From NCBI GenBank assembly GCA_964619725.1, contig CAZUFC010000022.1, positions 15,879-79,878 on the forward strand: a stretch of DNA of 64,000 bases, in the 5' to 3' direction. Positions 1 to 64,000 of the stretch are shown piece by piece (within the stretch, counting starts at the first letter, position 1; the number at the start of each line of letters is the position of its first letter). The position numbers and the translations under genes are program-made. The notes under the pieces are model-generated. The model did no database searches and was not told where the DNA came from. It was given only the letters and a program-made list of their open reading frames with translations. This DNA comes from an uncultured bacterium. Its GTDB lineage: Bacteria; CSSED10-310; CAZUFC01.

Positions 1-893
<893 letters not shown>

Positions 894-934
894 TTAATTT
901 AGGGTTTCTCGGTTTTTTGCCTCGCTCTTACCGA

Positions 935-1225
935 TCAGTCGGTTATTACGCCCAAAACGTCATCCTCGCGCATTATCAAATACTCTTCTCCGTCTATCTT
1001 TACTTCCGTACCTGCATACTTGCCGAATAATACGCTATCTCCTTCCTTCAACTCCATCGCTACCCGATTGCCCTCTGAATCTGTCTTGCCCGGTCCCGTC
1101 GCTATCACTTTGCCTTCCTGAGGCTTCTCCTTCGCCGTGTCAGGTATTACTATACCGCCCGGCGTCTTCTGTTCTTCCGATTCTATCCGCTTTACTAAAA
1201 TTCTGTCCTGTAACGGTCGAATCAT
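935..1225 (-). CDS. groES: Co-chaperonin GroES
   Basis: [12 protein letters not shown]...[16 protein letters not shown]...KYAGTEVK signature; GGAGG RBS. Confidence 0.98.
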
Positions 1226-1349
1226 CTCTCATCAACCTCCTTACTCGAAAAGGTTATTGCTCCTGTTTTCTCTTTTCCCTTGTTAATACGTTCCTTTTTC
1301 ATCTTTTGTTTCGCCGAGAACCGTCAGCGCCTGTTTTTAAGAAAACCTG

Positions 1350-1376
1350 TCAGCGCTCATCTCGGTTGAGTGATAA
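1350..1376 (-). promoter_or_regulatory. CIRCE-like HrcA operator upstream of groESL
   Basis: Minus strand reads TTATCACTC-N9-GAGCGCTGA versus the consensus TTAGCACTC-N9-GAGTGCTAA (3 mismatches, exact 9-nt spacer), in the expected location. Confidence 0.8.
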
Positions 1377-1403
1377 TATTATTCAAAAAATTATTCTTGT
1401 CAA
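1374..1403 (-). promoter_or_regulatory. Sigma70-type promoter of groESL
   Basis: Minus strand TTGACA (1403-1398), then an AT-rich spacer and TAATAT/TATTAT abutting the CIRCE. Confidence 0.6.
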
Positions 1404-1747
1404 GGCGCAATAAGTTTCATTAATTATATTTAGAGCTGCTTATAACTGAAATAAGCTTTTTTTTGTTTTTTATTAGAGTTATTCACTCTTTTTCGGGTTT
1501 TGTTGCTTTTGCTGCAAACCCCTGAAAAAAAATTCAGCCTATCAGGTCAACGATCTTAAGAAACGGAAATTCCGGCATCCGTTATTTACAATTTCAACGA
1601 AGGGATTTAATATTAGCTGTTGAAAGGCGAAAGACATGAAAAAAAACAAAGAGCCTTTCACGGGCACAAGCGGAGCCGTAAGGATAGGCGAGCGATGGGG
1701 GCTGCGAATATCATGATGCAGCTCATACATAAGAGCGGAGGAATAAT

Positions 1748-4441
1748 ATGAAAGACTTGAAATATTTCTTATACGTGGGGGTTTTGCTGTCGGCGACGGT
1801 TATAATTTGTTGCGGCGCAGGCGGGAGAAAAGCTGAGTCGGAGGAGGCCGTTTCACTGGGGGATGAATTGATTTTCGAGCGTGGTGATATGACGTTGACG
1901 ATAGACCGTCACAAGGGTAAGGCGACGACATTTCATTTTGAGGATGAGGAGGACAAGGCGGATTTTTTAGCGCCGCGGGATCAGGCGGAGGAGAGATTGC
2001 TGGGGACGATATATTGTTCATACAGGGCGGGTGAAGAGGAAGAGTGGACAATGATGAAGCCGGAGAATTTTCGAGTTGAGCATGAGGTTTCTTCCGGGGA
2101 GGATTTCGACAGTGTAACGTTCAATTTTGCATCTGACGAATCGCTGATGAAGTTCAATTCGACATTTTCTCTGGACGATGAGGGCGTTCTGTCCTGGGAG
2201 ATAAGGGGAATCAATTCGAGTCGTCAGACGCTTGAGTTGGGCGAGTTGGGATTTCCGTTACCGTTCAACAACAATTATTATTCAGGATTCTCGCAGACGG
2301 ATGAAGGGATGCGGCGATTGTTCGAGAGTCGATTTTACGTGAACCGGTTCATAGGCGGGAGTTCGTCCTACGTTTTGCTGAAGCGTTTGAATGCGGAATA
2401 TCCGGCGTTATATATGCTGACGGGCAAGGGGACGTCCTTGGAGTTTTCGCATCAGTTGCTGGTGGGATGGGAAGGCATACCCTGCGTTTATGTGCATTCC
2501 GAGGCGGTGAAGGATCGTTACGGTATGCGTGAGGACTGGTTGAACGGTCACACCTCTTTGAGTCTTTCGGCGGGGGAATCGCGCACCTGGTCGTTGCGTT
2601 TTATTCCGATAAAGGTCAACAGCGGCCGTATCGGCAAATGGGAATTGGAGCAGAAGGTATTGGCGAACGTATTGACGAATAACGGGAAGATATGGATGCG
2701 GTCCTTTCCGGGGATGGTGGTTCCGACTGATTGTCCGGCAGTTGTTCAGGCCGTTTCTGCCGACCCTTTCCAGGATTTGAGCGTTGACGGGTCGGTCAAG
2801 ATGGAGCATCTGGTGAATCAGCCTACATACAGGATAGTCCGGTTAATATTTGAAAAGCCGGGGTATTACGATCTTGAAGCGGCAGATGAGTCAGGCGAGA
2901 CGTGCCGGATACATTTCAAAGCCGTCGAGCCTTTAAGGACTAAAATAGAAAAACGGGCGAAGTTCATAGCGGAGAAGCAGCTTTACCGGAATGAGGGGCA
3001 TGTGCTGGATGGAGCGATTCTCGTTTACGACAATCAGGCGGAGCAGCCGCTGGTCGATCCTTCTTCCTACTGGGGCGGAGGAGGCTATGAAGGGGGCATA
3101 ACGGACGCTCTGTTTCTGGCGGAAAAGAATGCGATTCATCCCGACAAGGAGCAGATAAAAGTTTTGGAGGAATATACGGACGATTTTTTAATGAACCGTT
3201 TGCAGAATCCCGGAACGTTTGAAGTGGCCTGGTTTTTTCTGCCGGGAAAAGTTCCTTACAAGATCGGGCGTCCGTACAATTATTGTCATGTACATAATTT
3301 TCATTATTCTATGTATAAGATCGGCAGGCGTTACGGATTACTGCACAACCATACGGCCAGGGAATACCTGGAATACGCGTACCGGACTGCGGAAAGGATG
3401 TTCATGGAAGGATGGTGGTGGCACTTGTATCATGTGGGTTTCATGCATTACAGCACGCTTTATGACCTGACGGATGTTTTGCGCAAGGAAGGAATGGAAC
3501 GCGAGGCGGACCGGCTGGAAGCGCTTCTGATTCACAGAGGAGAGACATTGTTGCAGCATGATTATCCATACAGCGCTGAGCCGTTATACGATACGACGGG
3601 ATACGAGGACGTATATTTTACCGCAAAATATTTGAAGGAATTCGACATGGTGATCCAGACCGCCGAGTGCTCCATGGCGCAGAAGTCCTATGTTCCGACA
3701 TGGTTCTGGTGCGGTTCGGACAAACGTTACTGGGACGCCATGGAGAACAATCCCGGCGGCGGATGGTACGGAACGGACCATGGAGAAACCGCCATGCACT
3801 ATACGACGACTCAGACAGCCCTGATCGGACTGGACAAATTCGAGCATCCCAAATTTTTCCCGGAAGACGTATACTTTTACAAAAGTTATGCGGGGCTGCT
3901 GGGCGTATGGTCACTGGTGGACGAAGAGGGAAAGGCATCCATGTGTTATACGCCGGATGCTTCATCGAATCATTACGGATACAACCGCTATTCCGGCGAT
4001 TCAGGACTGGGATTATACGGTTATCTGCGAGCGGCCGGCGCTTACGTGGACCTGATTCGAATCGGCAGTTCCCGGATAGAAGTGGGGTTCGGCTGCAGGA
4101 TTTCGCAGGAAGGCGAGGGCAGGCTCCACGCCGTTATTGCAGACGGCATCAATAAAAGATTCCGGTATCCCCAATTCAATTTTTTTGCGGACACCGAAAA
4201 AACCGACCTTACAGAACTGACCATGGAAAGAAACAGAACTTACGTCAGAATGACCCTGAAAAACCAACTCGGCGAAACCTTAATGGAAAACATCAGGATC
4301 AGGGGCTTCTGGGGAGAGGATTACGTCGCGGATATTGACGGCGTTGAACAAAAAGGCTCGGTGCAAGACGGCGTACTCAGACACTCGCTGGAAGTTCCTC
4401 CCGAAAAATCCGTTACTGTAACCTTCACTCGTACCGGATGA
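1748..4441 (+). CDS. DUF5695-like secreted protein or lipoprotein (putative glycoside hydrolase, alpha/alpha barrel)
   Basis: 897 aa. Signal peptide ending in a Cys. Motifs RPYNYCHV, DTTGYEDVY and HY recall DUF5695 proteins. Confidence 0.6.
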   Translation: MKDLKYFLYVGVLLSATVIICCGAGGRKAESEEAVSLGDELIFERGDMTLTIDRHKGKATTFHFEDEEDKADFLAPRDQAEERLLGTIYCSYRAGEEEEWTMMKPENFRVEHEVSSGEDFDSVTFNFASDESLMKFNSTFSLDDEGVLSWEIRGINSSRQTLELGELGFPLPFNNNYYSGFSQTDEGMRRLFESRFYVNRFIGGSSSYVLLKRLNAEYPALYMLTGKGTSLEFSHQLLVGWEGIPCVYVHSEAVKDRYGMREDWLNGHTSLSLSAGESRTWSLRFIPIKVNSGRIGKWELEQKVLANVLTNNGKIWMRSFPGMVVPTDCPAVVQAVSADPFQDLSVDGSVKMEHLVNQPTYRIVRLIFEKPGYYDLEAADESGETCRIHFKAVEPLRTKIEKRAKFIAEKQLYRNEGHVLDGAILVYDNQAEQPLVDPSSYWGGGGYEGGITDALFLAEKNAIHPDKEQIKVLEEYTDDFLMNRLQNPGTFEVAWFFLPGKVPYKIGRPYNYCHVHNFHYSMYKIGRRYGLLHNHTAREYLEYAYRTAERMFMEGWWWHLYHVGFMHYSTLYDLTDVLRKEGMEREADRLEALLIHRGETLLQHDYPYSAEPLYDTTGYEDVYFTAKYLKEFDMVIQTAECSMAQKSYVPTWFWCGSDKRYWDAMENNPGGGWYGTDHGETAMHYTTTQTALIGLDKFEHPKFFPEDVYFYKSYAGLLGVWSLVDEEGKASMCYTPDASSNHYGYNRYSGDSGLGLYGYLRAAGAYVDLIRIGSSRIEVGFGCRISQEGEGRLHAVIADGINKRFRYPQFNFFADTEKTDLTELTMERNRTYVRMTLKNQLGETLMENIRIRGFWGEDYVADIDGVEQKGSVQDGVLRHSLEVPPEKSVTVTFTRTG

Positions 4442-4579
4442 TTGAATCGGGCTGCAGCGCGGCCTGTTTTCGAGCGGCGATTCCGGTTGTTGATTTGATT
4501 CAAATGTTTATTTAGGTTAAAATAACTTGCTTTTCTCGCTTCGGGGAATGCAAAATGAATTACAACGATGGAGGAAAAC

Positions 4580-5551
4580 ATGGCCGGCAAAGATTACTAT
4601 AAAATTTTGGGAGTGCCCCGCAGCGCCGGTAAAGACGATATCAGGAAAGCGTATCGAAAACTGGCGATGAAATATCACCCCGATCGCAATAAAGGAAATA
4701 AGCAGGCGGAAGAGAAATTCAAGGACATAAATGAGGCTTACGCTGTTTTGCATGACGACGAAAAGCGCAAGCAATACGATAATTTCGGCGCTGAGGGATT
4801 CAGCAACAAATACAGCCGGGAAGACATCTTCCGGAACGCAGACCTGGGTTCCATATTCGAGGAAATGGGACTAGGCGGAGATATTTTTGAATCACTCTTC
4901 GGGTCCTTCGGAAAACGTTCCCGGCCCGGAGGAAAATCTTCTTACAGGCGCCGGACGACTCGCCCCGGCCCGGACTTTTCTGGATTCGGTGGTTTCGAAG
5001 GCTTTCCTGGCGCTCAGACGGCTCAGCCCATGAAGGGACAGGATTTAACCAGTGAAGTGAAAATACCCTTTCGGGAAGCCGCCCTGGGCGGTAAAAGGAC
5101 TTTTCGCTTCGCCGTGAACGGCGGACAAAAACAAATTTCCGTCACTATACCTCCGGGAATAGAAACAGGGCAAAAACTGAGAATAGCAGGCAAGGGCATG
5201 CCCGCTCCTCAGGGCGGTCAACCCGGAGACCTTTACCTTCAAATACAGGTCATGCCCGATCCCGTCTTCAAAAAAGAAAACGACAACATCATTGTGCAGG
5301 CTCACGTCAAACCTTCCCAGGCCGTACTGGGGGGTTGCGTCGACATAACGACCCTGGAAGGCGACAAAAAGAAAGTTAAAATACCAACGGGAACCCAGAA
5401 TGATACTAAATTAAGATTAAGAGGCTTGGGAATCAGGAAAAAAAACGGAGAACGAGGCGATCTTATGGTCAACGTGCATGTGGACCTGCCCAAAAAACCG
5501 ACTCCTGAAGTCAAAAAAATCTTTCAGCAACTCGAGAATCTCGGATGGTGA
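4580..5551 (+). CDS. DnaJ-class (CbpA-like, no zinc finger) co-chaperone
   Basis: J-domain KDYYKILGV...YHPDRN, G/F-rich linker and DnaJ C-terminal domain; no CxxCxGxG repeats. Start placed at ATG 4580, behind GGAGG. Confidence 0.93.
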
Positions 5552-5587
5552 GTCTGGAAGCCTGATTATCCCAAAGGCGGATGAAAA

Positions 5588-8116
5588 TTGAAAATAGAGG
5601 ATTACATCCTGGTGCAGGCTGCAGGCGCTATTCGAGACGCTATTGCTGAAACGGGCGGAAATGAAGTTTTCTTTGTGGGGAACTTCGATTCGACGCAGAA
5701 AATAGCGGAAGTTGAAACCATTTGCCGGGGCGGAAGAACCGCCGTGCCTGTAATAATGGAGTCGGCGGCGAAAGCGGATGCCGTCATACATAATCATCCC
5801 AGCGGAGAGTTGCAGCCTTCCCGAAACGATATCAGCATAGCTTCTCAACTGGGCCAGGACGGCATAGGCTTTTATATCGTCGATAATGCGGCGGAGAATA
5901 TTTACGTGGTCGTGGAACCCGTCACGACCCGCAAAAAGGAAAAACTGGATACACCAATGCTGCTGCAATGCCTGACGCGAGAAGGCAAAGTGGGTTCGCG
6001 CCTGGCGGGTTTCGAACCCCGGCCTGAACAGCGCCGCATGATCGAAGCCATAGTCGATGCCTTCAACATGGACTCTATCGCTATGATCGAAGCGGGAACA
6101 GGAACGGGAAAATCGCTGGCTTATCTCATTCCATCGGTCTACTGGACGCATCTCAATCGCGAACGCTGCGTCGTATCCACAAATACCATCAATCTTCAGC
6201 AGCAGCTCTTCATGAAAGATTTGCCCTTTCTGAACAAAGCCCTGGACATGAAAACGAAATTCGTCCTGGTGAAAGGACGCTCCAATTATCTCTGCCTCCA
6301 AAAGCTCGCCGCAGCAGCTTCCAATCCCGAATCGCTGCTTGAAGAAGCGGACATACCGGCTTTCAACAAAGTCCTGGAATGGGCTCATAAAACCAATGAC
6401 GGCTCCCGCTCGGACATCCCCTTTCAACCAACAAAAAGACTATGGGACCAGCTCTGTTGCGACAGCGACACATGCCTGGGCCTCAAATGCCCCGATCAGA
6501 AAAAATGCTTCCTCAGACGCGCCAGAAATGAAGCCCTCACTGCCGATATACTCGTCGTCAACCATCATATCCTCTTCGCTGACCTCTCTATCAGAATGGC
6601 TACGGAAAATTTCGGCGCTTCCGTCCTCCTGCCCAACTATAAAAGGGTCATTATCGACGAAGCCCACAACATCGAGGATGCCGCCGCATCCTATTTCGGC
6701 TTCAGAGTCACTCACCTGGGACTGAAAAGGCTGTTTCACCAGTTCTATCGCCTTAAAAAAAACGGAAAAGAAAGCGGCTTGCTCTCTCACCTCTCCTTTA
6801 AACTCAGAAAAACCAAACTAAAAAATCAATTTGAAGATGTCTTCCGACATGATCTTCAACCACGCTTCGTCAATCTGGACGATCAGCTCGATCATGCCTT
6901 CGACTTATTTCTGAAATACCTCAAAGAAAACGGAAAACCAGGCGATAATGAACTTAAATTAAGACTTATCCCGGACAAAATCAGAGAATCCGATTGGAAA
7001 AATAAAATTCAGGAACCCTTCGAACAGCTCCTCTCCATGATGATCAGCATTCTAAATGCCTGTAAAAACATAAATAAAATACTTAAAAAAGTGCAGAGTG
7101 AAGTAATTGAATTTGAAGCGCTGCAATTCCGATCTCTCACCAGTCGCATGAATGAACGAATAACATCGCTTAAAACCTTGCTCGATTTTGAGGAGGACGA
7201 ATCCGGCCTGGTCCGATGGTTTGAAGGTCGACCCTATTCCAAAACAAAATTTGCGGCGCTTAACGGCGCTCCCCTGGAAATAGGTCCCATCCTTAAAAAT
7301 TGCCTATATGATAACTTTTCCACAGTGGTTTATACCTCAGCCACTCTATCCACAGGCGATCAATTCGAATACATGAAAAAAAGACTGGGACTGAACCTGC
7401 TCCAGGATAGAAAAACCGAACTGCTGGAACTACCCTCATCCTTCGACTTTAAAAATCAGGCCATGGTCTGCGTCCCCATCGATATGCCCGATCCCAACAG
7501 TCCGCAATTCAGCGCCCAGGTCGCCGAAGCATGCTTTAAAATCCTTGAACTGACTAAAGGACGAGCCTTCATCCTTTTTACCTCATACAGGCTCCTCTAC
7601 AAAACTTTCTACGCACTAGAAAAATCACTCCTCAAAATGAACATCACACCGCTCAGACAGGGCGCAGACGACAGACATCGCCTCCTCGACCGGTTCAAAA
7701 AAGATGTCTCATCTACTCTCTTCGGTACAGACAGCTTCTGGGAAGGCGTCGATGCACCCGGAAGAACACTCGAATGCGTCATTCTCACCAAACTGCCATT
7801 CCGCGTACCCTCAGAACCCATTATCGAAGCACGCGTCGAAGATATTGAAAAAAAAGGCGGAAACCCCTTTATGGAATTTACCGTTCCACAGGCAGTACTC
7901 AAATTCAGACAAGGATTCGGAAGACTCATACGCTCAAAAAACGATCGCGGCATTATCGCCATTTTCGATAAAAGAATTAAAACTAAATTCTACGGCGCTC
8001 GCTTCATAGACTCTTTACCCCCCTGCAATATCGTCGCTGAACCCATGGACTCCATCCTTAAATATATCGACAGGTTCCTCAATAAACGGCTCACCTCAAA
8101 CTCGTCCGACGATTAA
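5588..8116 (+). CDS. dinG: DinG/YoaA-family helicase with an N-terminal JAB/MPN (RadC-like) domain
   Basis: EAGTGTGKS Walker A, DEAH box, Fe-S cluster Cys residues and C-terminal QGFGRLIR; N-terminal HNHPSG...PSxxD JAB motif. Confidence 0.9.
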   Translation: MKIEDYILVQAAGAIRDAIAETGGNEVFFVGNFDSTQKIAEVETICRGGRTAVPVIMESAAKADAVIHNHPSGELQPSRNDISIASQLGQDGIGFYIVDNAAENIYVVVEPVTTRKKEKLDTPMLLQCLTREGKVGSRLAGFEPRPEQRRMIEAIVDAFNMDSIAMIEAGTGTGKSLAYLIPSVYWTHLNRERCVVSTNTINLQQQLFMKDLPFLNKALDMKTKFVLVKGRSNYLCLQKLAAAASNPESLLEEADIPAFNKVLEWAHKTNDGSRSDIPFQPTKRLWDQLCCDSDTCLGLKCPDQKKCFLRRARNEALTADILVVNHHILFADLSIRMATENFGASVLLPNYKRVIIDEAHNIEDAAASYFGFRVTHLGLKRLFHQFYRLKKNGKESGLLSHLSFKLRKTKLKNQFEDVFRHDLQPRFVNLDDQLDHAFDLFLKYLKENGKPGDNELKLRLIPDKIRESDWKNKIQEPFEQLLSMMISILNACKNINKILKKVQSEVIEFEALQFRSLTSRMNERITSLKTLLDFEEDESGLVRWFEGRPYSKTKFAALNGAPLEIGPILKNCLYDNFSTVVYTSATLSTGDQFEYMKKRLGLNLLQDRKTELLELPSSFDFKNQAMVCVPIDMPDPNSPQFSAQVAEACFKILELTKGRAFILFTSYRLLYKTFYALEKSLLKMNITPLRQGADDRHRLLDRFKKDVSSTLFGTDSFWEGVDAPGRTLECVILTKLPFRVPSEPIIEARVEDIEKKGGNPFMEFTVPQAVLKFRQGFGRLIRSKNDRGIIAIFDKRIKTKFYGARFIDSLPPCNIVAEPMDSILKYIDRFLNKRLTSNSSDD

Positions 8117-8485
8117 AAACTTGAAAGACACAATAATCCGTCAATGGGCCGGCGCCCGTCCTATTAAGTCGATCAATGCTCTATTTCACTTTTCGTCGCT
8201 CACGTTCCTGAAAGCCCCCTCATCCCGGATTCTTCGCAACTTCGATATTCTCCTGCGGCGCTTTTCCGTTTAAACTATTACGATTGTTTAAATGAGGGTT
8301 TACTTTTTGGCTGATCGCTTCTTCGCTTATCCGTAATAATCCGGGGTATCCGTTGCCGCGGAATCTTTGCAATCGTTTCCAATAATTCCGGTTTTTGATC
8401 GTCGCCAGACCTTTTTTATCGGGCATGAACAAATATATTTTCTTGAAATCGTAAATTTTTTTTTCAAAAATTTTAGTTTTTCATG

Positions 8486-8513
8486 TTGACAGCCTGCAAA
8501 AATATGGTAGGAT
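8486..8513 (+). promoter_or_regulatory. Sigma70-type promoter
   Basis: TTGACA-N16-TAGGAT with a TG extended -10, about 35 nt before the ATG at 8548. Confidence 0.6.
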
Positions 8514-8547
8514 TAAAGGTAGACAGAAGAAGGGAGATTGATTATTA

Positions 8548-8937
8548 ATGACCGAAAGGGGAATTAAGGGCGCAAATTTCAAGGATTTGTTTCTGGGTCG
8601 GTTGCGGAAGCAGCCGATATTGCCGGTTCAGACGGACGACGAGAGTTTAGGATTTATCATAATAATGAAGATGTATCCTGAGGTTACGATAGTACCCAAG
8701 CCTTGGTTGGATTTGCCGGATAACGGAGCGCTGGCTGATTTTTTACAGGGATTCCATTTCAGGGAAGCGGGCACGCCGGAGAAAACAGACGGCGGCTTAA
8801 AGTTTTACATTGATCTGGAACCGATGAACGACAGCCGGAAAAGGTACCGGATGCATCTCCGCAGGTGGACGCATATACTGGCGTCCGGAGCGGAAAAGGA
8901 GAAGGAACGACAAAGATTATTTACGGGTACGGGATAA
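8548..8937 (+). CDS. Hypothetical protein (129 aa)
   Basis: ORF with RBS (GGGAG), an upstream promoter and a downstream hairpin; no recognisable family. Confidence 0.6.
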   Translation: MTERGIKGANFKDLFLGRLRKQPILPVQTDDESLGFIIIMKMYPEVTIVPKPWLDLPDNGALADFLQGFHFREAGTPEKTDGGLKFYIDLEPMNDSRKRYRMHLRRWTHILASGAEKEKERQRLFTGTG

Positions 8938-8996
8938 CTTCCGGCCTTAAAGTTTTGATCCCTCATTCTCCCCGAATACCCCCATTCTTGCCTTGG

Positions 8997-9032
8997 CCCG
9001 GAGTCGCGGGGAGTCGGCTCCGGGTAATTTTT
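8997..9032 (+). terminator. Putative intrinsic terminator
   Basis: Stem CCCGGAGTCG...CGGCTCCGGG followed by TAATTTTT. Confidence 0.5.
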
Positions 9033-9226
9033 CAATAATTTAATTTTTGACCGTTCTGAGCAAGGCTGAATTGATCAAGCGGGTTGCTTTTGCCGGAGGA
9101 ATGCTATACATTACTTTCTGCGTTCCGGCGGTATGAAGGATTGAGAGGGTATAGGCAGGAGGGTTATGGATACGGTCGGAGACACGACGGAATTTCAATG
9201 TAATTCATAAGCAACGGGAGAGTCTT

Positions 9227-9952
9227 ATGAAGAAACTGCTTATCGGATGCAGCGTAGTATTTTTAATAATAGCCGTATTGATGTTTGCCGGCGGTTATTA
9301 TGGGTATAAGAAGGTTTTAGAGCCGATTTACACGACGAGTAAGATTTTAGTGGAATCGTATGAGAGGGTGAATGAGGATTTTCCGTTTGAGCGTCCGGCA
9401 TCCGGTTTGATGGAGGAAGGGCGCTATGAGAAGTTTTTGTCGGTCAGGAATGCGTTGGCCGAATCGGGGAGGAAAATGCTTGAACGTCTGGAGGAGCTTG
9501 ATTCGGCTGAAGGGGAGGTTTCTTTCATTGATAAATTGAAGCAGGCCAAGGGGTTGTTCGAGGCGATCCGTGATCTGGGCATGAATCATGTGGAGCAACT
9601 GCGTCAGGAGGGTATGTCGGCGAAGGAATACGTCTGGCATGCCCGGGTGCAACTGGCAACCATCATTCATGCAGCGGAGGAAGGCCGTTTACAGGAGGAA
9701 GCGCCGGAGGCTGCGTCGCTGGTCGAATTCATCAACAGCTCTTCGAAAAGGTTGGAAAATTTGTCGCAGCAGGGGCAGGGAGATTTGGATATAAAAGTAA
9801 ACGGCGGAAAACAATGGTCTCAGAACCTGCGGCTGGAAGAGATACCTTTACAGGACGAAAATCTGGAATTAATCGTGAAATACCAGGATGAAGTGACGCG
9901 CTACAAGAACGCTTTTATTGCAGACATGTTTGTCGCGGGTTTCGTCAACTGA
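9227..9952 (+). CDS. Hypothetical protein with an N-terminal membrane anchor, mostly helical
   Basis: 241 aa; hydrophobic N-terminus followed by GGYYGYKK; GGGAG RBS. Confidence 0.75.
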   Translation: MKKLLIGCSVVFLIIAVLMFAGGYYGYKKVLEPIYTTSKILVESYERVNEDFPFERPASGLMEEGRYEKFLSVRNALAESGRKMLERLEELDSAEGEVSFIDKLKQAKGLFEAIRDLGMNHVEQLRQEGMSAKEYVWHARVQLATIIHAAEEGRLQEEAPEAASLVEFINSSSKRLENLSQQGQGDLDIKVNGGKQWSQNLRLEEIPLQDENLELIVKYQDEVTRYKNAFIADMFVAGFVN

Positions 9953-10104
9953 AAAGAGACAATACTGCACTGACAAAAAAAAGATAGATTATTCGTTACC
10001 ACGCCTTTATTTAGTTTTTGTCCAAAAACCGCAGTGCCTGTCCAGCATTAAATTTTGAATTGAGATTCGAGTTTGTGTACAGGCGCTATTTAATCTGGCG
10101 CTTG

Positions 10105-11481
10105 TTAATCATCGCTGTAGGAAAATTCTACGGACGAGACGTTGCTGACCAGAGCTGTTCCCCTTTCGTTGGTTAGTCCTGCGTGAAAGCAGAGATTTTC
10201 TGCATTTCCTGATCCGGGAGGCCACATGAATTCGAGTATGTTTTCCGAGAGGGACTGGTTCGGCGTCAGCGTCCTTTGCATCCAGACGGCTTCGGTATGC
10301 CAGGAAGGATGAAAAAAGATGGTTCCGTATACGTCCAGGAGTATGAACTGCAGAACGGTTCTGGGTTGGATGTCATTAATCAGAGAGAAACGGAGCCGGA
10401 AAAGACTGTATGGTTTGAAGTGATTATCATTGAGCATGAGGTTTACGCGGGGTCCGTTTGGAGTAGGTGAAGGGATAAAGGTTGGGGAAGGAACAAAAGT
10501 GGCGGTAGGCGGTGAAGGAGGAGAGGAAGGTGAGGGTACGGGCGTGCAGAAAGGAGTCGGACTGAGAAACGCTGTGGGCGTCAGAGACGGCGTTGGCGAG
10601 ACGTTCACTTGAAAAGCTTTCATCACAGCCATGTGTTGCATGCCCTGGACGTGCGAATCGCCGTACTGAATGGGGTAAACTTCATCCAAAGGAGTATAAA
10701 CCCAACTGTCGAACACCAGGCCGTTTTCGAATATGTTCGACTCGATGATCAAGTCTGTGTGAACGGAGTCGAATGAATCGTTTGGAATCACCCAATCATA
10801 ATGTTTCGTGCGTGGTTCGCTGGTGTTATGGTTGCCGTCCTGATCTTCCGGAATATGCTCGAAAACCGACAGAAATTCATCAAACAAGTCCAGGCATGAT
10901 TCGGAATAAGTGGAAGTATTCAAATCGCCGCCTACGACAATATATTCTTCGGAGTTGAAATTGAGTTCGATCAAATTCTTGAGGACTGCCGTTTGATTAT
11001 AACGCGTACCCGCATCCCCTGATGATGCTTTCAGATGAACGCTGACTGCCTGAAGCTCAATGTCGCCCGGTATATCGATGATCGCCCATACGAAATCACG
11101 GTCGCTGACATAAGGGTCCTCCCACTCCCCATGCGAAAGAAAACGAAAACGGCTTACGATGCCGTTTGGAATCGATTCGCCGCCGCCTTCTACACAATAA
11201 TGAAATTCGGGACCGAACGCTTCATCCACTAAATCACGTAGCGTCCCATCTTCATAGTTGAATTCCTGGATAAGAACAATGTCAGGCTCCAATCCCTGAA
11301 AAATCCGAATCCCCTCATCCTCATAAGCCTGATGGTCGCCGCTTGTGATGTTAGCACTCATAATTCGTATGACCTGCTCTTCATTAACGGCAAGCGAATC
11401 CCCGGCGGAAAAAGGCGCTATGCCTGTCCCAATCAGAAAAACAAAAACAGTTGATACTGTGACATTTTTGATGAATCTCAT
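10105..11481 (-). CDS. Secreted endonuclease/exonuclease/phosphatase (EEP) protein with a Pro/Thr linker and the shared C-terminal domain
   Basis: Signal peptide; IMSANI, PDIVLIQE, VHLKA, GGDLN and YDW motifs; PT-rich linker; C-terminal domain similar to two other proteins in the window. Confidence 0.88.
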   Translation of the reverse strand: MRFIKNVTVSTVFVFLIGTGIAPFSAGDSLAVNEEQVIRIMSANITSGDHQAYEDEGIRIFQGLEPDIVLIQEFNYEDGTLRDLVDEAFGPEFHYCVEGGGESIPNGIVSRFRFLSHGEWEDPYVSDRDFVWAIIDIPGDIELQAVSVHLKASSGDAGTRYNQTAVLKNLIELNFNSEEYIVVGGDLNTSTYSESCLDLFDEFLSVFEHIPEDQDGNHNTSEPRTKHYDWVIPNDSFDSVHTDLIIESNIFENGLVFDSWVYTPLDEVYPIQYGDSHVQGMQHMAVMKAFQVNVSPTPSLTPTAFLSPTPFCTPVPSPSSPPSPPTATFVPSPTFIPSPTPNGPRVNLMLNDNHFKPYSLFRLRFSLINDIQPRTVLQFILLDVYGTIFFHPSWHTEAVWMQRTLTPNQSLSENILEFMWPPGSGNAENLCFHAGLTNERGTALVSNVSSVEFSYSDD

Positions 11482-11994
11482 TTTTTCTCCAAAATATATT
11501 TGTATTTCAGGCGCTGAATGCGCCCCCCTTTTAATTCTATTTTATACGGAACCTTTTCGCAAAAATTTATTTTGACCAAGCCCGAAGACAGACGATAATC
11601 ATCTCTACCCTCGGCCGAAAAAAAACAAAATTCAACTGGCAATTAAACCCTCCCTTCGGTCTTTGATGTCCTTTGCGTCCCTTTCCATGATCTAAAAAAA
11701 ACATTGATCAAAAATGCGTATTTTGGAGTTACAATTCTTCCGAATATCCCAGCATTTTGTTTCGATTGCGATTTCGATCCCGATACCTACCCCGATTAGA
11801 GAAACAAAATGTCAAAAACTTTGAAAGAAGCGTAACCCCGGTATGATCAGTCCCCAAAAAATAAAAGGCTTATCCGGCCTCACAAAAATTAGTTTCCTGC
11901 TTCACGAAAGGGAGGAAATGCGGCGTTTCGAACTTGAAACTTTCTTTTCAAAGTCGTTATACTGTCGTGAGCATGCGTATTCGGAGGGCATCTG

Positions 11995-12822
11995 TTGAAA
12001 GGCATAAGCGAATTTGATTACAAATGGCATGAGTCCCGTGAAGCGTTGGGAACGTATGAGCGACTGGCGGAGTTGACCGTTGCGGACATACCGTGGGTAT
12101 CGGCTTTGATTATAGAAACGGAAAGCGGGCGTCGGACGGGAAGCAGAATGGTCATGCCGTTGACGGAGGACCCTGAGCGAAGGCGTGGCGATCCGTTCAT
12201 TTATGATTGTATAATGAAGGCCAGGCGTGCTTATTACGAAGAAGAGCCTGTGCTTGAGGAATATAATTATCGGGGCGAGAGGATCAGCGTTTTTTTTGAA
12301 CCCTTTTCGAGGCGCAAGCGGCTTATCATATTGGGCGCCGGTCATATCAGCCGGGTTTTAAGTTTAACGGCGAGTCTGGCGGGTTTTCGGGTGACTGTGA
12401 TGGATGACCGTGAAGAGTTCGTTCGGCCGGAGTATTTTCCTCATGCAGACGAATTAATGTTGGAAGATTTCAGGACAGGCATACGAAAGATCGAATCGGA
12501 CGGGGACAGTTACTGGGTGGTTGCGACTCGGGGGCATCAGAGCGACGAGGAGTGTCTTGAGGAGTGCATGTTGAAGGATATTTATGCTTATATTGGACTG
12601 TTGTCGAGCCGTAACAAGGGAATAAAAATACGAGAGCGGCTGGAATCGCGCGGGATACCGAAAGAGAAGACGGCGGAGCTTCATTCGCCCATAGGATTGG
12701 AGATAGGCTCGCAAACGCCTGAAGAGATTGCTGTCAGCATCACTGCGGAACTCATCCGCGAGCGAAGCAGCCGCCGGAGAAAATACGGGAATCAGAAAAA
12801 GATAAAGACAGGGAAGGAATAG
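11995..12822 (+). CDS. xdhC: XdhC/CoxF-family Mo-hydroxylase maturation factor
   Basis: LIILGAGHIS, VATRGHxxD, YIGLLSS and SPIGLEIGSQTPEEIAVSI motifs. Confidence 0.9.
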   Translation: MKGISEFDYKWHESREALGTYERLAELTVADIPWVSALIIETESGRRTGSRMVMPLTEDPERRRGDPFIYDCIMKARRAYYEEEPVLEEYNYRGERISVFFEPFSRRKRLIILGAGHISRVLSLTASLAGFRVTVMDDREEFVRPEYFPHADELMLEDFRTGIRKIESDGDSYWVVATRGHQSDEECLEECMLKDIYAYIGLLSSRNKGIKIRERLESRGIPKEKTAELHSPIGLEIGSQTPEEIAVSITAELIRERSSRRRKYGNQKKIKTGKE

Positions 12823-12825
12823 AAC

Positions 12826-13671
12826 ATGAAATATTATGCACCGTCAACGATTGAGGAAGCATTGGAATTAAAGGAAAAATTCAGGGAGGAGGTTGTTCCG
12901 GCTGCTGGAGGCACTGATTTGATGGTGCAATGGTTTGAGCGGCTGAACGATCTGAAGCGGGTGATGAGTTTGAACCGGGTCGCCGGTTTAGAGGTGATAG
13001 AGCGACAGGGCGATTTTATAAATTTAGGGTCTATGGCGACTTTTTCGGAATTAATCCGTTCGCCTCTCATGCAGGAATCAGCGCCTCTTTTGGTGGAGGC
13101 CGTTAAGACTGTCGGTTCAGAGCAGATTCGCAACCGCGGGACCATCGGCGGCAATATAATGAATGCTTCTCCTTCGGCGGACGGCGTGCCGGCTCTAATA
13201 GCGTTGAGAGCAGGAGTGGAACTTAGTTCGCTGTCAGGCGGACGAAAATTTTTGCTGGAAGAACTTTTTACAGGGCCGGGAAAAACTCGGATCGCCTCCA
13301 ACGAAATATTGAATTCGATTAATTTCAAAGTCCAGAGCGATGATGCGCTTTACTTCTATGAAAAGCTCGGACAGCGCAAGGCATTGGCTTGCGCCAAGGT
13401 GACGGTGACGTTCCTCGCTGATATGGCAGCGGGAAAAATGAAGAACGTTTCTCTAGTTCTGGGAGCAGTGGGTCCGACCATCATGAGGGCGGAAGGCGCT
13501 GAGAAGATACTGGAGGGTGAAGGTCCATCGGTAAGTATTTTCAAAGAGGCGGCCAGGGCTGCTTCGGAATGTTGCACCCCCATATCAGACGTCAGATCGA
13601 CCAGGGAATACCGGACGGACATGGTGGAATCGCTTTTAATGAAAGGGTATTACAGGTGCGTAAAAGGATGA
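12826..13671 (+). CDS. Xanthine dehydrogenase-family FAD-binding (CoxM/XdhB-like) subunit
   Basis: AGGTDL, QIRNRGTIGGN, ASPSAD and PISDVRST..YR motifs. Confidence 0.92.
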   Translation: MKYYAPSTIEEALELKEKFREEVVPAAGGTDLMVQWFERLNDLKRVMSLNRVAGLEVIERQGDFINLGSMATFSELIRSPLMQESAPLLVEAVKTVGSEQIRNRGTIGGNIMNASPSADGVPALIALRAGVELSSLSGGRKFLLEELFTGPGKTRIASNEILNSINFKVQSDDALYFYEKLGQRKALACAKVTVTFLADMAAGKMKNVSLVLGAVGPTIMRAEGAEKILEGEGPSVSIFKEAARAASECCTPISDVRSTREYRTDMVESLLMKGYYRCVKG

Positions 13672-14318
13672 TGGCGGGCGTCATATTGTCTGCCGGCAAT
13701 TCGAAGCGCATGGGGTTTCCCAAGGCGCTGCTCGAATGGAGCGGGAAAACCTTTATCGACTTGCTTATCGAAAAATTCAAAGCGTGCGGAGTGGAAGAGC
13801 TGCGCATCGTTCTGGGAAAAACCCATGAACGTCTCATCAGGAAAAAAGCCGAATTAAAAGATGTTGATATCGTGATCAATCCTGATCCTCAATCCGAAAT
13901 GATCGATTCCCTTAAAGCAGCGCTGACCGATATGCCGGAAAATGCCGAGGCGGTCATGATGTCGCCGGTGGACAACCCGACGGTGCCAGTCAATATTATG
14001 AAAAAATTGATCGATGCTTTTCTGAAACACCGGCCGCTTATTTTAAAACCCAGGTTCAAGGACAGAGGCGGGCATCCCGTTATTTTTCATCATTCGTTAA
14101 TTCCCGAATTTTTAGCTTTAAATGACGGCGAAACGGCCCGAACGGTCTTCCGCCGGCATAAAAATGAAACAGAAGAACTTTTGGTGAATTCAGATACTAT
14201 CTTAAATGATTTCGACACAGCGATCGGATATGAGATCGGGCGTCGCAAGTATGAGCGAGGCATGAAGCCTGCAGTTGAGAATCAGAGTTCAAATTTATGG
14301 TTCAGGAGACTCGTATGA
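13668..14318 (+). CDS. mocA: Molybdenum cofactor cytidylyltransferase-like NTP transferase
   Basis: GVILSAGNSKRMGFPKALL, D-x-P and GHPVIF motifs. Start at the ATGA overlap with the upstream stop codon. Confidence 0.8.
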   Translation: MMAGVILSAGNSKRMGFPKALLEWSGKTFIDLLIEKFKACGVEELRIVLGKTHERLIRKKAELKDVDIVINPDPQSEMIDSLKAALTDMPENAEAVMMSPVDNPTVPVNIMKKLIDAFLKHRPLILKPRFKDRGGHPVIFHHSLIPEFLALNDGETARTVFRRHKNETEELLVNSDTILNDFDTAIGYEIGRRKYERGMKPAVENQSSNLWFRRLV

Positions 14319-15259
14319 ACAAAAAAGCAGTAATCGCAGTCGGCGGCAATTCGTTAATCAAAGACAGTTGTCATCAGTGCATCAATGATCAGTATACGGC
14401 TATTGCAGAAACCAGCGTACATATAGCAGAGATCGTTGAAGAAGGATATGAAGTAGTTCTGACTCATGGTAACGGCCCTCAGGTAGGGTTTATTTTATTA
14501 CGTTCCGAACTTTCGAAACATGTCATTCATCCCGTACCGCTGGACTCTTGCGATGCGGATACGCAGGGAGCCATCGGATACGCGTTTCAACAAACGCTGG
14601 GCAATGAATTTTTGCGAAAGAAAATCGACAAGCCCGTCATTACGGTGATAACTCAGGTCGTAGTCGATAAAAACGACGAAGCTTTCAACAATCCCAGCAA
14701 GCCGATAGGACCTTTTTACAGCCTGGAAGATGCCGAGATGCATCGAAAAGAGGACAAATGGGATATTGTGGAAGATTCGGGCAGAGGCTACCGCCGCGTC
14801 GTTGCTTCTCCTTTTCCGCAGGAAATCGTTGAGGAATCCGTTATCACAGGACTGATCAACAGCGGCGTGGTCGTAATAGCGGTCGGAGGAGGCGGCATAC
14901 CTGTAATCAGGAATCCGGACGGAACTCTCAAAGGCGTCGAAGCCGTCATTGACAAGGACCATGCTTCAAGCTTGCTGGCGAGTAATATTAAGGCTGATAC
15001 CTTCATCATCTCTACTGCAGTGGAAAAGGTGTACCTTAATTACAGCTCATCTGATCAGAAAGCTTTAGATGAAATGACCGTCAAGGACGCAGAACGGTTC
15101 ATCCGGCAAGGACATTTTAAACCAGGGAGCATGCTGCCCAAAATCAAAGCTGCTGTCGCCTTTCTGAAAAACGGCGGACGACAGGTCATCATAACCAAGC
15201 CTGAAGCCCTCCTGTCGTCAGTCAAGGGCGAAACGGGCACCCGCATCGTAAGCGATTGA
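14315..15259 (+). CDS. arcC: Carbamate kinase
   Basis: AVGGNSL, THGNGPQVG, GYRRVVASP, VIDKD and GSMLPKI motifs; ATGA overlap at the start. Confidence 0.96.
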   Translation: MNKKAVIAVGGNSLIKDSCHQCINDQYTAIAETSVHIAEIVEEGYEVVLTHGNGPQVGFILLRSELSKHVIHPVPLDSCDADTQGAIGYAFQQTLGNEFLRKKIDKPVITVITQVVVDKNDEAFNNPSKPIGPFYSLEDAEMHRKEDKWDIVEDSGRGYRRVVASPFPQEIVEESVITGLINSGVVVIAVGGGGIPVIRNPDGTLKGVEAVIDKDHASSLLASNIKADTFIISTAVEKVYLNYSSSDQKALDEMTVKDAERFIRQGHFKPGSMLPKIKAAVAFLKNGGRQVIITKPEALLSSVKGETGTRIVSD

Positions 15260-15363
15260 AAGAAAAACCGTTGTCTGGCCGCCCGGCAGCGCCCTGATCG
15301 GCCCTTTAACGACCTTATACCCGATTAGAAGGTTAAATAAAAATTGAATAAAGGAGCTTGAAA

Positions 15364-16644
15364 ATGAAAAATGCGACTGTATTTCGTTGCGTATCATGCC
15401 TTCATGAACACGAATTATCGGAATCTCTATACGTTTGCCCAAAATGCGGCGGCAATCTCGATTTATTGTATGATTATGCAAAGGTGAAATCGCAGTTAAA
15501 CAAAAATTCACTGGCGGAAAATAAACGGATGGATATCTGGAGATATGCGCCTCTTTTGCCTGTAGATGATATAAAAAATGTTACCCCCCTGGCGGTGGGG
15601 TGGAGCCCTCTCTATCATGCTGAATCGCTGGGAAAAAAATATGGTCTCAATAACGTTTACATCAAAGACGACGGTCGTAATCCCAGCGCATCGTTCAAGG
15701 ACAGGGCCAGCGCTGCGGCGCTTGTGAGGGCGGTCGAAACTGGTTCAGATATTGTAATAGCAGCATCGACAGGTAACGCCGGATGTTCGATGGCATGTCT
15801 CTCGGCAAGCATTGACATGCCGGCGGTCATTTTCGTTCCCAAGTCCGCTCCGCAGGCGAAAATCGCACAATTGCTGATATTCGGCGCGGAAGTCGTAGCA
15901 GTAGAGGGAACGTATGACGATGCCTTCGATTTGTGCCTGAACGTCACTTCAGAATTCGGATGGTACAATCGAAACACGGGTTTCAATCCTTACACGAGAG
16001 AAGGCAAAAAGACCTGCGCCTTTGAAATTTGTGAACAGATGAACTGGGAAGCTCCCGATTATATCCTGGTCTCAGTCGGCGACGGCAACATCATCAGCGG
16101 TTTCTGGAAAGGTTTGCGGGATTTAAAGGAAATAGGGCTCATAGAAAAAATGCCCCGCCTGATCGCTGTCCAGTCCGACAAAAGCAATGCTGTAGCCCTC
16201 ACAGTAGAAAAATTGAAGAAAAACGGCATCAAAGTGAAACATAACGAACCCTTCCCCGCTGAAATGGAAACCGTCCAGGCCACCACCATCGCTGACAGCA
16301 TCTCTGTGGATGACCCACGTGACGGCATTTCTGCCGTCAGGGCCGTCATGGAAACCGGAGGCGACGCGGTCCAGGTGTCCGACCAGGAAATATTGAATGC
16401 CGTGAGAATCTGCGGCGCCCAATGCGGCGTCTTTGCCGAACCCAGCGCCGCCGCCGTAGTAGCAGGCTTGAAAAATATGGCTGTTTCGGGAAAATTCAAC
16501 GAAAACGATAAAATAGTATGCCTTATCTCCGGCAACGGCCTAAAAGACGTCCCCGCCGCCATGAAAGTCGCAGGCTCACCACACATCATCAATCCCGATC
16601 TGAATGAATTTAAAAAACTGAAGCTGAGGGACAGCGGACTCTAA
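15364..16644 (+). CDS. thrC: Threonine synthase-like PLP enzyme with an N-terminal zinc ribbon
   Basis: CxxC...CPxC ribbon, NPSASFKDR (PLP lysine), ASTGNAG, EGKKT and SGNGLKD motifs. Confidence 0.8.
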   Translation: MKNATVFRCVSCLHEHELSESLYVCPKCGGNLDLLYDYAKVKSQLNKNSLAENKRMDIWRYAPLLPVDDIKNVTPLAVGWSPLYHAESLGKKYGLNNVYIKDDGRNPSASFKDRASAAALVRAVETGSDIVIAASTGNAGCSMACLSASIDMPAVIFVPKSAPQAKIAQLLIFGAEVVAVEGTYDDAFDLCLNVTSEFGWYNRNTGFNPYTREGKKTCAFEICEQMNWEAPDYILVSVGDGNIISGFWKGLRDLKEIGLIEKMPRLIAVQSDKSNAVALTVEKLKKNGIKVKHNEPFPAEMETVQATTIADSISVDDPRDGISAVRAVMETGGDAVQVSDQEILNAVRICGAQCGVFAEPSAAAVVAGLKNMAVSGKFNENDKIVCLISGNGLKDVPAAMKVAGSPHIINPDLNEFKKLKLRDSGL

Positions 16645-16656
16645 AATACGGTCAAC

Positions 16657-16887
16657 CAGCCAGGGGGTCCAGCCAGGGGGTCAGAGCCCTTCGCAAACCC
16701 TCTGAATTCCGTTCTTGCTTCAGCCGTATGATCACTGACGCCCGCTGCACGAAAACATTAAAACCATTGATCCAACAGGGGCAGCCAGGGGGTCAGAGCC
16801 CTTCGCAAACCCTCTGAATTCCGTTCTTGCTTCAGCCGTATGATCACTGACGCCCCCTGCACGAATATATTAAAACCATTAACCCAA
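16657..16887. repeat. 112-bp tandem duplication carrying two REP-like motifs, plus a 13-bp stutter
   Basis: CAGCCAGGGGGTCAGAGCCCTTCGCAAACCCTCTGAATTCC... starts at both 16670 and 16782; CAGCCAGGGGGTC is doubled at 16657-16682. Confidence 0.95.
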
Positions 16888-17089
16888 AAATAACCCCAAA
16901 AGCCCCTGACACCTATAGCCGCTCAATCATCCATCCTTCCAACAACGCCTTCGTCCACTCGCCCACTCTTCCAATTTTCCTCCCTTCCGGGTTTATTTTT
17001 TCGAGAATATATTGTAAGTAAAAAGGTACTTGCCGTATCGAAACGACGAGTGTGCGGAACATAATAAGTAATTTGGAAGGGAGCGGATA

Positions 17090-18034
17090 ATGAAGAATTT
17101 ATTTTGCATTCACTTCATTGCATTATTTCTTTTAACGTGTTTTTGTCAGTCCGGCATGTTGAGCGCCGCCCGCGCAGATGTGTGCAGCAACAAGCCGGGG
17201 ATTGAATCCGAAGAGGATACAGCTTTTGCTTCGAGGTTTTCGACGGGTTCTCCCACGCCCAGTCCGACGCCAGTTCCGGGAACCTCGACGCCTACTCCAT
17301 TCGCTCAGTTGGAGCTTTTTCTGATGGACAACGATTATGATTCCGGTTATACCGATTTTGCCGTTATGTGTGATCCTGAAGATATCGAGATCGAGTTGGG
17401 ATATTTTTGTCCCACGGATTGTGTTCCGTCTGACGACACGACCGTCGGATGGGCTTTTGGCGGGGTTGATATAGGCATGCACTGGCAGTATTACGTTACG
17501 GAGCCTATTACGCTTCAATGCACGAGAGACATTCATTTCGATTTATGTTACGGATATGACGGCTGGAGCACTCACATGGTCGCTGATTTTTATGTCTACT
17601 GGCGTTGCGCGGACAATCACTACACGGTGGGATGCGACTCCATGACCGAATTCGGCCCTACAGGTTACTGGACGCCGGCCTGGAGCGACGTCGGCGTCGA
17701 CTGGCCTCTCGAATGCACCAGCCGTTCCGTATCAGGCTGGAAAATAATGCTCCCGTGCGGTTGCGATACCATTGAACTGATGATTGCGGTTCATTTCGAC
17801 GGTTTCGGCGATTATTACGGCATACGACACTTTCGCGTCTACCATAATTTGATGGAAATGCAGTGCGGTCCCGGTTTCAGAAATTGCGGAACGCCGGCCA
17901 CCGCCACTCCCGATCCTACGCCGACGGTCACTCCACAACCCATTCCCGCAACGGACGCTCGAGGTCTTCTGCCGCTTTTACTTTTATCAGGTATTCTCTT
18001 ATGGGTATGGACGAAAAAACGCAACCCCTGTTAA
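17090..18034 (+). CDS. Secreted Cys/aromatic-rich protein with Pro/Thr linkers and an IPTL-CTERM-like C-terminal anchor
   Basis: Signal peptide, two PT linkers, and a tail of PIPATDARG + hydrophobic helix + KKR. Confidence 0.8.
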   Translation: MKNLFCIHFIALFLLTCFCQSGMLSAARADVCSNKPGIESEEDTAFASRFSTGSPTPSPTPVPGTSTPTPFAQLELFLMDNDYDSGYTDFAVMCDPEDIEIELGYFCPTDCVPSDDTTVGWAFGGVDIGMHWQYYVTEPITLQCTRDIHFDLCYGYDGWSTHMVADFYVYWRCADNHYTVGCDSMTEFGPTGYWTPAWSDVGVDWPLECTSRSVSGWKIMLPCGCDTIELMIAVHFDGFGDYYGIRHFRVYHNLMEMQCGPGFRNCGTPATATPDPTPTVTPQPIPATDARGLLPLLLLSGILLWVWTKKRNPC

Positions 18035-18381
18035 AAACTATACTCATCCCCCCCGGACCGGCAACTAGTTTTTGTCCATAAGGTGATTTTTATGAACAGA
18101 CAAATCAGAAAAATGCTGCATGGGAAATCGGATTCGATAATCATTTTGTAATATCTGCGGTAACTTTTTCAAAAAAGGAATTTGAAGAAGGTCCATGCTC
18201 CGTAAGTCCATTGGTCAAAACAAGTCATAAAGAGGATGTAGCGGTTTGAACATAGTAAGCACACTCTTATCAAATATTTAACGGGAAAAATGTCTGCCGC
18301 CTCTTGACATATTAAAAGGAATCGGATAGAAAAAACGGATTTCGTCGCAGGGATACAGGAATTCCAAAGGAGGCGATAACC

Positions 18382-19845
18382 ATGATAGACCTGACGATTA
18401 ACGAGGAGCAGCTTGAGCGCACTGTGAAGCGGGCTCGAGAGCGAGAGATCATCATTCCCACATTTAAGCAGCAGAAGGATCCGACGCTTATTCCTGACAA
18501 GATCAAGGAAAAGCTTAAGAACATAGGATTATGGGACGTCAATTCTTATAATTTATTCAGGATAACGTGGAAGAACGAGCCGAAACCGAAAGGCGGTTTG
18601 TACGGCGGCGTGAACTGGCTTGAGATACCGAGCGCCATTTCCGGGGTGGAAGCCCGGATCATCACATTGGTGGGGAAATGGTTTCCGACGGGGTCTCACA
18701 AGGTCGGGGCCACATTCGGGTGTCTGGTCCCCCGTCTGATAACGGGACAGTTTGATCCGACGTATCAAAAGGCTGTATGGCCATCGACGGGTAATTATTG
18801 TCGAGGCGGAGCGTATGATTCTTCGCTGATGGCATGCGAATCCATCGCCATTTTGCCTGAAGAGATGAGCCGGGAGCGTTTTGAATGGTTGGAGACGGTT
18901 GCGGGTGAAGTCATTGCTACGCCCGGATGCGAGAGCAATGTAAAGGAAATCTACGACAAGTGCTGGGAATTGCGGAGAACCAGGGAAGACATCGTCATTT
19001 TCAACCAGTTTGACGAATTCGGCAATCATCTGTGGCATTACGACGTGACGGGACACGCCATGGAGGAAACGCTGCAGGAGATCATGAGCAACAAAGATCG
19101 ATGCGCAGGCGTTGTTTTGACTTCGGGCTCGTCCGGAACCATGGGCTGCGGCGATTACATCAAGGACATTTTCCCGGCGGCCAAGATCGCTGTCGGTGAG
19201 GCTCTGCAATGTCCCACATTGCTTTTGAACGGGTTTGGAGGACACAGGATTGAGGGTATCGGAGACAAGCATGTGCCCTGGATTCATAACGTAAGGAATA
19301 CTGATCTGGTGATGGCGATTGACGATGAACCGTGCATGAACATCGTTCGGTTGTTTAACGAACCGGCTGGTCAGAGATATCTGGTTGAGCAGGGCCTGGA
19401 TGAAAAGTTCGTCGAAAATCTCCCACTGTTCGGCATTTCCAGCATCGCCAATATGCTGATGGCCATTAAATTCGCTAAATATTACGAATTGGGTCATAAC
19501 GACATCGTTCTCACCGTATTCACCGATTCCATGGAACTTTACGGCAGCAGGCTGCACGAATTGAGAGAAAAATACGGGGAATATACGGAGAAAGATGCCG
19601 TCAGGGATTACAATCAGTTTCTGATGGGCTTGACGATCGACAACATGCTCGAATGCAATTTTTACGACCGTAAAAGAATCCACAACCTGAAATATTACAC
19701 CTGGATCGAACAGCAGCAGCGTAAAGTGGAAGACTTGAACGCTCAATGGTACGATTTTCCCGATTACTGGGACAACGTGCATGGTCAGACGGATGAAATT
19801 GACGAATTAATTATGGAATTCAACAAGAAAGTCGGACTTTTATAA
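18382..19845 (+). CDS. PLP-dependent enzyme (fold type II, cysteine synthase/TrpB-like)
   Basis: FPTGSHKVGA (PLP lysine), PSTGNYCRGG, GSSGT and HRIEGIG motifs; GGAGG RBS. Confidence 0.85.
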   Translation: MIDLTINEEQLERTVKRAREREIIIPTFKQQKDPTLIPDKIKEKLKNIGLWDVNSYNLFRITWKNEPKPKGGLYGGVNWLEIPSAISGVEARIITLVGKWFPTGSHKVGATFGCLVPRLITGQFDPTYQKAVWPSTGNYCRGGAYDSSLMACESIAILPEEMSRERFEWLETVAGEVIATPGCESNVKEIYDKCWELRRTREDIVIFNQFDEFGNHLWHYDVTGHAMEETLQEIMSNKDRCAGVVLTSGSSGTMGCGDYIKDIFPAAKIAVGEALQCPTLLLNGFGGHRIEGIGDKHVPWIHNVRNTDLVMAIDDEPCMNIVRLFNEPAGQRYLVEQGLDEKFVENLPLFGISSIANMLMAIKFAKYYELGHNDIVLTVFTDSMELYGSRLHELREKYGEYTEKDAVRDYNQFLMGLTIDNMLECNFYDRKRIHNLKYYTWIEQQQRKVEDLNAQWYDFPDYWDNVHGQTDEIDELIMEFNKKVGLL

Positions 19846-19857
19846 TGGAGGTTTAAA

Positions 19858-20811
19858 ATGAGGAGTTTTTTAGGCAGAGATATACTGTCATTGAAGAATA
19901 TAAACAGGGGCGAATTTTTCAGGATTTTTGAGATTTGCAACAGGTTTGCGCCTATTGCCAGAGACAGGAAGAATACTGATTTGCTCGCAGAGAAAACGTT
20001 ATTGACAGCTTTTTATCAGCCGAGCACCCGAACAAGAATGTCTACGGAAGCAGCCATGCACAGGTTGGGCGGCCATGTCCTCGGTTTCTCCGATTTCAAA
20101 ATGACCCGTGCGGGCGATTTTTACCAGGAATCAATCAAGGACACGATTTACATGCTGGAGTATTATGCTGACGTAATAGCCATGCGGCATTTCATGCAGG
20201 GAGCGCCGCAGGAAGCGGCCAAATGGTCCTCCGTTCCGATCATCAATTGCGGAGACGGATGGGGAGAGCATCCCACGCAGGTTTTGACGGATTTATACAC
20301 GATTTACACGGAAAAAGGCCGCCTGGACGACCTTAATTACCTCTGCGTAGGCGATATGCGCATGCGCACCATGCATTCCATAGGTTACGCCCTGACCCAG
20401 TTCGACGTGGAAGCTCAATTCGTTTCCCCCCCGGAAATGTCATTGGGCGATGACCTCAAGAAGGAATGGAACGATCTGAATCTTCGTTTTAAAGAGCTGG
20501 AGCATGTCGAGCAGGGGATAGCGGATGCCGACATTATCTACGTTGAACCGGTGGTGCAGGCCGATTACACCAAATCCAGGGTAGAAGCCGACGAAAAGAA
20601 AGGAAGAACCCCGGATAATTACAAAATAACGCTGGACCTCATCAAAAAGAAGGCGAAGTCAGACGTTATAGTCCTGCATTCTCTTCCCAGAATGGATGAA
20701 TTGACTCCTGACGTGGACCATACCCGTCACGCCAGGTACTGGACTGAAGCTTTCAACGGCGTAGTTCTGAGGATGGCATTATTGGCCCTGGTTCTCGGCG
20801 CCGTCGAATAA
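19858..20811 (+). CDS. Aspartate/ornithine carbamoyltransferase-family protein of uncertain substrate
   Basis: STRTR, HPTQ and HSLPR motifs present; the aspartate-specific R-x-Q-x-ER motif is replaced by EPVVQ. Confidence 0.88.
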   Translation: MRSFLGRDILSLKNINRGEFFRIFEICNRFAPIARDRKNTDLLAEKTLLTAFYQPSTRTRMSTEAAMHRLGGHVLGFSDFKMTRAGDFYQESIKDTIYMLEYYADVIAMRHFMQGAPQEAAKWSSVPIINCGDGWGEHPTQVLTDLYTIYTEKGRLDDLNYLCVGDMRMRTMHSIGYALTQFDVEAQFVSPPEMSLGDDLKKEWNDLNLRFKELEHVEQGIADADIIYVEPVVQADYTKSRVEADEKKGRTPDNYKITLDLIKKKAKSDVIVLHSLPRMDELTPDVDHTRHARYWTEAFNGVVLRMALLALVLGAVE

Positions 20812-20833
20812 AAATCGAATAAAATAAAAGATC

Positions 20834-20894
20834 GGCTGCGTCTCTTAAGTCCAATACGAATCGACTTTTTTTTTCGATCGGATGAGATGCAGCC
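20834..20894. terminator. Long hairpin between convergent genes (possible bidirectional terminator)
   Basis: GGCTGCGTCTC (20834) pairs with GAGATGCAGCC (20884-20894). Confidence 0.45.
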
Positions 20895-20924
20895 TTACTT
20901 TGTACCCGGTTTTTCCAGAAAAGT

Positions 20925-21507
20925 TCAGTTTTTATTTAAAATCAGCCGACGCAAGCTGAATAGAGCAAGAGAAATCAGGATTACGGATATTATTTTGCCT
21001 GAATGATTCAATGCGGGAATCGGCGGGGGGACAGGCGTGTTTGTCGGTTCAGGCGTAGTGGAAGGTGTAGAAGTGCAGGTTGCGGTAGGAGTTTTCGTGG
21101 GCGTCGGAGTAATGGTTGGAGATGACGTCGGCGTGGGTGACGGAAGGAGTGATGCGCCGTAATGAAAACCTATGTCTGCAACGCCTGAGTCGACAGCTTC
21201 ATCGGTCCTGGTCCATAGATTATTCATGCATGTTTCTCCGTTAGGACCTTCAAAACAGATATTTGCAGCCTGATCGCTTCCTGTATCGATGCATGGACTG
21301 TCATCAGCTTGCCCGGATGACTGCTGACTCAGATAAAAATCGCCTTCCGGGCCTGTTGCGATCAGCAACAAGAACCGTGTCGCCGCCCAAAGCCGCATCA
21401 ATTCCCTCCTGTATCGTAGGTTGATTGCCGGGAACGTGAATAATGCCGCCCGATGATGTTACCGTTAAAAAGATTAATAATGCCGCTGAAACCAACGAAA
21501 ATCTCAT
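20925..21507 (-). pseudogene. Internally deleted, frameshifted parallel beta-helix-type surface protein with an IPTL-CTERM-like tail
   Basis: ATG at 21507 behind GGAGGAG gives a signal peptide + IHVPGNQPTIQEGIDAALGGDTVLVA. This joins out of frame near 21360 to ATGPEGDFYLSQ...SPCIDTG, a PT linker and PIPALNHSG-TM-RR. Confidence 0.75.
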
Positions 21508-21539
21508 AACTCCTCCCGCGTATAATAAGAATGCCATAA

Positions 21540-21735
21540 AACCGCACTCGAATGCAATCTCAGTAATAGTTTTGCCCGGATTACCGATGAGCTTGGTCGC
21601 AGCTTTTTCCGCTCTCACCCTCTGTATATGCCTGGTCAGAGTCTCACCCGCCATGGCGCTGAAAATCCGATGAAAATGATAGCGTGAAAAATTAGCCGCT
21701 CCCGCAAGAACCTCCAATATAAGAACTCTTGACAT
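21540..21735 (-). pseudogene. AraC-family regulator fragment (HTH region only)
   Basis: LAGAANFSRYHFHRIFSAMAGET...RAEKAA...ITEIAFECGF, truncated in the second HTH. Confidence 0.8.
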
Positions 21736-21905
21736 ACCCTAGTCAACCAATTGATTTTAATAGATTTTTACTCTCACTAAATCGGCAAAATTATTGTGAA
21801 ATATTTTTGGATTTCACGACAAGCAATATTGATATGATTTGAACCGTGATCCGTTTTCATCAAAAAAATTCACAATTCTTTTCAGGCACATTGTCAGGAG
21901 CTCAG

Positions 21906-22173
21906 AATATTGATCTTTGCATCATTGCCGATCTGGCAAACAACTGAAAAATTGACGTTATTAGAAAAATCAGACGGACTTTACTTGATCTTGTTTCAAG
22001 TCCAATGGACATCCTCGTTTATATCGAGGAAGAATTCAAGGAAAGAGCCAGGCTTAAAAATACGCTGTAGTACAAAATCGTAACTCATGGAATTCAGGTT
22101 TATGGATAATAAAAAAATATCCGAAGAGTGGTTCATGATCGCTGATATGAATTTAGCATCAGCGAAATATTGA
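21906..22173 (+). pseudogene. Degraded minimal nucleotidyltransferase (MNT) + HEPN pair
   Basis: Manual translation: NIDLCIIADLANN*KIDVIRKIRR...PMDILVYIEEEFKERARLKNTL*YKIVTHGIQVYG*, overlapping MDNKKISEEWFMIADMNLASAKY* (ATG at 22102). Confidence 0.7.
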
Positions 22174-22269
22174 ATTTTTTATGTTTTCAATGCCTGTTAC
22201 CGATTCCCAGTTGTACGAATTGTAGCCTTAAAACACAGATATCTCATCAATACCGAAATCCAGCAATTC

Positions 22270-25200
22270 CTATTCATCAATAACGAACTGAACATACGGC
22301 TCCTCATCATTCTGCTTTAATGTCCGCAATTTTTCGTTCACCTTTTCGGCATATTGAGGAAAGCGGTCCGGGTCGTTCAGATTCCAGGATTTTATGACCT
22401 TGATGCAATCGGCCCTTACGCCCCAATCCTCATGTTCCAGCAGCGACAATAAGCTGAATTTAAGTCTCACGGCGGCATCGACCGGCTCCGTCAGTTGAAG
22501 GATTCTCAGAAGCGAGCGCAGCATCCTGGTATTGAGTTCATCATATTGGCTCAGTTCTGATTGGATCAGGGGAAAATATGGTTCGAAGTTCTCAGCGACA
22601 AGTGAACAAACGGCCTCACGAACGCTAACCAGCGGATAATCCATCAAAGGGCGCAACTCTCGCCAGTAGGAATTTTGCGACTGAGCGAGTTTTTCTGCAG
22701 CGGATAAAATAAAGTGTTCGGAATCGGATTCCTTCATAAGGTCGATAATTTTTTCATCGCCGACCCGGGAATTCAACTGTCCGAGGACTCGAACGGTCTG
22801 CCGCCGGAACTTTTCATCATCCAGAAGTTTCACGGCTTCGTCTTCCAGTTCTTTTATTTTCAGAACCCCTGCAAGGAAGAGTGCGCTGCTTTTGGCGGCC
22901 TGGTCGTCCTTTTCGAGTTTCCGTTTGAGCATTTTCCGTATTCGCTGGGGATATTTTTCATAGAGTTTCTTAAAGATGTCCTGGTGCGCGCGCATGGCGA
23001 GAGAACTGTTATCCGAGAGCTTATTTTCGATCAGAGGGAGTATCTTTTTACCTGCCCGGACTATTTTATTTCTTGCTGCGGGAACGATGATTCTGTTGTC
23101 TCCGACTTCCCAGCGGCAAGCCAGGGACCAGAGTTCATCAAAGGTTTCCTGATCGATGGGGCTTTTTTGGGAGAGTATTTCCGGCATATTGACGGTTTGT
23201 TCCGGCTTTTCCTGTGCGATATCCGTCTGTGGTTTTTCAGCCGGTTTTTCATCAGCCACATCCCATCCGACGCCGAACCGGTAATGAGACCACAATTTAC
23301 CGTCATCCATGATGCCCAGGTAGGCATCCTGACCCTGCGTATCGATCAGGACGCCGATGCTTAAGGTACCGCGGGCAGGTCTTCCGTAATTGATGCCGCC
23401 CTCTTTTTTTCCAGCATATACATCATCGCCGCTTCTGTCGAAGAAGAGACCGACGGCGTTTGTGAGACCGGAACCGTTGCAGCTTGTAGAGCCCAGGTAA
23501 CGATCATGCCCTTCGCGATCATGCAGAACGCTCGCCGCCCAGTCATGGCTGCCGCCTTGTCCCAATCCGTTGTGCATGATGTAGGAATCGCTTCCGGCCG
23601 CATCGATAAGTCCGCCCACGGCCAGATGAATGCCGCTGCCCTGGCCGTATTGAGTCATCTCATAAACGTCGTTGCCGCTGCGGTCACACAGCAGGCCAGC
23701 GCCGTACCAGTATCCAACGCCCTGGTTGTATATATCGCCCAGGTATCGATCATTGCCTTCTCCGTCTACAAGCAGAGCGATCCCACCGCCGTGATCGACC
23801 CCTCTGTCGCCTATGGAGAATCCCTGTGAAAAACTCTGATAACGGTCTGAAAAAAGAGGCGCATGGAGATATACTCCGCCGGCCTGATAAAGTTCATTTC
23901 CGCGCCTGTTTTCACAAACGGCGACGGAACGCATGCGAGCAAAAGCCTGGGCGGAACTCCAGGCCCTGTAAACGTCATTGTCGTAATTCGCTATACTTGC
24001 CGGATCAGGCGTTTCCTTATCTGCAGGAATATCGGGAGGACTCAAAAGAGCATCATCAATCATTATTCCGATGCCGTATGCCGCAGCTCCCTGAACATAA
24101 ACTTTTCCCTCATAGACATCACTGCCGCCGTCGTCATAAAAGGAGGCTATTCCGCAGGCCGCTGCACCCATTCCGAAGCTGCCGCAAAAGTAACGGTCAT
24201 TACCGCCGCCCAGATCGTAAAATGCAGCAACGCCCAGAAGCGCCGCTCCCAAAGTTACGTCCACATCACGGCAATCATAAATATCATCGCCGCCCAGGTC
24301 CGCAAAATAACCCCAACGCCGGTCTTTCGTGCCCCACGCTCCTCCTATCCGGCAACCCCTGTAAACATCGTCGCCGCCCGGATCGATCAAAAGCGCATAA
24401 TTACCCTCCCATAAGTCGTTATGAATAGTGCCGATTCCTATGCGGCCTTTATCCGTGTGGATTATCACCGGAGCCTCCGAAGGAAAACAGCTCGCCGGCA
24501 AATCCTTCAACCATATTGCGGGATCAGGCATGCTGCTGAAATAAATCTTCAGCAGTTCGATCAAAGACACATCTGCAGCTTTCTGCTGAAGATAATCATC
24601 CTCCATGTTTTCCAGTTCCTTCTCCCAGCGTTCCTGCTCCTCTTTCCCGTACGGAGAATCGATCGCCTCACGCCAGGATGCCAGGAAAGGAATATATTCA
24701 CGCAACATGGGAGACCAGCCGGAAAAGTTTATACTGTAAGCTTCATCCATCAAAACCCGACAGCTTGCCGTCAGTTCCCCCAAATTAGCTGGTTTCTCCG
24801 GTAGCGCGAGTCCTTCTTCGGGTATAGCGGAGTTGAGAAAAAGACCGGTATCGTCGTCGGCATCAAGATCAGGCAATAATGATGCGGCAATGCGGATATG
24901 CTCCGATGGCGATAAAGCTGGTCCTTCAGCAGACATCATACTGTCCGCAAGCGAATCAGTAAAAGGAGCTATATTCAATGGATTTGCCAGCATGTCCTTT
25001 ACGACCGGCAATGCAAAATGCCCATGAGCATTGTCTTTATCAAAATTCATGTCCTCCCGTTCAAGATTCGCCGCTTTCAAGGCCTTATCCAGCGCATGAA
25101 GTTCCTTTTCCGTATAAGTCCGTGAAAATTGCTTTTTCGCATCAAGCTCCGGCGCTCCCGCAAGAATTCTTGCTTCAGGCGATTCTTTCTGTGATGTTTG

Positions 25201-25287
25201 AGCAGATGAGAAAGGCAAACCGAGCGCCGCCGGCATTCCGATGATCCAGGCAATTTTCAGTGAGCCCAAAAAACGATAAAACTTCAT
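22270..25287 (-). CDS. Large secreted protein with DxxGxDxY/Gly-rich beta-solenoid-like repeats and C-terminal HEAT repeats
   Basis: 1005 aa; repeated D-x-x-G-[DN]-D-x-Y units separated by QG-x-G segments; HEAT-like tail (..VREA.., DWGVRAD). Confidence 0.8.
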   Translation of the reverse strand: MKFYRFLGSLKIAWIIGMPAALGLPFSSAQTSQKESPEARILAGAPELDAKKQFSRTYTEKELHALDKALKAANLEREDMNFDKDNAHGHFALPVVKDMLANPLNIAPFTDSLADSMMSAEGPALSPSEHIRIAASLLPDLDADDDTGLFLNSAIPEEGLALPEKPANLGELTASCRVLMDEAYSINFSGWSPMLREYIPFLASWREAIDSPYGKEEQERWEKELENMEDDYLQQKAADVSLIELLKIYFSSMPDPAIWLKDLPASCFPSEAPVIIHTDKGRIGIGTIHNDLWEGNYALLIDPGGDDVYRGCRIGGAWGTKDRRWGYFADLGGDDIYDCRDVDVTLGAALLGVAAFYDLGGGNDRYFCGSFGMGAAACGIASFYDDGGSDVYEGKVYVQGAAAYGIGIMIDDALLSPPDIPADKETPDPASIANYDNDVYRAWSSAQAFARMRSVAVCENRRGNELYQAGGVYLHAPLFSDRYQSFSQGFSIGDRGVDHGGGIALLVDGEGNDRYLGDIYNQGVGYWYGAGLLCDRSGNDVYEMTQYGQGSGIHLAVGGLIDAAGSDSYIMHNGLGQGGSHDWAASVLHDREGHDRYLGSTSCNGSGLTNAVGLFFDRSGDDVYAGKKEGGINYGRPARGTLSIGVLIDTQGQDAYLGIMDDGKLWSHYRFGVGWDVADEKPAEKPQTDIAQEKPEQTVNMPEILSQKSPIDQETFDELWSLACRWEVGDNRIIVPAARNKIVRAGKKILPLIENKLSDNSSLAMRAHQDIFKKLYEKYPQRIRKMLKRKLEKDDQAAKSSALFLAGVLKIKELEDEAVKLLDDEKFRRQTVRVLGQLNSRVGDEKIIDLMKESDSEHFILSAAEKLAQSQNSYWRELRPLMDYPLVSVREAVCSLVAENFEPYFPLIQSELSQYDELNTRMLRSLLRILQLTEPVDAAVRLKFSLLSLLEHEDWGVRADCIKVIKSWNLNDPDRFPQYAEKVNEKLRTLKQNDEEPYVQFVIDE

Positions 25288-25635
25288 AACGAAACCTCTC
25301 AGTCCTGATAAATGCTGTTATCAAAGCAGCCCTTTAATTTCCGACCGACATGAACTATAAATTCAGCGACAGCATTTGGCAAGCGCCTTATGAAAAAATC
25401 AGAAAAGCGCCGGCGCTGTATTTTTTGATTTAAAGCTTATACGGACTCTCCTGAATAGAAAAAAAGCGTTGTTTATTTTCAATCCTGTGAATTACTGAAA
25501 CAACGATAGAATCTCTTTATCCCCGGTCGTCTCGTTCCTTCCTGGATCAATATGGTATTTCCGGAATCTGCGATTGCGGTATGAATTTTGCTCCTTTGAT
25601 GAAAGCCTGATATCTTTTCTGCATGGAGAAAAAAA

Positions 25636-27729
25636 ATGTCGATAAACGCTTTAATATCAAGAAAAAAAAAGAACTTAATCGTCTCTTGGTTGTGGGCGAC
25701 TGTAGCTTCGGCCGCCTTTTGCCTCATAATTTTTTCAAGATCGGACGTTTTTGCGATGGAAAATTCAGAGGCGTCCCTGGGCGCCTATTTTTCTGCGCTG
25801 AAGAGCCACGAAGAATTCATGGCCCCTAATCCTGACATGCTGATTATAGGGGACGATCCGGCTGATGAGATGTTCATCATAACGGATTCATATCGTCACG
25901 AAGGCGATATCCGGGTGGTGAACCAGGGTAGTCTCATAGTTCAGGGACCGGACGGAACCCTGATTTTAAAGGGAAACATTCTGGTGCAGGATGAAGGGAT
26001 TTTTCGGGTGGAGGAAGGCAGTTTCATTATGGAGCAGAGGTATTGGTATGAACATCAATACGTGGCTATCGACGATGCGGCCATAGAGTTCATCAGCGCG
26101 TCGCTGAGTTACTCCGGCGTGCCGGGCAATGCCTATTTCAGCGGTCAGAGCCAGATCGTATTTGAAGATACTGAATCTGATATTCATGCGACAGCGCTTT
26201 TAGAGGGAGAAGCCCTCCTGGAGATATCCGGTTCCAGCCGCAGTATTGAAGCTATCCTGACGGATGGATCGGAATTATTCATTTCGAACAGCTCTGAATC
26301 AATCCTGTGGTTGGGATTCACTGAGGGCGAGACTGCGGATTTCAGTTTTCCCGATACAAGCGGAAATTTAACGTAGGAATTCAGTTCGGACCTTCCGGGA
26401 GTGAACGGAGTGGACTTCAGGCTGACGGCGGTAAACTGCACGGATACTACTTTGGGCATGATAAGCTGGATGGGCAGCGACATTACCGTGAGAGATTCCA
26501 TATTGAGAGTCTGCGGCATCGTCATGGAAGGAGGCGATCCTCAGAGTTTATCAGGCATAGTCAATGGAACGCAGTATGAGGATTTTATTTTTTCGCTGAC
26601 AGATCGAACCTTGAGGATGATCGATACGCAGGTAAAGACCTGGAATATGTACGCATTCAACGACCAGGAACTGGAGTTCGAAAACTGTCTTTTAGGCGAG
26701 GTTCATGCTTACGGGGAGTCGGAAGTATTAATGACTCATTGTGTCATAGACGGAACCGGCGGTTATCTCGGCGTTACGGAGCAGGCCAGTCTTAATTTTC
26801 AATTTTCTTCTGCAACCTGCCAGGTTCTGGCTACCGATCAAAGCGAATTAATTTATGTTTACTCAGGGCATTTATTCGGCAGATTCCTGCTTACGGATAA
26901 TTCTCACGCTCTTCTGTTCAACGCGTCGCTTTTAAGAGGCGTCGAACCGGTTGATTCGGCAGTTGTTTTCGATTCCGCAATTACTCATCCCGTTTCACCC
27001 GCACCGGTTAATTGCGATCTGCCGGTCATGGGAACCGCTCGCGTTTTAACAGGACCTGATATTTCTTTCCTGATGGAAGCCTATTGGTTGGACTACGGAG
27101 AAGGATATGAACCGGAAACATGGCATCCCGTGGGCGGACGCCATGAGTATGAAGTGCACAAAGGTCTGCTGGAAACCTGGGATACGAGCGGACTGGTTCC
27201 CGGTCCTTATCAGTTGCGTCTTACCATCGAACTGGAATCCGGCGATGCCTTTTCCATAGTCAATCCCGTGGAGCTGGCCGCCATACCGACCTATACGAAC
27301 ACTCCCTCGCCGACACCAGGACCGACAACCACTCCGACACCCGGTTATCCTTTTGGAGTCCGCCTGGACATGCCCACATTCGTCAGCCCCGGTGAAGATT
27401 TCTGGATAACGGCCTATCTCGATAATCCCGGCCAACCCCGCAACGATGTGCCGCTTTTCCTTTTCCTTGAAGCATTCGAAAGTTACTGGTTCTGGCCAGG
27501 ATGGACGCATTACTCGCCGCCGAACACATCCGGAATAGATTACGATATGATATACCTACCGGCCGGAACCTCATCCGTAGAAGCCCTGTCGCTCATCCAA
27601 TGGCCTGATACAGGCGACGAATCCGTAACCGGCCTCTTCTTCTACGGCGCTATGCTAACTCAGGACATGACCGCAATAGAAGGAGAATGGTCCGTTGTAG
27701 CATGGGGATACGGGCCGCAGGATACATGA
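25636..27729 (+). pseudogene. Secreted beta-rich protein with a PT linker and the shared C-terminal domain, interrupted by one in-frame TAG (26374-26376)
   Basis: ORFs 25636-26376 and 26401-27729 are in the same frame, joined by TAG + 8 sense codons (..GNLT*EFSSDLPGVNG..). The second ORF has no clear RBS or signal peptide. Confidence 0.7.
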
Positions 27730-27861
27730 TCAAGAATACAGGCTTGCCCGTTTCAGAGGCTGAACCCGAAAAAATTACAAATATTTGTACAAAGGTTTAC
27801 AGGGATAAAGATGGCTTACATGCTGCCTCTGCTGTAAGTTTTACATTTCTTTGCGTGACAG

Positions 27862-28025
27862 GTCTGCGGAGGGCTCTGACCCCGCTCCGGATACTTGATG
27901 AACCATGGCGGTTCTTTTTTCGTAATAGTTTGCGGAGGGCTCTGACCCCGCTCCGGATGCTTGATGAATGAAGGGGATCCTTTTTTCGTAATAGCTTGTG
28001 GAGTGCTCTTAACCTTTTTCGGATG
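27862..28025. repeat. 66-bp-period tandem repeat (2 intact + 1 degenerate REP-like motif)
   Basis: AGGGCTCTGACCCC at 27870 and 27936; degenerate AGTGCTCTTAACCT at 28002. Confidence 0.9.
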
Positions 28026-28146
28026 GGGTGATTGGTCATGCCCCGCTCTTGATCAGCCTGATTTTTTTGACATTTACTCTCTTTTTTACCTAATCTGTCA
28101 ATGAAGAATCAGAATCTGCCCCGAGCGAGAGGAGGACGAAGGATTC

Positions 28147-28812
28147 ATGAAATATTTCTATTGTTTATTGATCCTCGTCATCGCAGTTCAAACGGCATCA
28201 GGCAAAGAGCCGCAGGAAAAAGAAATATGGTATGTGAGTCCTGAATTCGATAAACTGAAACCTGATACGGTGGCGGTATTGCCGATGGACAATTTATCGT
28301 TCGAGCCTGAAACTGCGGCCATGCTTCGGGAAGAGGTATACGAAAGACTTCAGCAGAAGGGTTACAGAAAAATAAAAACCGAGCTGGTGGATCAGGCTAT
28401 GAAGGAATTAGGAATACAAACGGCCGGGCAATTATCGGGCATATCGCCTGAAAAACTGGGCCAAAAGACAAAAAGCGATGCCATTATCGCGGGCCAGGTC
28501 GATCAATCGGCAGCGGTTCATTCCGGAGTATATGACGCTTTTACGGTCGTGGTTTCATTACGGTTGATCCATTGTGATACGGGAAAGCTTCTCTGGAAAA
28601 CGGAACAATGGAGGAGCGCTCACCGTCAATGGCAGGGAGACCCGATAAACCTCCTGATAAACTTTATTCATCATGAAAAGGCAGACAGGAGAAAACAAAC
28701 GGCCTGGCTGGTGCAGGAGATGCTGAAAACATTACCGGATGGGAAAATTCACATTGACGAGGATAATCTCCTGGAGCAGGCGATTGAAATTCAAGCGGAG
28801 GAGAGTCCATGA
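28147..28812 (+). CDS. DUF799/GNA1162-like exported protein (TolB-N/CsgG-like fold)
   Basis: VAVLPMDN...L..KGY...VD..L...GI...LG....DAII.G.V...LRLI...TGKLLW pattern. Confidence 0.7.
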   Translation: MKYFYCLLILVIAVQTASGKEPQEKEIWYVSPEFDKLKPDTVAVLPMDNLSFEPETAAMLREEVYERLQQKGYRKIKTELVDQAMKELGIQTAGQLSGISPEKLGQKTKSDAIIAGQVDQSAAVHSGVYDAFTVVVSLRLIHCDTGKLLWKTEQWRSAHRQWQGDPINLLINFIHHEKADRRKQTAWLVQEMLKTLPDGKIHIDEDNLLEQAIEIQAEESP

Positions 28813-29483
28813 CAAAATATTATCGTGCGATGCTGTTTCTATTGGCGATTACATTGGCGGCGGGTTGCGCAACAACCCGGGAACCGGTCGCTGAAAATCA
28901 AACGGATGAATTGCCGCCTTTGCCTGCGCCGCCCGAACAAAGGCCGCTTATCGCCATAGCCGGTTTCCAGAATAAAAGCGCTTATGCCGCCGACAAATTG
29001 TGGGAAACTTCGGCGGAAATGCTTATGAGTCGATTGATTCGGGCAGGATATTTTCGAGTGGTTGAATGGGAGCGGATGAAGCAATTGTTCGATCGGGAGG
29101 CGTTAAGTACATGCAGCCTGGTCTATGACCGCAGTCAGATGACGGAAGCCCAGAAAATATTGCTGTGTGAGTATTTTTTATCAGGGGCAGTGACCCGCTT
29201 CGACGTCAGTCAAACCGGTAAAGTGAGCGCCATGAAGAAGGTGAAGCATTTCACCACCACGGTGCGCATTGATCTTCTTCTGCAGAACGCTCGCACAGGC
29301 GAATACATTGGAACCGGCATAGGCCGCGCAACGGAAGAACAGGAGTTCCGTGGAGGTATGAGCGGCGGCACTACGGGAACCTGGGACCCCGCCTCGGCAA
29401 ATGAAGCCCTGGAAAAGGCTATTGCTGCCGGAGTCAATGAACTCATAATTAATTACGATCTTAATCGGAGGGCGGCTCAATGA
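28809..29483 (+). CDS. CsgG/HfaB-family lipoprotein
   Basis: Lipobox AAGC; IAIAGFQNKS, FRVVEWERM, LSGAVTRF and RIDL...TGE motifs. Confidence 0.8.
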   Translation: MTKYYRAMLFLLAITLAAGCATTREPVAENQTDELPPLPAPPEQRPLIAIAGFQNKSAYAADKLWETSAEMLMSRLIRAGYFRVVEWERMKQLFDREALSTCSLVYDRSQMTEAQKILLCEYFLSGAVTRFDVSQTGKVSAMKKVKHFTTTVRIDLLLQNARTGEYIGTGIGRATEEQEFRGGMSGGTTGTWDPASANEALEKAIAAGVNELIINYDLNRRAAQ

Positions 29484-30769
29484 TTCGAGGACCATACTTC
29501 CATCACGTCAATCGATTTAAAAAAGCCTGCAGAAAGGTTATATGTCATACATCGATTATAATATTCCTGGCATTATACGCTTTGCCGGCAAAAGGACAAA
29601 CAGAAGATTCCGAACTCATAGCCATACAAAAATCCGGACAAAGCCGCATTGCTTCCGGGGACCTGAGCCGGGCCAGGTTGGATGCCGTTCGCGAGGCATA
29701 CAAGGATGCCGTGGGTGAAGGAGCGGGCGAAGATATCGGGGAATTGTTGCTCTTTCAGAACCTGAAACGGCTTACTGAGATAATAGTTACGCGTTCCCCG
29801 GGCTTTGTTAATAATTACCTGGTGGTTGATGAAGGCCCCACACGAGAAAACATGGATATTTACCAGGTAGCGATTAAGGCCGATGTCGCTTCCAGAACGC
29901 TTTCCAGGAAACCCGCCGAACCCGGACTGAAAAAATATGTGGAATTGCTGGAGAATCCCAAAATACTGGTGATGCTGCCGGAAGTTGACCTGGACGAAGA
30001 TACGCAGACAACGTATGAACGCTCCTTCGAATCCGGCGGTACATCCTTCAGGTCCACAGAAGCAGCCGCAGCCAGAGCTTTCGCCGAACTGGGCTACCAG
30101 GTTGGTACATCGGACGATCTTCTCGCCAATGAAACTATAACGTCCGAAATGCTCGAACAAGCCAAATCGGGCGTGTCCGCTCAAGCAGTAAAAGTAGCCA
30201 AAGCTGTAGATGCCGATATCCTCCTTACAGGAGTCATCAGGACTAAAACGGAAAAGATGGATGTCAATAATGTGCCGCTGTTTATGACCAATGCGGAACT
30301 TTCAGCCAAAGCCGTCATTATTTCCTCAGGAAAAACAGCCGGCGCCTATCACTTTACGGAAAGAGCATCATTCCCGGAAAAAACAAAATCCCGCTCAGAC
30401 TGCCTGGATAATCTGGCCGACAAGATAGCCGCAGACCTGATATGGAAAATCCCGGCCATACTGGCTTATGAACTGAGAGAAACCGCTCTGAAAATCTCGA
30501 ACATAAGCAAGATTCAAACCCTGGATATAAAAGATGCACTGAAAAAACTGCCGGGCATTGAAAAAGTTACAATTACAACCTTCCCCGATAAAACCAATAA
30601 TCGAGCCGAATTCATAATCGCAACCGCATACCTGCGCCTACCCAACGAGGACCTCCTCCAGCAATGCAAACTGGCCCTGAATTATCCCCTGGAAACCGTC
30701 AACGCCGATAAATACGAGATAAATTGTAAATTGCCCGAAGGAGAGTCCCAAAAAGCTATCGATTTATAA
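29480..30769 (+). CDS. FlgT N-terminal-like exported protein
   Basis: G.S.I...D...AR..A...A...AV N-terminus, followed by a CsgG-like middle domain; ATGA overlap. Confidence 0.55.
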   Translation: MIRGPYFHHVNRFKKACRKVICHTSIIIFLALYALPAKGQTEDSELIAIQKSGQSRIASGDLSRARLDAVREAYKDAVGEGAGEDIGELLLFQNLKRLTEIIVTRSPGFVNNYLVVDEGPTRENMDIYQVAIKADVASRTLSRKPAEPGLKKYVELLENPKILVMLPEVDLDEDTQTTYERSFESGGTSFRSTEAAAARAFAELGYQVGTSDDLLANETITSEMLEQAKSGVSAQAVKVAKAVDADILLTGVIRTKTEKMDVNNVPLFMTNAELSAKAVIISSGKTAGAYHFTERASFPEKTKSRSDCLDNLADKIAADLIWKIPAILAYELRETALKISNISKIQTLDIKDALKKLPGIEKVTITTFPDKTNNRAEFIIATAYLRLPNEDLLQQCKLALNYPLETVNADKYEINCKLPEGESQKAIDL

Positions 30770-31098
30770 TACTGGGGCTGATCGAACTGGGATTACATTT
30801 TTTAATGAAATATTAGACTTATTGACATCCTCATCAAGAAAAATACCTGTACAACAACTATGTGATTGACGGGCTCACCGCTGTTTTTTCATCAAGGGTC
30901 GTTAAATCCGGTATCGGTATCGTAGTCGGAATAAATAATTACGAGGAAAGGTGTTTTGTCTTTATCAGGTTTTCAAGTCTTCTCAGTTGTTCGAGGCTGC
31001 GAAAATTGTAAATGCGAAACAAGAGTGTTTGATCAGTCCCAATCATTCAAGCAATGCTGAAAATAGAAATGTAAACCATTGCTGGACCAATCACGGCA

Positions 31099-32364
31099 TT
31101 AAGTACGAAGCGCTTCAGCGGCGTTAAGTTTAGCGGCGCGTATGGAAGGCGCTATTCCGGCTGCGATGCCGACGCTGACTGCGGTAATTACCGCAACGGC
31201 AGCGGCTGTCGCCGTTGTTGCCGTGATAATATTGAAATAGCGCTCGATGAATTCCGCAGCCGCTGTTCCCAGGAAGAATCCTGAAACCGCGCCCGCCATT
31301 GAAATGAAGATCGCTTCCAGCAGGAATTGAAGCAATATCTGATTCCGTGAAGCGCCGGCGGCCCTCCTTATTCCGATTTCACGGGTTCTTTCCGAAACGT
31401 TGGCGTACATTATGTTCATAATACCTATACCTCCGACCAGCAATGATATTCCGGTAATGCAGCCCAACACTATATTGAATGTCCGGCGAGCTCTGGCGGC
31501 TTGCTGCATGAGCTCCTGCGGGATTATTATTTGGAAGCCGTCCCGTTGCCGGCGGGCGTTGCTTAAAATGCGACGGACTACATCGGCCGCTTTGGAAATA
31601 TCCGTTGACGCAGGAAACTTGAGAACGATCTGGTTGAGGGCAGGGCGGTCATTATCAACTGTTTTCATTCCTGCGGAGGGAGCAGAACCGATTGGTATTA
31701 TGATGGTCCGATTTAAATCGCGAATGCTTACCGGACCTGCTTTTCCGGTATTTATCTTCCTGGTGTCCAGTACGCCCACTATCTTGAAAAGTTCATTTCC
31801 TATCTGAATATATTCCCCGGGTTTACCTTCGGGACCCAGTTCTTCACATACTTCACATCCAATAACCGCTATCCCGGCGCTTTCGACTATATCAGTCCTG
31901 CAGATGAATCGCCCGCTTTTTACACTCAGTTCTTTTGTCTTTCCGTAATCATCATTAACCGCTATTATTTCAGCTTTCATCGTCAGTGCGGGCGTCAACG
32001 CTTGAACATCTATGATGCCGGCGGCGGCTTCCACGTTCAACCCGGCCTTTAATCGCTCTATATCCGAAAAGAGGAGCGTATCTTTCCAGGTATTGTCTGC
32101 GGAATCAGTATCAGAATAACCGGATTTTATTATTAAATTATGCGCTCCCAGTTCTTCGATCTGACTGATTACCTGCTTTTTCAGTCCTTCGGCTACCGAA
32201 GTCATGGCGATCAGAGATGCGACGCCGAAAATTATGCCGAATGTGCTCAAAACGCTGCGCAGACGATTGGAAAGGAGCGAACGGTAGGCAGCTTTAGTAA
32301 TTTTCCAGGCGATCAGGCAGTAATGTATGAGTTTGTTATCTTCTTTCATTTTCTGCCGGCTCAT
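31099..32364 (-). CDS. MacB/FtsX-type ABC transporter permease
   Basis: NRLRSVLSTFGIIFGVAS and SLLVGGIGIMNIMYANVSERTREIGIRRAAGA motifs. Confidence 0.93.
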   Translation of the reverse strand: MSRQKMKEDNKLIHYCLIAWKITKAAYRSLLSNRLRSVLSTFGIIFGVASLIAMTSVAEGLKKQVISQIEELGAHNLIIKSGYSDTDSADNTWKDTLLFSDIERLKAGLNVEAAAGIIDVQALTPALTMKAEIIAVNDDYGKTKELSVKSGRFICRTDIVESAGIAVIGCEVCEELGPEGKPGEYIQIGNELFKIVGVLDTRKINTGKAGPVSIRDLNRTIIIPIGSAPSAGMKTVDNDRPALNQIVLKFPASTDISKAADVVRRILSNARRQRDGFQIIIPQELMQQAARARRTFNIVLGCITGISLLVGGIGIMNIMYANVSERTREIGIRRAAGASRNQILLQFLLEAIFISMAGAVSGFFLGTAAAEFIERYFNIITATTATAAAVAVITAVSVGIAAGIAPSIRAAKLNAAEALRT

Positions 32365-32517
32365 AATGAATCAGTATTGTGATTTGGAGTTTGTGCCTGA
32401 TGGAAAGGGCGGCATTTATCGCTGCCCCCGCCTGATCATCCCGTTTTTTAGAATGCACGGTTTTACCTCTGTTTTATTCAGTAGCTGAATCCGGCCTCAT
32501 TAGCCATTTTTTCCGTA

Positions 32518-33240
32518 TCATTTCCATTTTCCGTCGAGCAAATGACGAATGTTATGAGCTGCAGACGCAATGGAGACGTCGTGAGTAACCAGGACGATTG
32601 TGTGACCGCCGGCGTTTAGTTCCTGAAAAATCTTCAGTATCGTCTGTCCTGAAGCAGTGTCCAGGTTGCCTGTCGGTTCGTCCGCCAGGAGCAACTCCGG
32701 TTGCATCACCAGGGCTCTGGCCAGCGCTATGCGTTGCTGTTCGCCGCCGGAAAGTTCTGTCGCCTTGTGACGTTTTCTGTTCATCAGCCCCACTTTTTCC
32801 AGAGCCTGATCGACTCTGCGTTCAGCTTCCCGCTGCCTTATGGAACTATAACAAAAGGGCATGGCTACGTTTTCTGCGGCGCTCAGATATGAGATCAGGT
32901 GAAAGGACTGAAATACGAAACCTATGGTGTGAAGTCTCAGCGCCGAGATTTCCTGGTCGGTCATTCTTTCAATCGACGTTTTTCCGAAAAATATTCGCCC
33001 AGAAGTAGGCCTGTCCAGGATGCCGATAAGGTTCAACAGGGTTGATTTTCCCGATCCTGATGCGCCCATTACGGCCAGGAAATCGCCGCGGCGGATTATA
33101 AGGTTAATATCGGACAGAGCGTGCACAGCCTCGACGCCCCTTTTGAACATGCGTGAAACGTTTTCTAATTTAACCAGCCAATCTTTATGCGTGTCCATTC
33201 CGCAAATTCTCTCCGGGCGCAGCGTTAACCGTCGATCCAT
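32518..33240 (-). CDS. ABC transporter ATP-binding protein (MacB/LolD-like; alternative start at 33198)
   Basis: [28 protein letters not shown] and VTHD motifs. Confidence 0.95.
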
Positions 33241-34673
33241 TCTTCGGGTTGGAATAAGCAGACTGATTCGCCTTCTCGAAGGCCCGAAAGTATCTCCATC
33301 CAGTCTTCATTACGTCTGTCGGTTTCTATTCCGCGGCGCACATAACCTGCGTCGGTTTTTATGAAACAGTAAGGCGTCTCATCAAAATAAAAAACGGCAT
33401 GCACGGGAATAATCAATGCATTCAGAATCTTATCACAGAGAATATCGACCTGAACTGTCATGCCGGGTCTCAAGCGCTCATCAATTTCATCCAGCGCTAT
33501 ACGGACCCGAAAATACCTGGCGCCCCTCGATACTAAATTTTCCTTTTCAGCCAGCGCCCCTATAGAATCTATCCTGCCGGAAAAGACCATATCGGGAAAA
33601 GCTTCCGCTTTTACTGCCGATTTAATCCCTATCCTGATTTTGTGCAGATCGATTTCCCTTACTCTTGTGGTTACGGCCAGCGAAGAAATATCGGGCAAGT
33701 AGATTATCGGCTGACCCATAAATACGGTATCGCCCACATGAGGCTTTCTTACTGAACCTCCTTTATAATTCTCTTTCAGTATGGCCAATCCGCTGTGAGG
33801 AGCGTGAATTATTGTCTTTTCCAGGTCGGTTTGAGCCTGCTCGAGGTCCTTTTTCATCTCCGCTAATTCGAACAAAGCTTTATTCAATGCGTTTTCTGAT
33901 GTGGCTGACTTATAGGCTGATTCTGATTTTACCTGTTCCAGATTCGATTGGGCCTTTTTGTGATTGGCTTCTGCAGCTTCTAACCTTGCAGGCGTTTGAT
34001 ATTCGTTGAAATTTTTAAATCGTACTCTGAGTTCATTGTAGGCGCTCTCGGATTCCGCTGCTTTCTTCTCCGCATTTTCTATCTCCAGAGGATGCGAAAA
34101 ACCTCTTTCCGCCAATTCCTCCAAATCATTTACGTATCCCTCTGCATTTAACCACTCCTCCTCCGCAGCTTTCATTTCCTTCTCCAATTGCGATTTTTCC
34201 ATCGGCAAATCGCCGAGTTTTATCCTTTTATATTCCAACTCAGCTATTCTCAGGGCAGATTCCGCAGTTTCAATATTGCGTAAAGCCTGCTCCTTGTCCC
34301 AGGCCAGGGACTTTTTCAAACTTTCTACTATAGATTCCTGTTCACGAATTCTCGATTGAAGGCGTTCCACTTCCTGCTCAAAGACAACCGGGTCCAGCCG
34401 GGCCAGAACATCCCCTTTTTCAACAGCCGCTCCGTCTTCGATTATATATATGAGCTTCCCGTCGTTACCCTTTATTTGCGAACCGATATACGTCGCTTTT
34501 TCTGCTTCAAGCTGACCGATTGTTCTGAGCCTTATCTCAAAATTACCTGTTTTCGCTTTCGCAAATTTTATCTCCGATTCCTCTGTCTGCACCCCAGGTC
34601 GGATATGCCATAAAAGTAAAACAGCCAATAAAAAAATAAAGAGAATACCGACAGACTTAAACGGACGAATCAC
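33225..34673 (-). CDS. Membrane fusion protein (MacA/HlyD-like) with a long coiled coil
   Basis: N-terminal TM, lipoyl-like VEKGDVL, long helical hairpin, LRPGMT and GLREGE motifs. Confidence 0.9.
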   Translation of the reverse strand: MIRPFKSVGILFIFLLAVLLLWHIRPGVQTEESEIKFAKAKTGNFEIRLRTIGQLEAEKATYIGSQIKGNDGKLIYIIEDGAAVEKGDVLARLDPVVFEQEVERLQSRIREQESIVESLKKSLAWDKEQALRNIETAESALRIAELEYKRIKLGDLPMEKSQLEKEMKAAEEEWLNAEGYVNDLEELAERGFSHPLEIENAEKKAAESESAYNELRVRFKNFNEYQTPARLEAAEANHKKAQSNLEQVKSESAYKSATSENALNKALFELAEMKKDLEQAQTDLEKTIIHAPHSGLAILKENYKGGSVRKPHVGDTVFMGQPIIYLPDISSLAVTTRVREIDLHKIRIGIKSAVKAEAFPDMVFSGRIDSIGALAEKENLVSRGARYFRVRIALDEIDERLRPGMTVQVDILCDKILNALIIPVHAVFYFDETPYCFIKTDAGYVRRGIETDRRNEDWMEILSGLREGESVCLFQPEEWIDG

Positions 34674-34685
34674 AGCATCAACCTC

Positions 34686-36161
34686 TTACCCGTCATTATC
34701 CGGCGTTTGGGCTTGAAAATCCGGCGTCTTCAGCAGCGTTCCCATGGCAGCCTGAAGACGGACCTTTCCGCCGGCAAAGTTTATTTTTTCCTGTATCATG
34801 TTGGATTCAGCGAGTCTCAGTTCATTTTCACTTTCCAAAACAGTAAAATTATCGATCATTCCCCGGGCGAATTTCACCTGGGACAGCTCAAGTTTACCCC
34901 GAGTCTGCATAATTAATTCAGACAGCAATTTGATCCGCGCCCGGCTGCGTTCCAATGCACGCAATACCTGTTTAACCTCACGGCGAATCTCCAGCTTTGC
35001 TTCTTCCAACGCCAGTTCACTCTGCTTGACTCGCAGCGCCGCCTGGCGGAAAGCAATTTTTTCCGCGCTCCTGGAAAAATCAGACCCGGAGCGCAATCCA
35101 AGACTCCAGGATTCCTCATCCGGTTTAAGTTCATCGTTGAATTTTTCAGCATCCCCGGAAAGAGTATAATCCGCCGTCAAATTGAGGACAGGCTGAACCC
35201 TTAATTCCGCCAGATGCTTTAGACGCTGCGCCTCTTTCATATTTTCCCGGGCTTCCTTTATTTCGATCCTTCTTTGGAGAGCTGTATTGACGGCATGTTC
35301 GAGAGAGGGCAACTCCAGGGCGTTTTCGATTGCCATTTTTAATCGCAGGTTCTGTTCAAGCGGCAACGATAAAATATTTTTCAGGCTGTCTAATGCAGCT
35401 TCGTATTGTTCCTGTGATGATTGCAGTTGATTTTCTGTATTTTTCCGTTCTATTTCGGCGCGGTAGAGGTCCATTGCGCCGGTATGTCCCAATTTCATTT
35501 TTGCACCGAGAGCGGCTGTATGAGTTCTTATTCTTGTTAACGATTCTTCGAGGAGACGGGTTGTTTCGCGCCACTTAACGGCCTGATAGGCTGTATTTAA
35601 GGCCGTCTGGATCATAGTGACCTGTGTCCGGAAATGCTGCATTCTGGTTCGCAAAAAATTGGACTCGGCCCCCTTAACATTAGAAAGAGCGGATTCTTTT
35701 CCTCTGCCCTGAAGCAGCGGTTGATCGATGCTTACGGTTAAACGGGAGGAGTAATTTCCTTCGGTTTTTCCTAAGGAAGGCGAAACACTGATGTCGCCGC
35801 CTGCGATCATTTGTTTTCTCAGACTGAAACCGGAATTCCAGTCGAATTGAACCTCATCCTCTTCGTTGTTCGTTCCTGAAAGACCCATGTCTATTTCGGG
35901 GTACAACTTAATATTTAAATCGTTGCGCGACTGCTGCAATTGAAGTTGAGCGATTTCAACCCTGTCAGCGGCAAACTCAATATTCCGGTTGAATTTTAAA
36001 ACGCGATTGATGATGCCCTGTTCATCAAGAATAACAGGAGCTGGAGCAGGGTCATCGGAAGCAGCGTTTTTGGGAACGATGCAGATCACTGCCGCAAGCG
36101 ACAGGTAGAAAACGATTATTCCAGCGGTTTGGGAACGGATTCGGTCAAATGACATTATCAA
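34686..36161 (-). CDS. TolC-family outer membrane efflux protein
   Basis: Signal peptide, QPLLQG motif and two-fold OEP repeat pattern; adjacent to the MFP and ABC genes. Confidence 0.88.
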   Translation of the reverse strand: MIMSFDRIRSQTAGIIVFYLSLAAVICIVPKNAASDDPAPAPVILDEQGIINRVLKFNRNIEFAADRVEIAQLQLQQSRNDLNIKLYPEIDMGLSGTNNEEDEVQFDWNSGFSLRKQMIAGGDISVSPSLGKTEGNYSSRLTVSIDQPLLQGRGKESALSNVKGAESNFLRTRMQHFRTQVTMIQTALNTAYQAVKWRETTRLLEESLTRIRTHTAALGAKMKLGHTGAMDLYRAEIERKNTENQLQSSQEQYEAALDSLKNILSLPLEQNLRLKMAIENALELPSLEHAVNTALQRRIEIKEARENMKEAQRLKHLAELRVQPVLNLTADYTLSGDAEKFNDELKPDEESWSLGLRSGSDFSRSAEKIAFRQAALRVKQSELALEEAKLEIRREVKQVLRALERSRARIKLLSELIMQTRGKLELSQVKFARGMIDNFTVLESENELRLAESNMIQEKINFAGGKVRLQAAMGTLLKTPDFQAQTPDNDG

Positions 36162-36183
36162 TAATGATTAAGCTAAAGAAGGA

Positions 36184-37476
36184 TTACCTCCGCGGAGAGG
36201 ATTCCACTTGGCCTTGAACGTTTAAATTAATAGTATCAGCATTCGGGGGTTTGTCGTAATTACCGGTCAGGTTGATGGTAACGGAGCCGGTTACGTAATT
36301 GCCCTGCTCATCGTAGCCGAAAATTTCAAACACGGAATCGACAGGGATATAGGAATAGGCGTTGTAATAGACGTCGCCGCAGACTCGATCCTTTGCCGGT
36401 ATATAGGATTTCCCTGCTCCGCACTCATCGAACCATTCAGCGAAGTAATCAGGATCGACGTAGGCATAATTGAACTGGTAGCCTTCGTGGTATTGGGTGA
36501 ACTGGGCATATTCGATATCCACTCTGCTGCCGCCTGTTTCTTCGACATAAACAGTGGTTATCCAGTAATAAAGACCGTCGATATAATTGTAATAAGGGCA
36601 GGGATTGGGATCAGCCCATACCCGAAAACTGCCGACGTTGTCTTCCTCCTCCTCGTCTTCATCTTTTGTCGCTTCGTATGCGGCATAACCGCCTCCGGCG
36701 ATGACCGCGCCGCCGACGATGTAGAGCCAGGGGCTGGCCCACAATCCTGCTGACGCACCAGCGCCGGCTCCTGCCGAACCTCCGCCTGCACCTGCTGCAG
36801 AGCCTGCTTCTGCTGCTGCGACAGACTTGCCGGTAGATGCCGCCGTTATCTGACCGCCGTTTACCGCTCCCACAGAAGCGGTCGACGAACCGATTTGAGA
36901 CGCCGTGTAAATACCACCGGCGACAGCGCCGAAACGCATACCCGATTCAACGGCGTTCAGAGCTATGCTGTCTGCGAAGCCGGCGACTTCTGCCGGAGGC
37001 TGAGACAGCTCCGTGAAAACGTCAACCTCTCCATAGACGTCGCAATCCTGCCATGGAGGAATCTCAGCCTCTTTGCTTTCGTTGACGATGAAGCTCTGCG
37101 TTTTGACGACGACTTTATCCCCGTTCACAGCCAGGAATAAATATTCGATTTTTTCGGTAGCGTCTGCCGGCGCTGGAATGACGCCTTGATACTGATCGCT
37201 CTTCATTTCAAGCATATTAACGAAACAGAAATCCGCGTGATCGCTGCCCTTGAAATAGCAGCGAACCAGTTCAATGCCGGAAGGGTCGGCAGCGACGGCG
37301 GATACGTTAATACGGCATCCGGGAACATAATACTCCAGTGAATCATGTTGTATAGCCGTTTGCGGAGATGCCTCTGCTGCTGATACGCTTGATACGCCTT
37401 CTCCCGGACTCAGCGCCGTGATTAAAATAAACAGTAACGCCGGCATGAATCTCAGAGTATTCCTTCCGTTGATCAT
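36184..37476 (-). CDS. Hypothetical exported protein with a Gly/Ala-rich linker, central hydrophobic segment and Tyr-rich C-terminal domain
   Basis: 430 aa; signal peptide, Ig-like N-terminal part, GA-rich stretch, PWLYIVGGAVIAGGG segment and an acidic patch. Confidence 0.75.
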   Translation of the reverse strand: MINGRNTLRFMPALLFILITALSPGEGVSSVSAAEASPQTAIQHDSLEYYVPGCRINVSAVAADPSGIELVRCYFKGSDHADFCFVNMLEMKSDQYQGVIPAPADATEKIEYLFLAVNGDKVVVKTQSFIVNESKEAEIPPWQDCDVYGEVDVFTELSQPPAEVAGFADSIALNAVESGMRFGAVAGGIYTASQIGSSTASVGAVNGGQITAASTGKSVAAAEAGSAAGAGGGSAGAGAGASAGLWASPWLYIVGGAVIAGGGYAAYEATKDEDEEEEDNVGSFRVWADPNPCPYYNYIDGLYYWITTVYVEETGGSRVDIEYAQFTQYHEGYQFNYAYVDPDYFAEWFDECGAGKSYIPAKDRVCGDVYYNAYSYIPVDSVFEIFGYDEQGNYVTGSVTINLTGNYDKPPNADTINLNVQGQVESSPRR

Positions 37477-37496
37477 AGTTCTCTCCTTTTTAATGA

Positions 37497-39371
37497 TTAA
37501 TTGCGTTTGCCTAACGTGACTTTCGCTTCATAAAGCCTGCCCAACCGATAAACAGTAAGCGCTGCCTTCTGGCCGGGACTTTTCCGTTGCAGGACGGAGC
37601 CGGCTTCCCGAGCATCGTTGATTTTCCTGCCGTCTATGGAAGTCAGTATATCGCCCCCCCGCAGTCCTGCCGCATCCGCCGGGCCGCCGCTAACGACAGA
37701 TACTATTCGTACTCCTCTCAAAGAACCCAAACCCAGTTGCCGGGCTTCATATTCGGTTACTGTTTCTATGCTTGCTCCAAACCATCCGCCCGACGCCGGA
37801 GGAATAACAGTTGCAACCCTCTCAAGTTTCACTGCAGGAGTCGCTGTGGGACTGGGCGGCGGGACGGTCGTCCGTGTATTCGTCGGTGACGGGGAAGGTG
37901 CAACCGATTCGTATTTATGATCAAGCGGTTTGATCAATGCAGAAGTTTCAGTCCCGTCAATGTTTCGCTTATCCGGGCCGGCGTCCTCATTATCATCCCC
38001 GTCGCTCGGCTCTCCGGCAAGAAGGGCTGCTTCATCCTGCAGCGCATCCTCCGAAGTCCCATCGTCATTCTCCGCCTTCTCAATCGGAACCGCAACGCCT
38101 GCCGCCCCTTCAACAGATAAACTTTCCTTCTCAGTCAGGGAAATTGAATTTGCCTGCGATTCCCGATCTCCGTCCGGTGAAGGCTTTTCTGCTTTGAACA
38201 GACCGTACCAGCCCAGGATTGCAATTATCAGAACAACTGCCGCTGCGATTAACGGAGTTTTGTATGACCTGGAGTCGGAAATCTTCAGTCCCTTAACCAT
38301 TTTCGACGCTGAAAGCGATTCTGAGGATTCCAACTTCCCCTTCTCCGGCGTTTCTTTTTTTTCGCTTACAGGCTTTTGGGCTAAAGTGGGAAGTTCATCA
38401 TGAGGCTGATCTGTTTCAGCTTTATATAGATGATGCGTCTTCTGGTCACCGGTTGAGAAAACGGACGTTGTATCCTCTCGTCCATCGCCGGCGCTTGTGT
38501 TTAATACGCCTATCAGAGCATTACGAACCTCCGTCATGTTCGTGAAACGCTTGTCACGCTCACGTTCGAGCATCTTCCCTACCGTATCGGTCAACTCCCG
38601 CGAGAATTCTACGTCGACTCTCATCTCCCGTATGTCCGGGACCTGCTCCCTGATTCTTAAAGCTAATGACTCTATTTTGCTTGCGGACGAGAAAGGAAAT
38701 TTGCCCGTCAGCGCCCTGAACAATACCAGTCCCAGGGAATATTGATCGGTCCTGTGATCAATAGCCGCTCCTTTTGCCTGTTCAGGCGAACAATAATCTA
38801 TTTTTCCAATGAATAATCCTGTCGATGTCTTCTCATCCGCATCCGAAGCAGCGAATCGGTCCGTTATCTCAGCCTTCGCTATCCCGAAATCGATTACCTT
38901 CGCCAAAGGACTGCCCAGACGATCTTTACGAGTCGTCAGCATTATATTGTCAGGAGAAATGTCCCTGTGGATGATACCGTGACTATGAGCATGTATCAAA
39001 CCGTCGCAAACCTGAATGATAATCGGAAGAATTTCCTGCGCCGACATGATCCTGGCCCGGCGCAATCGAACAGATAAACTCTCCCCCACCAGAAATTCCA
39101 TAACCAGCGCCAGATGCCGGCCCTCTTTGAAAAATTCGTAAACCCGCACCAGATTCGAGTGATCCAGCCGGGCCAGTATGCGGGCTTCCCGCTCAAAACG
39201 CTTTACAAAATCGCTATCCTGCGAAATATCGCTTTTCAATATCTTGAGCGCACGAGTCGCCCCCAATAATCGATGCTCAGCCTTAAATACCGCTCCCATT
39301 CCCCCCTCGCCGATTATAGAATCGATACGGTATTCTCTTATCCAACTTCCTATGAATTCATGCAACTCCAT
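37497..39371 (-). CDS. Hanks-type Ser/Thr protein kinase with a TM helix and a C-terminal PDZ domain
   Basis: IGEGGMGAVF, ALK, HRDISPDN, DFGIAK and SPEQ motifs; one TM; PDZ (GWFGASI...V..GGPADAAGLRGGDIL..IDG). Confidence 0.93.
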   Translation of the reverse strand: MELHEFIGSWIREYRIDSIIGEGGMGAVFKAEHRLLGATRALKILKSDISQDSDFVKRFEREARILARLDHSNLVRVYEFFKEGRHLALVMEFLVGESLSVRLRRARIMSAQEILPIIIQVCDGLIHAHSHGIIHRDISPDNIMLTTRKDRLGSPLAKVIDFGIAKAEITDRFAASDADEKTSTGLFIGKIDYCSPEQAKGAAIDHRTDQYSLGLVLFRALTGKFPFSSASKIESLALRIREQVPDIREMRVDVEFSRELTDTVGKMLERERDKRFTNMTEVRNALIGVLNTSAGDGREDTTSVFSTGDQKTHHLYKAETDQPHDELPTLAQKPVSEKKETPEKGKLESSESLSASKMVKGLKISDSRSYKTPLIAAAVVLIIAILGWYGLFKAEKPSPDGDRESQANSISLTEKESLSVEGAAGVAVPIEKAENDDGTSEDALQDEAALLAGEPSDGDDNEDAGPDKRNIDGTETSALIKPLDHKYESVAPSPSPTNTRTTVPPPSPTATPAVKLERVATVIPPASGGWFGASIETVTEYEARQLGLGSLRGVRIVSVVSGGPADAAGLRGGDILTSIDGRKINDAREAGSVLQRKSPGQKAALTVYRLGRLYEAKVTLGKRN

Positions 39372-39744
39372 CTCTGTTCACCTGAATGGATCGGAATGGA
39401 TCAAAACAGCCGAAAAACCGGGATGAAAATCCGATTATTATGGCGACCTGAAAGACGAGGACGAATACGGCGAAACTCATAAAAAAAAAATTAACGGTGG
39501 TCGGCCTAACCTTCATGAACCTGACGTCCTTATGCCCTTAGTTACTTTGAATAATAGTTACTTCTGCAGAAATCAACGGTTTGAGAACTCCAGTATGAGC
39601 AGGATTACTCTTTTTGCAAGAGTAAACGAAAATTAATTATATCGTTAAATAATGACGAAAATCAATTTTTCGACTGTGAACCCACACTTCTCATACAAAA
39701 TCTTTTACGAACGTCCAACTCCCCGCAGATTCAAGCGCTGATCC

Positions 39745-39890
39745 CCAAGCATCCAGAAAGGGGTCAGAGCCCTGCGGAAACCCTTGAATTTAAAAGGCAG
39801 AGCCCGGGGCAATCAGCATCCGCCATTCAGCTCCAAGCATTCAGAAAGGGGTCAGAGCCCTGCGGGAACCCTTGAATTTAAAGGACAGAG
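39745..39890. repeat. 88-bp-period direct repeat with two REP-like motifs
   Basis: CCAAGCAT(C/T)CAGAAAGGGGTCAGAGCCCTGCGG(A/G)AACCCTTGAATTTAAA occurs twice (cores at 39760 and 39848). Confidence 0.9.
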
Positions 39891-39941
39891 ATTAGAATCT
39901 CCGACATCCGATATCCCTTGATAAGCCTCCGGAACATCATA

Positions 39942-39976
39942 AAAAAGGATCGTTTCCGGCAGAAACGATCCTTTTT
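39942..39976. terminator. Bidirectional intrinsic terminator downstream of the C25 peptidase gene
   Basis: AAAAAGGATCGTTTC-CGGCA-GAAACGATCCTTTTT, a perfect stem with A and T tracts. Confidence 0.85.
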
Positions 39977-40005
39977 ACTCAAACAGTTTTTATTTCAAAC
40001 TTCGA

Positions 40006-43000
40006 TTATTCGTAACCCCAATCAAGGACTGATATGTCGGTCATGAGGTTCCATTGATTATCCACTAGGGCTCCCCAGAACTTAAGACCATATGCTGTTC
40101 CGGCATTGGTCGGCCAGACGAATTCGAGTATGACTTCCGTGTTGTCGCAGTAGGCTGGAATTTCTTTGACGACCCAGTCGATATCCGTGGACCAGCTTTC
40201 GTAGAACCAGTAATTGTCATAGACGTCAAGTATTACGAATTGGTTGAAGGTAACGGCTTCGTGGGGATTGACTATGCGGCATTCCAGGAGAAAGGGGTCT
40301 TCGGCGTGGAACATTTCCTGGTTGATCATCAGTTTCATTTCCAGGGAGGTTGGAGTTGGCGAGCAGACGGCGGTAGGCGTGCCGGTCGTGTGAGCGGTGG
40401 GCGTACCGGTAACGAACCAGGTGGGGATTTCGGTAGGGATATGGGTGGGCGTATCAGTAGGAGTATATGTAGGCGGAACATCCGTGGGCGTTTGAGTGGG
40501 CGTGCATGTCGGCGTCAGCGTGGGCGGAATTTGCGTCGGAGTTCTGGTAGGTGTGCAGGAGGGAATGAGCGTCGGGGTCCCGGTTGGAGTATAAGTCGGC
40601 GGTATGGGAGTCTGGAATGGCGTAGCAGTCGGTGCGGTTCCTCCTGTTCCGGACAGCCACCGGGCAGTGTTGACTATCAGATGTTCTTTATCCGTCTGGT
40701 TTTGAACGTCGCCTATGGTGAAAGAATAGAAGACGGTTTGACCTCCGTTCCAGGGATCGGTATCGTCATCGTATGCGATGACTCCGCCTCCATTGGCTGA
40801 CGTCCATCCGAAAATTGTCGTCGCGTCAATTGCAGCATCGCAGGCATCTTCATCATAATAACTGGAATAGGTATGGGAAATTGTCGACGGCAATGAATAA
40901 GGAGTCATAACTATAGGATGATCTGACGCCTCAAGAGAAAGGTCACCGGAGCTGTCGCCGTTCCAGTCCGTGACGTGACAGACATCTTCCAGAAAATCGG
41001 GCGCGCTGTAATAAAAGTCGTAGCATATCTCGCCGCCTTCGATCAAAAGCGTCCCTCCATCACCGACATAAGCCGTCAGGTTATCTCGCCAACCAGCCTG
41101 ACTGACCGGCGAAGAGTTATCGCCGGAACTCCAGACGATGAACGCGTAGTTGTCCCAATAAGCCGGATCGGTTGATGATGCGGTTTCTTCAGTAACAAGG
41201 AAACCATTACCGGCTAGAGTATCAACGAAACTTTGGGTGTGCTGGTGTGTTCCGTCTGCGATGACCAGGACGGGTTGAGCGCCTATGCCGACAGTAAAAT
41301 TGACGGTATCAGAGAAACCTTCTGTTTCGACAAACATCGAAAATTCAACCATTTCACCCTCCGGCGCATCAGGATCGACATAAAACCCGAAATCGTCCGT
41401 GCTCCACTCCATCTGCTCGTATTCCAAGTCCGGCCAGGAAGCTGAATTATCCGTGATATCGATGTAAATAGAATCCGTGCTCAATTCTGCATAAGGAGCC
41501 GGAGCGATTCCGTGTCCGGTGTTCAGCAGGGATACGGGCAGCACGATGTTTTCGCCCGGGTCTGCAATGCCGTCGTCGTTTCCGGAGGAATCGTCTACGA
41601 GATGGTCCTGGTATGACAGTGCGGGAGCGGTTATCATTTCATTGAAATTAGCGTTCCCTGAACCCTCAACGCTGGTCCAGGCCAAGGAGAATTGAATCGA
41701 CTCGCCGTCGGGCGCAGAAGCATCGATTTGCCACTGTAAATGAGGTTGATCGGATTCAGCGCTTGTGTGAGCGGGCATATCAGGAAAGGTCAAGTCAGCA
41801 TTGATAAGCGTTACGTAATCGCTGTTTTCTGAAACAGTGACGTTTATTCCCGCAGCATCTATACCTGAGTTGTTATAAAGCGTTATAGGACAAGTGATCG
41901 TTTCGCCGGGATTGGGTTCGCCGTTGTCGTTGCCGGAAGAATCATCTATAACATGCGATTCATGGATCAGGATGGGAACATCGCATGGACCTAAATAACC
42001 CACTTCCACGTCGTCGATATTCCATCCGCAATAGGTCCATCCTGAGTCCGTTGGTCCCATTGTCCACCTCACGTAAACTTCAGGTTGGCCGTCTGCCCAT
42101 TCGGAAATGTCGTATTCGCAATAAAGCCATTCGCCGTCATATATAGTCGAAGAATTGTGCCAGACTTCCTCAAATGTCGTGCCGTCGACTGAAACTGAAA
42201 TAACGGCATGGTCATAAACTGGTTGTTCGACGCCCAACCACCGGTAAAATCTGAGGGTAGTTCCAGCGGCTGCCGAGCAGTCCATGACCGGAGCTGTGAG
42301 ATGGTATTCGCCCATTGAATTCGTATAGTCGCCGTTGAGGTTATAGCCGTAGACATTGTCTCCGGTATATCCGGAAGTGGGGTCCGGGCCGCCGTAATCA
42401 CCGCCCTGTCCTGTTGGAATGCCCCATTCCCAATCGCCGCCGGAGATCGTCCAGCCCGGATTGGAGTCCATGTTTTCCTCAAAAAGCACGAAATTGCCCA
42501 GAGTATTGAAGAAGTAATATTCTCCGCTGTTGTCGTCCGTCGCCGTATTTTCAGCAAGATCGGTCGATTCCACATAAAAATAGTATTTTGAACAGTTTTC
42601 CAGTCCTTCCAGTTTGATGGAATGTTCCATACTGTATTCTGAACATGAAACGGACTGGACAGGAGGCGTATCGAACCCGTAGAAGACTGTGGCAGTGGCG
42701 AGTTCGTCCGTGGTCCAGGTTATGACGGCTTCAGTATCGAGAACGCCGCTGAATCCGACTCCGCTGATCGCCGGCTCCTGGCAATCGACTGTAACGTCTT
42801 CGTAAACGTCTACCGGTGAGCCTTCGCAATCGTCATCATGGTAATAGGCAGTCACATCGTCACCATGCGCGACCAGAAGGTCGCCGCTCCCGCCTGAAGC
42901 AAAAAGCTCGAACTGTCCTTCGAATACCGCCAGGTCAGGGTCTATCTCGGTGCACTCTACCGAAATGCCTGTCGGATCGCTGTCGCTCCATACGTCTATC

Positions 43001-45246
43001 ATCACCTGCTCAGCGACATAAGGATCAAGGTTCAGATCAGAGTCCAGCACGCGCAGGGTCACAGCGCTGCTGCAGTTATAATTGGAATTCATGTATTGAA
43101 CGATGCCGCATTGCGGTGCGCTGGACAATACGGATGCTTCCAACGGATTCAAATTATAACCGGTTACCACGATGTCGACATCGACTCCGGCCTGTATCTG
43201 TCCGTCCAGCTCTATTTCCACCTGGCCGTTTGATGCTATGCCGCTGCCCAGCAATTCGCCTTCCTGGGATATCGCCACCAGCGCGCCGTTGTCCGTTATG
43301 TCCATCGTCACTGAAGAAGTCCCTGTCGGAATCGTTACAGGCAGGTCTATATCCGGGTCCTGAGGCGTGTCGGTTCGAATCATCAGCTCCGGATCGCCGA
43401 ACAGATGGAAAATTCGCAGGGTTGTCGGCGTATAACTGCCGGAGCCTTGATACATGAACATATAATATTTCCCGAAATTCAGACTCGCCCCCATCTGGTA
43501 AGCGTTTTCATATATGTTGCCCGTATGCTCAGGATCATAATCGGGCCAGAAACAGGTGTAGAATCCATGAACCATCAGATCATTATGCCCAGAATAACTG
43601 GTTTCCGAAGCCGCAATTACGGATACAGCCCCTCCGCCATCCTTTTTCAATATCGCTTCAGCGAAGCAGTCCGAGCCGTAATCCATATCGCCGGAAGAAC
43701 AGTTAATGGAAAACACTACCGGGGTTCGGTTTCCATTTTCAAGCGCTCCCAGGTCGCTTACATAAAACGGAGGATCGCTCCATCCGGATGGTTCGCCGTG
43801 ATCCCTATGCTGTACTATGCTGACTCCTGAATTGAACGCATCGATTATATTTTGTGTGGCCTGCGACGCGGGAGTGATTAAATCAATTAGTTCCTGAGGA
43901 ACCGGGTCCGGCCAGTCAAATCGGTGCGGATAACTGTCCGAACGAAAATGATAGGTCGAACAACCGCTTGCATCAGTGCAATACGCGGAATACATGCTCA
44001 TCCCTATTTCCTGATCAAGATACTGCATCACATGCGTCGCTGTTTCAAAAAACCATCTGTCAGCCTCGCAGTAGGGAGACCAACTGTCCTGGAACAGGGC
44101 TGCCGCCAAGCCGTGATTATACCAGTCCGCAACCTCCGGATTCCTATCGAAATCCAGAAGCTTGTTCACTACTACAGTGCACTGTTCCTCTGTCTGAACG
44201 TTCAGCCGGCCCAGAAAAAGATCAGCAAAAGAATCGCCGCCTTCAAGACAGGAATAGGGCAAATCTGTCAGGTCGCCTGAAATGTTATTGGAAGGCACCT
44301 GCTGAACGTCGCCGACCAGCAGCACATACGCCGGCGCCGGGTCCCAGGTATCATAAGCATCCTGAAGATAACTCTGGATAACAGCCGGCGTTGAACCGCC
44401 AATATCAGACAACGTCGCAAGCTCCGTCAAACGGCCTTTCAGCGTTTTCCATTCCACCAGCGGAGCCAGCTCGTCTTCAAAGTCATCATAAGTTATAATT
44501 AAATAGTCTGCCCCGTCACGAGATCGTGATTTCTGCGACATATCAACAGGTTTGTAATTAGCTATGACCCCTGCAGCCTGATTTTCAAATTCAGGGCAGG
44601 CCAGCCTTAACTTGTTCGCTTGAGCCGCCGGATTCTGCACGCCTCGGTAGGTTATTGTAAAATCTATGGCAGGGTAACCCTTTAGAGAATTCGACACCGG
44701 ATTGTACTGCAGCGGACTGATTTCCAGAAATAAAACCCTTCTGCCTCTTATGTATCCGTCCTCCGTTATCTTGATCAAATCCTCCGGAGAATAAACATCA
44801 ATGGAATACGCAGATTCATCATAAATGAATTGGGGGGCTTGATTCCTGTCGTAACCTTCTGGAAGAGGCGGCTGACTGGGCAATACCTCGTATGTCCCTG
44901 GCAGCAGAAGCGAATCTCTGGCGTTAAACTTTATGCCGGGCTCTACCCCGGACGGAATTTCCACAAACATTCCCTTGAACGGTAAATAAGGCGATCCCGT
45001 CTCTCCTTTTAATCCGCATCCTCTTATGCTTAACTCGGCAAATGTAATTCCCTCACGTTCCACTTTGCGAACGGACGCTCCTGGAAATTCCATCGTTATA
45101 CGCAAACCGTTCTCCACGTCCTGAATATTCCAAGTCACCGCATCTTGCTCCTTCATGCCGTCAGTTAAAGGGATGAAGTGAGCATAAACAGGACATCCGA
45201 TTACGGTCAGACCGATGAGGACAAGAAATGAATTGCATACTTTCAT
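40006..45246 (-). CDS. Gingipain-like C25 cysteine peptidase, multidomain, with a PT linker and the shared C-terminal domain
   Basis: Signal peptide from ATG 45246; propeptide; DYLIIT, YVLLVGD, HRDHG, FSINCSSG and LFGDP motifs; FN3, jelly-roll and Ig-like modules; long PT linker. Confidence 0.88.
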   Translation of the reverse strand: MKVCNSFLVLIGLTVIGCPVYAHFIPLTDGMKEQDAVTWNIQDVENGLRITMEFPGASVRKVEREGITFAELSIRGCGLKGETGSPYLPFKGMFVEIPSGVEPGIKFNARDSLLLPGTYEVLPSQPPLPEGYDRNQAPQFIYDESAYSIDVYSPEDLIKITEDGYIRGRRVLFLEISPLQYNPVSNSLKGYPAIDFTITYRGVQNPAAQANKLRLACPEFENQAAGVIANYKPVDMSQKSRSRDGADYLIITYDDFEDELAPLVEWKTLKGRLTELATLSDIGGSTPAVIQSYLQDAYDTWDPAPAYVLLVGDVQQVPSNNISGDLTDLPYSCLEGGDSFADLFLGRLNVQTEEQCTVVVNKLLDFDRNPEVADWYNHGLAAALFQDSWSPYCEADRWFFETATHVMQYLDQEIGMSMYSAYCTDASGCSTYHFRSDSYPHRFDWPDPVPQELIDLITPASQATQNIIDAFNSGVSIVQHRDHGEPSGWSDPPFYVSDLGALENGNRTPVVFSINCSSGDMDYGSDCFAEAILKKDGGGAVSVIAASETSYSGHNDLMVHGFYTCFWPDYDPEHTGNIYENAYQMGASLNFGKYYMFMYQGSGSYTPTTLRIFHLFGDPELMIRTDTPQDPDIDLPVTIPTGTSSVTMDITDNGALVAISQEGELLGSGIASNGQVEIELDGQIQAGVDVDIVVTGYNLNPLEASVLSSAPQCGIVQYMNSNYNCSSAVTLRVLDSDLNLDPYVAEQVMIDVWSDSDPTGISVECTEIDPDLAVFEGQFELFASGGSGDLLVAHGDDVTAYYHDDDCEGSPVDVYEDVTVDCQEPAISGVGFSGVLDTEAVITWTTDELATATVFYGFDTPPVQSVSCSEYSMEHSIKLEGLENCSKYYFYVESTDLAENTATDDNSGEYYFFNTLGNFVLFEENMDSNPGWTISGGDWEWGIPTGQGGDYGGPDPTSGYTGDNVYGYNLNGDYTNSMGEYHLTAPVMDCSAAAGTTLRFYRWLGVEQPVYDHAVISVSVDGTTFEEVWHNSSTIYDGEWLYCEYDISEWADGQPEVYVRWTMGPTDSGWTYCGWNIDDVEVGYLGPCDVPILIHESHVIDDSSGNDNGEPNPGETITCPITLYNNSGIDAAGINVTVSENSDYVTLINADLTFPDMPAHTSAESDQPHLQWQIDASAPDGESIQFSLAWTSVEGSGNANFNEMITAPALSYQDHLVDDSSGNDDGIADPGENIVLPVSLLNTGHGIAPAPYAELSTDSIYIDITDNSASWPDLEYEQMEWSTDDFGFYVDPDAPEGEMVEFSMFVETEGFSDTVNFTVGIGAQPVLVIADGTHQHTQSFVDTLAGNGFLVTEETASSTDPAYWDNYAFIVWSSGDNSSPVSQAGWRDNLTAYVGDGGTLLIEGGEICYDFYYSAPDFLEDVCHVTDWNGDSSGDLSLEASDHPIVMTPYSLPSTISHTYSSYYDEDACDAAIDATTIFGWTSANGGGVIAYDDDTDPWNGGQTVFYSFTIGDVQNQTDKEHLIVNTARWLSGTGGTAPTATPFQTPIPPTYTPTGTPTLIPSCTPTRTPTQIPPTLTPTCTPTQTPTDVPPTYTPTDTPTHIPTEIPTWFVTGTPTAHTTGTPTAVCSPTPTSLEMKLMINQEMFHAEDPFLLECRIVNPHEAVTFNQFVILDVYDNYWFYESWSTDIDWVVKEIPAYCDNTEVILEFVWPTNAGTAYGLKFWGALVDNQWNLMTDISVLDWGYE

Positions 45247-45438
45247 GAAGTTACTCCCATTTAGATTTAAAATTTTTGATACTTCTGCAGGACTCCTTAA
45301 GGAAAAAGTCAACCTTTTCCCTTATTATTCATATTATGCCAAAATGTCAACTTGACGGCTGAAGCTTCTTGAACAATAGATTTACCTTAAAACAAAACAT
45401 GTTTTTCTGAAGAGGACGCAGATGAAACAATAAGCCGC

Positions 45439-46863
45439 TCATTCTATGTAACCCAGTTCGCGCAACTGCTCCAGCCGCTCTTGTTCCATCTCCTCGTCGA
45501 CGCTACCGGCGCCGGAAAGCATATTTCCGGATTCACGGCTTTTGAACCATTCGGCGGAATCATGAGTTGCACAAAAAGTGGGAGGAACATGTTTCATAAA
45601 ATCGGCCTTTAGAAAATAGGCCATCGGTATGCCGTCCATATCGTTACCGACCGGGATGCCTTTCAACCTTAATAAAGTGGGAGTTATGTCCACGACGGAA
45701 TATGTTCGGGGAAGGACTTCTCCTGATTCTCTAACCGCATAGCTCAAGCAGGCTCCTGCCGGCCTGAAGACTCTTCCCGCTCCTATAAACACGCCGCTGG
45801 GCGCATCCTGATGGTCGCCCGAATTGATGTCGTCCGGCACAGAATCAGGGTCGAATCGTTTTCCGGTATTGACGGCATGAAAACCATGGTCCGAAAGAAT
45901 CATGACGTTGAGTCCCGGATGCGCCAGGGATCGAATGAGTTTTTCTATGCTTGCATTAGCCCATTGATAATATTCGGTTATAATTCTCCCGAAATAGGCG
46001 CGTTCATCCGCCGTCGGTTTATAGTTAAAATCCTCACTTGACATATGGCGCCAGAACCGGTGGCTGACGACGTCCGTTCCGCCGAAATATACGGCAGTGA
46101 CGTCTGCTGAGCCCTTTCTACGTATGATGTCCAGCATAGTCTCCAAATATATGTTGTCGGCACGGAATCCCCATATGCTGTTCTCCCATAGTCGCCGGTT
46201 CAACGGGCTCATCTCGCCGGTAAACTTGCCGAACCGTTTTCGACTCAACTCCGGCAAATCGTCCTTCACTTGAGCCGCTATATCCATTACCCTGTTTTGA
46301 AATTCAGGCGGATGTACCTGGCCGGGAATTCCCTTTAATATCGTTCCTTTCCATACGGCGCGGCCTTTTCTGAAATCAAGCTGCCTGATCGTATTGGTCT
46401 GGGATACCATTATTCCGTTGATCTCTTCAGCGGGATAAGTCGTCCACCAACCGCAAACATATACCCGGCGGCCGCATTCCGTTAAAATGTTCCAGAAAGC
46501 CTTTGTCTTGCGGTGGGCGCTTGTGTAAAGCGCAGGGCTCTCGTTCCGGTCCGGCGATTGATAGGCGAAACCCAGGATGCCGTGCTTGGGCGGTATTTTC
46601 CCCGTAGCGACCGTGTTCCATATCGCCGGCGACATCGTCGGAAGAAGCGTTCCTAAACGGCAAAAACCGCCTGCCTTCATCAGCCGTTCGAATACAGGCA
46701 ACTTACCTTCGCGAATCAAGGGAAGCAGAACCGACCACTCAATTCCGTCTATTCCGGCCAAAAGCGTCGGCCCTTTCGTTAAATCGGTTTCAGGAGCATC
46801 GCCGCAACCTGAAACAAGACTCAAACACAATATAAAACACGTGATTTTAAGATTATTCTTCAT
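45439..46863 (-). CDS. Alkaline phosphatase superfamily (phosphodiesterase/sulfatase-like) lipoprotein
   Basis: Lipobox VSGC; GIDGIEW, SPAIWNTVATGK...HGI, SDHGF, DITPT and LRELGYI motifs. Confidence 0.88.
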   Translation of the reverse strand: MKNNLKITCFILCLSLVSGCGDAPETDLTKGPTLLAGIDGIEWSVLLPLIREGKLPVFERLMKAGGFCRLGTLLPTMSPAIWNTVATGKIPPKHGILGFAYQSPDRNESPALYTSAHRKTKAFWNILTECGRRVYVCGWWTTYPAEEINGIMVSQTNTIRQLDFRKGRAVWKGTILKGIPGQVHPPEFQNRVMDIAAQVKDDLPELSRKRFGKFTGEMSPLNRRLWENSIWGFRADNIYLETMLDIIRRKGSADVTAVYFGGTDVVSHRFWRHMSSEDFNYKPTADERAYFGRIITEYYQWANASIEKLIRSLAHPGLNVMILSDHGFHAVNTGKRFDPDSVPDDINSGDHQDAPSGVFIGAGRVFRPAGACLSYAVRESGEVLPRTYSVVDITPTLLRLKGIPVGNDMDGIPMAYFLKADFMKHVPPTFCATHDSAEWFKSRESGNMLSGAGSVDEEMEQERLEQLRELGYIE

Positions 46864-47074
46864 CCTCTTTCTTCGGAAAAACGCCGCTTGTTTTCCATTC
46901 TGAACGATACTAAATTCAATCCTCTAAAGTCAAAAATCACGCCGTTTTTTTGTTGCATGACAAATCATCTGGTAAAAAGTCGCCCCAAAAGGCACGCAGC
47001 GGCCTACACGTAGCGCCGATTCCACCGACTGGAAAACTCCAGCATCTTTTAGCAGAGGAGAGACCTCGTGAAAC

Positions 47075-47103
47075 TTGACAGCCCTTTTGTCCTTTTTTAC
47101 ACT
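47075..47103 (+). promoter_or_regulatory. Sigma70-type promoter of galT
   Basis: TTGACA-N17-TACACT. Confidence 0.6.
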
Positions 47104-47183
47104 GCCGTTTATTGCTGCCGTGCGCAATCAGCGTTGTATGATGGCGTGATAAATTTAGATCACCTAGCAAGGAAAACAACCAC

Positions 47184-48296
47184 ATGAATGAACTAAGACG
47201 CAATCCTCTTTCCAGACAATGGACATGTTATCTGACGAACGTGGACTTCATGAATGAAATTCTGAAGGAACTGAAAAGAGGCGTAAATAACGCAAGCGAT
47301 TACAGCGAAGATAACGTTAAAAACTGTGTGTTCTGCCCGGGAAAAGAAGCAGAGACCCCGCCCACCATCATGATATATAAAAACGGAGTATTCTTCTACA
47401 GGCTTAAAGAAGGCTCAAAAATGCCCAGCGGCTGGGAAGTCCGCGTCATCCCGCAACAGCACCCCGTTTTTCAGGTCGAAGGCGAACTCAGCAGACGCGG
47501 AAGCCGTCTTTATGACATTATGGCCGCCAAGGGCGCCAATGAACTGATCATCAATCATCCGGACCACAATAAACATTTGCCCGCTATGAATGAACTAGAA
47601 ATGGCGAAAGTCCTCAAAACCGTCAAAGAACGATTCATAGACCTCTCTAAAGACAGGGAAATGGGCCATCCCATTTTTTTCATTAATCACGGATTGTCCG
47701 CAGGAGCCGTCTATTCTCATACTCACTCGGAAATTATAATCTCACCTTTCGTTCCGGAAAACACCAGAAAAGAACTGCAGGGCGCTAAGGACTGGTTCAA
47801 AATGAAAGAAAGATGCCTTTTCTGCGATATTATTGATGACGAAATCATCAAAATGGAAAAAAAACGCACTCATCAGATCATTACGATGAACAAAGACTTC
47901 ATGGCCTTCGTGCCCTTCTTCAGCGCCTATCCCTTCGAAATCTGGATCATCCCCGGAAAGCATGAATCTGACTATAAAAATATTACGGAAAACCAGATAA
48001 TATCAGCTTCCCAAATCCTCAATATCTGCATCACCCTCATCCGACGAGTCCTGGGAGACGTTCCCTTCAACCTAATCCTGCTCACTCAACCCAACAAAGT
48101 ATGGGGTATAGACCGGGGATACTGGCTGCGCATTGAAGACGACTGGCACTGGCGTTTCGCCATCCTGCCCCACCTCCCCGACCCCATCGATAAACTGAAA
48201 GGAATGTTCTACGGCACCGGCTCCAGAGTCAATCCGGTCCTCCCGGAACACGCAGCTCAAATTCTGAGAGATCAACTGGCGATCAGCGAAACATAA
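47184..48296 (+). CDS. galT: Galactose-1-phosphate uridylyltransferase-family protein
   Basis: ELRRNPLSRQW, CVFCPG.E, NHGLSAGA..SHTHS, CLFCD, PFEIWI.P..H and NPVLPE motifs. The HPHSQ motif is diverged, so the substrate is uncertain. Confidence 0.8.
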   Translation: MNELRRNPLSRQWTCYLTNVDFMNEILKELKRGVNNASDYSEDNVKNCVFCPGKEAETPPTIMIYKNGVFFYRLKEGSKMPSGWEVRVIPQQHPVFQVEGELSRRGSRLYDIMAAKGANELIINHPDHNKHLPAMNELEMAKVLKTVKERFIDLSKDREMGHPIFFINHGLSAGAVYSHTHSEIIISPFVPENTRKELQGAKDWFKMKERCLFCDIIDDEIIKMEKKRTHQIITMNKDFMAFVPFFSAYPFEIWIIPGKHESDYKNITENQIISASQILNICITLIRRVLGDVPFNLILLTQPNKVWGIDRGYWLRIEDDWHWRFAILPHLPDPIDKLKGMFYGTGSRVNPVLPEHAAQILRDQLAISET

Positions 48297-48304
48297 AGAC
48301 AAGG

Positions 48305-48325
48305 TTTGCGAAGGGCTCTGACCCT
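48305..48325 (+). repeat. Single REP-like motif
   Basis: TTTGCGAAGGGCTCTGACCCT directly after the galT stop. Confidence 0.85.
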
Positions 48326-48670
48326 CCAGGAAACGCCCAGCATCCAATGGCTTGAGGGGGGGGCTGCCGGTCCCAATCCAGTTCGCTCCACAGTCCTTGA
48401 TTGATCGCTTTATCATTTTTTGGTGTTCTCTAAATTGGAGGGCGCATGAAATAACTGCAGCGTCGGTATGCGGGTGCGATTAAGACCCTTGATAAGACGA
48501 CCCGCTCAGTTTTCAAAGTCTTTTTCTTTTTTGCTAGGATTTTTGCTTTTTTTAAGGTTTTTTAACAAAAACATGAGCGGACGGCATCATTCCGTTTGCA
48601 TAAAGTTTTTTTTTATGTTAATAATAAGAAAGTATGGTTAGGATTATTTTGCGAGGAGGTAAAAAAGAAT

Positions 48671-48844
48671 ATGTGGAAACAACTTAAGGCATTATGGAAG
48701 GATGAAACCGGCCAGGGAATGACCGAGTATATTTTGATCGTCGTTCTCATTGCCATCGCTGCCATCGCTGCTTTCATTTATTTCAGAGATATTCTCAAAT
48801 CCAAGACATACGATGCCGCGGACAGTCTTGATGCGGCGGAATAG
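48671..48844 (+). CDS. flp: Flp family type IVb pilin
   Basis: MWKQLKALWKDETG|QGMTEYILI, with a hydrophobic helix; GGAGG RBS. Confidence 0.92.
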   Translation: MWKQLKALWKDETGQGMTEYILIVVLIAIAAIAAFIYFRDILKSKTYDAADSLDAAE

Positions 48845-48941
48845 CGTTTAGACGGATAAGATTCGCACACGGTCAGAGATAAGGTCACTGAAGACTTAGA
48901 GTCGGGCGCACGATCGGGTAAGCCGAAGCGTAGTAGCGTTC

Positions 48942-49145
48942 ATGGCTTATTATAGAATGGGAGCTTTTGTGGGGAAGAAACTTTTAGAGTTTTATAATGA
49001 CGAGTCCGGTCAGGGAATGACGGAGTATATTCTTTTGACTGTAGTGGTGGCTCTTACTCTGGCCGTTGCATTCAACGCATTCCGAAGCGCTGTTCTTCGT
49101 TACTACAATCGACTAACCTTCTGGGTATCGTTGCCGTTCCCCTAA
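48942..49145 (+). CDS. flp: Second Flp-like pilin (start possibly GTG 48969)
   Basis: DESG|QGMTEYILL motif. Confidence 0.85.
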   Translation: MAYYRMGAFVGKKLLEFYNDESGQGMTEYILLTVVVALTLAVAFNAFRSAVLRYYNRLTFWVSLPFP

Positions 49146-49166
49146 TACACACCGGAGAAGCTGATT

Positions 49167-49697
49167 TTGCACATATTGTCGGTCCTTGACGACGGACTGT
49201 TGATGGTCGTTTTGGTCACAGGCGGAATAACCGATTTATTATATTCAAAGATTTACAACTGGCTGACTTTTCCTGCGGCTTTAGCGGGTTTCATCGTCAA
49301 TGCGGCGGCTGGTGGAGTTCAGGGGTTTCTGCTGAGTTTAATCGGATTCTTAATCGGTTTTGTCGTATTTTTACTGATAAAGATTTTCGGCGGTTTAGGA
49401 GGAGGCGACGTAAAATTAATGGGAGCTGTAGGAGCGATAATGGGGTATCCATTCATATTATGGGCGATGTTTTTCACGTCATTGGCGGGTGGATTCATAG
49501 CGGTCGTGAGCATGCTTTATCATAGGGAGCTTATAAGGGGATTAAAAAATGTGTTGAGGACAGCTTTTACTTTTATTACGCCGTTTTTGAAGACGGTTCC
49601 TTTGAATCCTGCCGAGAGCCGTGCGGTGCCGTACGGATTTGCGATATCCGTAGGGACTTTGTGGTGTTGGGTGATGCACATTTATGAAATTATTTAA
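49167..49697 (+). CDS. cpaA: Prepilin peptidase, A24 family (CpaA/TadV)
   Basis: TDL...IYNWLT, GGGDVKL and VPYGFAI motifs. Confidence 0.92.
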   Translation: MHILSVLDDGLLMVVLVTGGITDLLYSKIYNWLTFPAALAGFIVNAAAGGVQGFLLSLIGFLIGFVVFLLIKIFGGLGGGDVKLMGAVGAIMGYPFILWAMFFTSLAGGFIAVVSMLYHRELIRGLKNVLRTAFTFITPFLKTVPLNPAESRAVPYGFAISVGTLWCWVMHIYEII

Positions 49698-50307
49698 AAG
49701 AAGCGTCAGAAAGCTAACGGGCGGCGAATCCGGCGCGTCAATGGCGGAATACATATTGATCATAACGATGATATCGGTTGCCATGATAGTGGTGGTCGGT
49801 TTTTTTGGAGATACGATAAAGAGTAAATTATTTGAAAGCGGTGAAGACATCGAGAATCTGGATTCCCGGCCCGCCTCATACGGTGATCGTTCGTCATCGT
49901 CCGGAGCCCGGAGCGGATCGACGGCTGATTCTGAGGGACTCCAGGGCAACGGATCCAAAAACGTCTCTGGGTGGGAATCAATGCCAGGCAGTGCCAGCGG
50001 GGGCGTTGATGTTTCATCTGGAAAAGGTTCGAGGCGTCCGCGGCCTGAACGTCCGGGAAAAAACAGAGGGACGGATTCGAAAGCGGCTGAGGGACCTGCC
50101 GGTTCGGCGGGAGGAATCAGCAGCGGCGATGTTCACATGCTGTACGGCGACGAAAGAGCTTATGAGCAGGAGGTTTCGCGTTACAAGTGGAACTTGTTTG
50201 TCCGTTATTTGCTTATAGGGTTGTCGGGCGGGATAATCATAGCGTTGAGCATCGTCAGTTACATGAGAATTAAAGCGATGATCAGTCAGATAAAGCAGCA
50301 GGAATAA
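49684..50307 (+). CDS. Flp-like pilin with a long Ser/Gly-rich extension and a C-terminal TM helix
   Basis: ESG|ASMAEYILI N-terminus, low-complexity middle, and LFVRYLLIGLSGGIIIALSIVSY near the C-terminus. Confidence 0.8.
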   Translation: MKLFKRSVRKLTGGESGASMAEYILIITMISVAMIVVVGFFGDTIKSKLFESGEDIENLDSRPASYGDRSSSSGARSGSTADSEGLQGNGSKNVSGWESMPGSASGGVDVSSGKGSRRPRPERPGKNRGTDSKAAEGPAGSAGGISSGDVHMLYGDERAYEQEVSRYKWNLFVRYLLIGLSGGIIIALSIVSYMRIKAMISQIKQQE

Positions 50308-50346
50308 GAGGATGATTCTCGTTATCCTTACGCAAAGGAGAAGAGA

Positions 50347-51114
50347 ATGAAAGGAAAAAACAGAGCCGGGGTCGTTAGAAGGAGAAGGCGACTTAAGTTA
50401 GGTGAAGACGGCCAGGCGATGACGGAATTCGTGATAACTTTTCCCATCATTTTAATCGTGGTCTGCACTATCCTGGAATTTGCGCTGATGTTTAACGCCA
50501 AAAGTATGGTGAGTTATGCGGCATTTTGCGGAGCGAGGAGCGCAGCGGTCTTTGTTCCCAGGGAGTATGAGGTTTTCGGGATGCCCTTTGAAGACCCGAA
50601 CGAGGTGGGATTCTGGAAGAAATTTTTCAAGGTGCATATGTCTGCGTCTATCGCTCTGGCGCCGATATCGCCTGAAGGGCTGGACGTTGCATCAAAAATT
50701 CCTATTGTCGGGCCGTTCCTCGGCATGATAAATGATGTCTTCGAATCTTTACCCGGTACGATCAGGGATATTCTGGACGGTGTGGACCGAATGATCTACG
50801 CCTTTGCGGCCACTTCAGGCTTCGGAAACGGAGGGATTTCCATTTCCGGAGACGTAAACAACAATGAGACGGGATGGGGACATACGATTCCTCCGGGGGC
50901 ATCCGGCGGCGATGTTATCGTAAAGGTAAATTACACGTATCGATTTCAGATACCGATTATAAGGAAGCTGCTGGGATGGCACTGGTTTCCGGCGAGAAGA
51001 CATTTATGGAGCTGGATATGGTTAGGAAGCGAAACATTTTGGGAAATCAACGGCGTTTGTGCAATCCCGAACGAACCCCAGGTTTCTTCCAGTCAACAGT
51101 CTGAAGACTATTAA
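50347..51114 (+). CDS. tadE: TadE-like pseudopilin
   Basis: G|QAMTEFVITFP...YAAFCGARSA motif. Confidence 0.85.
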   Translation: MKGKNRAGVVRRRRRLKLGEDGQAMTEFVITFPIILIVVCTILEFALMFNAKSMVSYAAFCGARSAAVFVPREYEVFGMPFEDPNEVGFWKKFFKVHMSASIALAPISPEGLDVASKIPIVGPFLGMINDVFESLPGTIRDILDGVDRMIYAFAATSGFGNGGISISGDVNNNETGWGHTIPPGASGGDVIVKVNYTYRFQIPIIRKLLGWHWFPARRHLWSWIWLGSETFWEINGVCAIPNEPQVSSSQQSEDY

Positions 51115-51128
51115 AGGGGGACTGCTCC

Positions 51129-52082
51129 ATGTTTCAATACGTCAATAAAGAACTGAGAAGCTTGAGCCATGATGAAGGCGGTCAGTCCGTAGTTTTCGTT
51201 ACGTTGATATTGATGACGCTGGCGGCTTTCATTGGGGTCACCATAAACGTTGGAAATTTCGTGGCGACCAAGATTCGAATGCAGAATCTCGTTGATGCGT
51301 CTGCGTTAAACGGAGCGATATGGGAGGCCAGGGGTTTCAACGTCATCATGGTGTTGAATGCAGCCGTTTTTTCTGCGGAATGGGTCTGGTGGACTGAATT
51401 TTTCGAGATGCTTTACCGGTTGATGGAAGCTCTGGATTGCGGTTTCTGGTGGTGGTGCATACCGCTATGGGTCATTTTCGTATTGGAATTGATAGATTGC
51501 TTTGAGGAATATGACAATCTGGAGCAGGATGTCGAAAGCATTAATGATGTGCAGGAGGGTATAGCCAAAGATTCAACTTTTTATTCCATTGCCGCGGTAA
51601 AAATTTATGAAGACCTTATCAATGAGTATCGTGAATCCGATTTTCCGGGAACTATGTTCTTGTCAGGCAGCGTGATGTTCGACGACACGCCTTGGGGCGG
51701 CGGTGTTCTTGACCTTTTAAAACCCAGCCTGGCATGCGAAGGCGGCGGAAACAGTTTGTTATTCAACGGCTACTTTCAAACCACATCGGACTATCCGCAG
51801 GACCAGTGGATTTTTACTTTCGCCTACCGCAATAAAGACGAAGAGCCTTTTTTATCGCAACAGTTCGATGCAGGCGGCGAAGGTTTCTTTACGGTGGCGC
51901 AAGCCCGTCCTTATTCGAAAGCCTCTTCAGATTTTTTGAATTACAAAAATATCTATTCGGAAAAAATGTGGGACGTCAAGCTCATGCCTATAAACTTCGA
52001 CAACATGTTATGGTCCCTGATCGATTTTCCGCCTTTGGAATGGTTGTTGGGCGAATTAAGCAACGCAGTCATTCTGCATTAA
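51129..52082 (+). CDS. tadG: TadG-like (Tad domain) minor pilin
   Basis: G|QSVVFV...NVG.....KIRMQNLVDASALNGA motif. Confidence 0.8.
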   Translation: MFQYVNKELRSLSHDEGGQSVVFVTLILMTLAAFIGVTINVGNFVATKIRMQNLVDASALNGAIWEARGFNVIMVLNAAVFSAEWVWWTEFFEMLYRLMEALDCGFWWWCIPLWVIFVLELIDCFEEYDNLEQDVESINDVQEGIAKDSTFYSIAAVKIYEDLINEYRESDFPGTMFLSGSVMFDDTPWGGGVLDLLKPSLACEGGGNSLLFNGYFQTTSDYPQDQWIFTFAYRNKDEEPFLSQQFDAGGEGFFTVAQARPYSKASSDFLNYKNIYSEKMWDVKLMPINFDNMLWSLIDFPPLEWLLGELSNAVILH

Positions 52083-52095
52083 AAAAGAGGTATTC

Positions 52096-52764
52096 ATGAA
52101 AAACCTTTTAACAATACTGGGATTGAAAAAACGGTCGGGACAGAGCGTTGCGGAGTGCGTCATAGTGTTGCCGGTCCTTATATTGATTTTCTGGATCGTC
52201 GTCTATTTCGGAAGGGCCGTAGTTTTAAAACAGCGCACGGCCATGGCCGCCCGATATCATACGCATAAGATAGCCAGAGATTTTCCAAAACCGGATGCCG
52301 GAAAAATTCATTCATTATTTTTCTACGATGTGGGCGAATCCGCCAACATTGGAACGAATGACGACACCGACCCCGTTCTTACCTTAATGGGTATGGTTCC
52401 CATGGTGACGACCTTCCTGACCAACGGACAATACCTTCCGCCGTTGACTATGAATCTGTTGAATCCCAACGTCAGGGAATATGCCACAGTGGGTGAAGTT
52501 TCCTATGAAGTGGAACCTGTCGATGCGCTCTCTTTTGTGGGCAATAGAATCGTTAAGGCCGGATTGGTCATAGATGCCAACCCCTGGGTGTTCCCTTCAT
52601 TTAATTTTCCTTATCTTAGCACGGAAGGAATGATAGCTTCCTATGGACTCCAATTCGGTTGGTCCCCCTGGTGGCTGCCGCCTCCGTTTCTGTTCGGCTT
52701 CCCGCAATGGTGGATGCCCTGGCCCTGGTTTTATTACCCGCCCTGGCCGGGCTCCGATTCATAA
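52096..52764 (+). CDS. TadE-like pseudopilin with a Trp/Pro-rich C-terminus
   Basis: G|QSVAECVIVLP...AARY motif. Confidence 0.8.
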   Translation: MKNLLTILGLKKRSGQSVAECVIVLPVLILIFWIVVYFGRAVVLKQRTAMAARYHTHKIARDFPKPDAGKIHSLFFYDVGESANIGTNDDTDPVLTLMGMVPMVTTFLTNGQYLPPLTMNLLNPNVREYATVGEVSYEVEPVDALSFVGNRIVKAGLVIDANPWVFPSFNFPYLSTEGMIASYGLQFGWSPWWLPPPFLFGFPQWWMPWPWFYYPPWPGSDS

Positions 52765-52861
52765 ATGGGATCATGTATCGTGAAAACTGTTTTTTTCAGA
52801 ATTACGAACCGACAGGAAAAATAAATATATCTTCCATCAAAGGAATGGAGGAAGCAATTCA

Positions 52862-53854
52862 ATGAAAACAGTAAAAATAATCGGACGGATTTTCGCCGGA
52901 CTGCTCTTCGGAATACTAATATTCGCTATTGGCGCTGCCGTTTTCTGGGGTCCTGGCAAAACCCGCGCTCGCGTTTACGATCTGCTCCCTTTTTTCAATG
53001 CGTTCGATTCCAAATTAACCGGCGCTGCGAATTATGAATATGAAGAGTTCAGCTCGGAAATGTATCTGAACGGACAAAATGTCCATTTGATTTATTCTCA
53101 GACGCCGCATTCGCCTCAAAGAACTATAGATCATTATGCCGCGACTATACCCGCCGACAGGGGTTGCATATTGAAAAGGACGAGTGAAACAGACGGCATG
53201 CTTGTTTTCCAGGAAACGGATAAGGTCCATGTCATAAAGGCCGACTGGGATGAAATAGCCCAAAAAACCAACATAACCAAGGCGTGGACCAGGTTGAACA
53301 TCAGCGCCGACTACGATGACGAGCGGTTGGTTGAACAGGCCGCCCGTGTTCTTCAGGACATAGGTTTCTCGGAAAATGAAAAACGCTTTTTCCGTTCCAT
53401 ATGCGATAATGCATTGACCCTGATGGACGGAACAGGAATGGAATTCCTTTCCAATCCGAAATATGCTCCTCTATGGCCCTACCTGGAAGCTCTCAGCCGG
53501 CAAGCCGACGGAAAAGATAAGCCCGGCAAAGATGTTGAGGTTTTGCCGCCCAGACCTCCGGGATCGGTCAGGACGCTCTCCATGGAGCAGCATACCCCTG
53601 CAGGGGGACTACTGGCGGCAGCCGGATACAAATCGTCGGCAAACTTGACCTCAGTGGATAATTACTACGTTCACGCCATGCAGGCAGAAGGATGGAGGGC
53701 TTTCGGCGGACCGGACATGCTGTCCAAGGACCCTTATTCGAGAAGATCGTATCACTTTGTGAAAGAAAGCGGCGAAAACTGCATTCTGATGATCAGGGAA
53801 AACCAAAGCGACGATACCGTAAGGAGTCTGGCCGTATATTTCAAGCATAATTGA
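52862..53854 (+). CDS. Hypothetical membrane-anchored protein (Tad-locus associated)
   Basis: 330 aa, N-terminal TM, GGAGG RBS. Confidence 0.8.
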   Translation: MKTVKIIGRIFAGLLFGILIFAIGAAVFWGPGKTRARVYDLLPFFNAFDSKLTGAANYEYEEFSSEMYLNGQNVHLIYSQTPHSPQRTIDHYAATIPADRGCILKRTSETDGMLVFQETDKVHVIKADWDEIAQKTNITKAWTRLNISADYDDERLVEQAARVLQDIGFSENEKRFFRSICDNALTLMDGTGMEFLSNPKYAPLWPYLEALSRQADGKDKPGKDVEVLPPRPPGSVRTLSMEQHTPAGGLLAAAGYKSSANLTSVDNYYVHAMQAEGWRAFGGPDMLSKDPYSRRSYHFVKESGENCILMIRENQSDDTVRSLAVYFKHN

Positions 53855-53987
53855 AGGCTCTGATCAAAATACCCGTCCATGGAAAGCTTAACCTGCTCTA
53901 TGCCTTCTTTGGATGAAAATCAACATGAAATGGAGGAACAGGAGACCAAATCATCGGAAGAATGTTCTTAAACCCGCGTCAACCCTA

Positions 53988-54668
53988 TCAGCCGGATTTC
54001 GATTTCTGAGGTTCTTCATGTTTTCTCTTCATCATTTTAATGAACTCATCGCTTCCGTAGTATTTTTTTCTGAGTCCTTTACGGGTTTCTTCCATTTCAT
54101 CAGGCGACATAGGGAGGCCGATAATTTCGCGGATAAAAACCTGACGGCGTTCTTCCGGGGTGTCGCCCAGAGAGATGAAAAATCCGTCTTCCGTAACTTT
54201 AACGAACGCCTGTCTTCCAAAGGCATAGAAACAAATGGTGGAGTTTTCGTAATCCAGGGGATTCTCGACTATACCGGCTTTTTTAGGATTCCCGTAAACG
54301 TATCGGATGACTTTTCGCATATATTCGACCGTATCGATTATGGTCGAATAAAAACGCTCGCCCCATAGATGACCCGTTCGATTCTGCGCCTTGTTGAACA
54401 ATTCAGCTATCCGGGCGTTCACGTACTGCATGAAAACACTGATGTTCTTTAACGGTGTATTAATTATCATGTGATAATGGGTCGCCATAAGCACAAGGTG
54501 AAGTATCTGAACTTCGTAAATCTTGCTCGCCTTCATCAGAACTTCCGCTACCGACTCGATCAGAGCTCTCTGCACCTTCTTCTGATCGAACCGGTATTCC
54601 TTGTTGTTGGTCCGCGTGGACACGTGGTAGGGATGTTCCGATTGCTTTATTCGTTTAGGTCGCGGCAT
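53988..54668 (-). mobile_element. REP-associated tyrosine transposase (RAYT, Y1 HUH nuclease), copy 1
   Basis: MPR..R....PYHV..R.NN, LM.THYHM (HUH), RTGHLW..RF.S and YVYGNPKKAG.V..P.DY..S motifs; GGAGG RBS. Confidence 0.88.
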
Positions 54669-54812
54669 TTTTCCTCCTTTCTTCTAATGAAATTTAATCA
54701 ATAACGAAATGAGAAGCATTCATAACGTAAAACATAGATCGATTTCCGGTACCGTACCGCTCGAAGAATGAGCAAAATAGATGCCGGCCCAATGATATGA
54801 AGCGCTCAGAAT

Positions 54813-55370
54813 GGGGTCAGAGCCCTCCGCAACACATTCAATCACGTATAAATCATTGTTTCATGAGCAGCGACATTGGGCTGCATTTTTTTTTATCGCG
54901 TATTTTTTTTTAGAAAGTTACAGAGTTTTTGCTTTTGGAATAAGGTATTTCTTGACTTAAAATTCAAAATTTTTGAATACCCAGAAGCCGAATCGTCGCA
55001 AAAGAAGGCTAGGCTCAAACAAAGGGGGGTCAAATTTTTTGAATATTTTTCAAAAAATTTGAATTACGTAAAATGAGTTTTGTTAATCTATACTCAGTAA
55101 AGGGATTCCGTCGTTTACTGAAAATGAACAAAACACGAGATAGTTTTTAGGTTCGTTGAACGATCCATCGTCAAGAGGATTGGATTCTCTGCGAATGGTA
55201 TTTTCGACTGGAGGTCTTGCTGGGTTTAAGTTCTCCGACAATTTACGGCACAGATCGAAGTTCATCATTCATAGATTCGTATAAGCGACAGAGAATGCCT
55301 GTCAATGGTTTGCGAAGCATCAGCTAAACAACAATCGAGAAATTGGTGATTTGCGAAGGGCTCTGACCCC
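54813..55370. repeat. Inverted pair of REP-like motifs enclosing ~520 bp of AT-rich DNA upstream of the RAYT (repeated at 57192-57749)
   Basis: GGGGTCAGAGCCCTCCGCAA (54813) and TTGCGAAGGGCTCTGACCCC (ends 55370) form a 20-bp inverted repeat with 1 mismatch. Confidence 0.9.
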
Positions 55371-55374
55371 TAGG

Positions 55375-56233
55375 CAATGCGTTCGATTCCAAATTAACCG
55401 GCGCCGCTAATTATGAATATGAAGAGTTCAGCTCGGAAATGTATCTGAACGGACAAAATGTCCATTTGATTTATTCTCAGACGCCGCATTCGCCTCAAAG
55501 AACTATAGATCATTATGCCGCGACTATACCCGCCGACAGGGGTTGCATATTGAAAAGGACGAGTGAAACAGACGGCATGCTTGTTTTCCAGGAAACGGAT
55601 AAGGTCCATGTCATAAAGGCCGACTGGGATGAAATAGCCCAAAAAACCAACATAACCAAGGCGTGGACCAGGTTGAACATCAGCGCCGACTACGATGACG
55701 AGCGGTTGGTTGAACAGGCCGCCCGTGTTCTTCAGGACATAGGTTTCTCGGAAAATGAAAAACGCTTTTTCCGTTCCATATGCGATAATGCATTGACCCT
55801 GATGGACGGAACAGGAATGGAATTCCTTTCCAATCCGAAATATGCTCCTCTATGGCCCTACCTGGAAGCTCTCAGCCGGCAAGCCGACGGAAAAGATAAG
55901 CCCGGCAAAGATGTTGAGGTTTTGCCGCCCAGACCTCCGGGATCGGTCAGGACGCTCTCCATGGAGCAGCATACCCCTGCAGGGGGACTACTGGCGGCAG
56001 CCGGATACAAATCGTCGGCAAACTTGACCTCAGTGGATAATTACTACGTTCACGCCATGCAGGCAGAAGGATGGAGGGCTTTCGGCGGACCGGACATGCT
56101 GTCCAAGGACCCTTATTCGAGAAGATCGTATCACTTTGTGAAAGAAAGCGGCGAAAACTGCATTCTGATGATCAGGGAAAACCAAAGCGACGATACCGTA
56201 AGGAGTCTGGCCGTATATTTCAAGCATAATTGA
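55375..56233 (+). pseudogene. 5'-truncated duplicate of the 52862-53854 gene (lacks the TM anchor; residual ORF from 55439)
   Basis: Identical translation from MYLNGQ to the stop; the first ~45 codons are missing. Confidence 0.85.
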
Positions 56234-56366
56234 AGGCTCTGATCAAAATACCCGTCCATGGAAAGCTTAACCTGCTCTATGCCTTCTTTGGATGAAAATC
56301 AACATGAAATGGAGGAACAGGAGACCAAATCATCGGAAGAATGTTCTTAAACCCGCGTCAACCCTA

Positions 56367-57047
56367 TCAGCCGGATTTCGATTTCTGAGGTTCTTCATGT
56401 TTTCTCTTCATCATTTTAATGAACTCATCGCTTCCGTAGTATTTTTTTCTGAGTCCTTTACGGGTTTCTTCCATTTCATCAGGCGACATAGGGAGGCCGA
56501 TAATTTCGCGGATAAAAACCTGACGGCGTTCTTCCGGGGTGTCGCCCAGAGAGATGAAAAATCCGTCTTCCGTAACTTTAACGAACGCCTGTCTTCCAAA
56601 GGCATAGAAACAAATGGTGGAGTTTTCGTAATCCAGGGGATTCTCGACTATACCGGCTTTTTTAGGATTCCCGTAAACGTATCGGATGACTTTTCGCATA
56701 TATTCGACCGTATCGATTATGGTCGAATAAAAACGCTCGCCCCATAGATGACCCGTTCGATTCTGCGCCTTGTTGAACAATTCAGCTATCCGGGCGTTCA
56801 CGTACTGCATGAAAACACTGATGTTCTTTAACGGTGTATTAATTATCATGTGATAATGGGTCGCCATAAGCACAAGGTGAAGTATCTGAACTTCGTAAAT
56901 CTTGCTCGCCTTCATCAGAACTTCCGCTACCGACTCGATCAGAGCTCTCTGCACCTTCTTCTGATCGAACCGGTATTCCTTGTTGTTGGTCCGCGTGGAC
57001 ACGTGGTAGGGATGTTCCGATTGCTTTATTCGTTTAGGTCGCGGCAT
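56367..57047 (-). mobile_element. RAYT transposase, copy 2 (identical protein)
   Basis: Same 226-aa translation as 53988-54668. Confidence 0.88.
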
Positions 57048-57735
57048 TTTTCCTCCTTTCTTCTAATGAAATTTAATCAATAACGAAATGAGAAGCATTC
57101 ATAACGTAAAACATAGATCGATTTCCGGTACCGTACCGCTCGAAGAATGAGCAAAATAGATGCCGGCCCAATGATATGAAGCGCTCAGAATGGGGTCAGA
57201 GCCCTCCGCAACACATTCAATCACGTATAAATCATTGTTTCATGAGCAGCGACATTGGGCTGCATTTTTTTTTATCGCGTATTTTTTTTTAGAAAGTTAC
57301 AGAGTTTTTGCTTTTGGAATAAGGTATTTCTTGACTTAAAATTCAAAATTTTTGAATACCCAGAAGCCGAATCGTCGCAAAAGAAGGCTAGGCTCAAACA
57401 AAGGGGGGTCAAATTTTTTGAATATTTTTCAAAAAATTTGAATTACGTAAAATGAGTTTTGTTAATCTATACTCAGTAAAGGGATTCCGTCGTTTACTGA
57501 AAATGAACAAAACACGAGATAGTTTTTAGGTTCGTTGAACGATCCATCGTCAAGAGGATTGGATTCTCTGCGAATGGTATTTTCGACTGGAGGTCTTGCT
57601 GGGTTTAAGTTCTCCGACAATTTACGGCACAGATCGAAGTTCATCATTCATAGATTCGTATAAGCGACAGAGAATGCCTGTCAATGGTTTGCGAAGCATC
57701 AGCTAAACAACAATCGAGAAATTGGTGATTTGCGA

Positions 57736-57797
57736 AGGGCTCTGACCCCTAGGCAGACCCCTAGGCAGACCAAGGGCTCTGACCCCTGGGCAGACCC
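57736..57797 (+). repeat. REP-like doublet with 12-bp stutters
   Basis: AGGGCTCT-GACCCCTAGGCA-GACCCCTAGGCA-GACC-AAGGGCTCT-GACCCCTGGGCA-GACCC. Confidence 0.92.
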
Positions 57798-57861
57798 TTT
57801 TGGAACCGAAATTTTGAATTTCTTGACGCGGATTTTCGGTATCTTTAATATCTGTTTTGCG

Positions 57862-60800
57862 ATGAAGCCTTTGATCAGAATTTTTGGAGCAAGACAGCAT
57901 AATTTAAAGGGATTTGACCTGGATTTGCCTTTGAACCGGCTGATAGCAGTAACGGGCGTTAGCGGATCAGGCAAGTCGAGTTTAGCGTTTGAGACGTTAT
58001 ATGCTGAGGGGCAGCGTCGTTATGTGGAGACGTTTTCGCCTTATATGCGACAGTTTCTGGACCGTATGGATCGTCCGCGAGTTGATGAGATTCAGGGCAT
58101 TCCGCCTGCTATTGCTATTGATCAGGTCAATCCGGTCAAGACTTCACGATCTACCGTCGGGACTATGACGGAGATAAACGATTTGCTGAAGCTGCTTTAT
58201 GCTCGTCTAGGCAGGTTATTTTGCCGCAATTGCGGCCGGGAAGTATTCCGCGAATCGCCGGAGATTGTTTATGAGCGTTTAAAGGAGCATTCAGACGGGC
58301 GAATAACGATTGCCGTATCCTATCCTGTTGAGGAGGCTTATGAAAAAACGGCCGAATATTTGATTCGGAACGGTTTTCGTCGAATTCTGATTGACGGAAA
58401 GCCGTTTCTGCTGGAGGAAGACCCGACAGTGATAGAAAACAGAACTGCCGCGGACGTCATTATCGACCGTTTTGAAATAAAGGCAAACAAAGATCGAGAA
58501 AGGATCGTAGAGTCTATCGAGCAGGCCTATTACCTTGGCCAGGGGCAAGCCAAGGTTCTGACGGAAGACGGAGGTGAATTGTCCTTCAGTAGAAAATTTC
58601 ATTGTGCTGAATGCAATATTGACTATCCTGAGCCTAATCCCAATCTTTTTTCATTCAACAGTCCGCTGGGCGCATGTCCGGAGTGCGAGGGATTCGGGAA
58701 GATAATCGGGATCAGTCCTGAATTGGTTGTACCGAATCCTGAACTGACGATAGAGGAAGGCGCTGTCAAGCCCTGGGATGTCCCGGTAGCCCGCTATGAA
58801 AGGCAGCAATTGATGCAGATGTGCCGAAAACACGGCATACCGACGGATAAGCCTTACAGGACGCTGACTGATGAACAGAAAAGGATCATATTCGAGGGCG
58901 ATGAGGAATTTTACGGGATATATGATTTTTTCCAATGGCTGGAAAAGAAGAAATACAAGATGCACGTCAGGGTCTTTCTGGCGCGTTATCGTTCCTATAG
59001 TCAGTGTCCGTCATGCCGGGGCAGACGTTTGAAACCGGAGGCTCTTCTTTTCAGGATCAACGGATACAACATTCACGACCTGGCTTTAGTGTCTATCGAT
59101 GACCTGCTGCATCTGTTCAAAGATGAAATAGCGGAAATAACGAAGGATGAAGCGTCACAGACTATCTATAAAGAAATTGCCGGGAGACTGCAATATCTTA
59201 CGGATGCAGGAGTAGGCTATCTTACGCTGGACCGTCAATCAAGAACGCTGTCCGGCGGAGAGGTGGAACGAGTCAATTTAACCACTGCATTGGGCTCTGC
59301 GCTCGTCAATACCCTGTTCGTTCTGGATGAACCCAGCATAGGACTTCATCCTCGCGACACGGACAGATTGATCGGCATTTTGAAGAATCTGAGGAACAGG
59401 GGCAATACTGTGCTGGTCGTAGAACATGATGCATCAGTGATCAAAGCGGCGGATCAGATTGTAGACATGGGACCGGAAAGCGGGGAACGCGGCGGTTCGG
59501 TCATTTTTCAAGGGAAGTTCGAGGAACTGCTGAAATGCCGGGAATCTCTCACAGGACGCTATCTTTCCGGCGACATACCGCTGCCTTTACCGGAAAAACG
59601 AAGAAAAACGAAGCCGGGAAACTTCATTGGGATAAAGGGAGCGTCTCAACATAACCTGAAGAATATCGACGTAGACATTCCATTGAATTGCCTGGTATGC
59701 ATCACCGGCGTATCCGGTTCAGGCAAAAGCACTCTGATGAACGATGTTTTGTATCCCGCCATCAGGAAGGCGAAGGGCGATCCGACGCTGCAAGCAGGGA
59801 AGCATGACGAAATAACGGGAGCGGATAGAATTGACAATGCCGTTCTGATTGATCAGTCGCCTATATCGAAATCATCGCGAACTACGCCTGTGACTGTATC
59901 CAAAGCTTTCGATCATATTCGAAAATTATACGCCGGCGTTCCAGAATCGATAAAACGAAATTACAAACCGGGTCATTTTTCTTTTAATTCCAGAAGAGCT
60001 CAATGTCCCACCTGCAAAGGCGAAGGGTACGAAATCCTTGAAATGCAATTTCTGGCTGACATACGTTTTCGATGCCCGGACTGCGAAGGAAAACGTTACA
60101 TTCCCGAAGTTCTGGAAGTAAAATACAAGGGTAAAAGCATAGCGGAAACGCTGGATATGAGCGTTGACGAGGCGTTGAAATTTTTCAGCGAAGAAAAGGA
60201 GATAGTCAATAAATTACGCCCTGTAGTTCGGCTTGGTCTGGGATATCTGACGCTCGGTCAGCCCCTAAACATGCTGTCTGGCGGGGAATCGCAAAGGTTG
60301 AAACTGATAAAATTTCTGGGCCGTTCACGGAAGAACAGAACGCTGTTTCTTCTTGACGAACCCACGACAGGACTGCATTTCAACGATATAGATCATCTTC
60401 TGAAGACTCTGGAGCATCTTATTCAAAAGGGGAATTCCGTCGTCGTCATAGAACATAACCTGCAGGTCATCCGTTGGGCCGATCATATCATTGATCTGGG
60501 TCCGGACGGGGGGGATGCAGGCGGGTACGTCACGGCGAGCGGCGCGCCGGAGCTAATAGCTGACCGTAAGAATTCTCATACAGGCAAATATTTGAAGGCG
60601 TTTATACGGGATTCCAGGAATCCTTTTCAGACCGAAGAACCCTTTTTGCCGTCTAGCTCCTTTCCGGTAAAATCAAGTTCAAACGGGAGCATAGTCGTAT
60701 CAGGAGCGTGCGAAAACAATTTGAAAAACGTCTCGATCGAATTTCCGGTCAATAAAATGACGACGGTCACTGGAATAAGCGGCTCAGGAAAATCGACCCT

Positions 60801-63462
60801 GGTATTCGATATTTTGTTTGCGGAAGGACAAAGGCGCTACATTGAAAGCCTTAATGCATACGCTAGACAATTCATCAAGCAGCTCAAAAAACCTGATATC
60901 GATTTCATCTCAGGAATTCCCCCTACCGTGGCGATAGAGCAGGGACTTTCCCGCGGCGGCAGGCGCTCGACGGTAGCCACGGTATCGGAAGTCTATGATT
61001 TTCTTCGTCTGCTTTTTTCAAAAGCCGGAGAACAATTCTGCCATCAGTGCGGCGCTCCGGTGATGGAACAGACCCCGGAAAAACTGGGAGACTTGATCCT
61101 TAAAAAATTCAAAAAAAATGATATCACCATCGCAGCACCGGTCATCGTAGGGCGAAAAGGTTTTCACAAAGAGGTTTTTGAATATCTGAAAAAGAAAAAT
61201 CATAAAAAAGCATTTGTAAACGGTGAGTTACGAGAAATAACGCCGACTTCTCGACTCGACAGATACAGGCTGCATGATATATCAGCCGTGATCCGGCGAC
61301 TGAAGGCCTCACCTCGTAACCGCACAGATATAGTCGATGCGATATGGGCAGCGGTGAATCTGTCCGGGGGAGAAGTACAAATACACACCCCTGCAGATTC
61401 ATCTTTTCATCTTTATTCGACACGTCTTTTCTGCAGAAAATGCAATATAGGCTTTGCGGAACTGGAACCCAGGACATTCTCGTTCAACAGTAAATACGGG
61501 GCCTGTCCCGAATGTTCCGGGACAGGATGCGTTTCTGTTATCTCTCCTGACCTGCTTGTAAAAAACGAAGAAGAGACGCTGGAGGGCGATGCTCTTGCCA
61601 TAAATATCAAAACCTGGTTTTCCCGCCGTCCGCTTAAGTACATCAGAGCCCTCATGAAGCAAGAGCATGCATTGGATTTAAACAAGCCGCTGAAGGCTTT
61701 TTCACAAGAAGAACGGGATATTCTGTTTTATGGAAGAAATGATGGATTCTCTGGTCTCGTCAATATTTTGAAGGAAGAAATAGCGCGATTCAGGTATCCC
61801 AAATACGCAAGATTTTTAAAAAGATTCCTGTTAGAGAAACAATGTCCGGCGTGTGAAGGACTGCGGTTGAAACCCTCATCGTTGGCCGTGCAAATTCTCG
61901 ATATGAACATCGCTGACATTTTGCATAAAACGGTATCAGAAGCCAGGCAGGTTCTGCAGAAGATAAAACTGACCGGAAGGCGGGGAGCAGCGGCAGAAGA
62001 AATCATCCCCGAAATGGCCTCCCGGTTGATGTTCATGGAAGAGGTAGGGCTGGGATACCTGACGCTTGATCGCGGCATAAGGACGTTATCCGGCGGCGAA
62101 TCGCAGAGAATTCGGCTGGCGGCTCAACTCGGCAGCAATCTACGGGGAGTCTGCTACATCCTGGATGAGCCGACCATAGGATTACACAGGAAAGACAACA
62201 TGAGGCTGATCAATGTCCTTAGGCTTCTGCAGCAGAAGGGCAATACTGTGGTGGTGGTCGAACATGACGAAGAAACGATCCGTTCAAGCGACCATATCAT
62301 CGATTTAGGACCGCAGGGCGGCGCTTTCGGTGGGGAGCTCGTATCTTCAGGCACTGTTAAAGAGATACTGAATAATAAAAATTCTAAAACGGCGATATGC
62401 CTAAGAAAGCAGGCTGAAAGAAAAACTATTCCGAAACGGAAAACAAAACGGCGTAATATACCCAAAATAAGAATCAAGCGTGCCGGAACCCGCAATCTCA
62501 AAAACGTAAGCGTTTCCATACCGCAGGGGGCTGTAACGTGCGTTTGCGGAGTATCGGGATCGGGAAAGAGCTCCCTCGTTCAGGATACGCTTTATCCATT
62601 AATGGTCAATCATCTGAGAAAAATGCCCATTCCGGAATATACACGGGGCAGACTCGAATGTGACGGACATATCAAAAGAGTTCTTTTCGTGGACCAATCG
62701 CCTATAGGCAGAACTCCGCGATCAACTCCCGCCACTTACGTGGGTTTCTTCGACGATATTCGAAAGCTGTATGCTTCCCTGCCGGAATCGGTTATGCGAG
62801 GATACAAGCCCGGTCGATTTTCTTTCAACGTAAAAGAAGGATATTGCCCGAAATGCAAAGGACAGGGAAGAATAAAGGTGGAAATGAAATTTCTGCCGGA
62901 TGTCTATGTTCCCTGCGAAATATGCCGGGGAAGACGTTACAATATGCAAACGCTCGATATCCGGTACAGGGGAAAAGATATTTCTCAGATACTGGATATG
63001 ACCATGGAAGAGGCTGCCGGTTTTTTCTCGTTTGCTCCATCCATATCAAAATATCTGGAAATTCTAAAGGAAATCGGGCTTGGTTATTTAAAACTGGGAC
63101 AGGGCAGCAATACTCTCTCAGGAGGAGAAGCCCAGAGGATAAAGTTATGTTCCGAACTGGGAAAAGCCGGCTCCATGACCACTTTATATCTCCTGGACGA
63201 ACCCACCACAGGCCTGCACAGCTCAGACATCAAAAAACTGACGGCGGTACTAAGAAAACTGGCTCAAAAGGGCCATACCATAGTGGTTATAGAACATAAC
63301 CTGGAATTCATCCTGGAGTCGGATTACCTCATAGACATAGGACCCGAAGGCGGCGAACAGGGCGGCAAAATAACGGCCAGAGGTTACCTGGATAACCTTC
63401 TCAAAAAAAATGGTCCGCAGTCCCATACGCTCCATTATCTGAGGAAAGAAGTATATGGGTAG
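57862..63462 (+). CDS. uvrA: Excinuclease ABC subunit A, double-length (two fused UvrA units)
   Basis: Four Walker A (GxSGSGKS) and four LSGGE/DEP sets plus zinc fingers. Start placed at ATG 57862 (MKPLIRIFGARQHNLK), because the upstream extension merely translates REP DNA. Confidence 0.95.
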   Translation: MKPLIRIFGARQHNLKGFDLDLPLNRLIAVTGVSGSGKSSLAFETLYAEGQRRYVETFSPYMRQFLDRMDRPRVDEIQGIPPAIAIDQVNPVKTSRSTVGTMTEINDLLKLLYARLGRLFCRNCGREVFRESPEIVYERLKEHSDGRITIAVSYPVEEAYEKTAEYLIRNGFRRILIDGKPFLLEEDPTVIENRTAADVIIDRFEIKANKDRERIVESIEQAYYLGQGQAKVLTEDGGELSFSRKFHCAECNIDYPEPNPNLFSFNSPLGACPECEGFGKIIGISPELVVPNPELTIEEGAVKPWDVPVARYERQQLMQMCRKHGIPTDKPYRTLTDEQKRIIFEGDEEFYGIYDFFQWLEKKKYKMHVRVFLARYRSYSQCPSCRGRRLKPEALLFRINGYNIHDLALVSIDDLLHLFKDEIAEITKDEASQTIYKEIAGRLQYLTDAGVGYLTLDRQSRTLSGGEVERVNLTTALGSALVNTLFVLDEPSIGLHPRDTDRLIGILKNLRNRGNTVLVVEHDASVIKAADQIVDMGPESGERGGSVIFQGKFEELLKCRESLTGRYLSGDIPLPLPEKRRKTKPGNFIGIKGASQHNLKNIDVDIPLNCLVCITGVSGSGKSTLMNDVLYPAIRKAKGDPTLQAGKHDEITGADRIDNAVLIDQSPISKSSRTTPVTVSKAFDHIRKLYAGVPESIKRNYKPGHFSFNSRRAQCPTCKGEGYEILEMQFLADIRFRCPDCEGKRYIPEVLEVKYKGKSIAETLDMSVDEALKFFSEEKEIVNKLRPVVRLGLGYLTLGQPLNMLSGGESQRLKLIKFLGRSRKNRTLFLLDEPTTGLHFNDIDHLLKTLEHLIQKGNSVVVIEHNLQVIRWADHIIDLGPDGGDAGGYVTASGAPELIADRKNSHTGKYLKAFIRDSRNPFQTEEPFLPSSSFPVKSSSNGSIVVSGACENNLKNVSIEFPVNKMTTVTGISGSGKSTLVFDILFAEGQRRYIESLNAYARQFIKQLKKPDIDFISGIPPTVAIEQGLSRGGRRSTVATVSEVYDFLRLLFSKAGEQFCHQCGAPVMEQTPEKLGDLILKKFKKNDITIAAPVIVGRKGFHKEVFEYLKKKNHKKAFVNGELREITPTSRLDRYRLHDISAVIRRLKASPRNRTDIVDAIWAAVNLSGGEVQIHTPADSSFHLYSTRLFCRKCNIGFAELEPRTFSFNSKYGACPECSGTGCVSVISPDLLVKNEEETLEGDALAINIKTWFSRRPLKYIRALMKQEHALDLNKPLKAFSQEERDILFYGRNDGFSGLVNILKEEIARFRYPKYARFLKRFLLEKQCPACEGLRLKPSSLAVQILDMNIADILHKTVSEARQVLQKIKLTGRRGAAAEEIIPEMASRLMFMEEVGLGYLTLDRGIRTLSGGESQRIRLAAQLGSNLRGVCYILDEPTIGLHRKDNMRLINVLRLLQQKGNTVVVVEHDEETIRSSDHIIDLGPQGGAFGGELVSSGTVKEILNNKNSKTAICLRKQAERKTIPKRKTKRRNIPKIRIKRAGTRNLKNVSVSIPQGAVTCVCGVSGSGKSSLVQDTLYPLMVNHLRKMPIPEYTRGRLECDGHIKRVLFVDQSPIGRTPRSTPATYVGFFDDIRKLYASLPESVMRGYKPGRFSFNVKEGYCPKCKGQGRIKVEMKFLPDVYVPCEICRGRRYNMQTLDIRYRGKDISQILDMTMEEAAGFFSFAPSISKYLEILKEIGLGYLKLGQGSNTLSGGEAQRIKLCSELGKAGSMTTLYLLDEPTTGLHSSDIKKLTAVLRKLAQKGHTIVVIEHNLEFILESDYLIDIGPEGGEQGGKITARGYLDNLLKKNGPQSHTLHYLRKEVYG

Positions 63463-63473
63463 AGTGTTTGCCC

Positions 63474-63599
63474 AGGGCTCTGACCCCGCTTTGAACCCTT
63501 GCTGGATGCTGGATTACGGATACCCTTGGGGCTTTCTATTGGATTCGCAAGAGTTTCTGAAGGGCTCTGACCCCGTTCTGGACCGTTCTGGAGCGTTCT
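63474..63599 (+). repeat. Two REP-like motifs (63474, 63561) with a 10-bp stutter
   Basis: AGGGCTCTGACCCC twice; the second is followed by GTTCTG-GACC-GTTCTG-GAGC-GTTCT. Confidence 0.9.
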
Positions 63600-63963
63600 A
63601 TTGCGAGAAATGCTTCTTGGAAAATATGAGCGGCAGGAGCATGATAATAATGTAGACCGTATTCAACAGGGCGTTCAGGTGTATTTTGCAATAGATGGAG
63701 AAGAAGGAATCGACAAGGTACCATGTAATGAAAGCTACTAGCAGGGCGTTCCATGTCCATTTTTGTTTTTGCATGAATGCATTGGCGGCTATGAATATTA
63801 TCAGGATTCCCAATGCCAGACTCATGCCCCCGCAGGCTCCGTAAACCCAGTTGCGAAACTGTTGCGCTTCCTTTGGAACGGTTCCTTCTTTCCAAAAGGC
63901 ATCTTTAACGTAACCGATGTCAGCGTTCAGGAAGGCCAGGGCTCCTAGATAGTTTTTGTCCAT
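63598..63963 (-). CDS. Hypothetical membrane protein (about 3 TM helices)
   Basis: Hydrophobic 121-aa ORF convergent with uvrA; the N-terminus is uncertain. Confidence 0.6.
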   Translation of the reverse strand: MDKNYLGALAFLNADIGYVKDAFWKEGTVPKEAQQFRNWVYGACGGMSLALGILIIFIAANAFMQKQKWTWNALLVAFITWYLVDSFFSIYCKIHLNALLNTVYIIIMLLPLIFSKKHFSQ

Positions 63964-64000
63964 AAACGGCTAATTTTTCCCAATACTGCGTCAGTCTTCG

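Follow-up and report, generated by a model that had tools for sequence, protein, structure and literature searches.

Tandem duplications anchored at the loop bond of a REP-type repeat partnered with a multi-copy RAYT-like nuclease

The repeat and its RAYT-like partner genes

The window, meaning the whole 64,000-nucleotide stretch of DNA that was analysed, carries two identical genes for a RAYT-like Y1/HUH transposase, one in each unit of a 2,379-bp tandem duplication, and 13 exact copies of a short sequence, AGGGCTCTGACCCC, some of which are followed by short reiterated units, here called stutters (Table 1). Matches with up to two mismatches number 14 in the window against 0.34 expected, a count reached in none of 100 shuffles. 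Across the 9.2-Mb genome there are 102 exact and 225 near-exact copies (at most two mismatches), distributed over many contigs. AGGGCTCTGACCCC forms the core of an extragenic repeat of the REP type, whose partner is a RAYT-like Y1/HUH nuclease encoded in several copies. The five loci to which the initial annotation drew attention, namely 57744, 16682, 63569 and the ends of the 112-bp and 2,379-bp duplications, all read as it described them.

Table 1. Repeat copies, tandem duplications and RAYT-like genes in the window
Feature	Coordinates	Strand	Remarks
13-nt stutter GACCCCCTGGCTG, 2.1 copies	16656..16682	-	starts exactly at CTCT|GACCCC
112-bp-period tandem duplication of REP and 5' flank	16670..16887	-	upstream copy ends GACCCCCTGGCTG|, then 13-nt filler CCCCTGTTGGATC
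66-nt tandem array, 2.2 copies	27865..28009	+	one REP core per unit (27870, 27936)
Two REP cores in direct orientation, 88 nt apart	39760..39861	-	50 nt around core in common
Single REP core AGGGCTCTGACCCT, one mismatch	48312..48325	+	16 nt past stop of ORF 47184-48296
Unit 1 of 2,379-bp tandem duplication	52996..55374	+	left end inside ORF 52862-53854; right end GACCCCTAGG(CA)
RAYT-like Y1/HUH transposase gene, 226 aa	53988..54668	-	copy in unit 1
REP core in orientation of RAYT gene	54813..54826	-	145 nt upstream of RAYT start; twin at 57192-57205
REP core at right end of unit 1	55357..55370	+	twin at 57736-57749 heads 12-nt stutter
Unit 2 of 2,379-bp tandem duplication	55375..57755	+	contains ORF 55439-56233, a 5'-truncated copy of ORF 52862-53854
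Second RAYT-like gene, identical	56367..57047	-	in unit 2; same Pfam match
12-nt stutter GACCCCTAGGCA, 2.3 copies	57744..57771	+	starts exactly at CTCT|GACCCC; only after unit 2; followed by AAGGGCTCTGACCCCTGGGCAGACCC
Second REP core AAGGGCTCTGACCCCTGGGCAGACCC	57772..57798	+	older 25-nt duplicate of first core, one mismatch (P=37, L=9, R=17)
REP core, no stutter	63474..63487	+	12 nt past stop of ORF 57730-63462
10-nt stutter CCGTTCTGGA, 2.7 copies	63573..63599	+	just 3' of REP core 63561-63574

The repeat resembles REPs in being present in high copy number, dispersed and extragenic. All 14 window copies are intergenic or directly follow stop codons, and all lie outside ORFs of at least 150 aa except within the 5' extension of ORF 57730-63462, whose protein has relatives that align only from 57901 on. 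In the core consensus, 16 bp are palindromic about the 7-nt loop CTCTGAC, and would form a small hairpin whose stem is (N)AGGG/CCCT(N). The 5' flank of the consensus, CAAGGGTTTSCGA, lacks GTAG, so the repeat does not carry the GT[AG]G tetranucleotide that is conserved at the hairpin foot of canonical REPs and is absent from classes 2.6 and 3 (PMC6006769). Predicted folding energies of the window copies range from -4.8 to -7.4 kcal/mol, not better than those of shuffled sequences, and the hairpin flanks of 161 copies do not covary (5.02 of 12 positions pair with their own partner, 4.98 with shuffled partners). As for linkage between 5' and 3' flank types, 93 independent loci had 25 shared pairs against 16.6 +/- 5.5 expected, and 29 of 300 shuffles gave a value as high. 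A search of the window against Rfam matched no family.

The 226-aa protein matches the Pfam family Y1_Tnp (PF01797; E-value 2.6e-10, 40.9 bits against a cut-off of 23) and contains an HUH motif (HYH) and a tyrosine within RYVYGNP, both aligned with those of homologues. Its best-scoring family is NCBIfam REP_Tyr_transpos, at 72.2 bits and thus under the cut-off of 80, and it falls well outside transpos_IS200 (25 bits against a cut-off of 55). Nine Y1_Tnp matches were found in the genome, the six best of them in five loci. Each of these five has copies of the motif at a distance of 172-876 nt, all upstream of the gene, which bears out the view of the initial annotation that the repeat is linked to RAYT; no copies were found downstream within 2 kb of the five loci, nor within 3 kb of the three weak matches. 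The RAYT loci comprise five paralogues with 77-92% DNA identity and one recent duplicate, unlike the single RAYT copy per REP family in a genome described by Bertels and Rainey. The protein shares its Pfam family with the transposases of IS200/IS605 elements (IS608, ISDra2), for which recognition of single-stranded DNA hairpins and 5'-phosphotyrosine chemistry are established (PMC3479197, PMC8266576). Unlike those elements, the RAYT-like gene is not framed by subterminal hairpins to its left and right: homology between the paralogous loci, and with it the conserved DNA unit, stops at the stop codon, with no 3' hairpin.

Duplications anchored at the loop bond

A genome-wide census of unique exact tandem runs with a period of 8-45 nt, lying within -60 to +80 of the 225 motif copies, yielded 34 runs, compared with 4, 11, 4 and 6 in control windows displaced by -300, +300, -600 and +600 nt. 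REP copies are hot spots of young, perfect tandem duplications. In nine of the 34, the first base of the run is the G of GACCCC, a position at which none of the 25 control runs begins, and six more are mirror images that end at the loop bond (-1 to +1) on the other arm, again with no counterpart among the 25 controls; some of the mirror events fall in related 66-nt arrays (C52, C83) that may share descent, leaving perhaps only about four independent ones. Anchoring of the breakpoints is seen at the loop bond CTCT|GACCCC and at its mirror on the opposite strand, as well as some 12-14 nt beyond. That endpoints are non-random with respect to the motif, as had been proposed from the window, therefore holds on the genome scale.

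The invariant point is not the one originally suggested. The initial annotation had breaks at a fixed offset of 6-7 nt after GACCCC, and this is indeed the commonest end of short and long duplications alike, corresponding to 12-13 nt past the loop bond. The offset is not fixed, however, since short units measure 12 nt (six loci), 13, 17 or 20 nt and the ends of larger arrays range from +6 to +20, whereas the invariant bond lies inside the motif and has its mirror class on the other arm. One supposed restart, GACCCC-TGGGCA|GACCC, is not a breakpoint, because the consensus reads R-A-C-C-C at +20 to +24 (+20 being G in 41% and A in 41% of copies) and a GACCC 12 nt after GACCCC is in part the consensus of the element itself. 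The exact run of the stutter at 63573-63599 begins 4 nt into GACCCC. No consistent dinucleotide was seen at the distal breakpoints by inspection.

The N6 spacer is the same within a locus and different between loci. Only about one copy in eight is stuttered, and a few loci (C83, C139 and C118) are messy, with shifting registers. Among the nine loop-anchored runs, four have no microhomology at the breakpoint and two have 1 nt, and the mirror-class runs have just TG in common; with so little homology, the built-in GACCC...GACCC repeat cannot account for either class. In 6 of 10 loop-anchored cases, a third GACC-like block lies 0-3 nt past the duplication. Elsewhere in the source genome, too, many short tandem duplications lack microhomology, so its absence at REPs is not diagnostic.

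The suggestion that such duplications extend from about 10 bp to kilobases does not hold as it was put: at periods of 200 bp or more, only 1 of the 12 tandem duplications in the genome is bounded by the motif. This is the 2,379-bp duplication, which includes the RAYT gene and is the only kilobase-scale one to use the +6/7 end. Its copies (52996-55376 and 55375-57755) agree over 2,381 matched positions with two mismatches (53026 and 53029), and its junction reads ...GACCCCTAGG[CA]ATGCG, where the microhomology amounts to 2 nt. Of the two ends of the duplication, one falls in a REP and the other within an unrelated gene.

The same core accompanies RAYT homologues in a Haliea genome, a Gemmatimonadota genome and another gammaproteobacterial genome. 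RAYT homologues in three distant genomes (L136, L139 and L140) have the 13-nt core on both sides and are 46-53% identical among themselves and 23-26% identical to the RAYT of the source genome. Stutters occur at the copies in these genomes too, for example GACCCCTTAATTG three times, GACCCTGCGCTACTG twice and GACCCCTTGATCT twice; their runs start at scattered positions from -3 to +6, several with 3-4 nt of microhomology (TCTG). A scan of genome contigs found the core in at least 133 stretches, the taxonomic spread of which was sampled rather than counted; among the core-bearing genomes sampled, RAYTs were present in three (G031, G032 and G035) and only weak matches in two (G033 and G034). The motif was found in none of 30 genomes taken as relatives and none of 13 other genomes of the phylum. 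When the conserved protein encoded next door (57901-59400) was used to scan metagenomes, the best match had 57% amino acid identity, the core was present at none of 80 loci, and no orthologous empty sites were recovered.

Origin of the duplications

The explanation preferred here over plain replication slippage, tentatively and with not quite an even chance of being right, is nicking by the RAYT followed by limited resynthesis and rejoining. The RAYT would nick single-stranded REP DNA at the loop bond and stay covalently attached to the 5' G, while a host polymerase would extend the free 3'-OH and re-copy the 3' arm to just beyond the hairpin foot (12-14 nt). The new 3'-OH would then attack the phosphotyrosine and reseal the strand, a step requiring no homology, and replication would leave a tandem duplication starting exactly at the nick, with repeated cycles giving three to six copies. 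The near-palindromic core would let the same event occur on the other strand, producing the mirror-image duplications. The 2,379-bp duplication, and with it the doubling of the RAYT gene, could have arisen if a 3' end set free in this way (...TAGGCA) primed again 2.4 kb upstream at the 2-nt microhomology.

Support for nicking by the RAYT comes from the REP-RAYT link, the anchoring at a single bond, the scarcity of homology, the weakness of the hairpins, the recurrence in other lineages and the known chemistry of TnpAREP, which cleaves single-stranded DNA and retains the 5' end on its tyrosine until a 3'-OH resolves the bond (PMC3479197, PMC8266576). In the RAYTs characterised to date, the cut falls beside rather than within the hairpin, at a C|T or C|A step set by a 5' GTAG guide. 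The absence of GTAG from the present repeat and a T|G bond inside the loop, unlike the sites of the RAYTs studied so far, argue against such nicking, as do the messy loci, the array ends from +6 to +20, the abundance of microhomology-free duplications away from REPs, the possibly smaller number of independent mirror events, the single kilobase case and the upstream-only location of the REP copies. The loop bond CTCT|GACCCC may nevertheless be a candidate cut site, as its breakpoints suggest, and it is from the sequence that we infer the RAYT to be the agent.

Slippage or template switching during replication, with no catalysis by the RAYT, has a considerable chance of being the correct explanation, though one well short of even. 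A nascent 3' end would realign one period back, or through upstream microhomology, and re-copy the template, the setting being direct repeats about 12 nt apart (GACCCC-N6-RACCC; AAGGG-N6/7-AAGGG) and a polymerase stalled by the hairpin or by a bound protein. The modal 12-nt period fits the R-A-C-C-C of the consensus, and the third GACC-like block beside loop-anchored duplications and the messy stutters in several registers also speak for slippage. The 2-nt microhomology at the kilobase junction, the partly templated filler at the 112-bp junction and the whole-hairpin duplications of 21-43 nt, compatible with looping out of a nascent hairpin, point the same way. In other genomes, the scattered starts and TCTG microhomology are as slippage would give and count against RAYT nicking. 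Slippage does not readily explain nine starts at one bond, six of them with 0-1 nt of microhomology, nor a mirror class that is out of register with the AAGGG repeats, and the weak hairpins, not maintained by covariation, make a purely structural block to the polymerase unconvincing. A strand bias with GC skew was also lacking (3'-side events 6 positive and 5 negative, 5'-side events 4 against 2), contig-level skew being a poor proxy for the direction of replication and the result carrying little weight for or against slippage.

Selective retention, rather than breakage, is an unlikely source of the pattern. GACCCC-N6 units would be kept, for example, as phased binding sites of the RAYT or some other protein about one helical turn apart or as terminator variants, which would suit the 12-14-nt phasing of GACCCC blocks in four lineages, the position of the window copies between genes or just past stops, and the T-runs that follow many copies in other genomes. 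Against this, spacers that are uniform at each locus but vary from one locus to another indicate a recent local duplication at each rather than a conserved array, reiteration is confined to a minority of copies, and no protein family or, in the window, Rfam family speaks for such sites. It is more improbable still that the stutters are target-site duplications left by an excised REP-targeting insertion sequence, or the work of another loop-specific nuclease: insertion sequences that target REP loops are reported (ISPpu9) and a filled-in 12-nt staggered cut would yield such a duplication, but no occupied site was found and no 12-mer starting at the loop bond turns up again outside the motif at a distance of 0.7-15 kb, although fragmented contigs could hide insertion sequences.

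An assembly artefact is scarcely credible even for a fragmented draft of 344 contigs (completeness 90.9%, contamination 6.5%), because the same stutters occur in unrelated assemblies, and a contig independently assembled from sequencing run X1, which may be the source sample, is identical over 57726-63700, including the stutters at 57744 and 63573. The stretch was found as assembled contigs in four runs of one study; X1 contigs have a depth of 13-16.5 over the 2,379-bp unit against 8.5 in the flank, about twice as much, and both variants at 55405 and 55408 are present in X1 and X2 contigs, each at about half depth. The run contigs list no insertions or deletions in the stutters; because rare variants are lost from contigs, this result does not bear on polymorphism.

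Relation to known systems

How REPs multiply, and what RAYTs do in the cell, has been an open question since REPs were described some 40 years ago. The initial annotation put forward local gene amplification by a RAYT as an activity not known to it from earlier descriptions, but a model of nicking, priming and strand transfer for local REP/BIME amplification is already in print: in that of Ton-Hoang 2012, the 3'-OH at a nick is extended and the strand then transferred to the Tyr-5'P, which adds a unit and can capture flanking genes (PMC3333891). Cleavage and strand transfer have been shown in vitro, and the mechanism and frequency in vivo are stated to be unknown (PMC3333891). Extension of a 3'-OH and rejoining by a tyrosine-linked 5' end are ascribed to HUH enzymes in general (PMC8266576). 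RAYT nicking with resynthesis, as proposed above, would be the Ton-Hoang model in miniature with the nick placed in the loop.

The present repeat is like the REP/BIME-TnpAREP system of Escherichia coli in having more than 100 copies of an extragenic repeat with a predicted hairpin, an adjoining Y1/HUH gene and near-identical tandem copies at a locus. It differs in several respects: there is no 5' GTAG, and the loop and top of the stem are conserved rather than its foot; anchoring is at a T|G bond of the loop instead of C|T beside the hairpin; the added units are mostly half a hairpin (12-14 nt) instead of whole BIMEs; and the RAYT occupies five diverged paralogous loci plus a recent duplicate, with REP copies only upstream. 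In Salmonella, REPs were reportedly found by Shyamala, Schneider and Ames in 1990 to be favoured join points of spontaneous kilobase tandem duplications, both ends lying in REPs, unlike the duplication described here, which has only one such end.

Rolling-circle Rep proteins and relaxases nick in a short hairpin loop to start and end a round. Here, unlike in those systems, there is no replicon, the protein is a relative of Y1 transposases, and the loop nick is suggested by breakpoints only. A bolder reading, which we regard as rather doubtful, is that the stutters are footprints of abortive rolling-circle-like cycles by a loop-nicking RAYT closer in action to plasmid and viral Rep proteins than to IS200/IS605. 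This would mean that a GTAG-less REP class, found in at least four distant lineages with RAYTs about 25% identical, records its cleavage site in vivo, and that the RAYT amplifies neighbouring DNA including its own gene. If the stutters are RAYT footprints, they would predict to the base where the enzyme cuts in an unstudied REP class that lacks GTAG and spans phyla, would support from genomes directly the model of amplification by nicking, priming and rejoining, and would show a case in which a RAYT doubled its own gene and truncated a neighbouring one. If the stutters reflect slippage only, the repeat would be a tidy, sequence-determined duplication hot spot, still relevant to the assembly and annotation of such genomes.

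No description of loop-anchored half-hairpin stutters was found in the openly accessible literature on RAYTs, REPs and tandem duplications, and a literature search with the motif string returned only mouse primers, the string being absent from two supplementary text files of PMC6006769. A close parallel is the REPIN-RAYT system of Pseudomonas fluorescens SBW25 (Bertels and Rainey 2011), with 16 tandem clusters of REPs or REPINs including their flanks, ascribed to 'a second mechanism'; in the portions of that report dealing with these clusters, breakpoints are not mapped and half-hairpin stutters are not described, unlike in the present mapping (PMC3116915). As in the SBW25 REPINs, the core also forms inverted pairs in other lineages, while most copies in the source genome are singlets or lie in direct arrays.

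The repeat motif and the RAYT-like genes

The 14-mer AGGGCTCTGACCCC, the centre of a REP-type repeat, is present in the window in 13 exact copies and one copy with a single mismatch, against a chance expectation of 0.34, and 14 copies were reached in none of 100 shuffles of the window. The draft genome (9,173,508 bases in 344 contigs, 47% G+C; contigs are numbered with a C) contains 102 exact copies, and 225 copies at up to two substitutions. Their consensus by position, CAAGGG-TTTSCGA-AGGG-CTCTGAC-CCC-YTYGCRRA-CCC-TT, is a palindrome centred on the 7-nt loop CTCTGAC, and the core alone is near-palindromic (AGGGCTC-T-GACCCCT). An Rfam search of the window matched no family. With one exception, all 14 window copies are intergenic (relative to ORFs of 150 aa or longer) or located directly past stop codons. 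The exception is the 5' extension of a large ORF, the relatives of which align only from the position where its conserved part begins. This ORF, found downstream of a stutter (a short perfect tandem duplication at a copy of the repeat), is a member of a widely conserved protein family; relatives of its first 500 residues are encoded in 556 metagenome stretches (44-57% identity, 80 loci kept).

The best NCBIfam family for the two 226-aa RAYT-like ORFs of the window is REP_Tyr_transpos, with 72.2 bits, under the cut-off of 80, and the IS200 model gave 25 bits. Nine Y1_Tnp matches were found in the genome, of which the top six fall in five loci and have closely alike 226-aa cores by alignment, which carry both HYH and the RYVY Tyr. 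The initial annotation considered the repeat RAYT-linked, and this is borne out at all five loci: motif copies are located 172-876 nt upstream of each of the six best matches, and none within 3 kb of the three weak ones. DNA homology among the loci covers about 1.1 kb: it begins some 400 bp before the start codon and ends at the stop codon. Besides one recent duplicate, the gene is present at five paralogous loci that have diverged to 77-92% DNA identity. RAYTs are usually described as single-copy, so that the multi-copy gene found here is unusual. Within 2 kb downstream of the RAYT genes at the five loci there are no motif copies; therefore the RAYT locus does not look like a classical two-sided REPtron.

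Coordinates of the features (window positions, unless a contig of the draft genome is named)
Feature	Position	Strand	Remark
RAYT-like ORF, 226 aa	53988-54668	minus	Pfam Y1_Tnp 40.9 bits, cut-off 23
Identical second RAYT-like ORF, 226 aa	56367-57047	minus	Pfam Y1_Tnp 40.9 bits, cut-off 23
RAYT-like gene copies in the genome	C12:95588, C35:6577, C22:70175 and 72554, C27:20686, C5:25002
2,379-bp duplication, copy 1	52996-55376		copies differ at two positions
2,379-bp duplication, copy 2	55375-57755
330-aa ORF	52862-53854
Second copy of the 330-aa ORF	55439-56233		5'-truncated, 264 aa
Large ORF with 5' extension	57730-63462
Conserved part of the large ORF	57901-63462
Tandem arrays of 66-nt units	C52:16091-16551, C54:14273-14738, C83:29344-29843, C139:15240-15444
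Hexamer-phased repeats, examples	C10:112289-112321, C165:192-231, C46:23388-23487, C293:3711-3783		outside the window
32-33-nt minisatellite, examples	C22:1-154, C36:1-87, C128:24-91, C140:1-87, C149:1-80, C246:1-88		C22 site upstream of the window

Duplication endpoints around the loop bond

The 2,379-bp duplication has the junction ...GACCCCTAGG[CA]ATGCG..., with 2 nt of microhomology. Since its left end lies inside the 330-aa ORF, which matches no family in Pfam or NCBIfam, the second copy of this gene is truncated. The assembly agrees with contigs built from the public sequencing runs of a single microbial-mat study. A contig of run X1 is identical to the assembly across 57726-63700, contig depth is 13-16.5 over the duplicated unit versus 8.5 in the flank, and the two positions differing between the copies are each seen at about half depth in both X1 and a second run, X2. 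These contigs exclude a gross assembly artefact, although the support is not fully independent, since X1 may be the source sample.

The five example loci of the initial annotation all read as it gave them, and its end point of 6-7 nt after GACCCC holds as the modal end, not as a fixed point. Counted from the loop bond (CTCT|GACCCC) to where the similarity of same-orientation copy pairs stops, the ends occupy a zone from +6 to +20: +12 for the 2,379-bp case, C27 (period 43), C57 (period 32), C83 (twice) and C118; +13 for the 112-bp case and C83; +14 for C12 (period 171) and C70 (period 65); +16 to +20 for C42, C52, C139 and C61; and +6 to +9 for C12 (period 29) and C54. Five arrays, two of them in the window and the others on C12, C70 and C139, carry a short stutter on the last copy in the motif orientation, and the C57 array ends in a partial extra unit. 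A family of 66-nt units bearing the repeat forms tandem arrays on four contigs, and several of these arrays border runs of N or finish in long 12-14-nt stutters.

A genome scan revealed 64 tandem repeats of period 60-12,000, mostly coding repeats, of which eight are motif-bounded. Twelve have periods of 200 bp or longer, and of these the 2,379-bp duplication is the sole motif-bounded one. Rough arithmetic puts the chance of one such duplication ending at exactly this offset in the order of 0.003, which is unlikely; even so, the proposed extension of the process to kilobase lengths depends on this one event.

Around the 225 copies, from -60 to +80, exact tandem runs were collected that have a period of 8-45 and two or more copies, with low-complexity runs discarded. 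This gave 34 unique runs near the motif, versus 4, 11, 4 and 6 in control windows at -300, +300, -600 and +600 nt. In nine of the 34, the first base is the G of GACCCC itself, within the loop, and 16 start no more than 4 nt from the loop bond; in the controls, 0 of 25 runs begin at the equivalent position. The anchored runs have periods of 12 (six loci), 13, 17 and 20 and microhomologies of 0, 0, 0, 0, 1, 1, 2, 3 and 4 nt, and their N6 parts vary from locus to locus. A mirror-image class, missed initially, comprises six runs (e.g. TGCGAAGGGCTC twice) ending at -1 to +1, which on the opposite strand read GTCA|GAGCCC-N6 twice; perhaps only four are independent, because some lie in related 66-nt arrays (C52, C83). 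Exact tandem runs with a period of at least 10 number 234 in the whole genome, 31 of them near the motif, and the 140-nt windows around the 225 copies cover about 0.3% of the genome by rough arithmetic.

Several features complicate a simple reading: a third GACC-like block follows 0-3 nt on in 6 of 10 loop-anchored duplications, messy multi-register stutters occur at C83 29843, C139 15372 and on C118, and microhomology-free short duplications are also common elsewhere in the genome.

Unrelated to the motif, hexamer-phased repeats with CCGATA/CCGACC-type units (e.g. CGATACCGACCC, two to three times) form a separate abundant class, often near contig ends, and account for 62 of the 234 runs. Several contig ends also carry a 32-33-nt tandem minisatellite with units like CTTTTGGGCTGGTTGGGGGATTCAGTTGGGTTG, possibly an assembly-breaking repeat family.

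The same core in other lineages

A scan for the exact 14-mer, with one genome per species, returned at least 133 stretches, many of them REP-like (AAAGGGCTCTGACCCCTTT, often alongside its own reverse complement); among the matches listed, such stretches come from Stenotrophomonas, Halieaceae, Woeseiaceae, Gemmatimonadota, Massilia and others. Inverted pairs of the core, GGGGTCAGAGCCCTT...AAGGGCTCTGACCCC, are seen across these stretches (e.g. L021, L038, L099, L107, L123) in many distant bacteria, often between A-runs and T-runs, like bidirectional terminators.

The window RAYT had matches in all five core-bearing genomes searched, and in three of them, a Haliea MAG (L136), a Gemmatimonadota MAG (L139) and a gammaproteobacterial MAG (L140), copies of the same 13-nt core, in inverted orientation, lie on either side of the homologue. 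Pairwise identity among the three proteins is 46-53%, and each shares 23-26% with the window RAYT. Their flanking repeats stutter at the same place as in the window's genome: GACCCCTTAATTG three times, GACCCCTTATACTG then GACCCCTTAAACTG, GACCCTGCGCTACTG twice, GACCCCTTGATCT twice, and GACCCCTTTGTT then GACCCCTTTGTG. Around 194 de-duplicated copies of the core in other genomes, the exact runs number 36, of which 11 start at -3 to +6, compared with 3 of 27 and 2 of 12 in control windows; the starts are less sharp, and several show TCTG microhomology. Parahaliea aestuarii and a Stenotrophomonas maltophilia possess the core but only weak matches to this RAYT type (28-33% identity, 30-37 bits); the core copies covered in them, a small and uneven sample, show few stutters and none starting at the loop bond.

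Candidate mechanism and alternatives

A literature search on the core and on RAYT/REP duplication found neither the GTAG-less core, nor its spread across phyla, nor half-hairpin stutters at one loop bond. Canonical REPs contain GT[AG]G, and only classes 2.6 and 3 are described as lacking it (PMC6006769). Tandem REPIN clusters including flanks were put down by Bertels and Rainey (2011) to a second, unknown mechanism (PMC3116915). Ton-Hoang et al. put forward a model in which nicking, 3'-OH extension and strand transfer amplify BIMEs, also propose flanking-gene capture within it, and state the in vivo mechanism and frequency as unknown (PMC3333891). TnpAREP is known to cleave, to form a covalent 5' link and to permit strand transfer by any 3'-OH (PMC3479197, PMC8266576).

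Breakpoint positions, linkage to RAYT genes and recurrence across lineages are directly seen; what joins them to RAYT chemistry is what we infer. It is tentatively proposed, as a reading with nearly even chances, that nicking at the loop bond by the RAYT, resynthesis and rejoining give homology-independent tandem duplications. The enzyme would nick there and remain attached to the 5' G; the 3'-OH would be extended by a polymerase over the 3' arm to just beyond the hairpin foot, and the extended 3'-OH would resolve the phosphotyrosine, leaving a tandem duplication that begins at the nick and needs no homology. Through the near-palindromic core, the opposite strand would be open to the same event. 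The unit length, GAC followed by the 3' arm and a further 1-5 nt, fits 12 nt here and 13-14 nt with other stems. In the 2,379-bp event, the released 3' end may have re-primed upstream via the 2 nt of homology.

The main rival, in which slippage or template switching takes place at a bound protein or at the 12-nt repeats built into the element, is a possibility to be taken seriously, if a rather doubtful one. A substrate for slippage is available: the GACCC 12 nt past GACCCC is partly the element's own sequence, because 41% of copies have G at +20 and the consensus has ACCC at +21 to +24. A structural origin of the events is opposed by the weak folding of window copies, at just -4.8 to -7.4 kcal/mol (z-scores -0.83 to +0.55); -16 kcal/mol (z = -1.77) is reached by the double copy at 57722-57800 only. 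Flank pairing over 161 copies is also the same with a copy's own partner (5.02 of 12) as with shuffled partners (4.98), and event orientation shows no bias relative to GC skew. Finally, conservation is seen in the 5' flank, which reads GTTTGCGA at 23 of 93 independent loci, whereas the 3' flank is far more variable, which is what a process constantly rewriting the 3' side would give.
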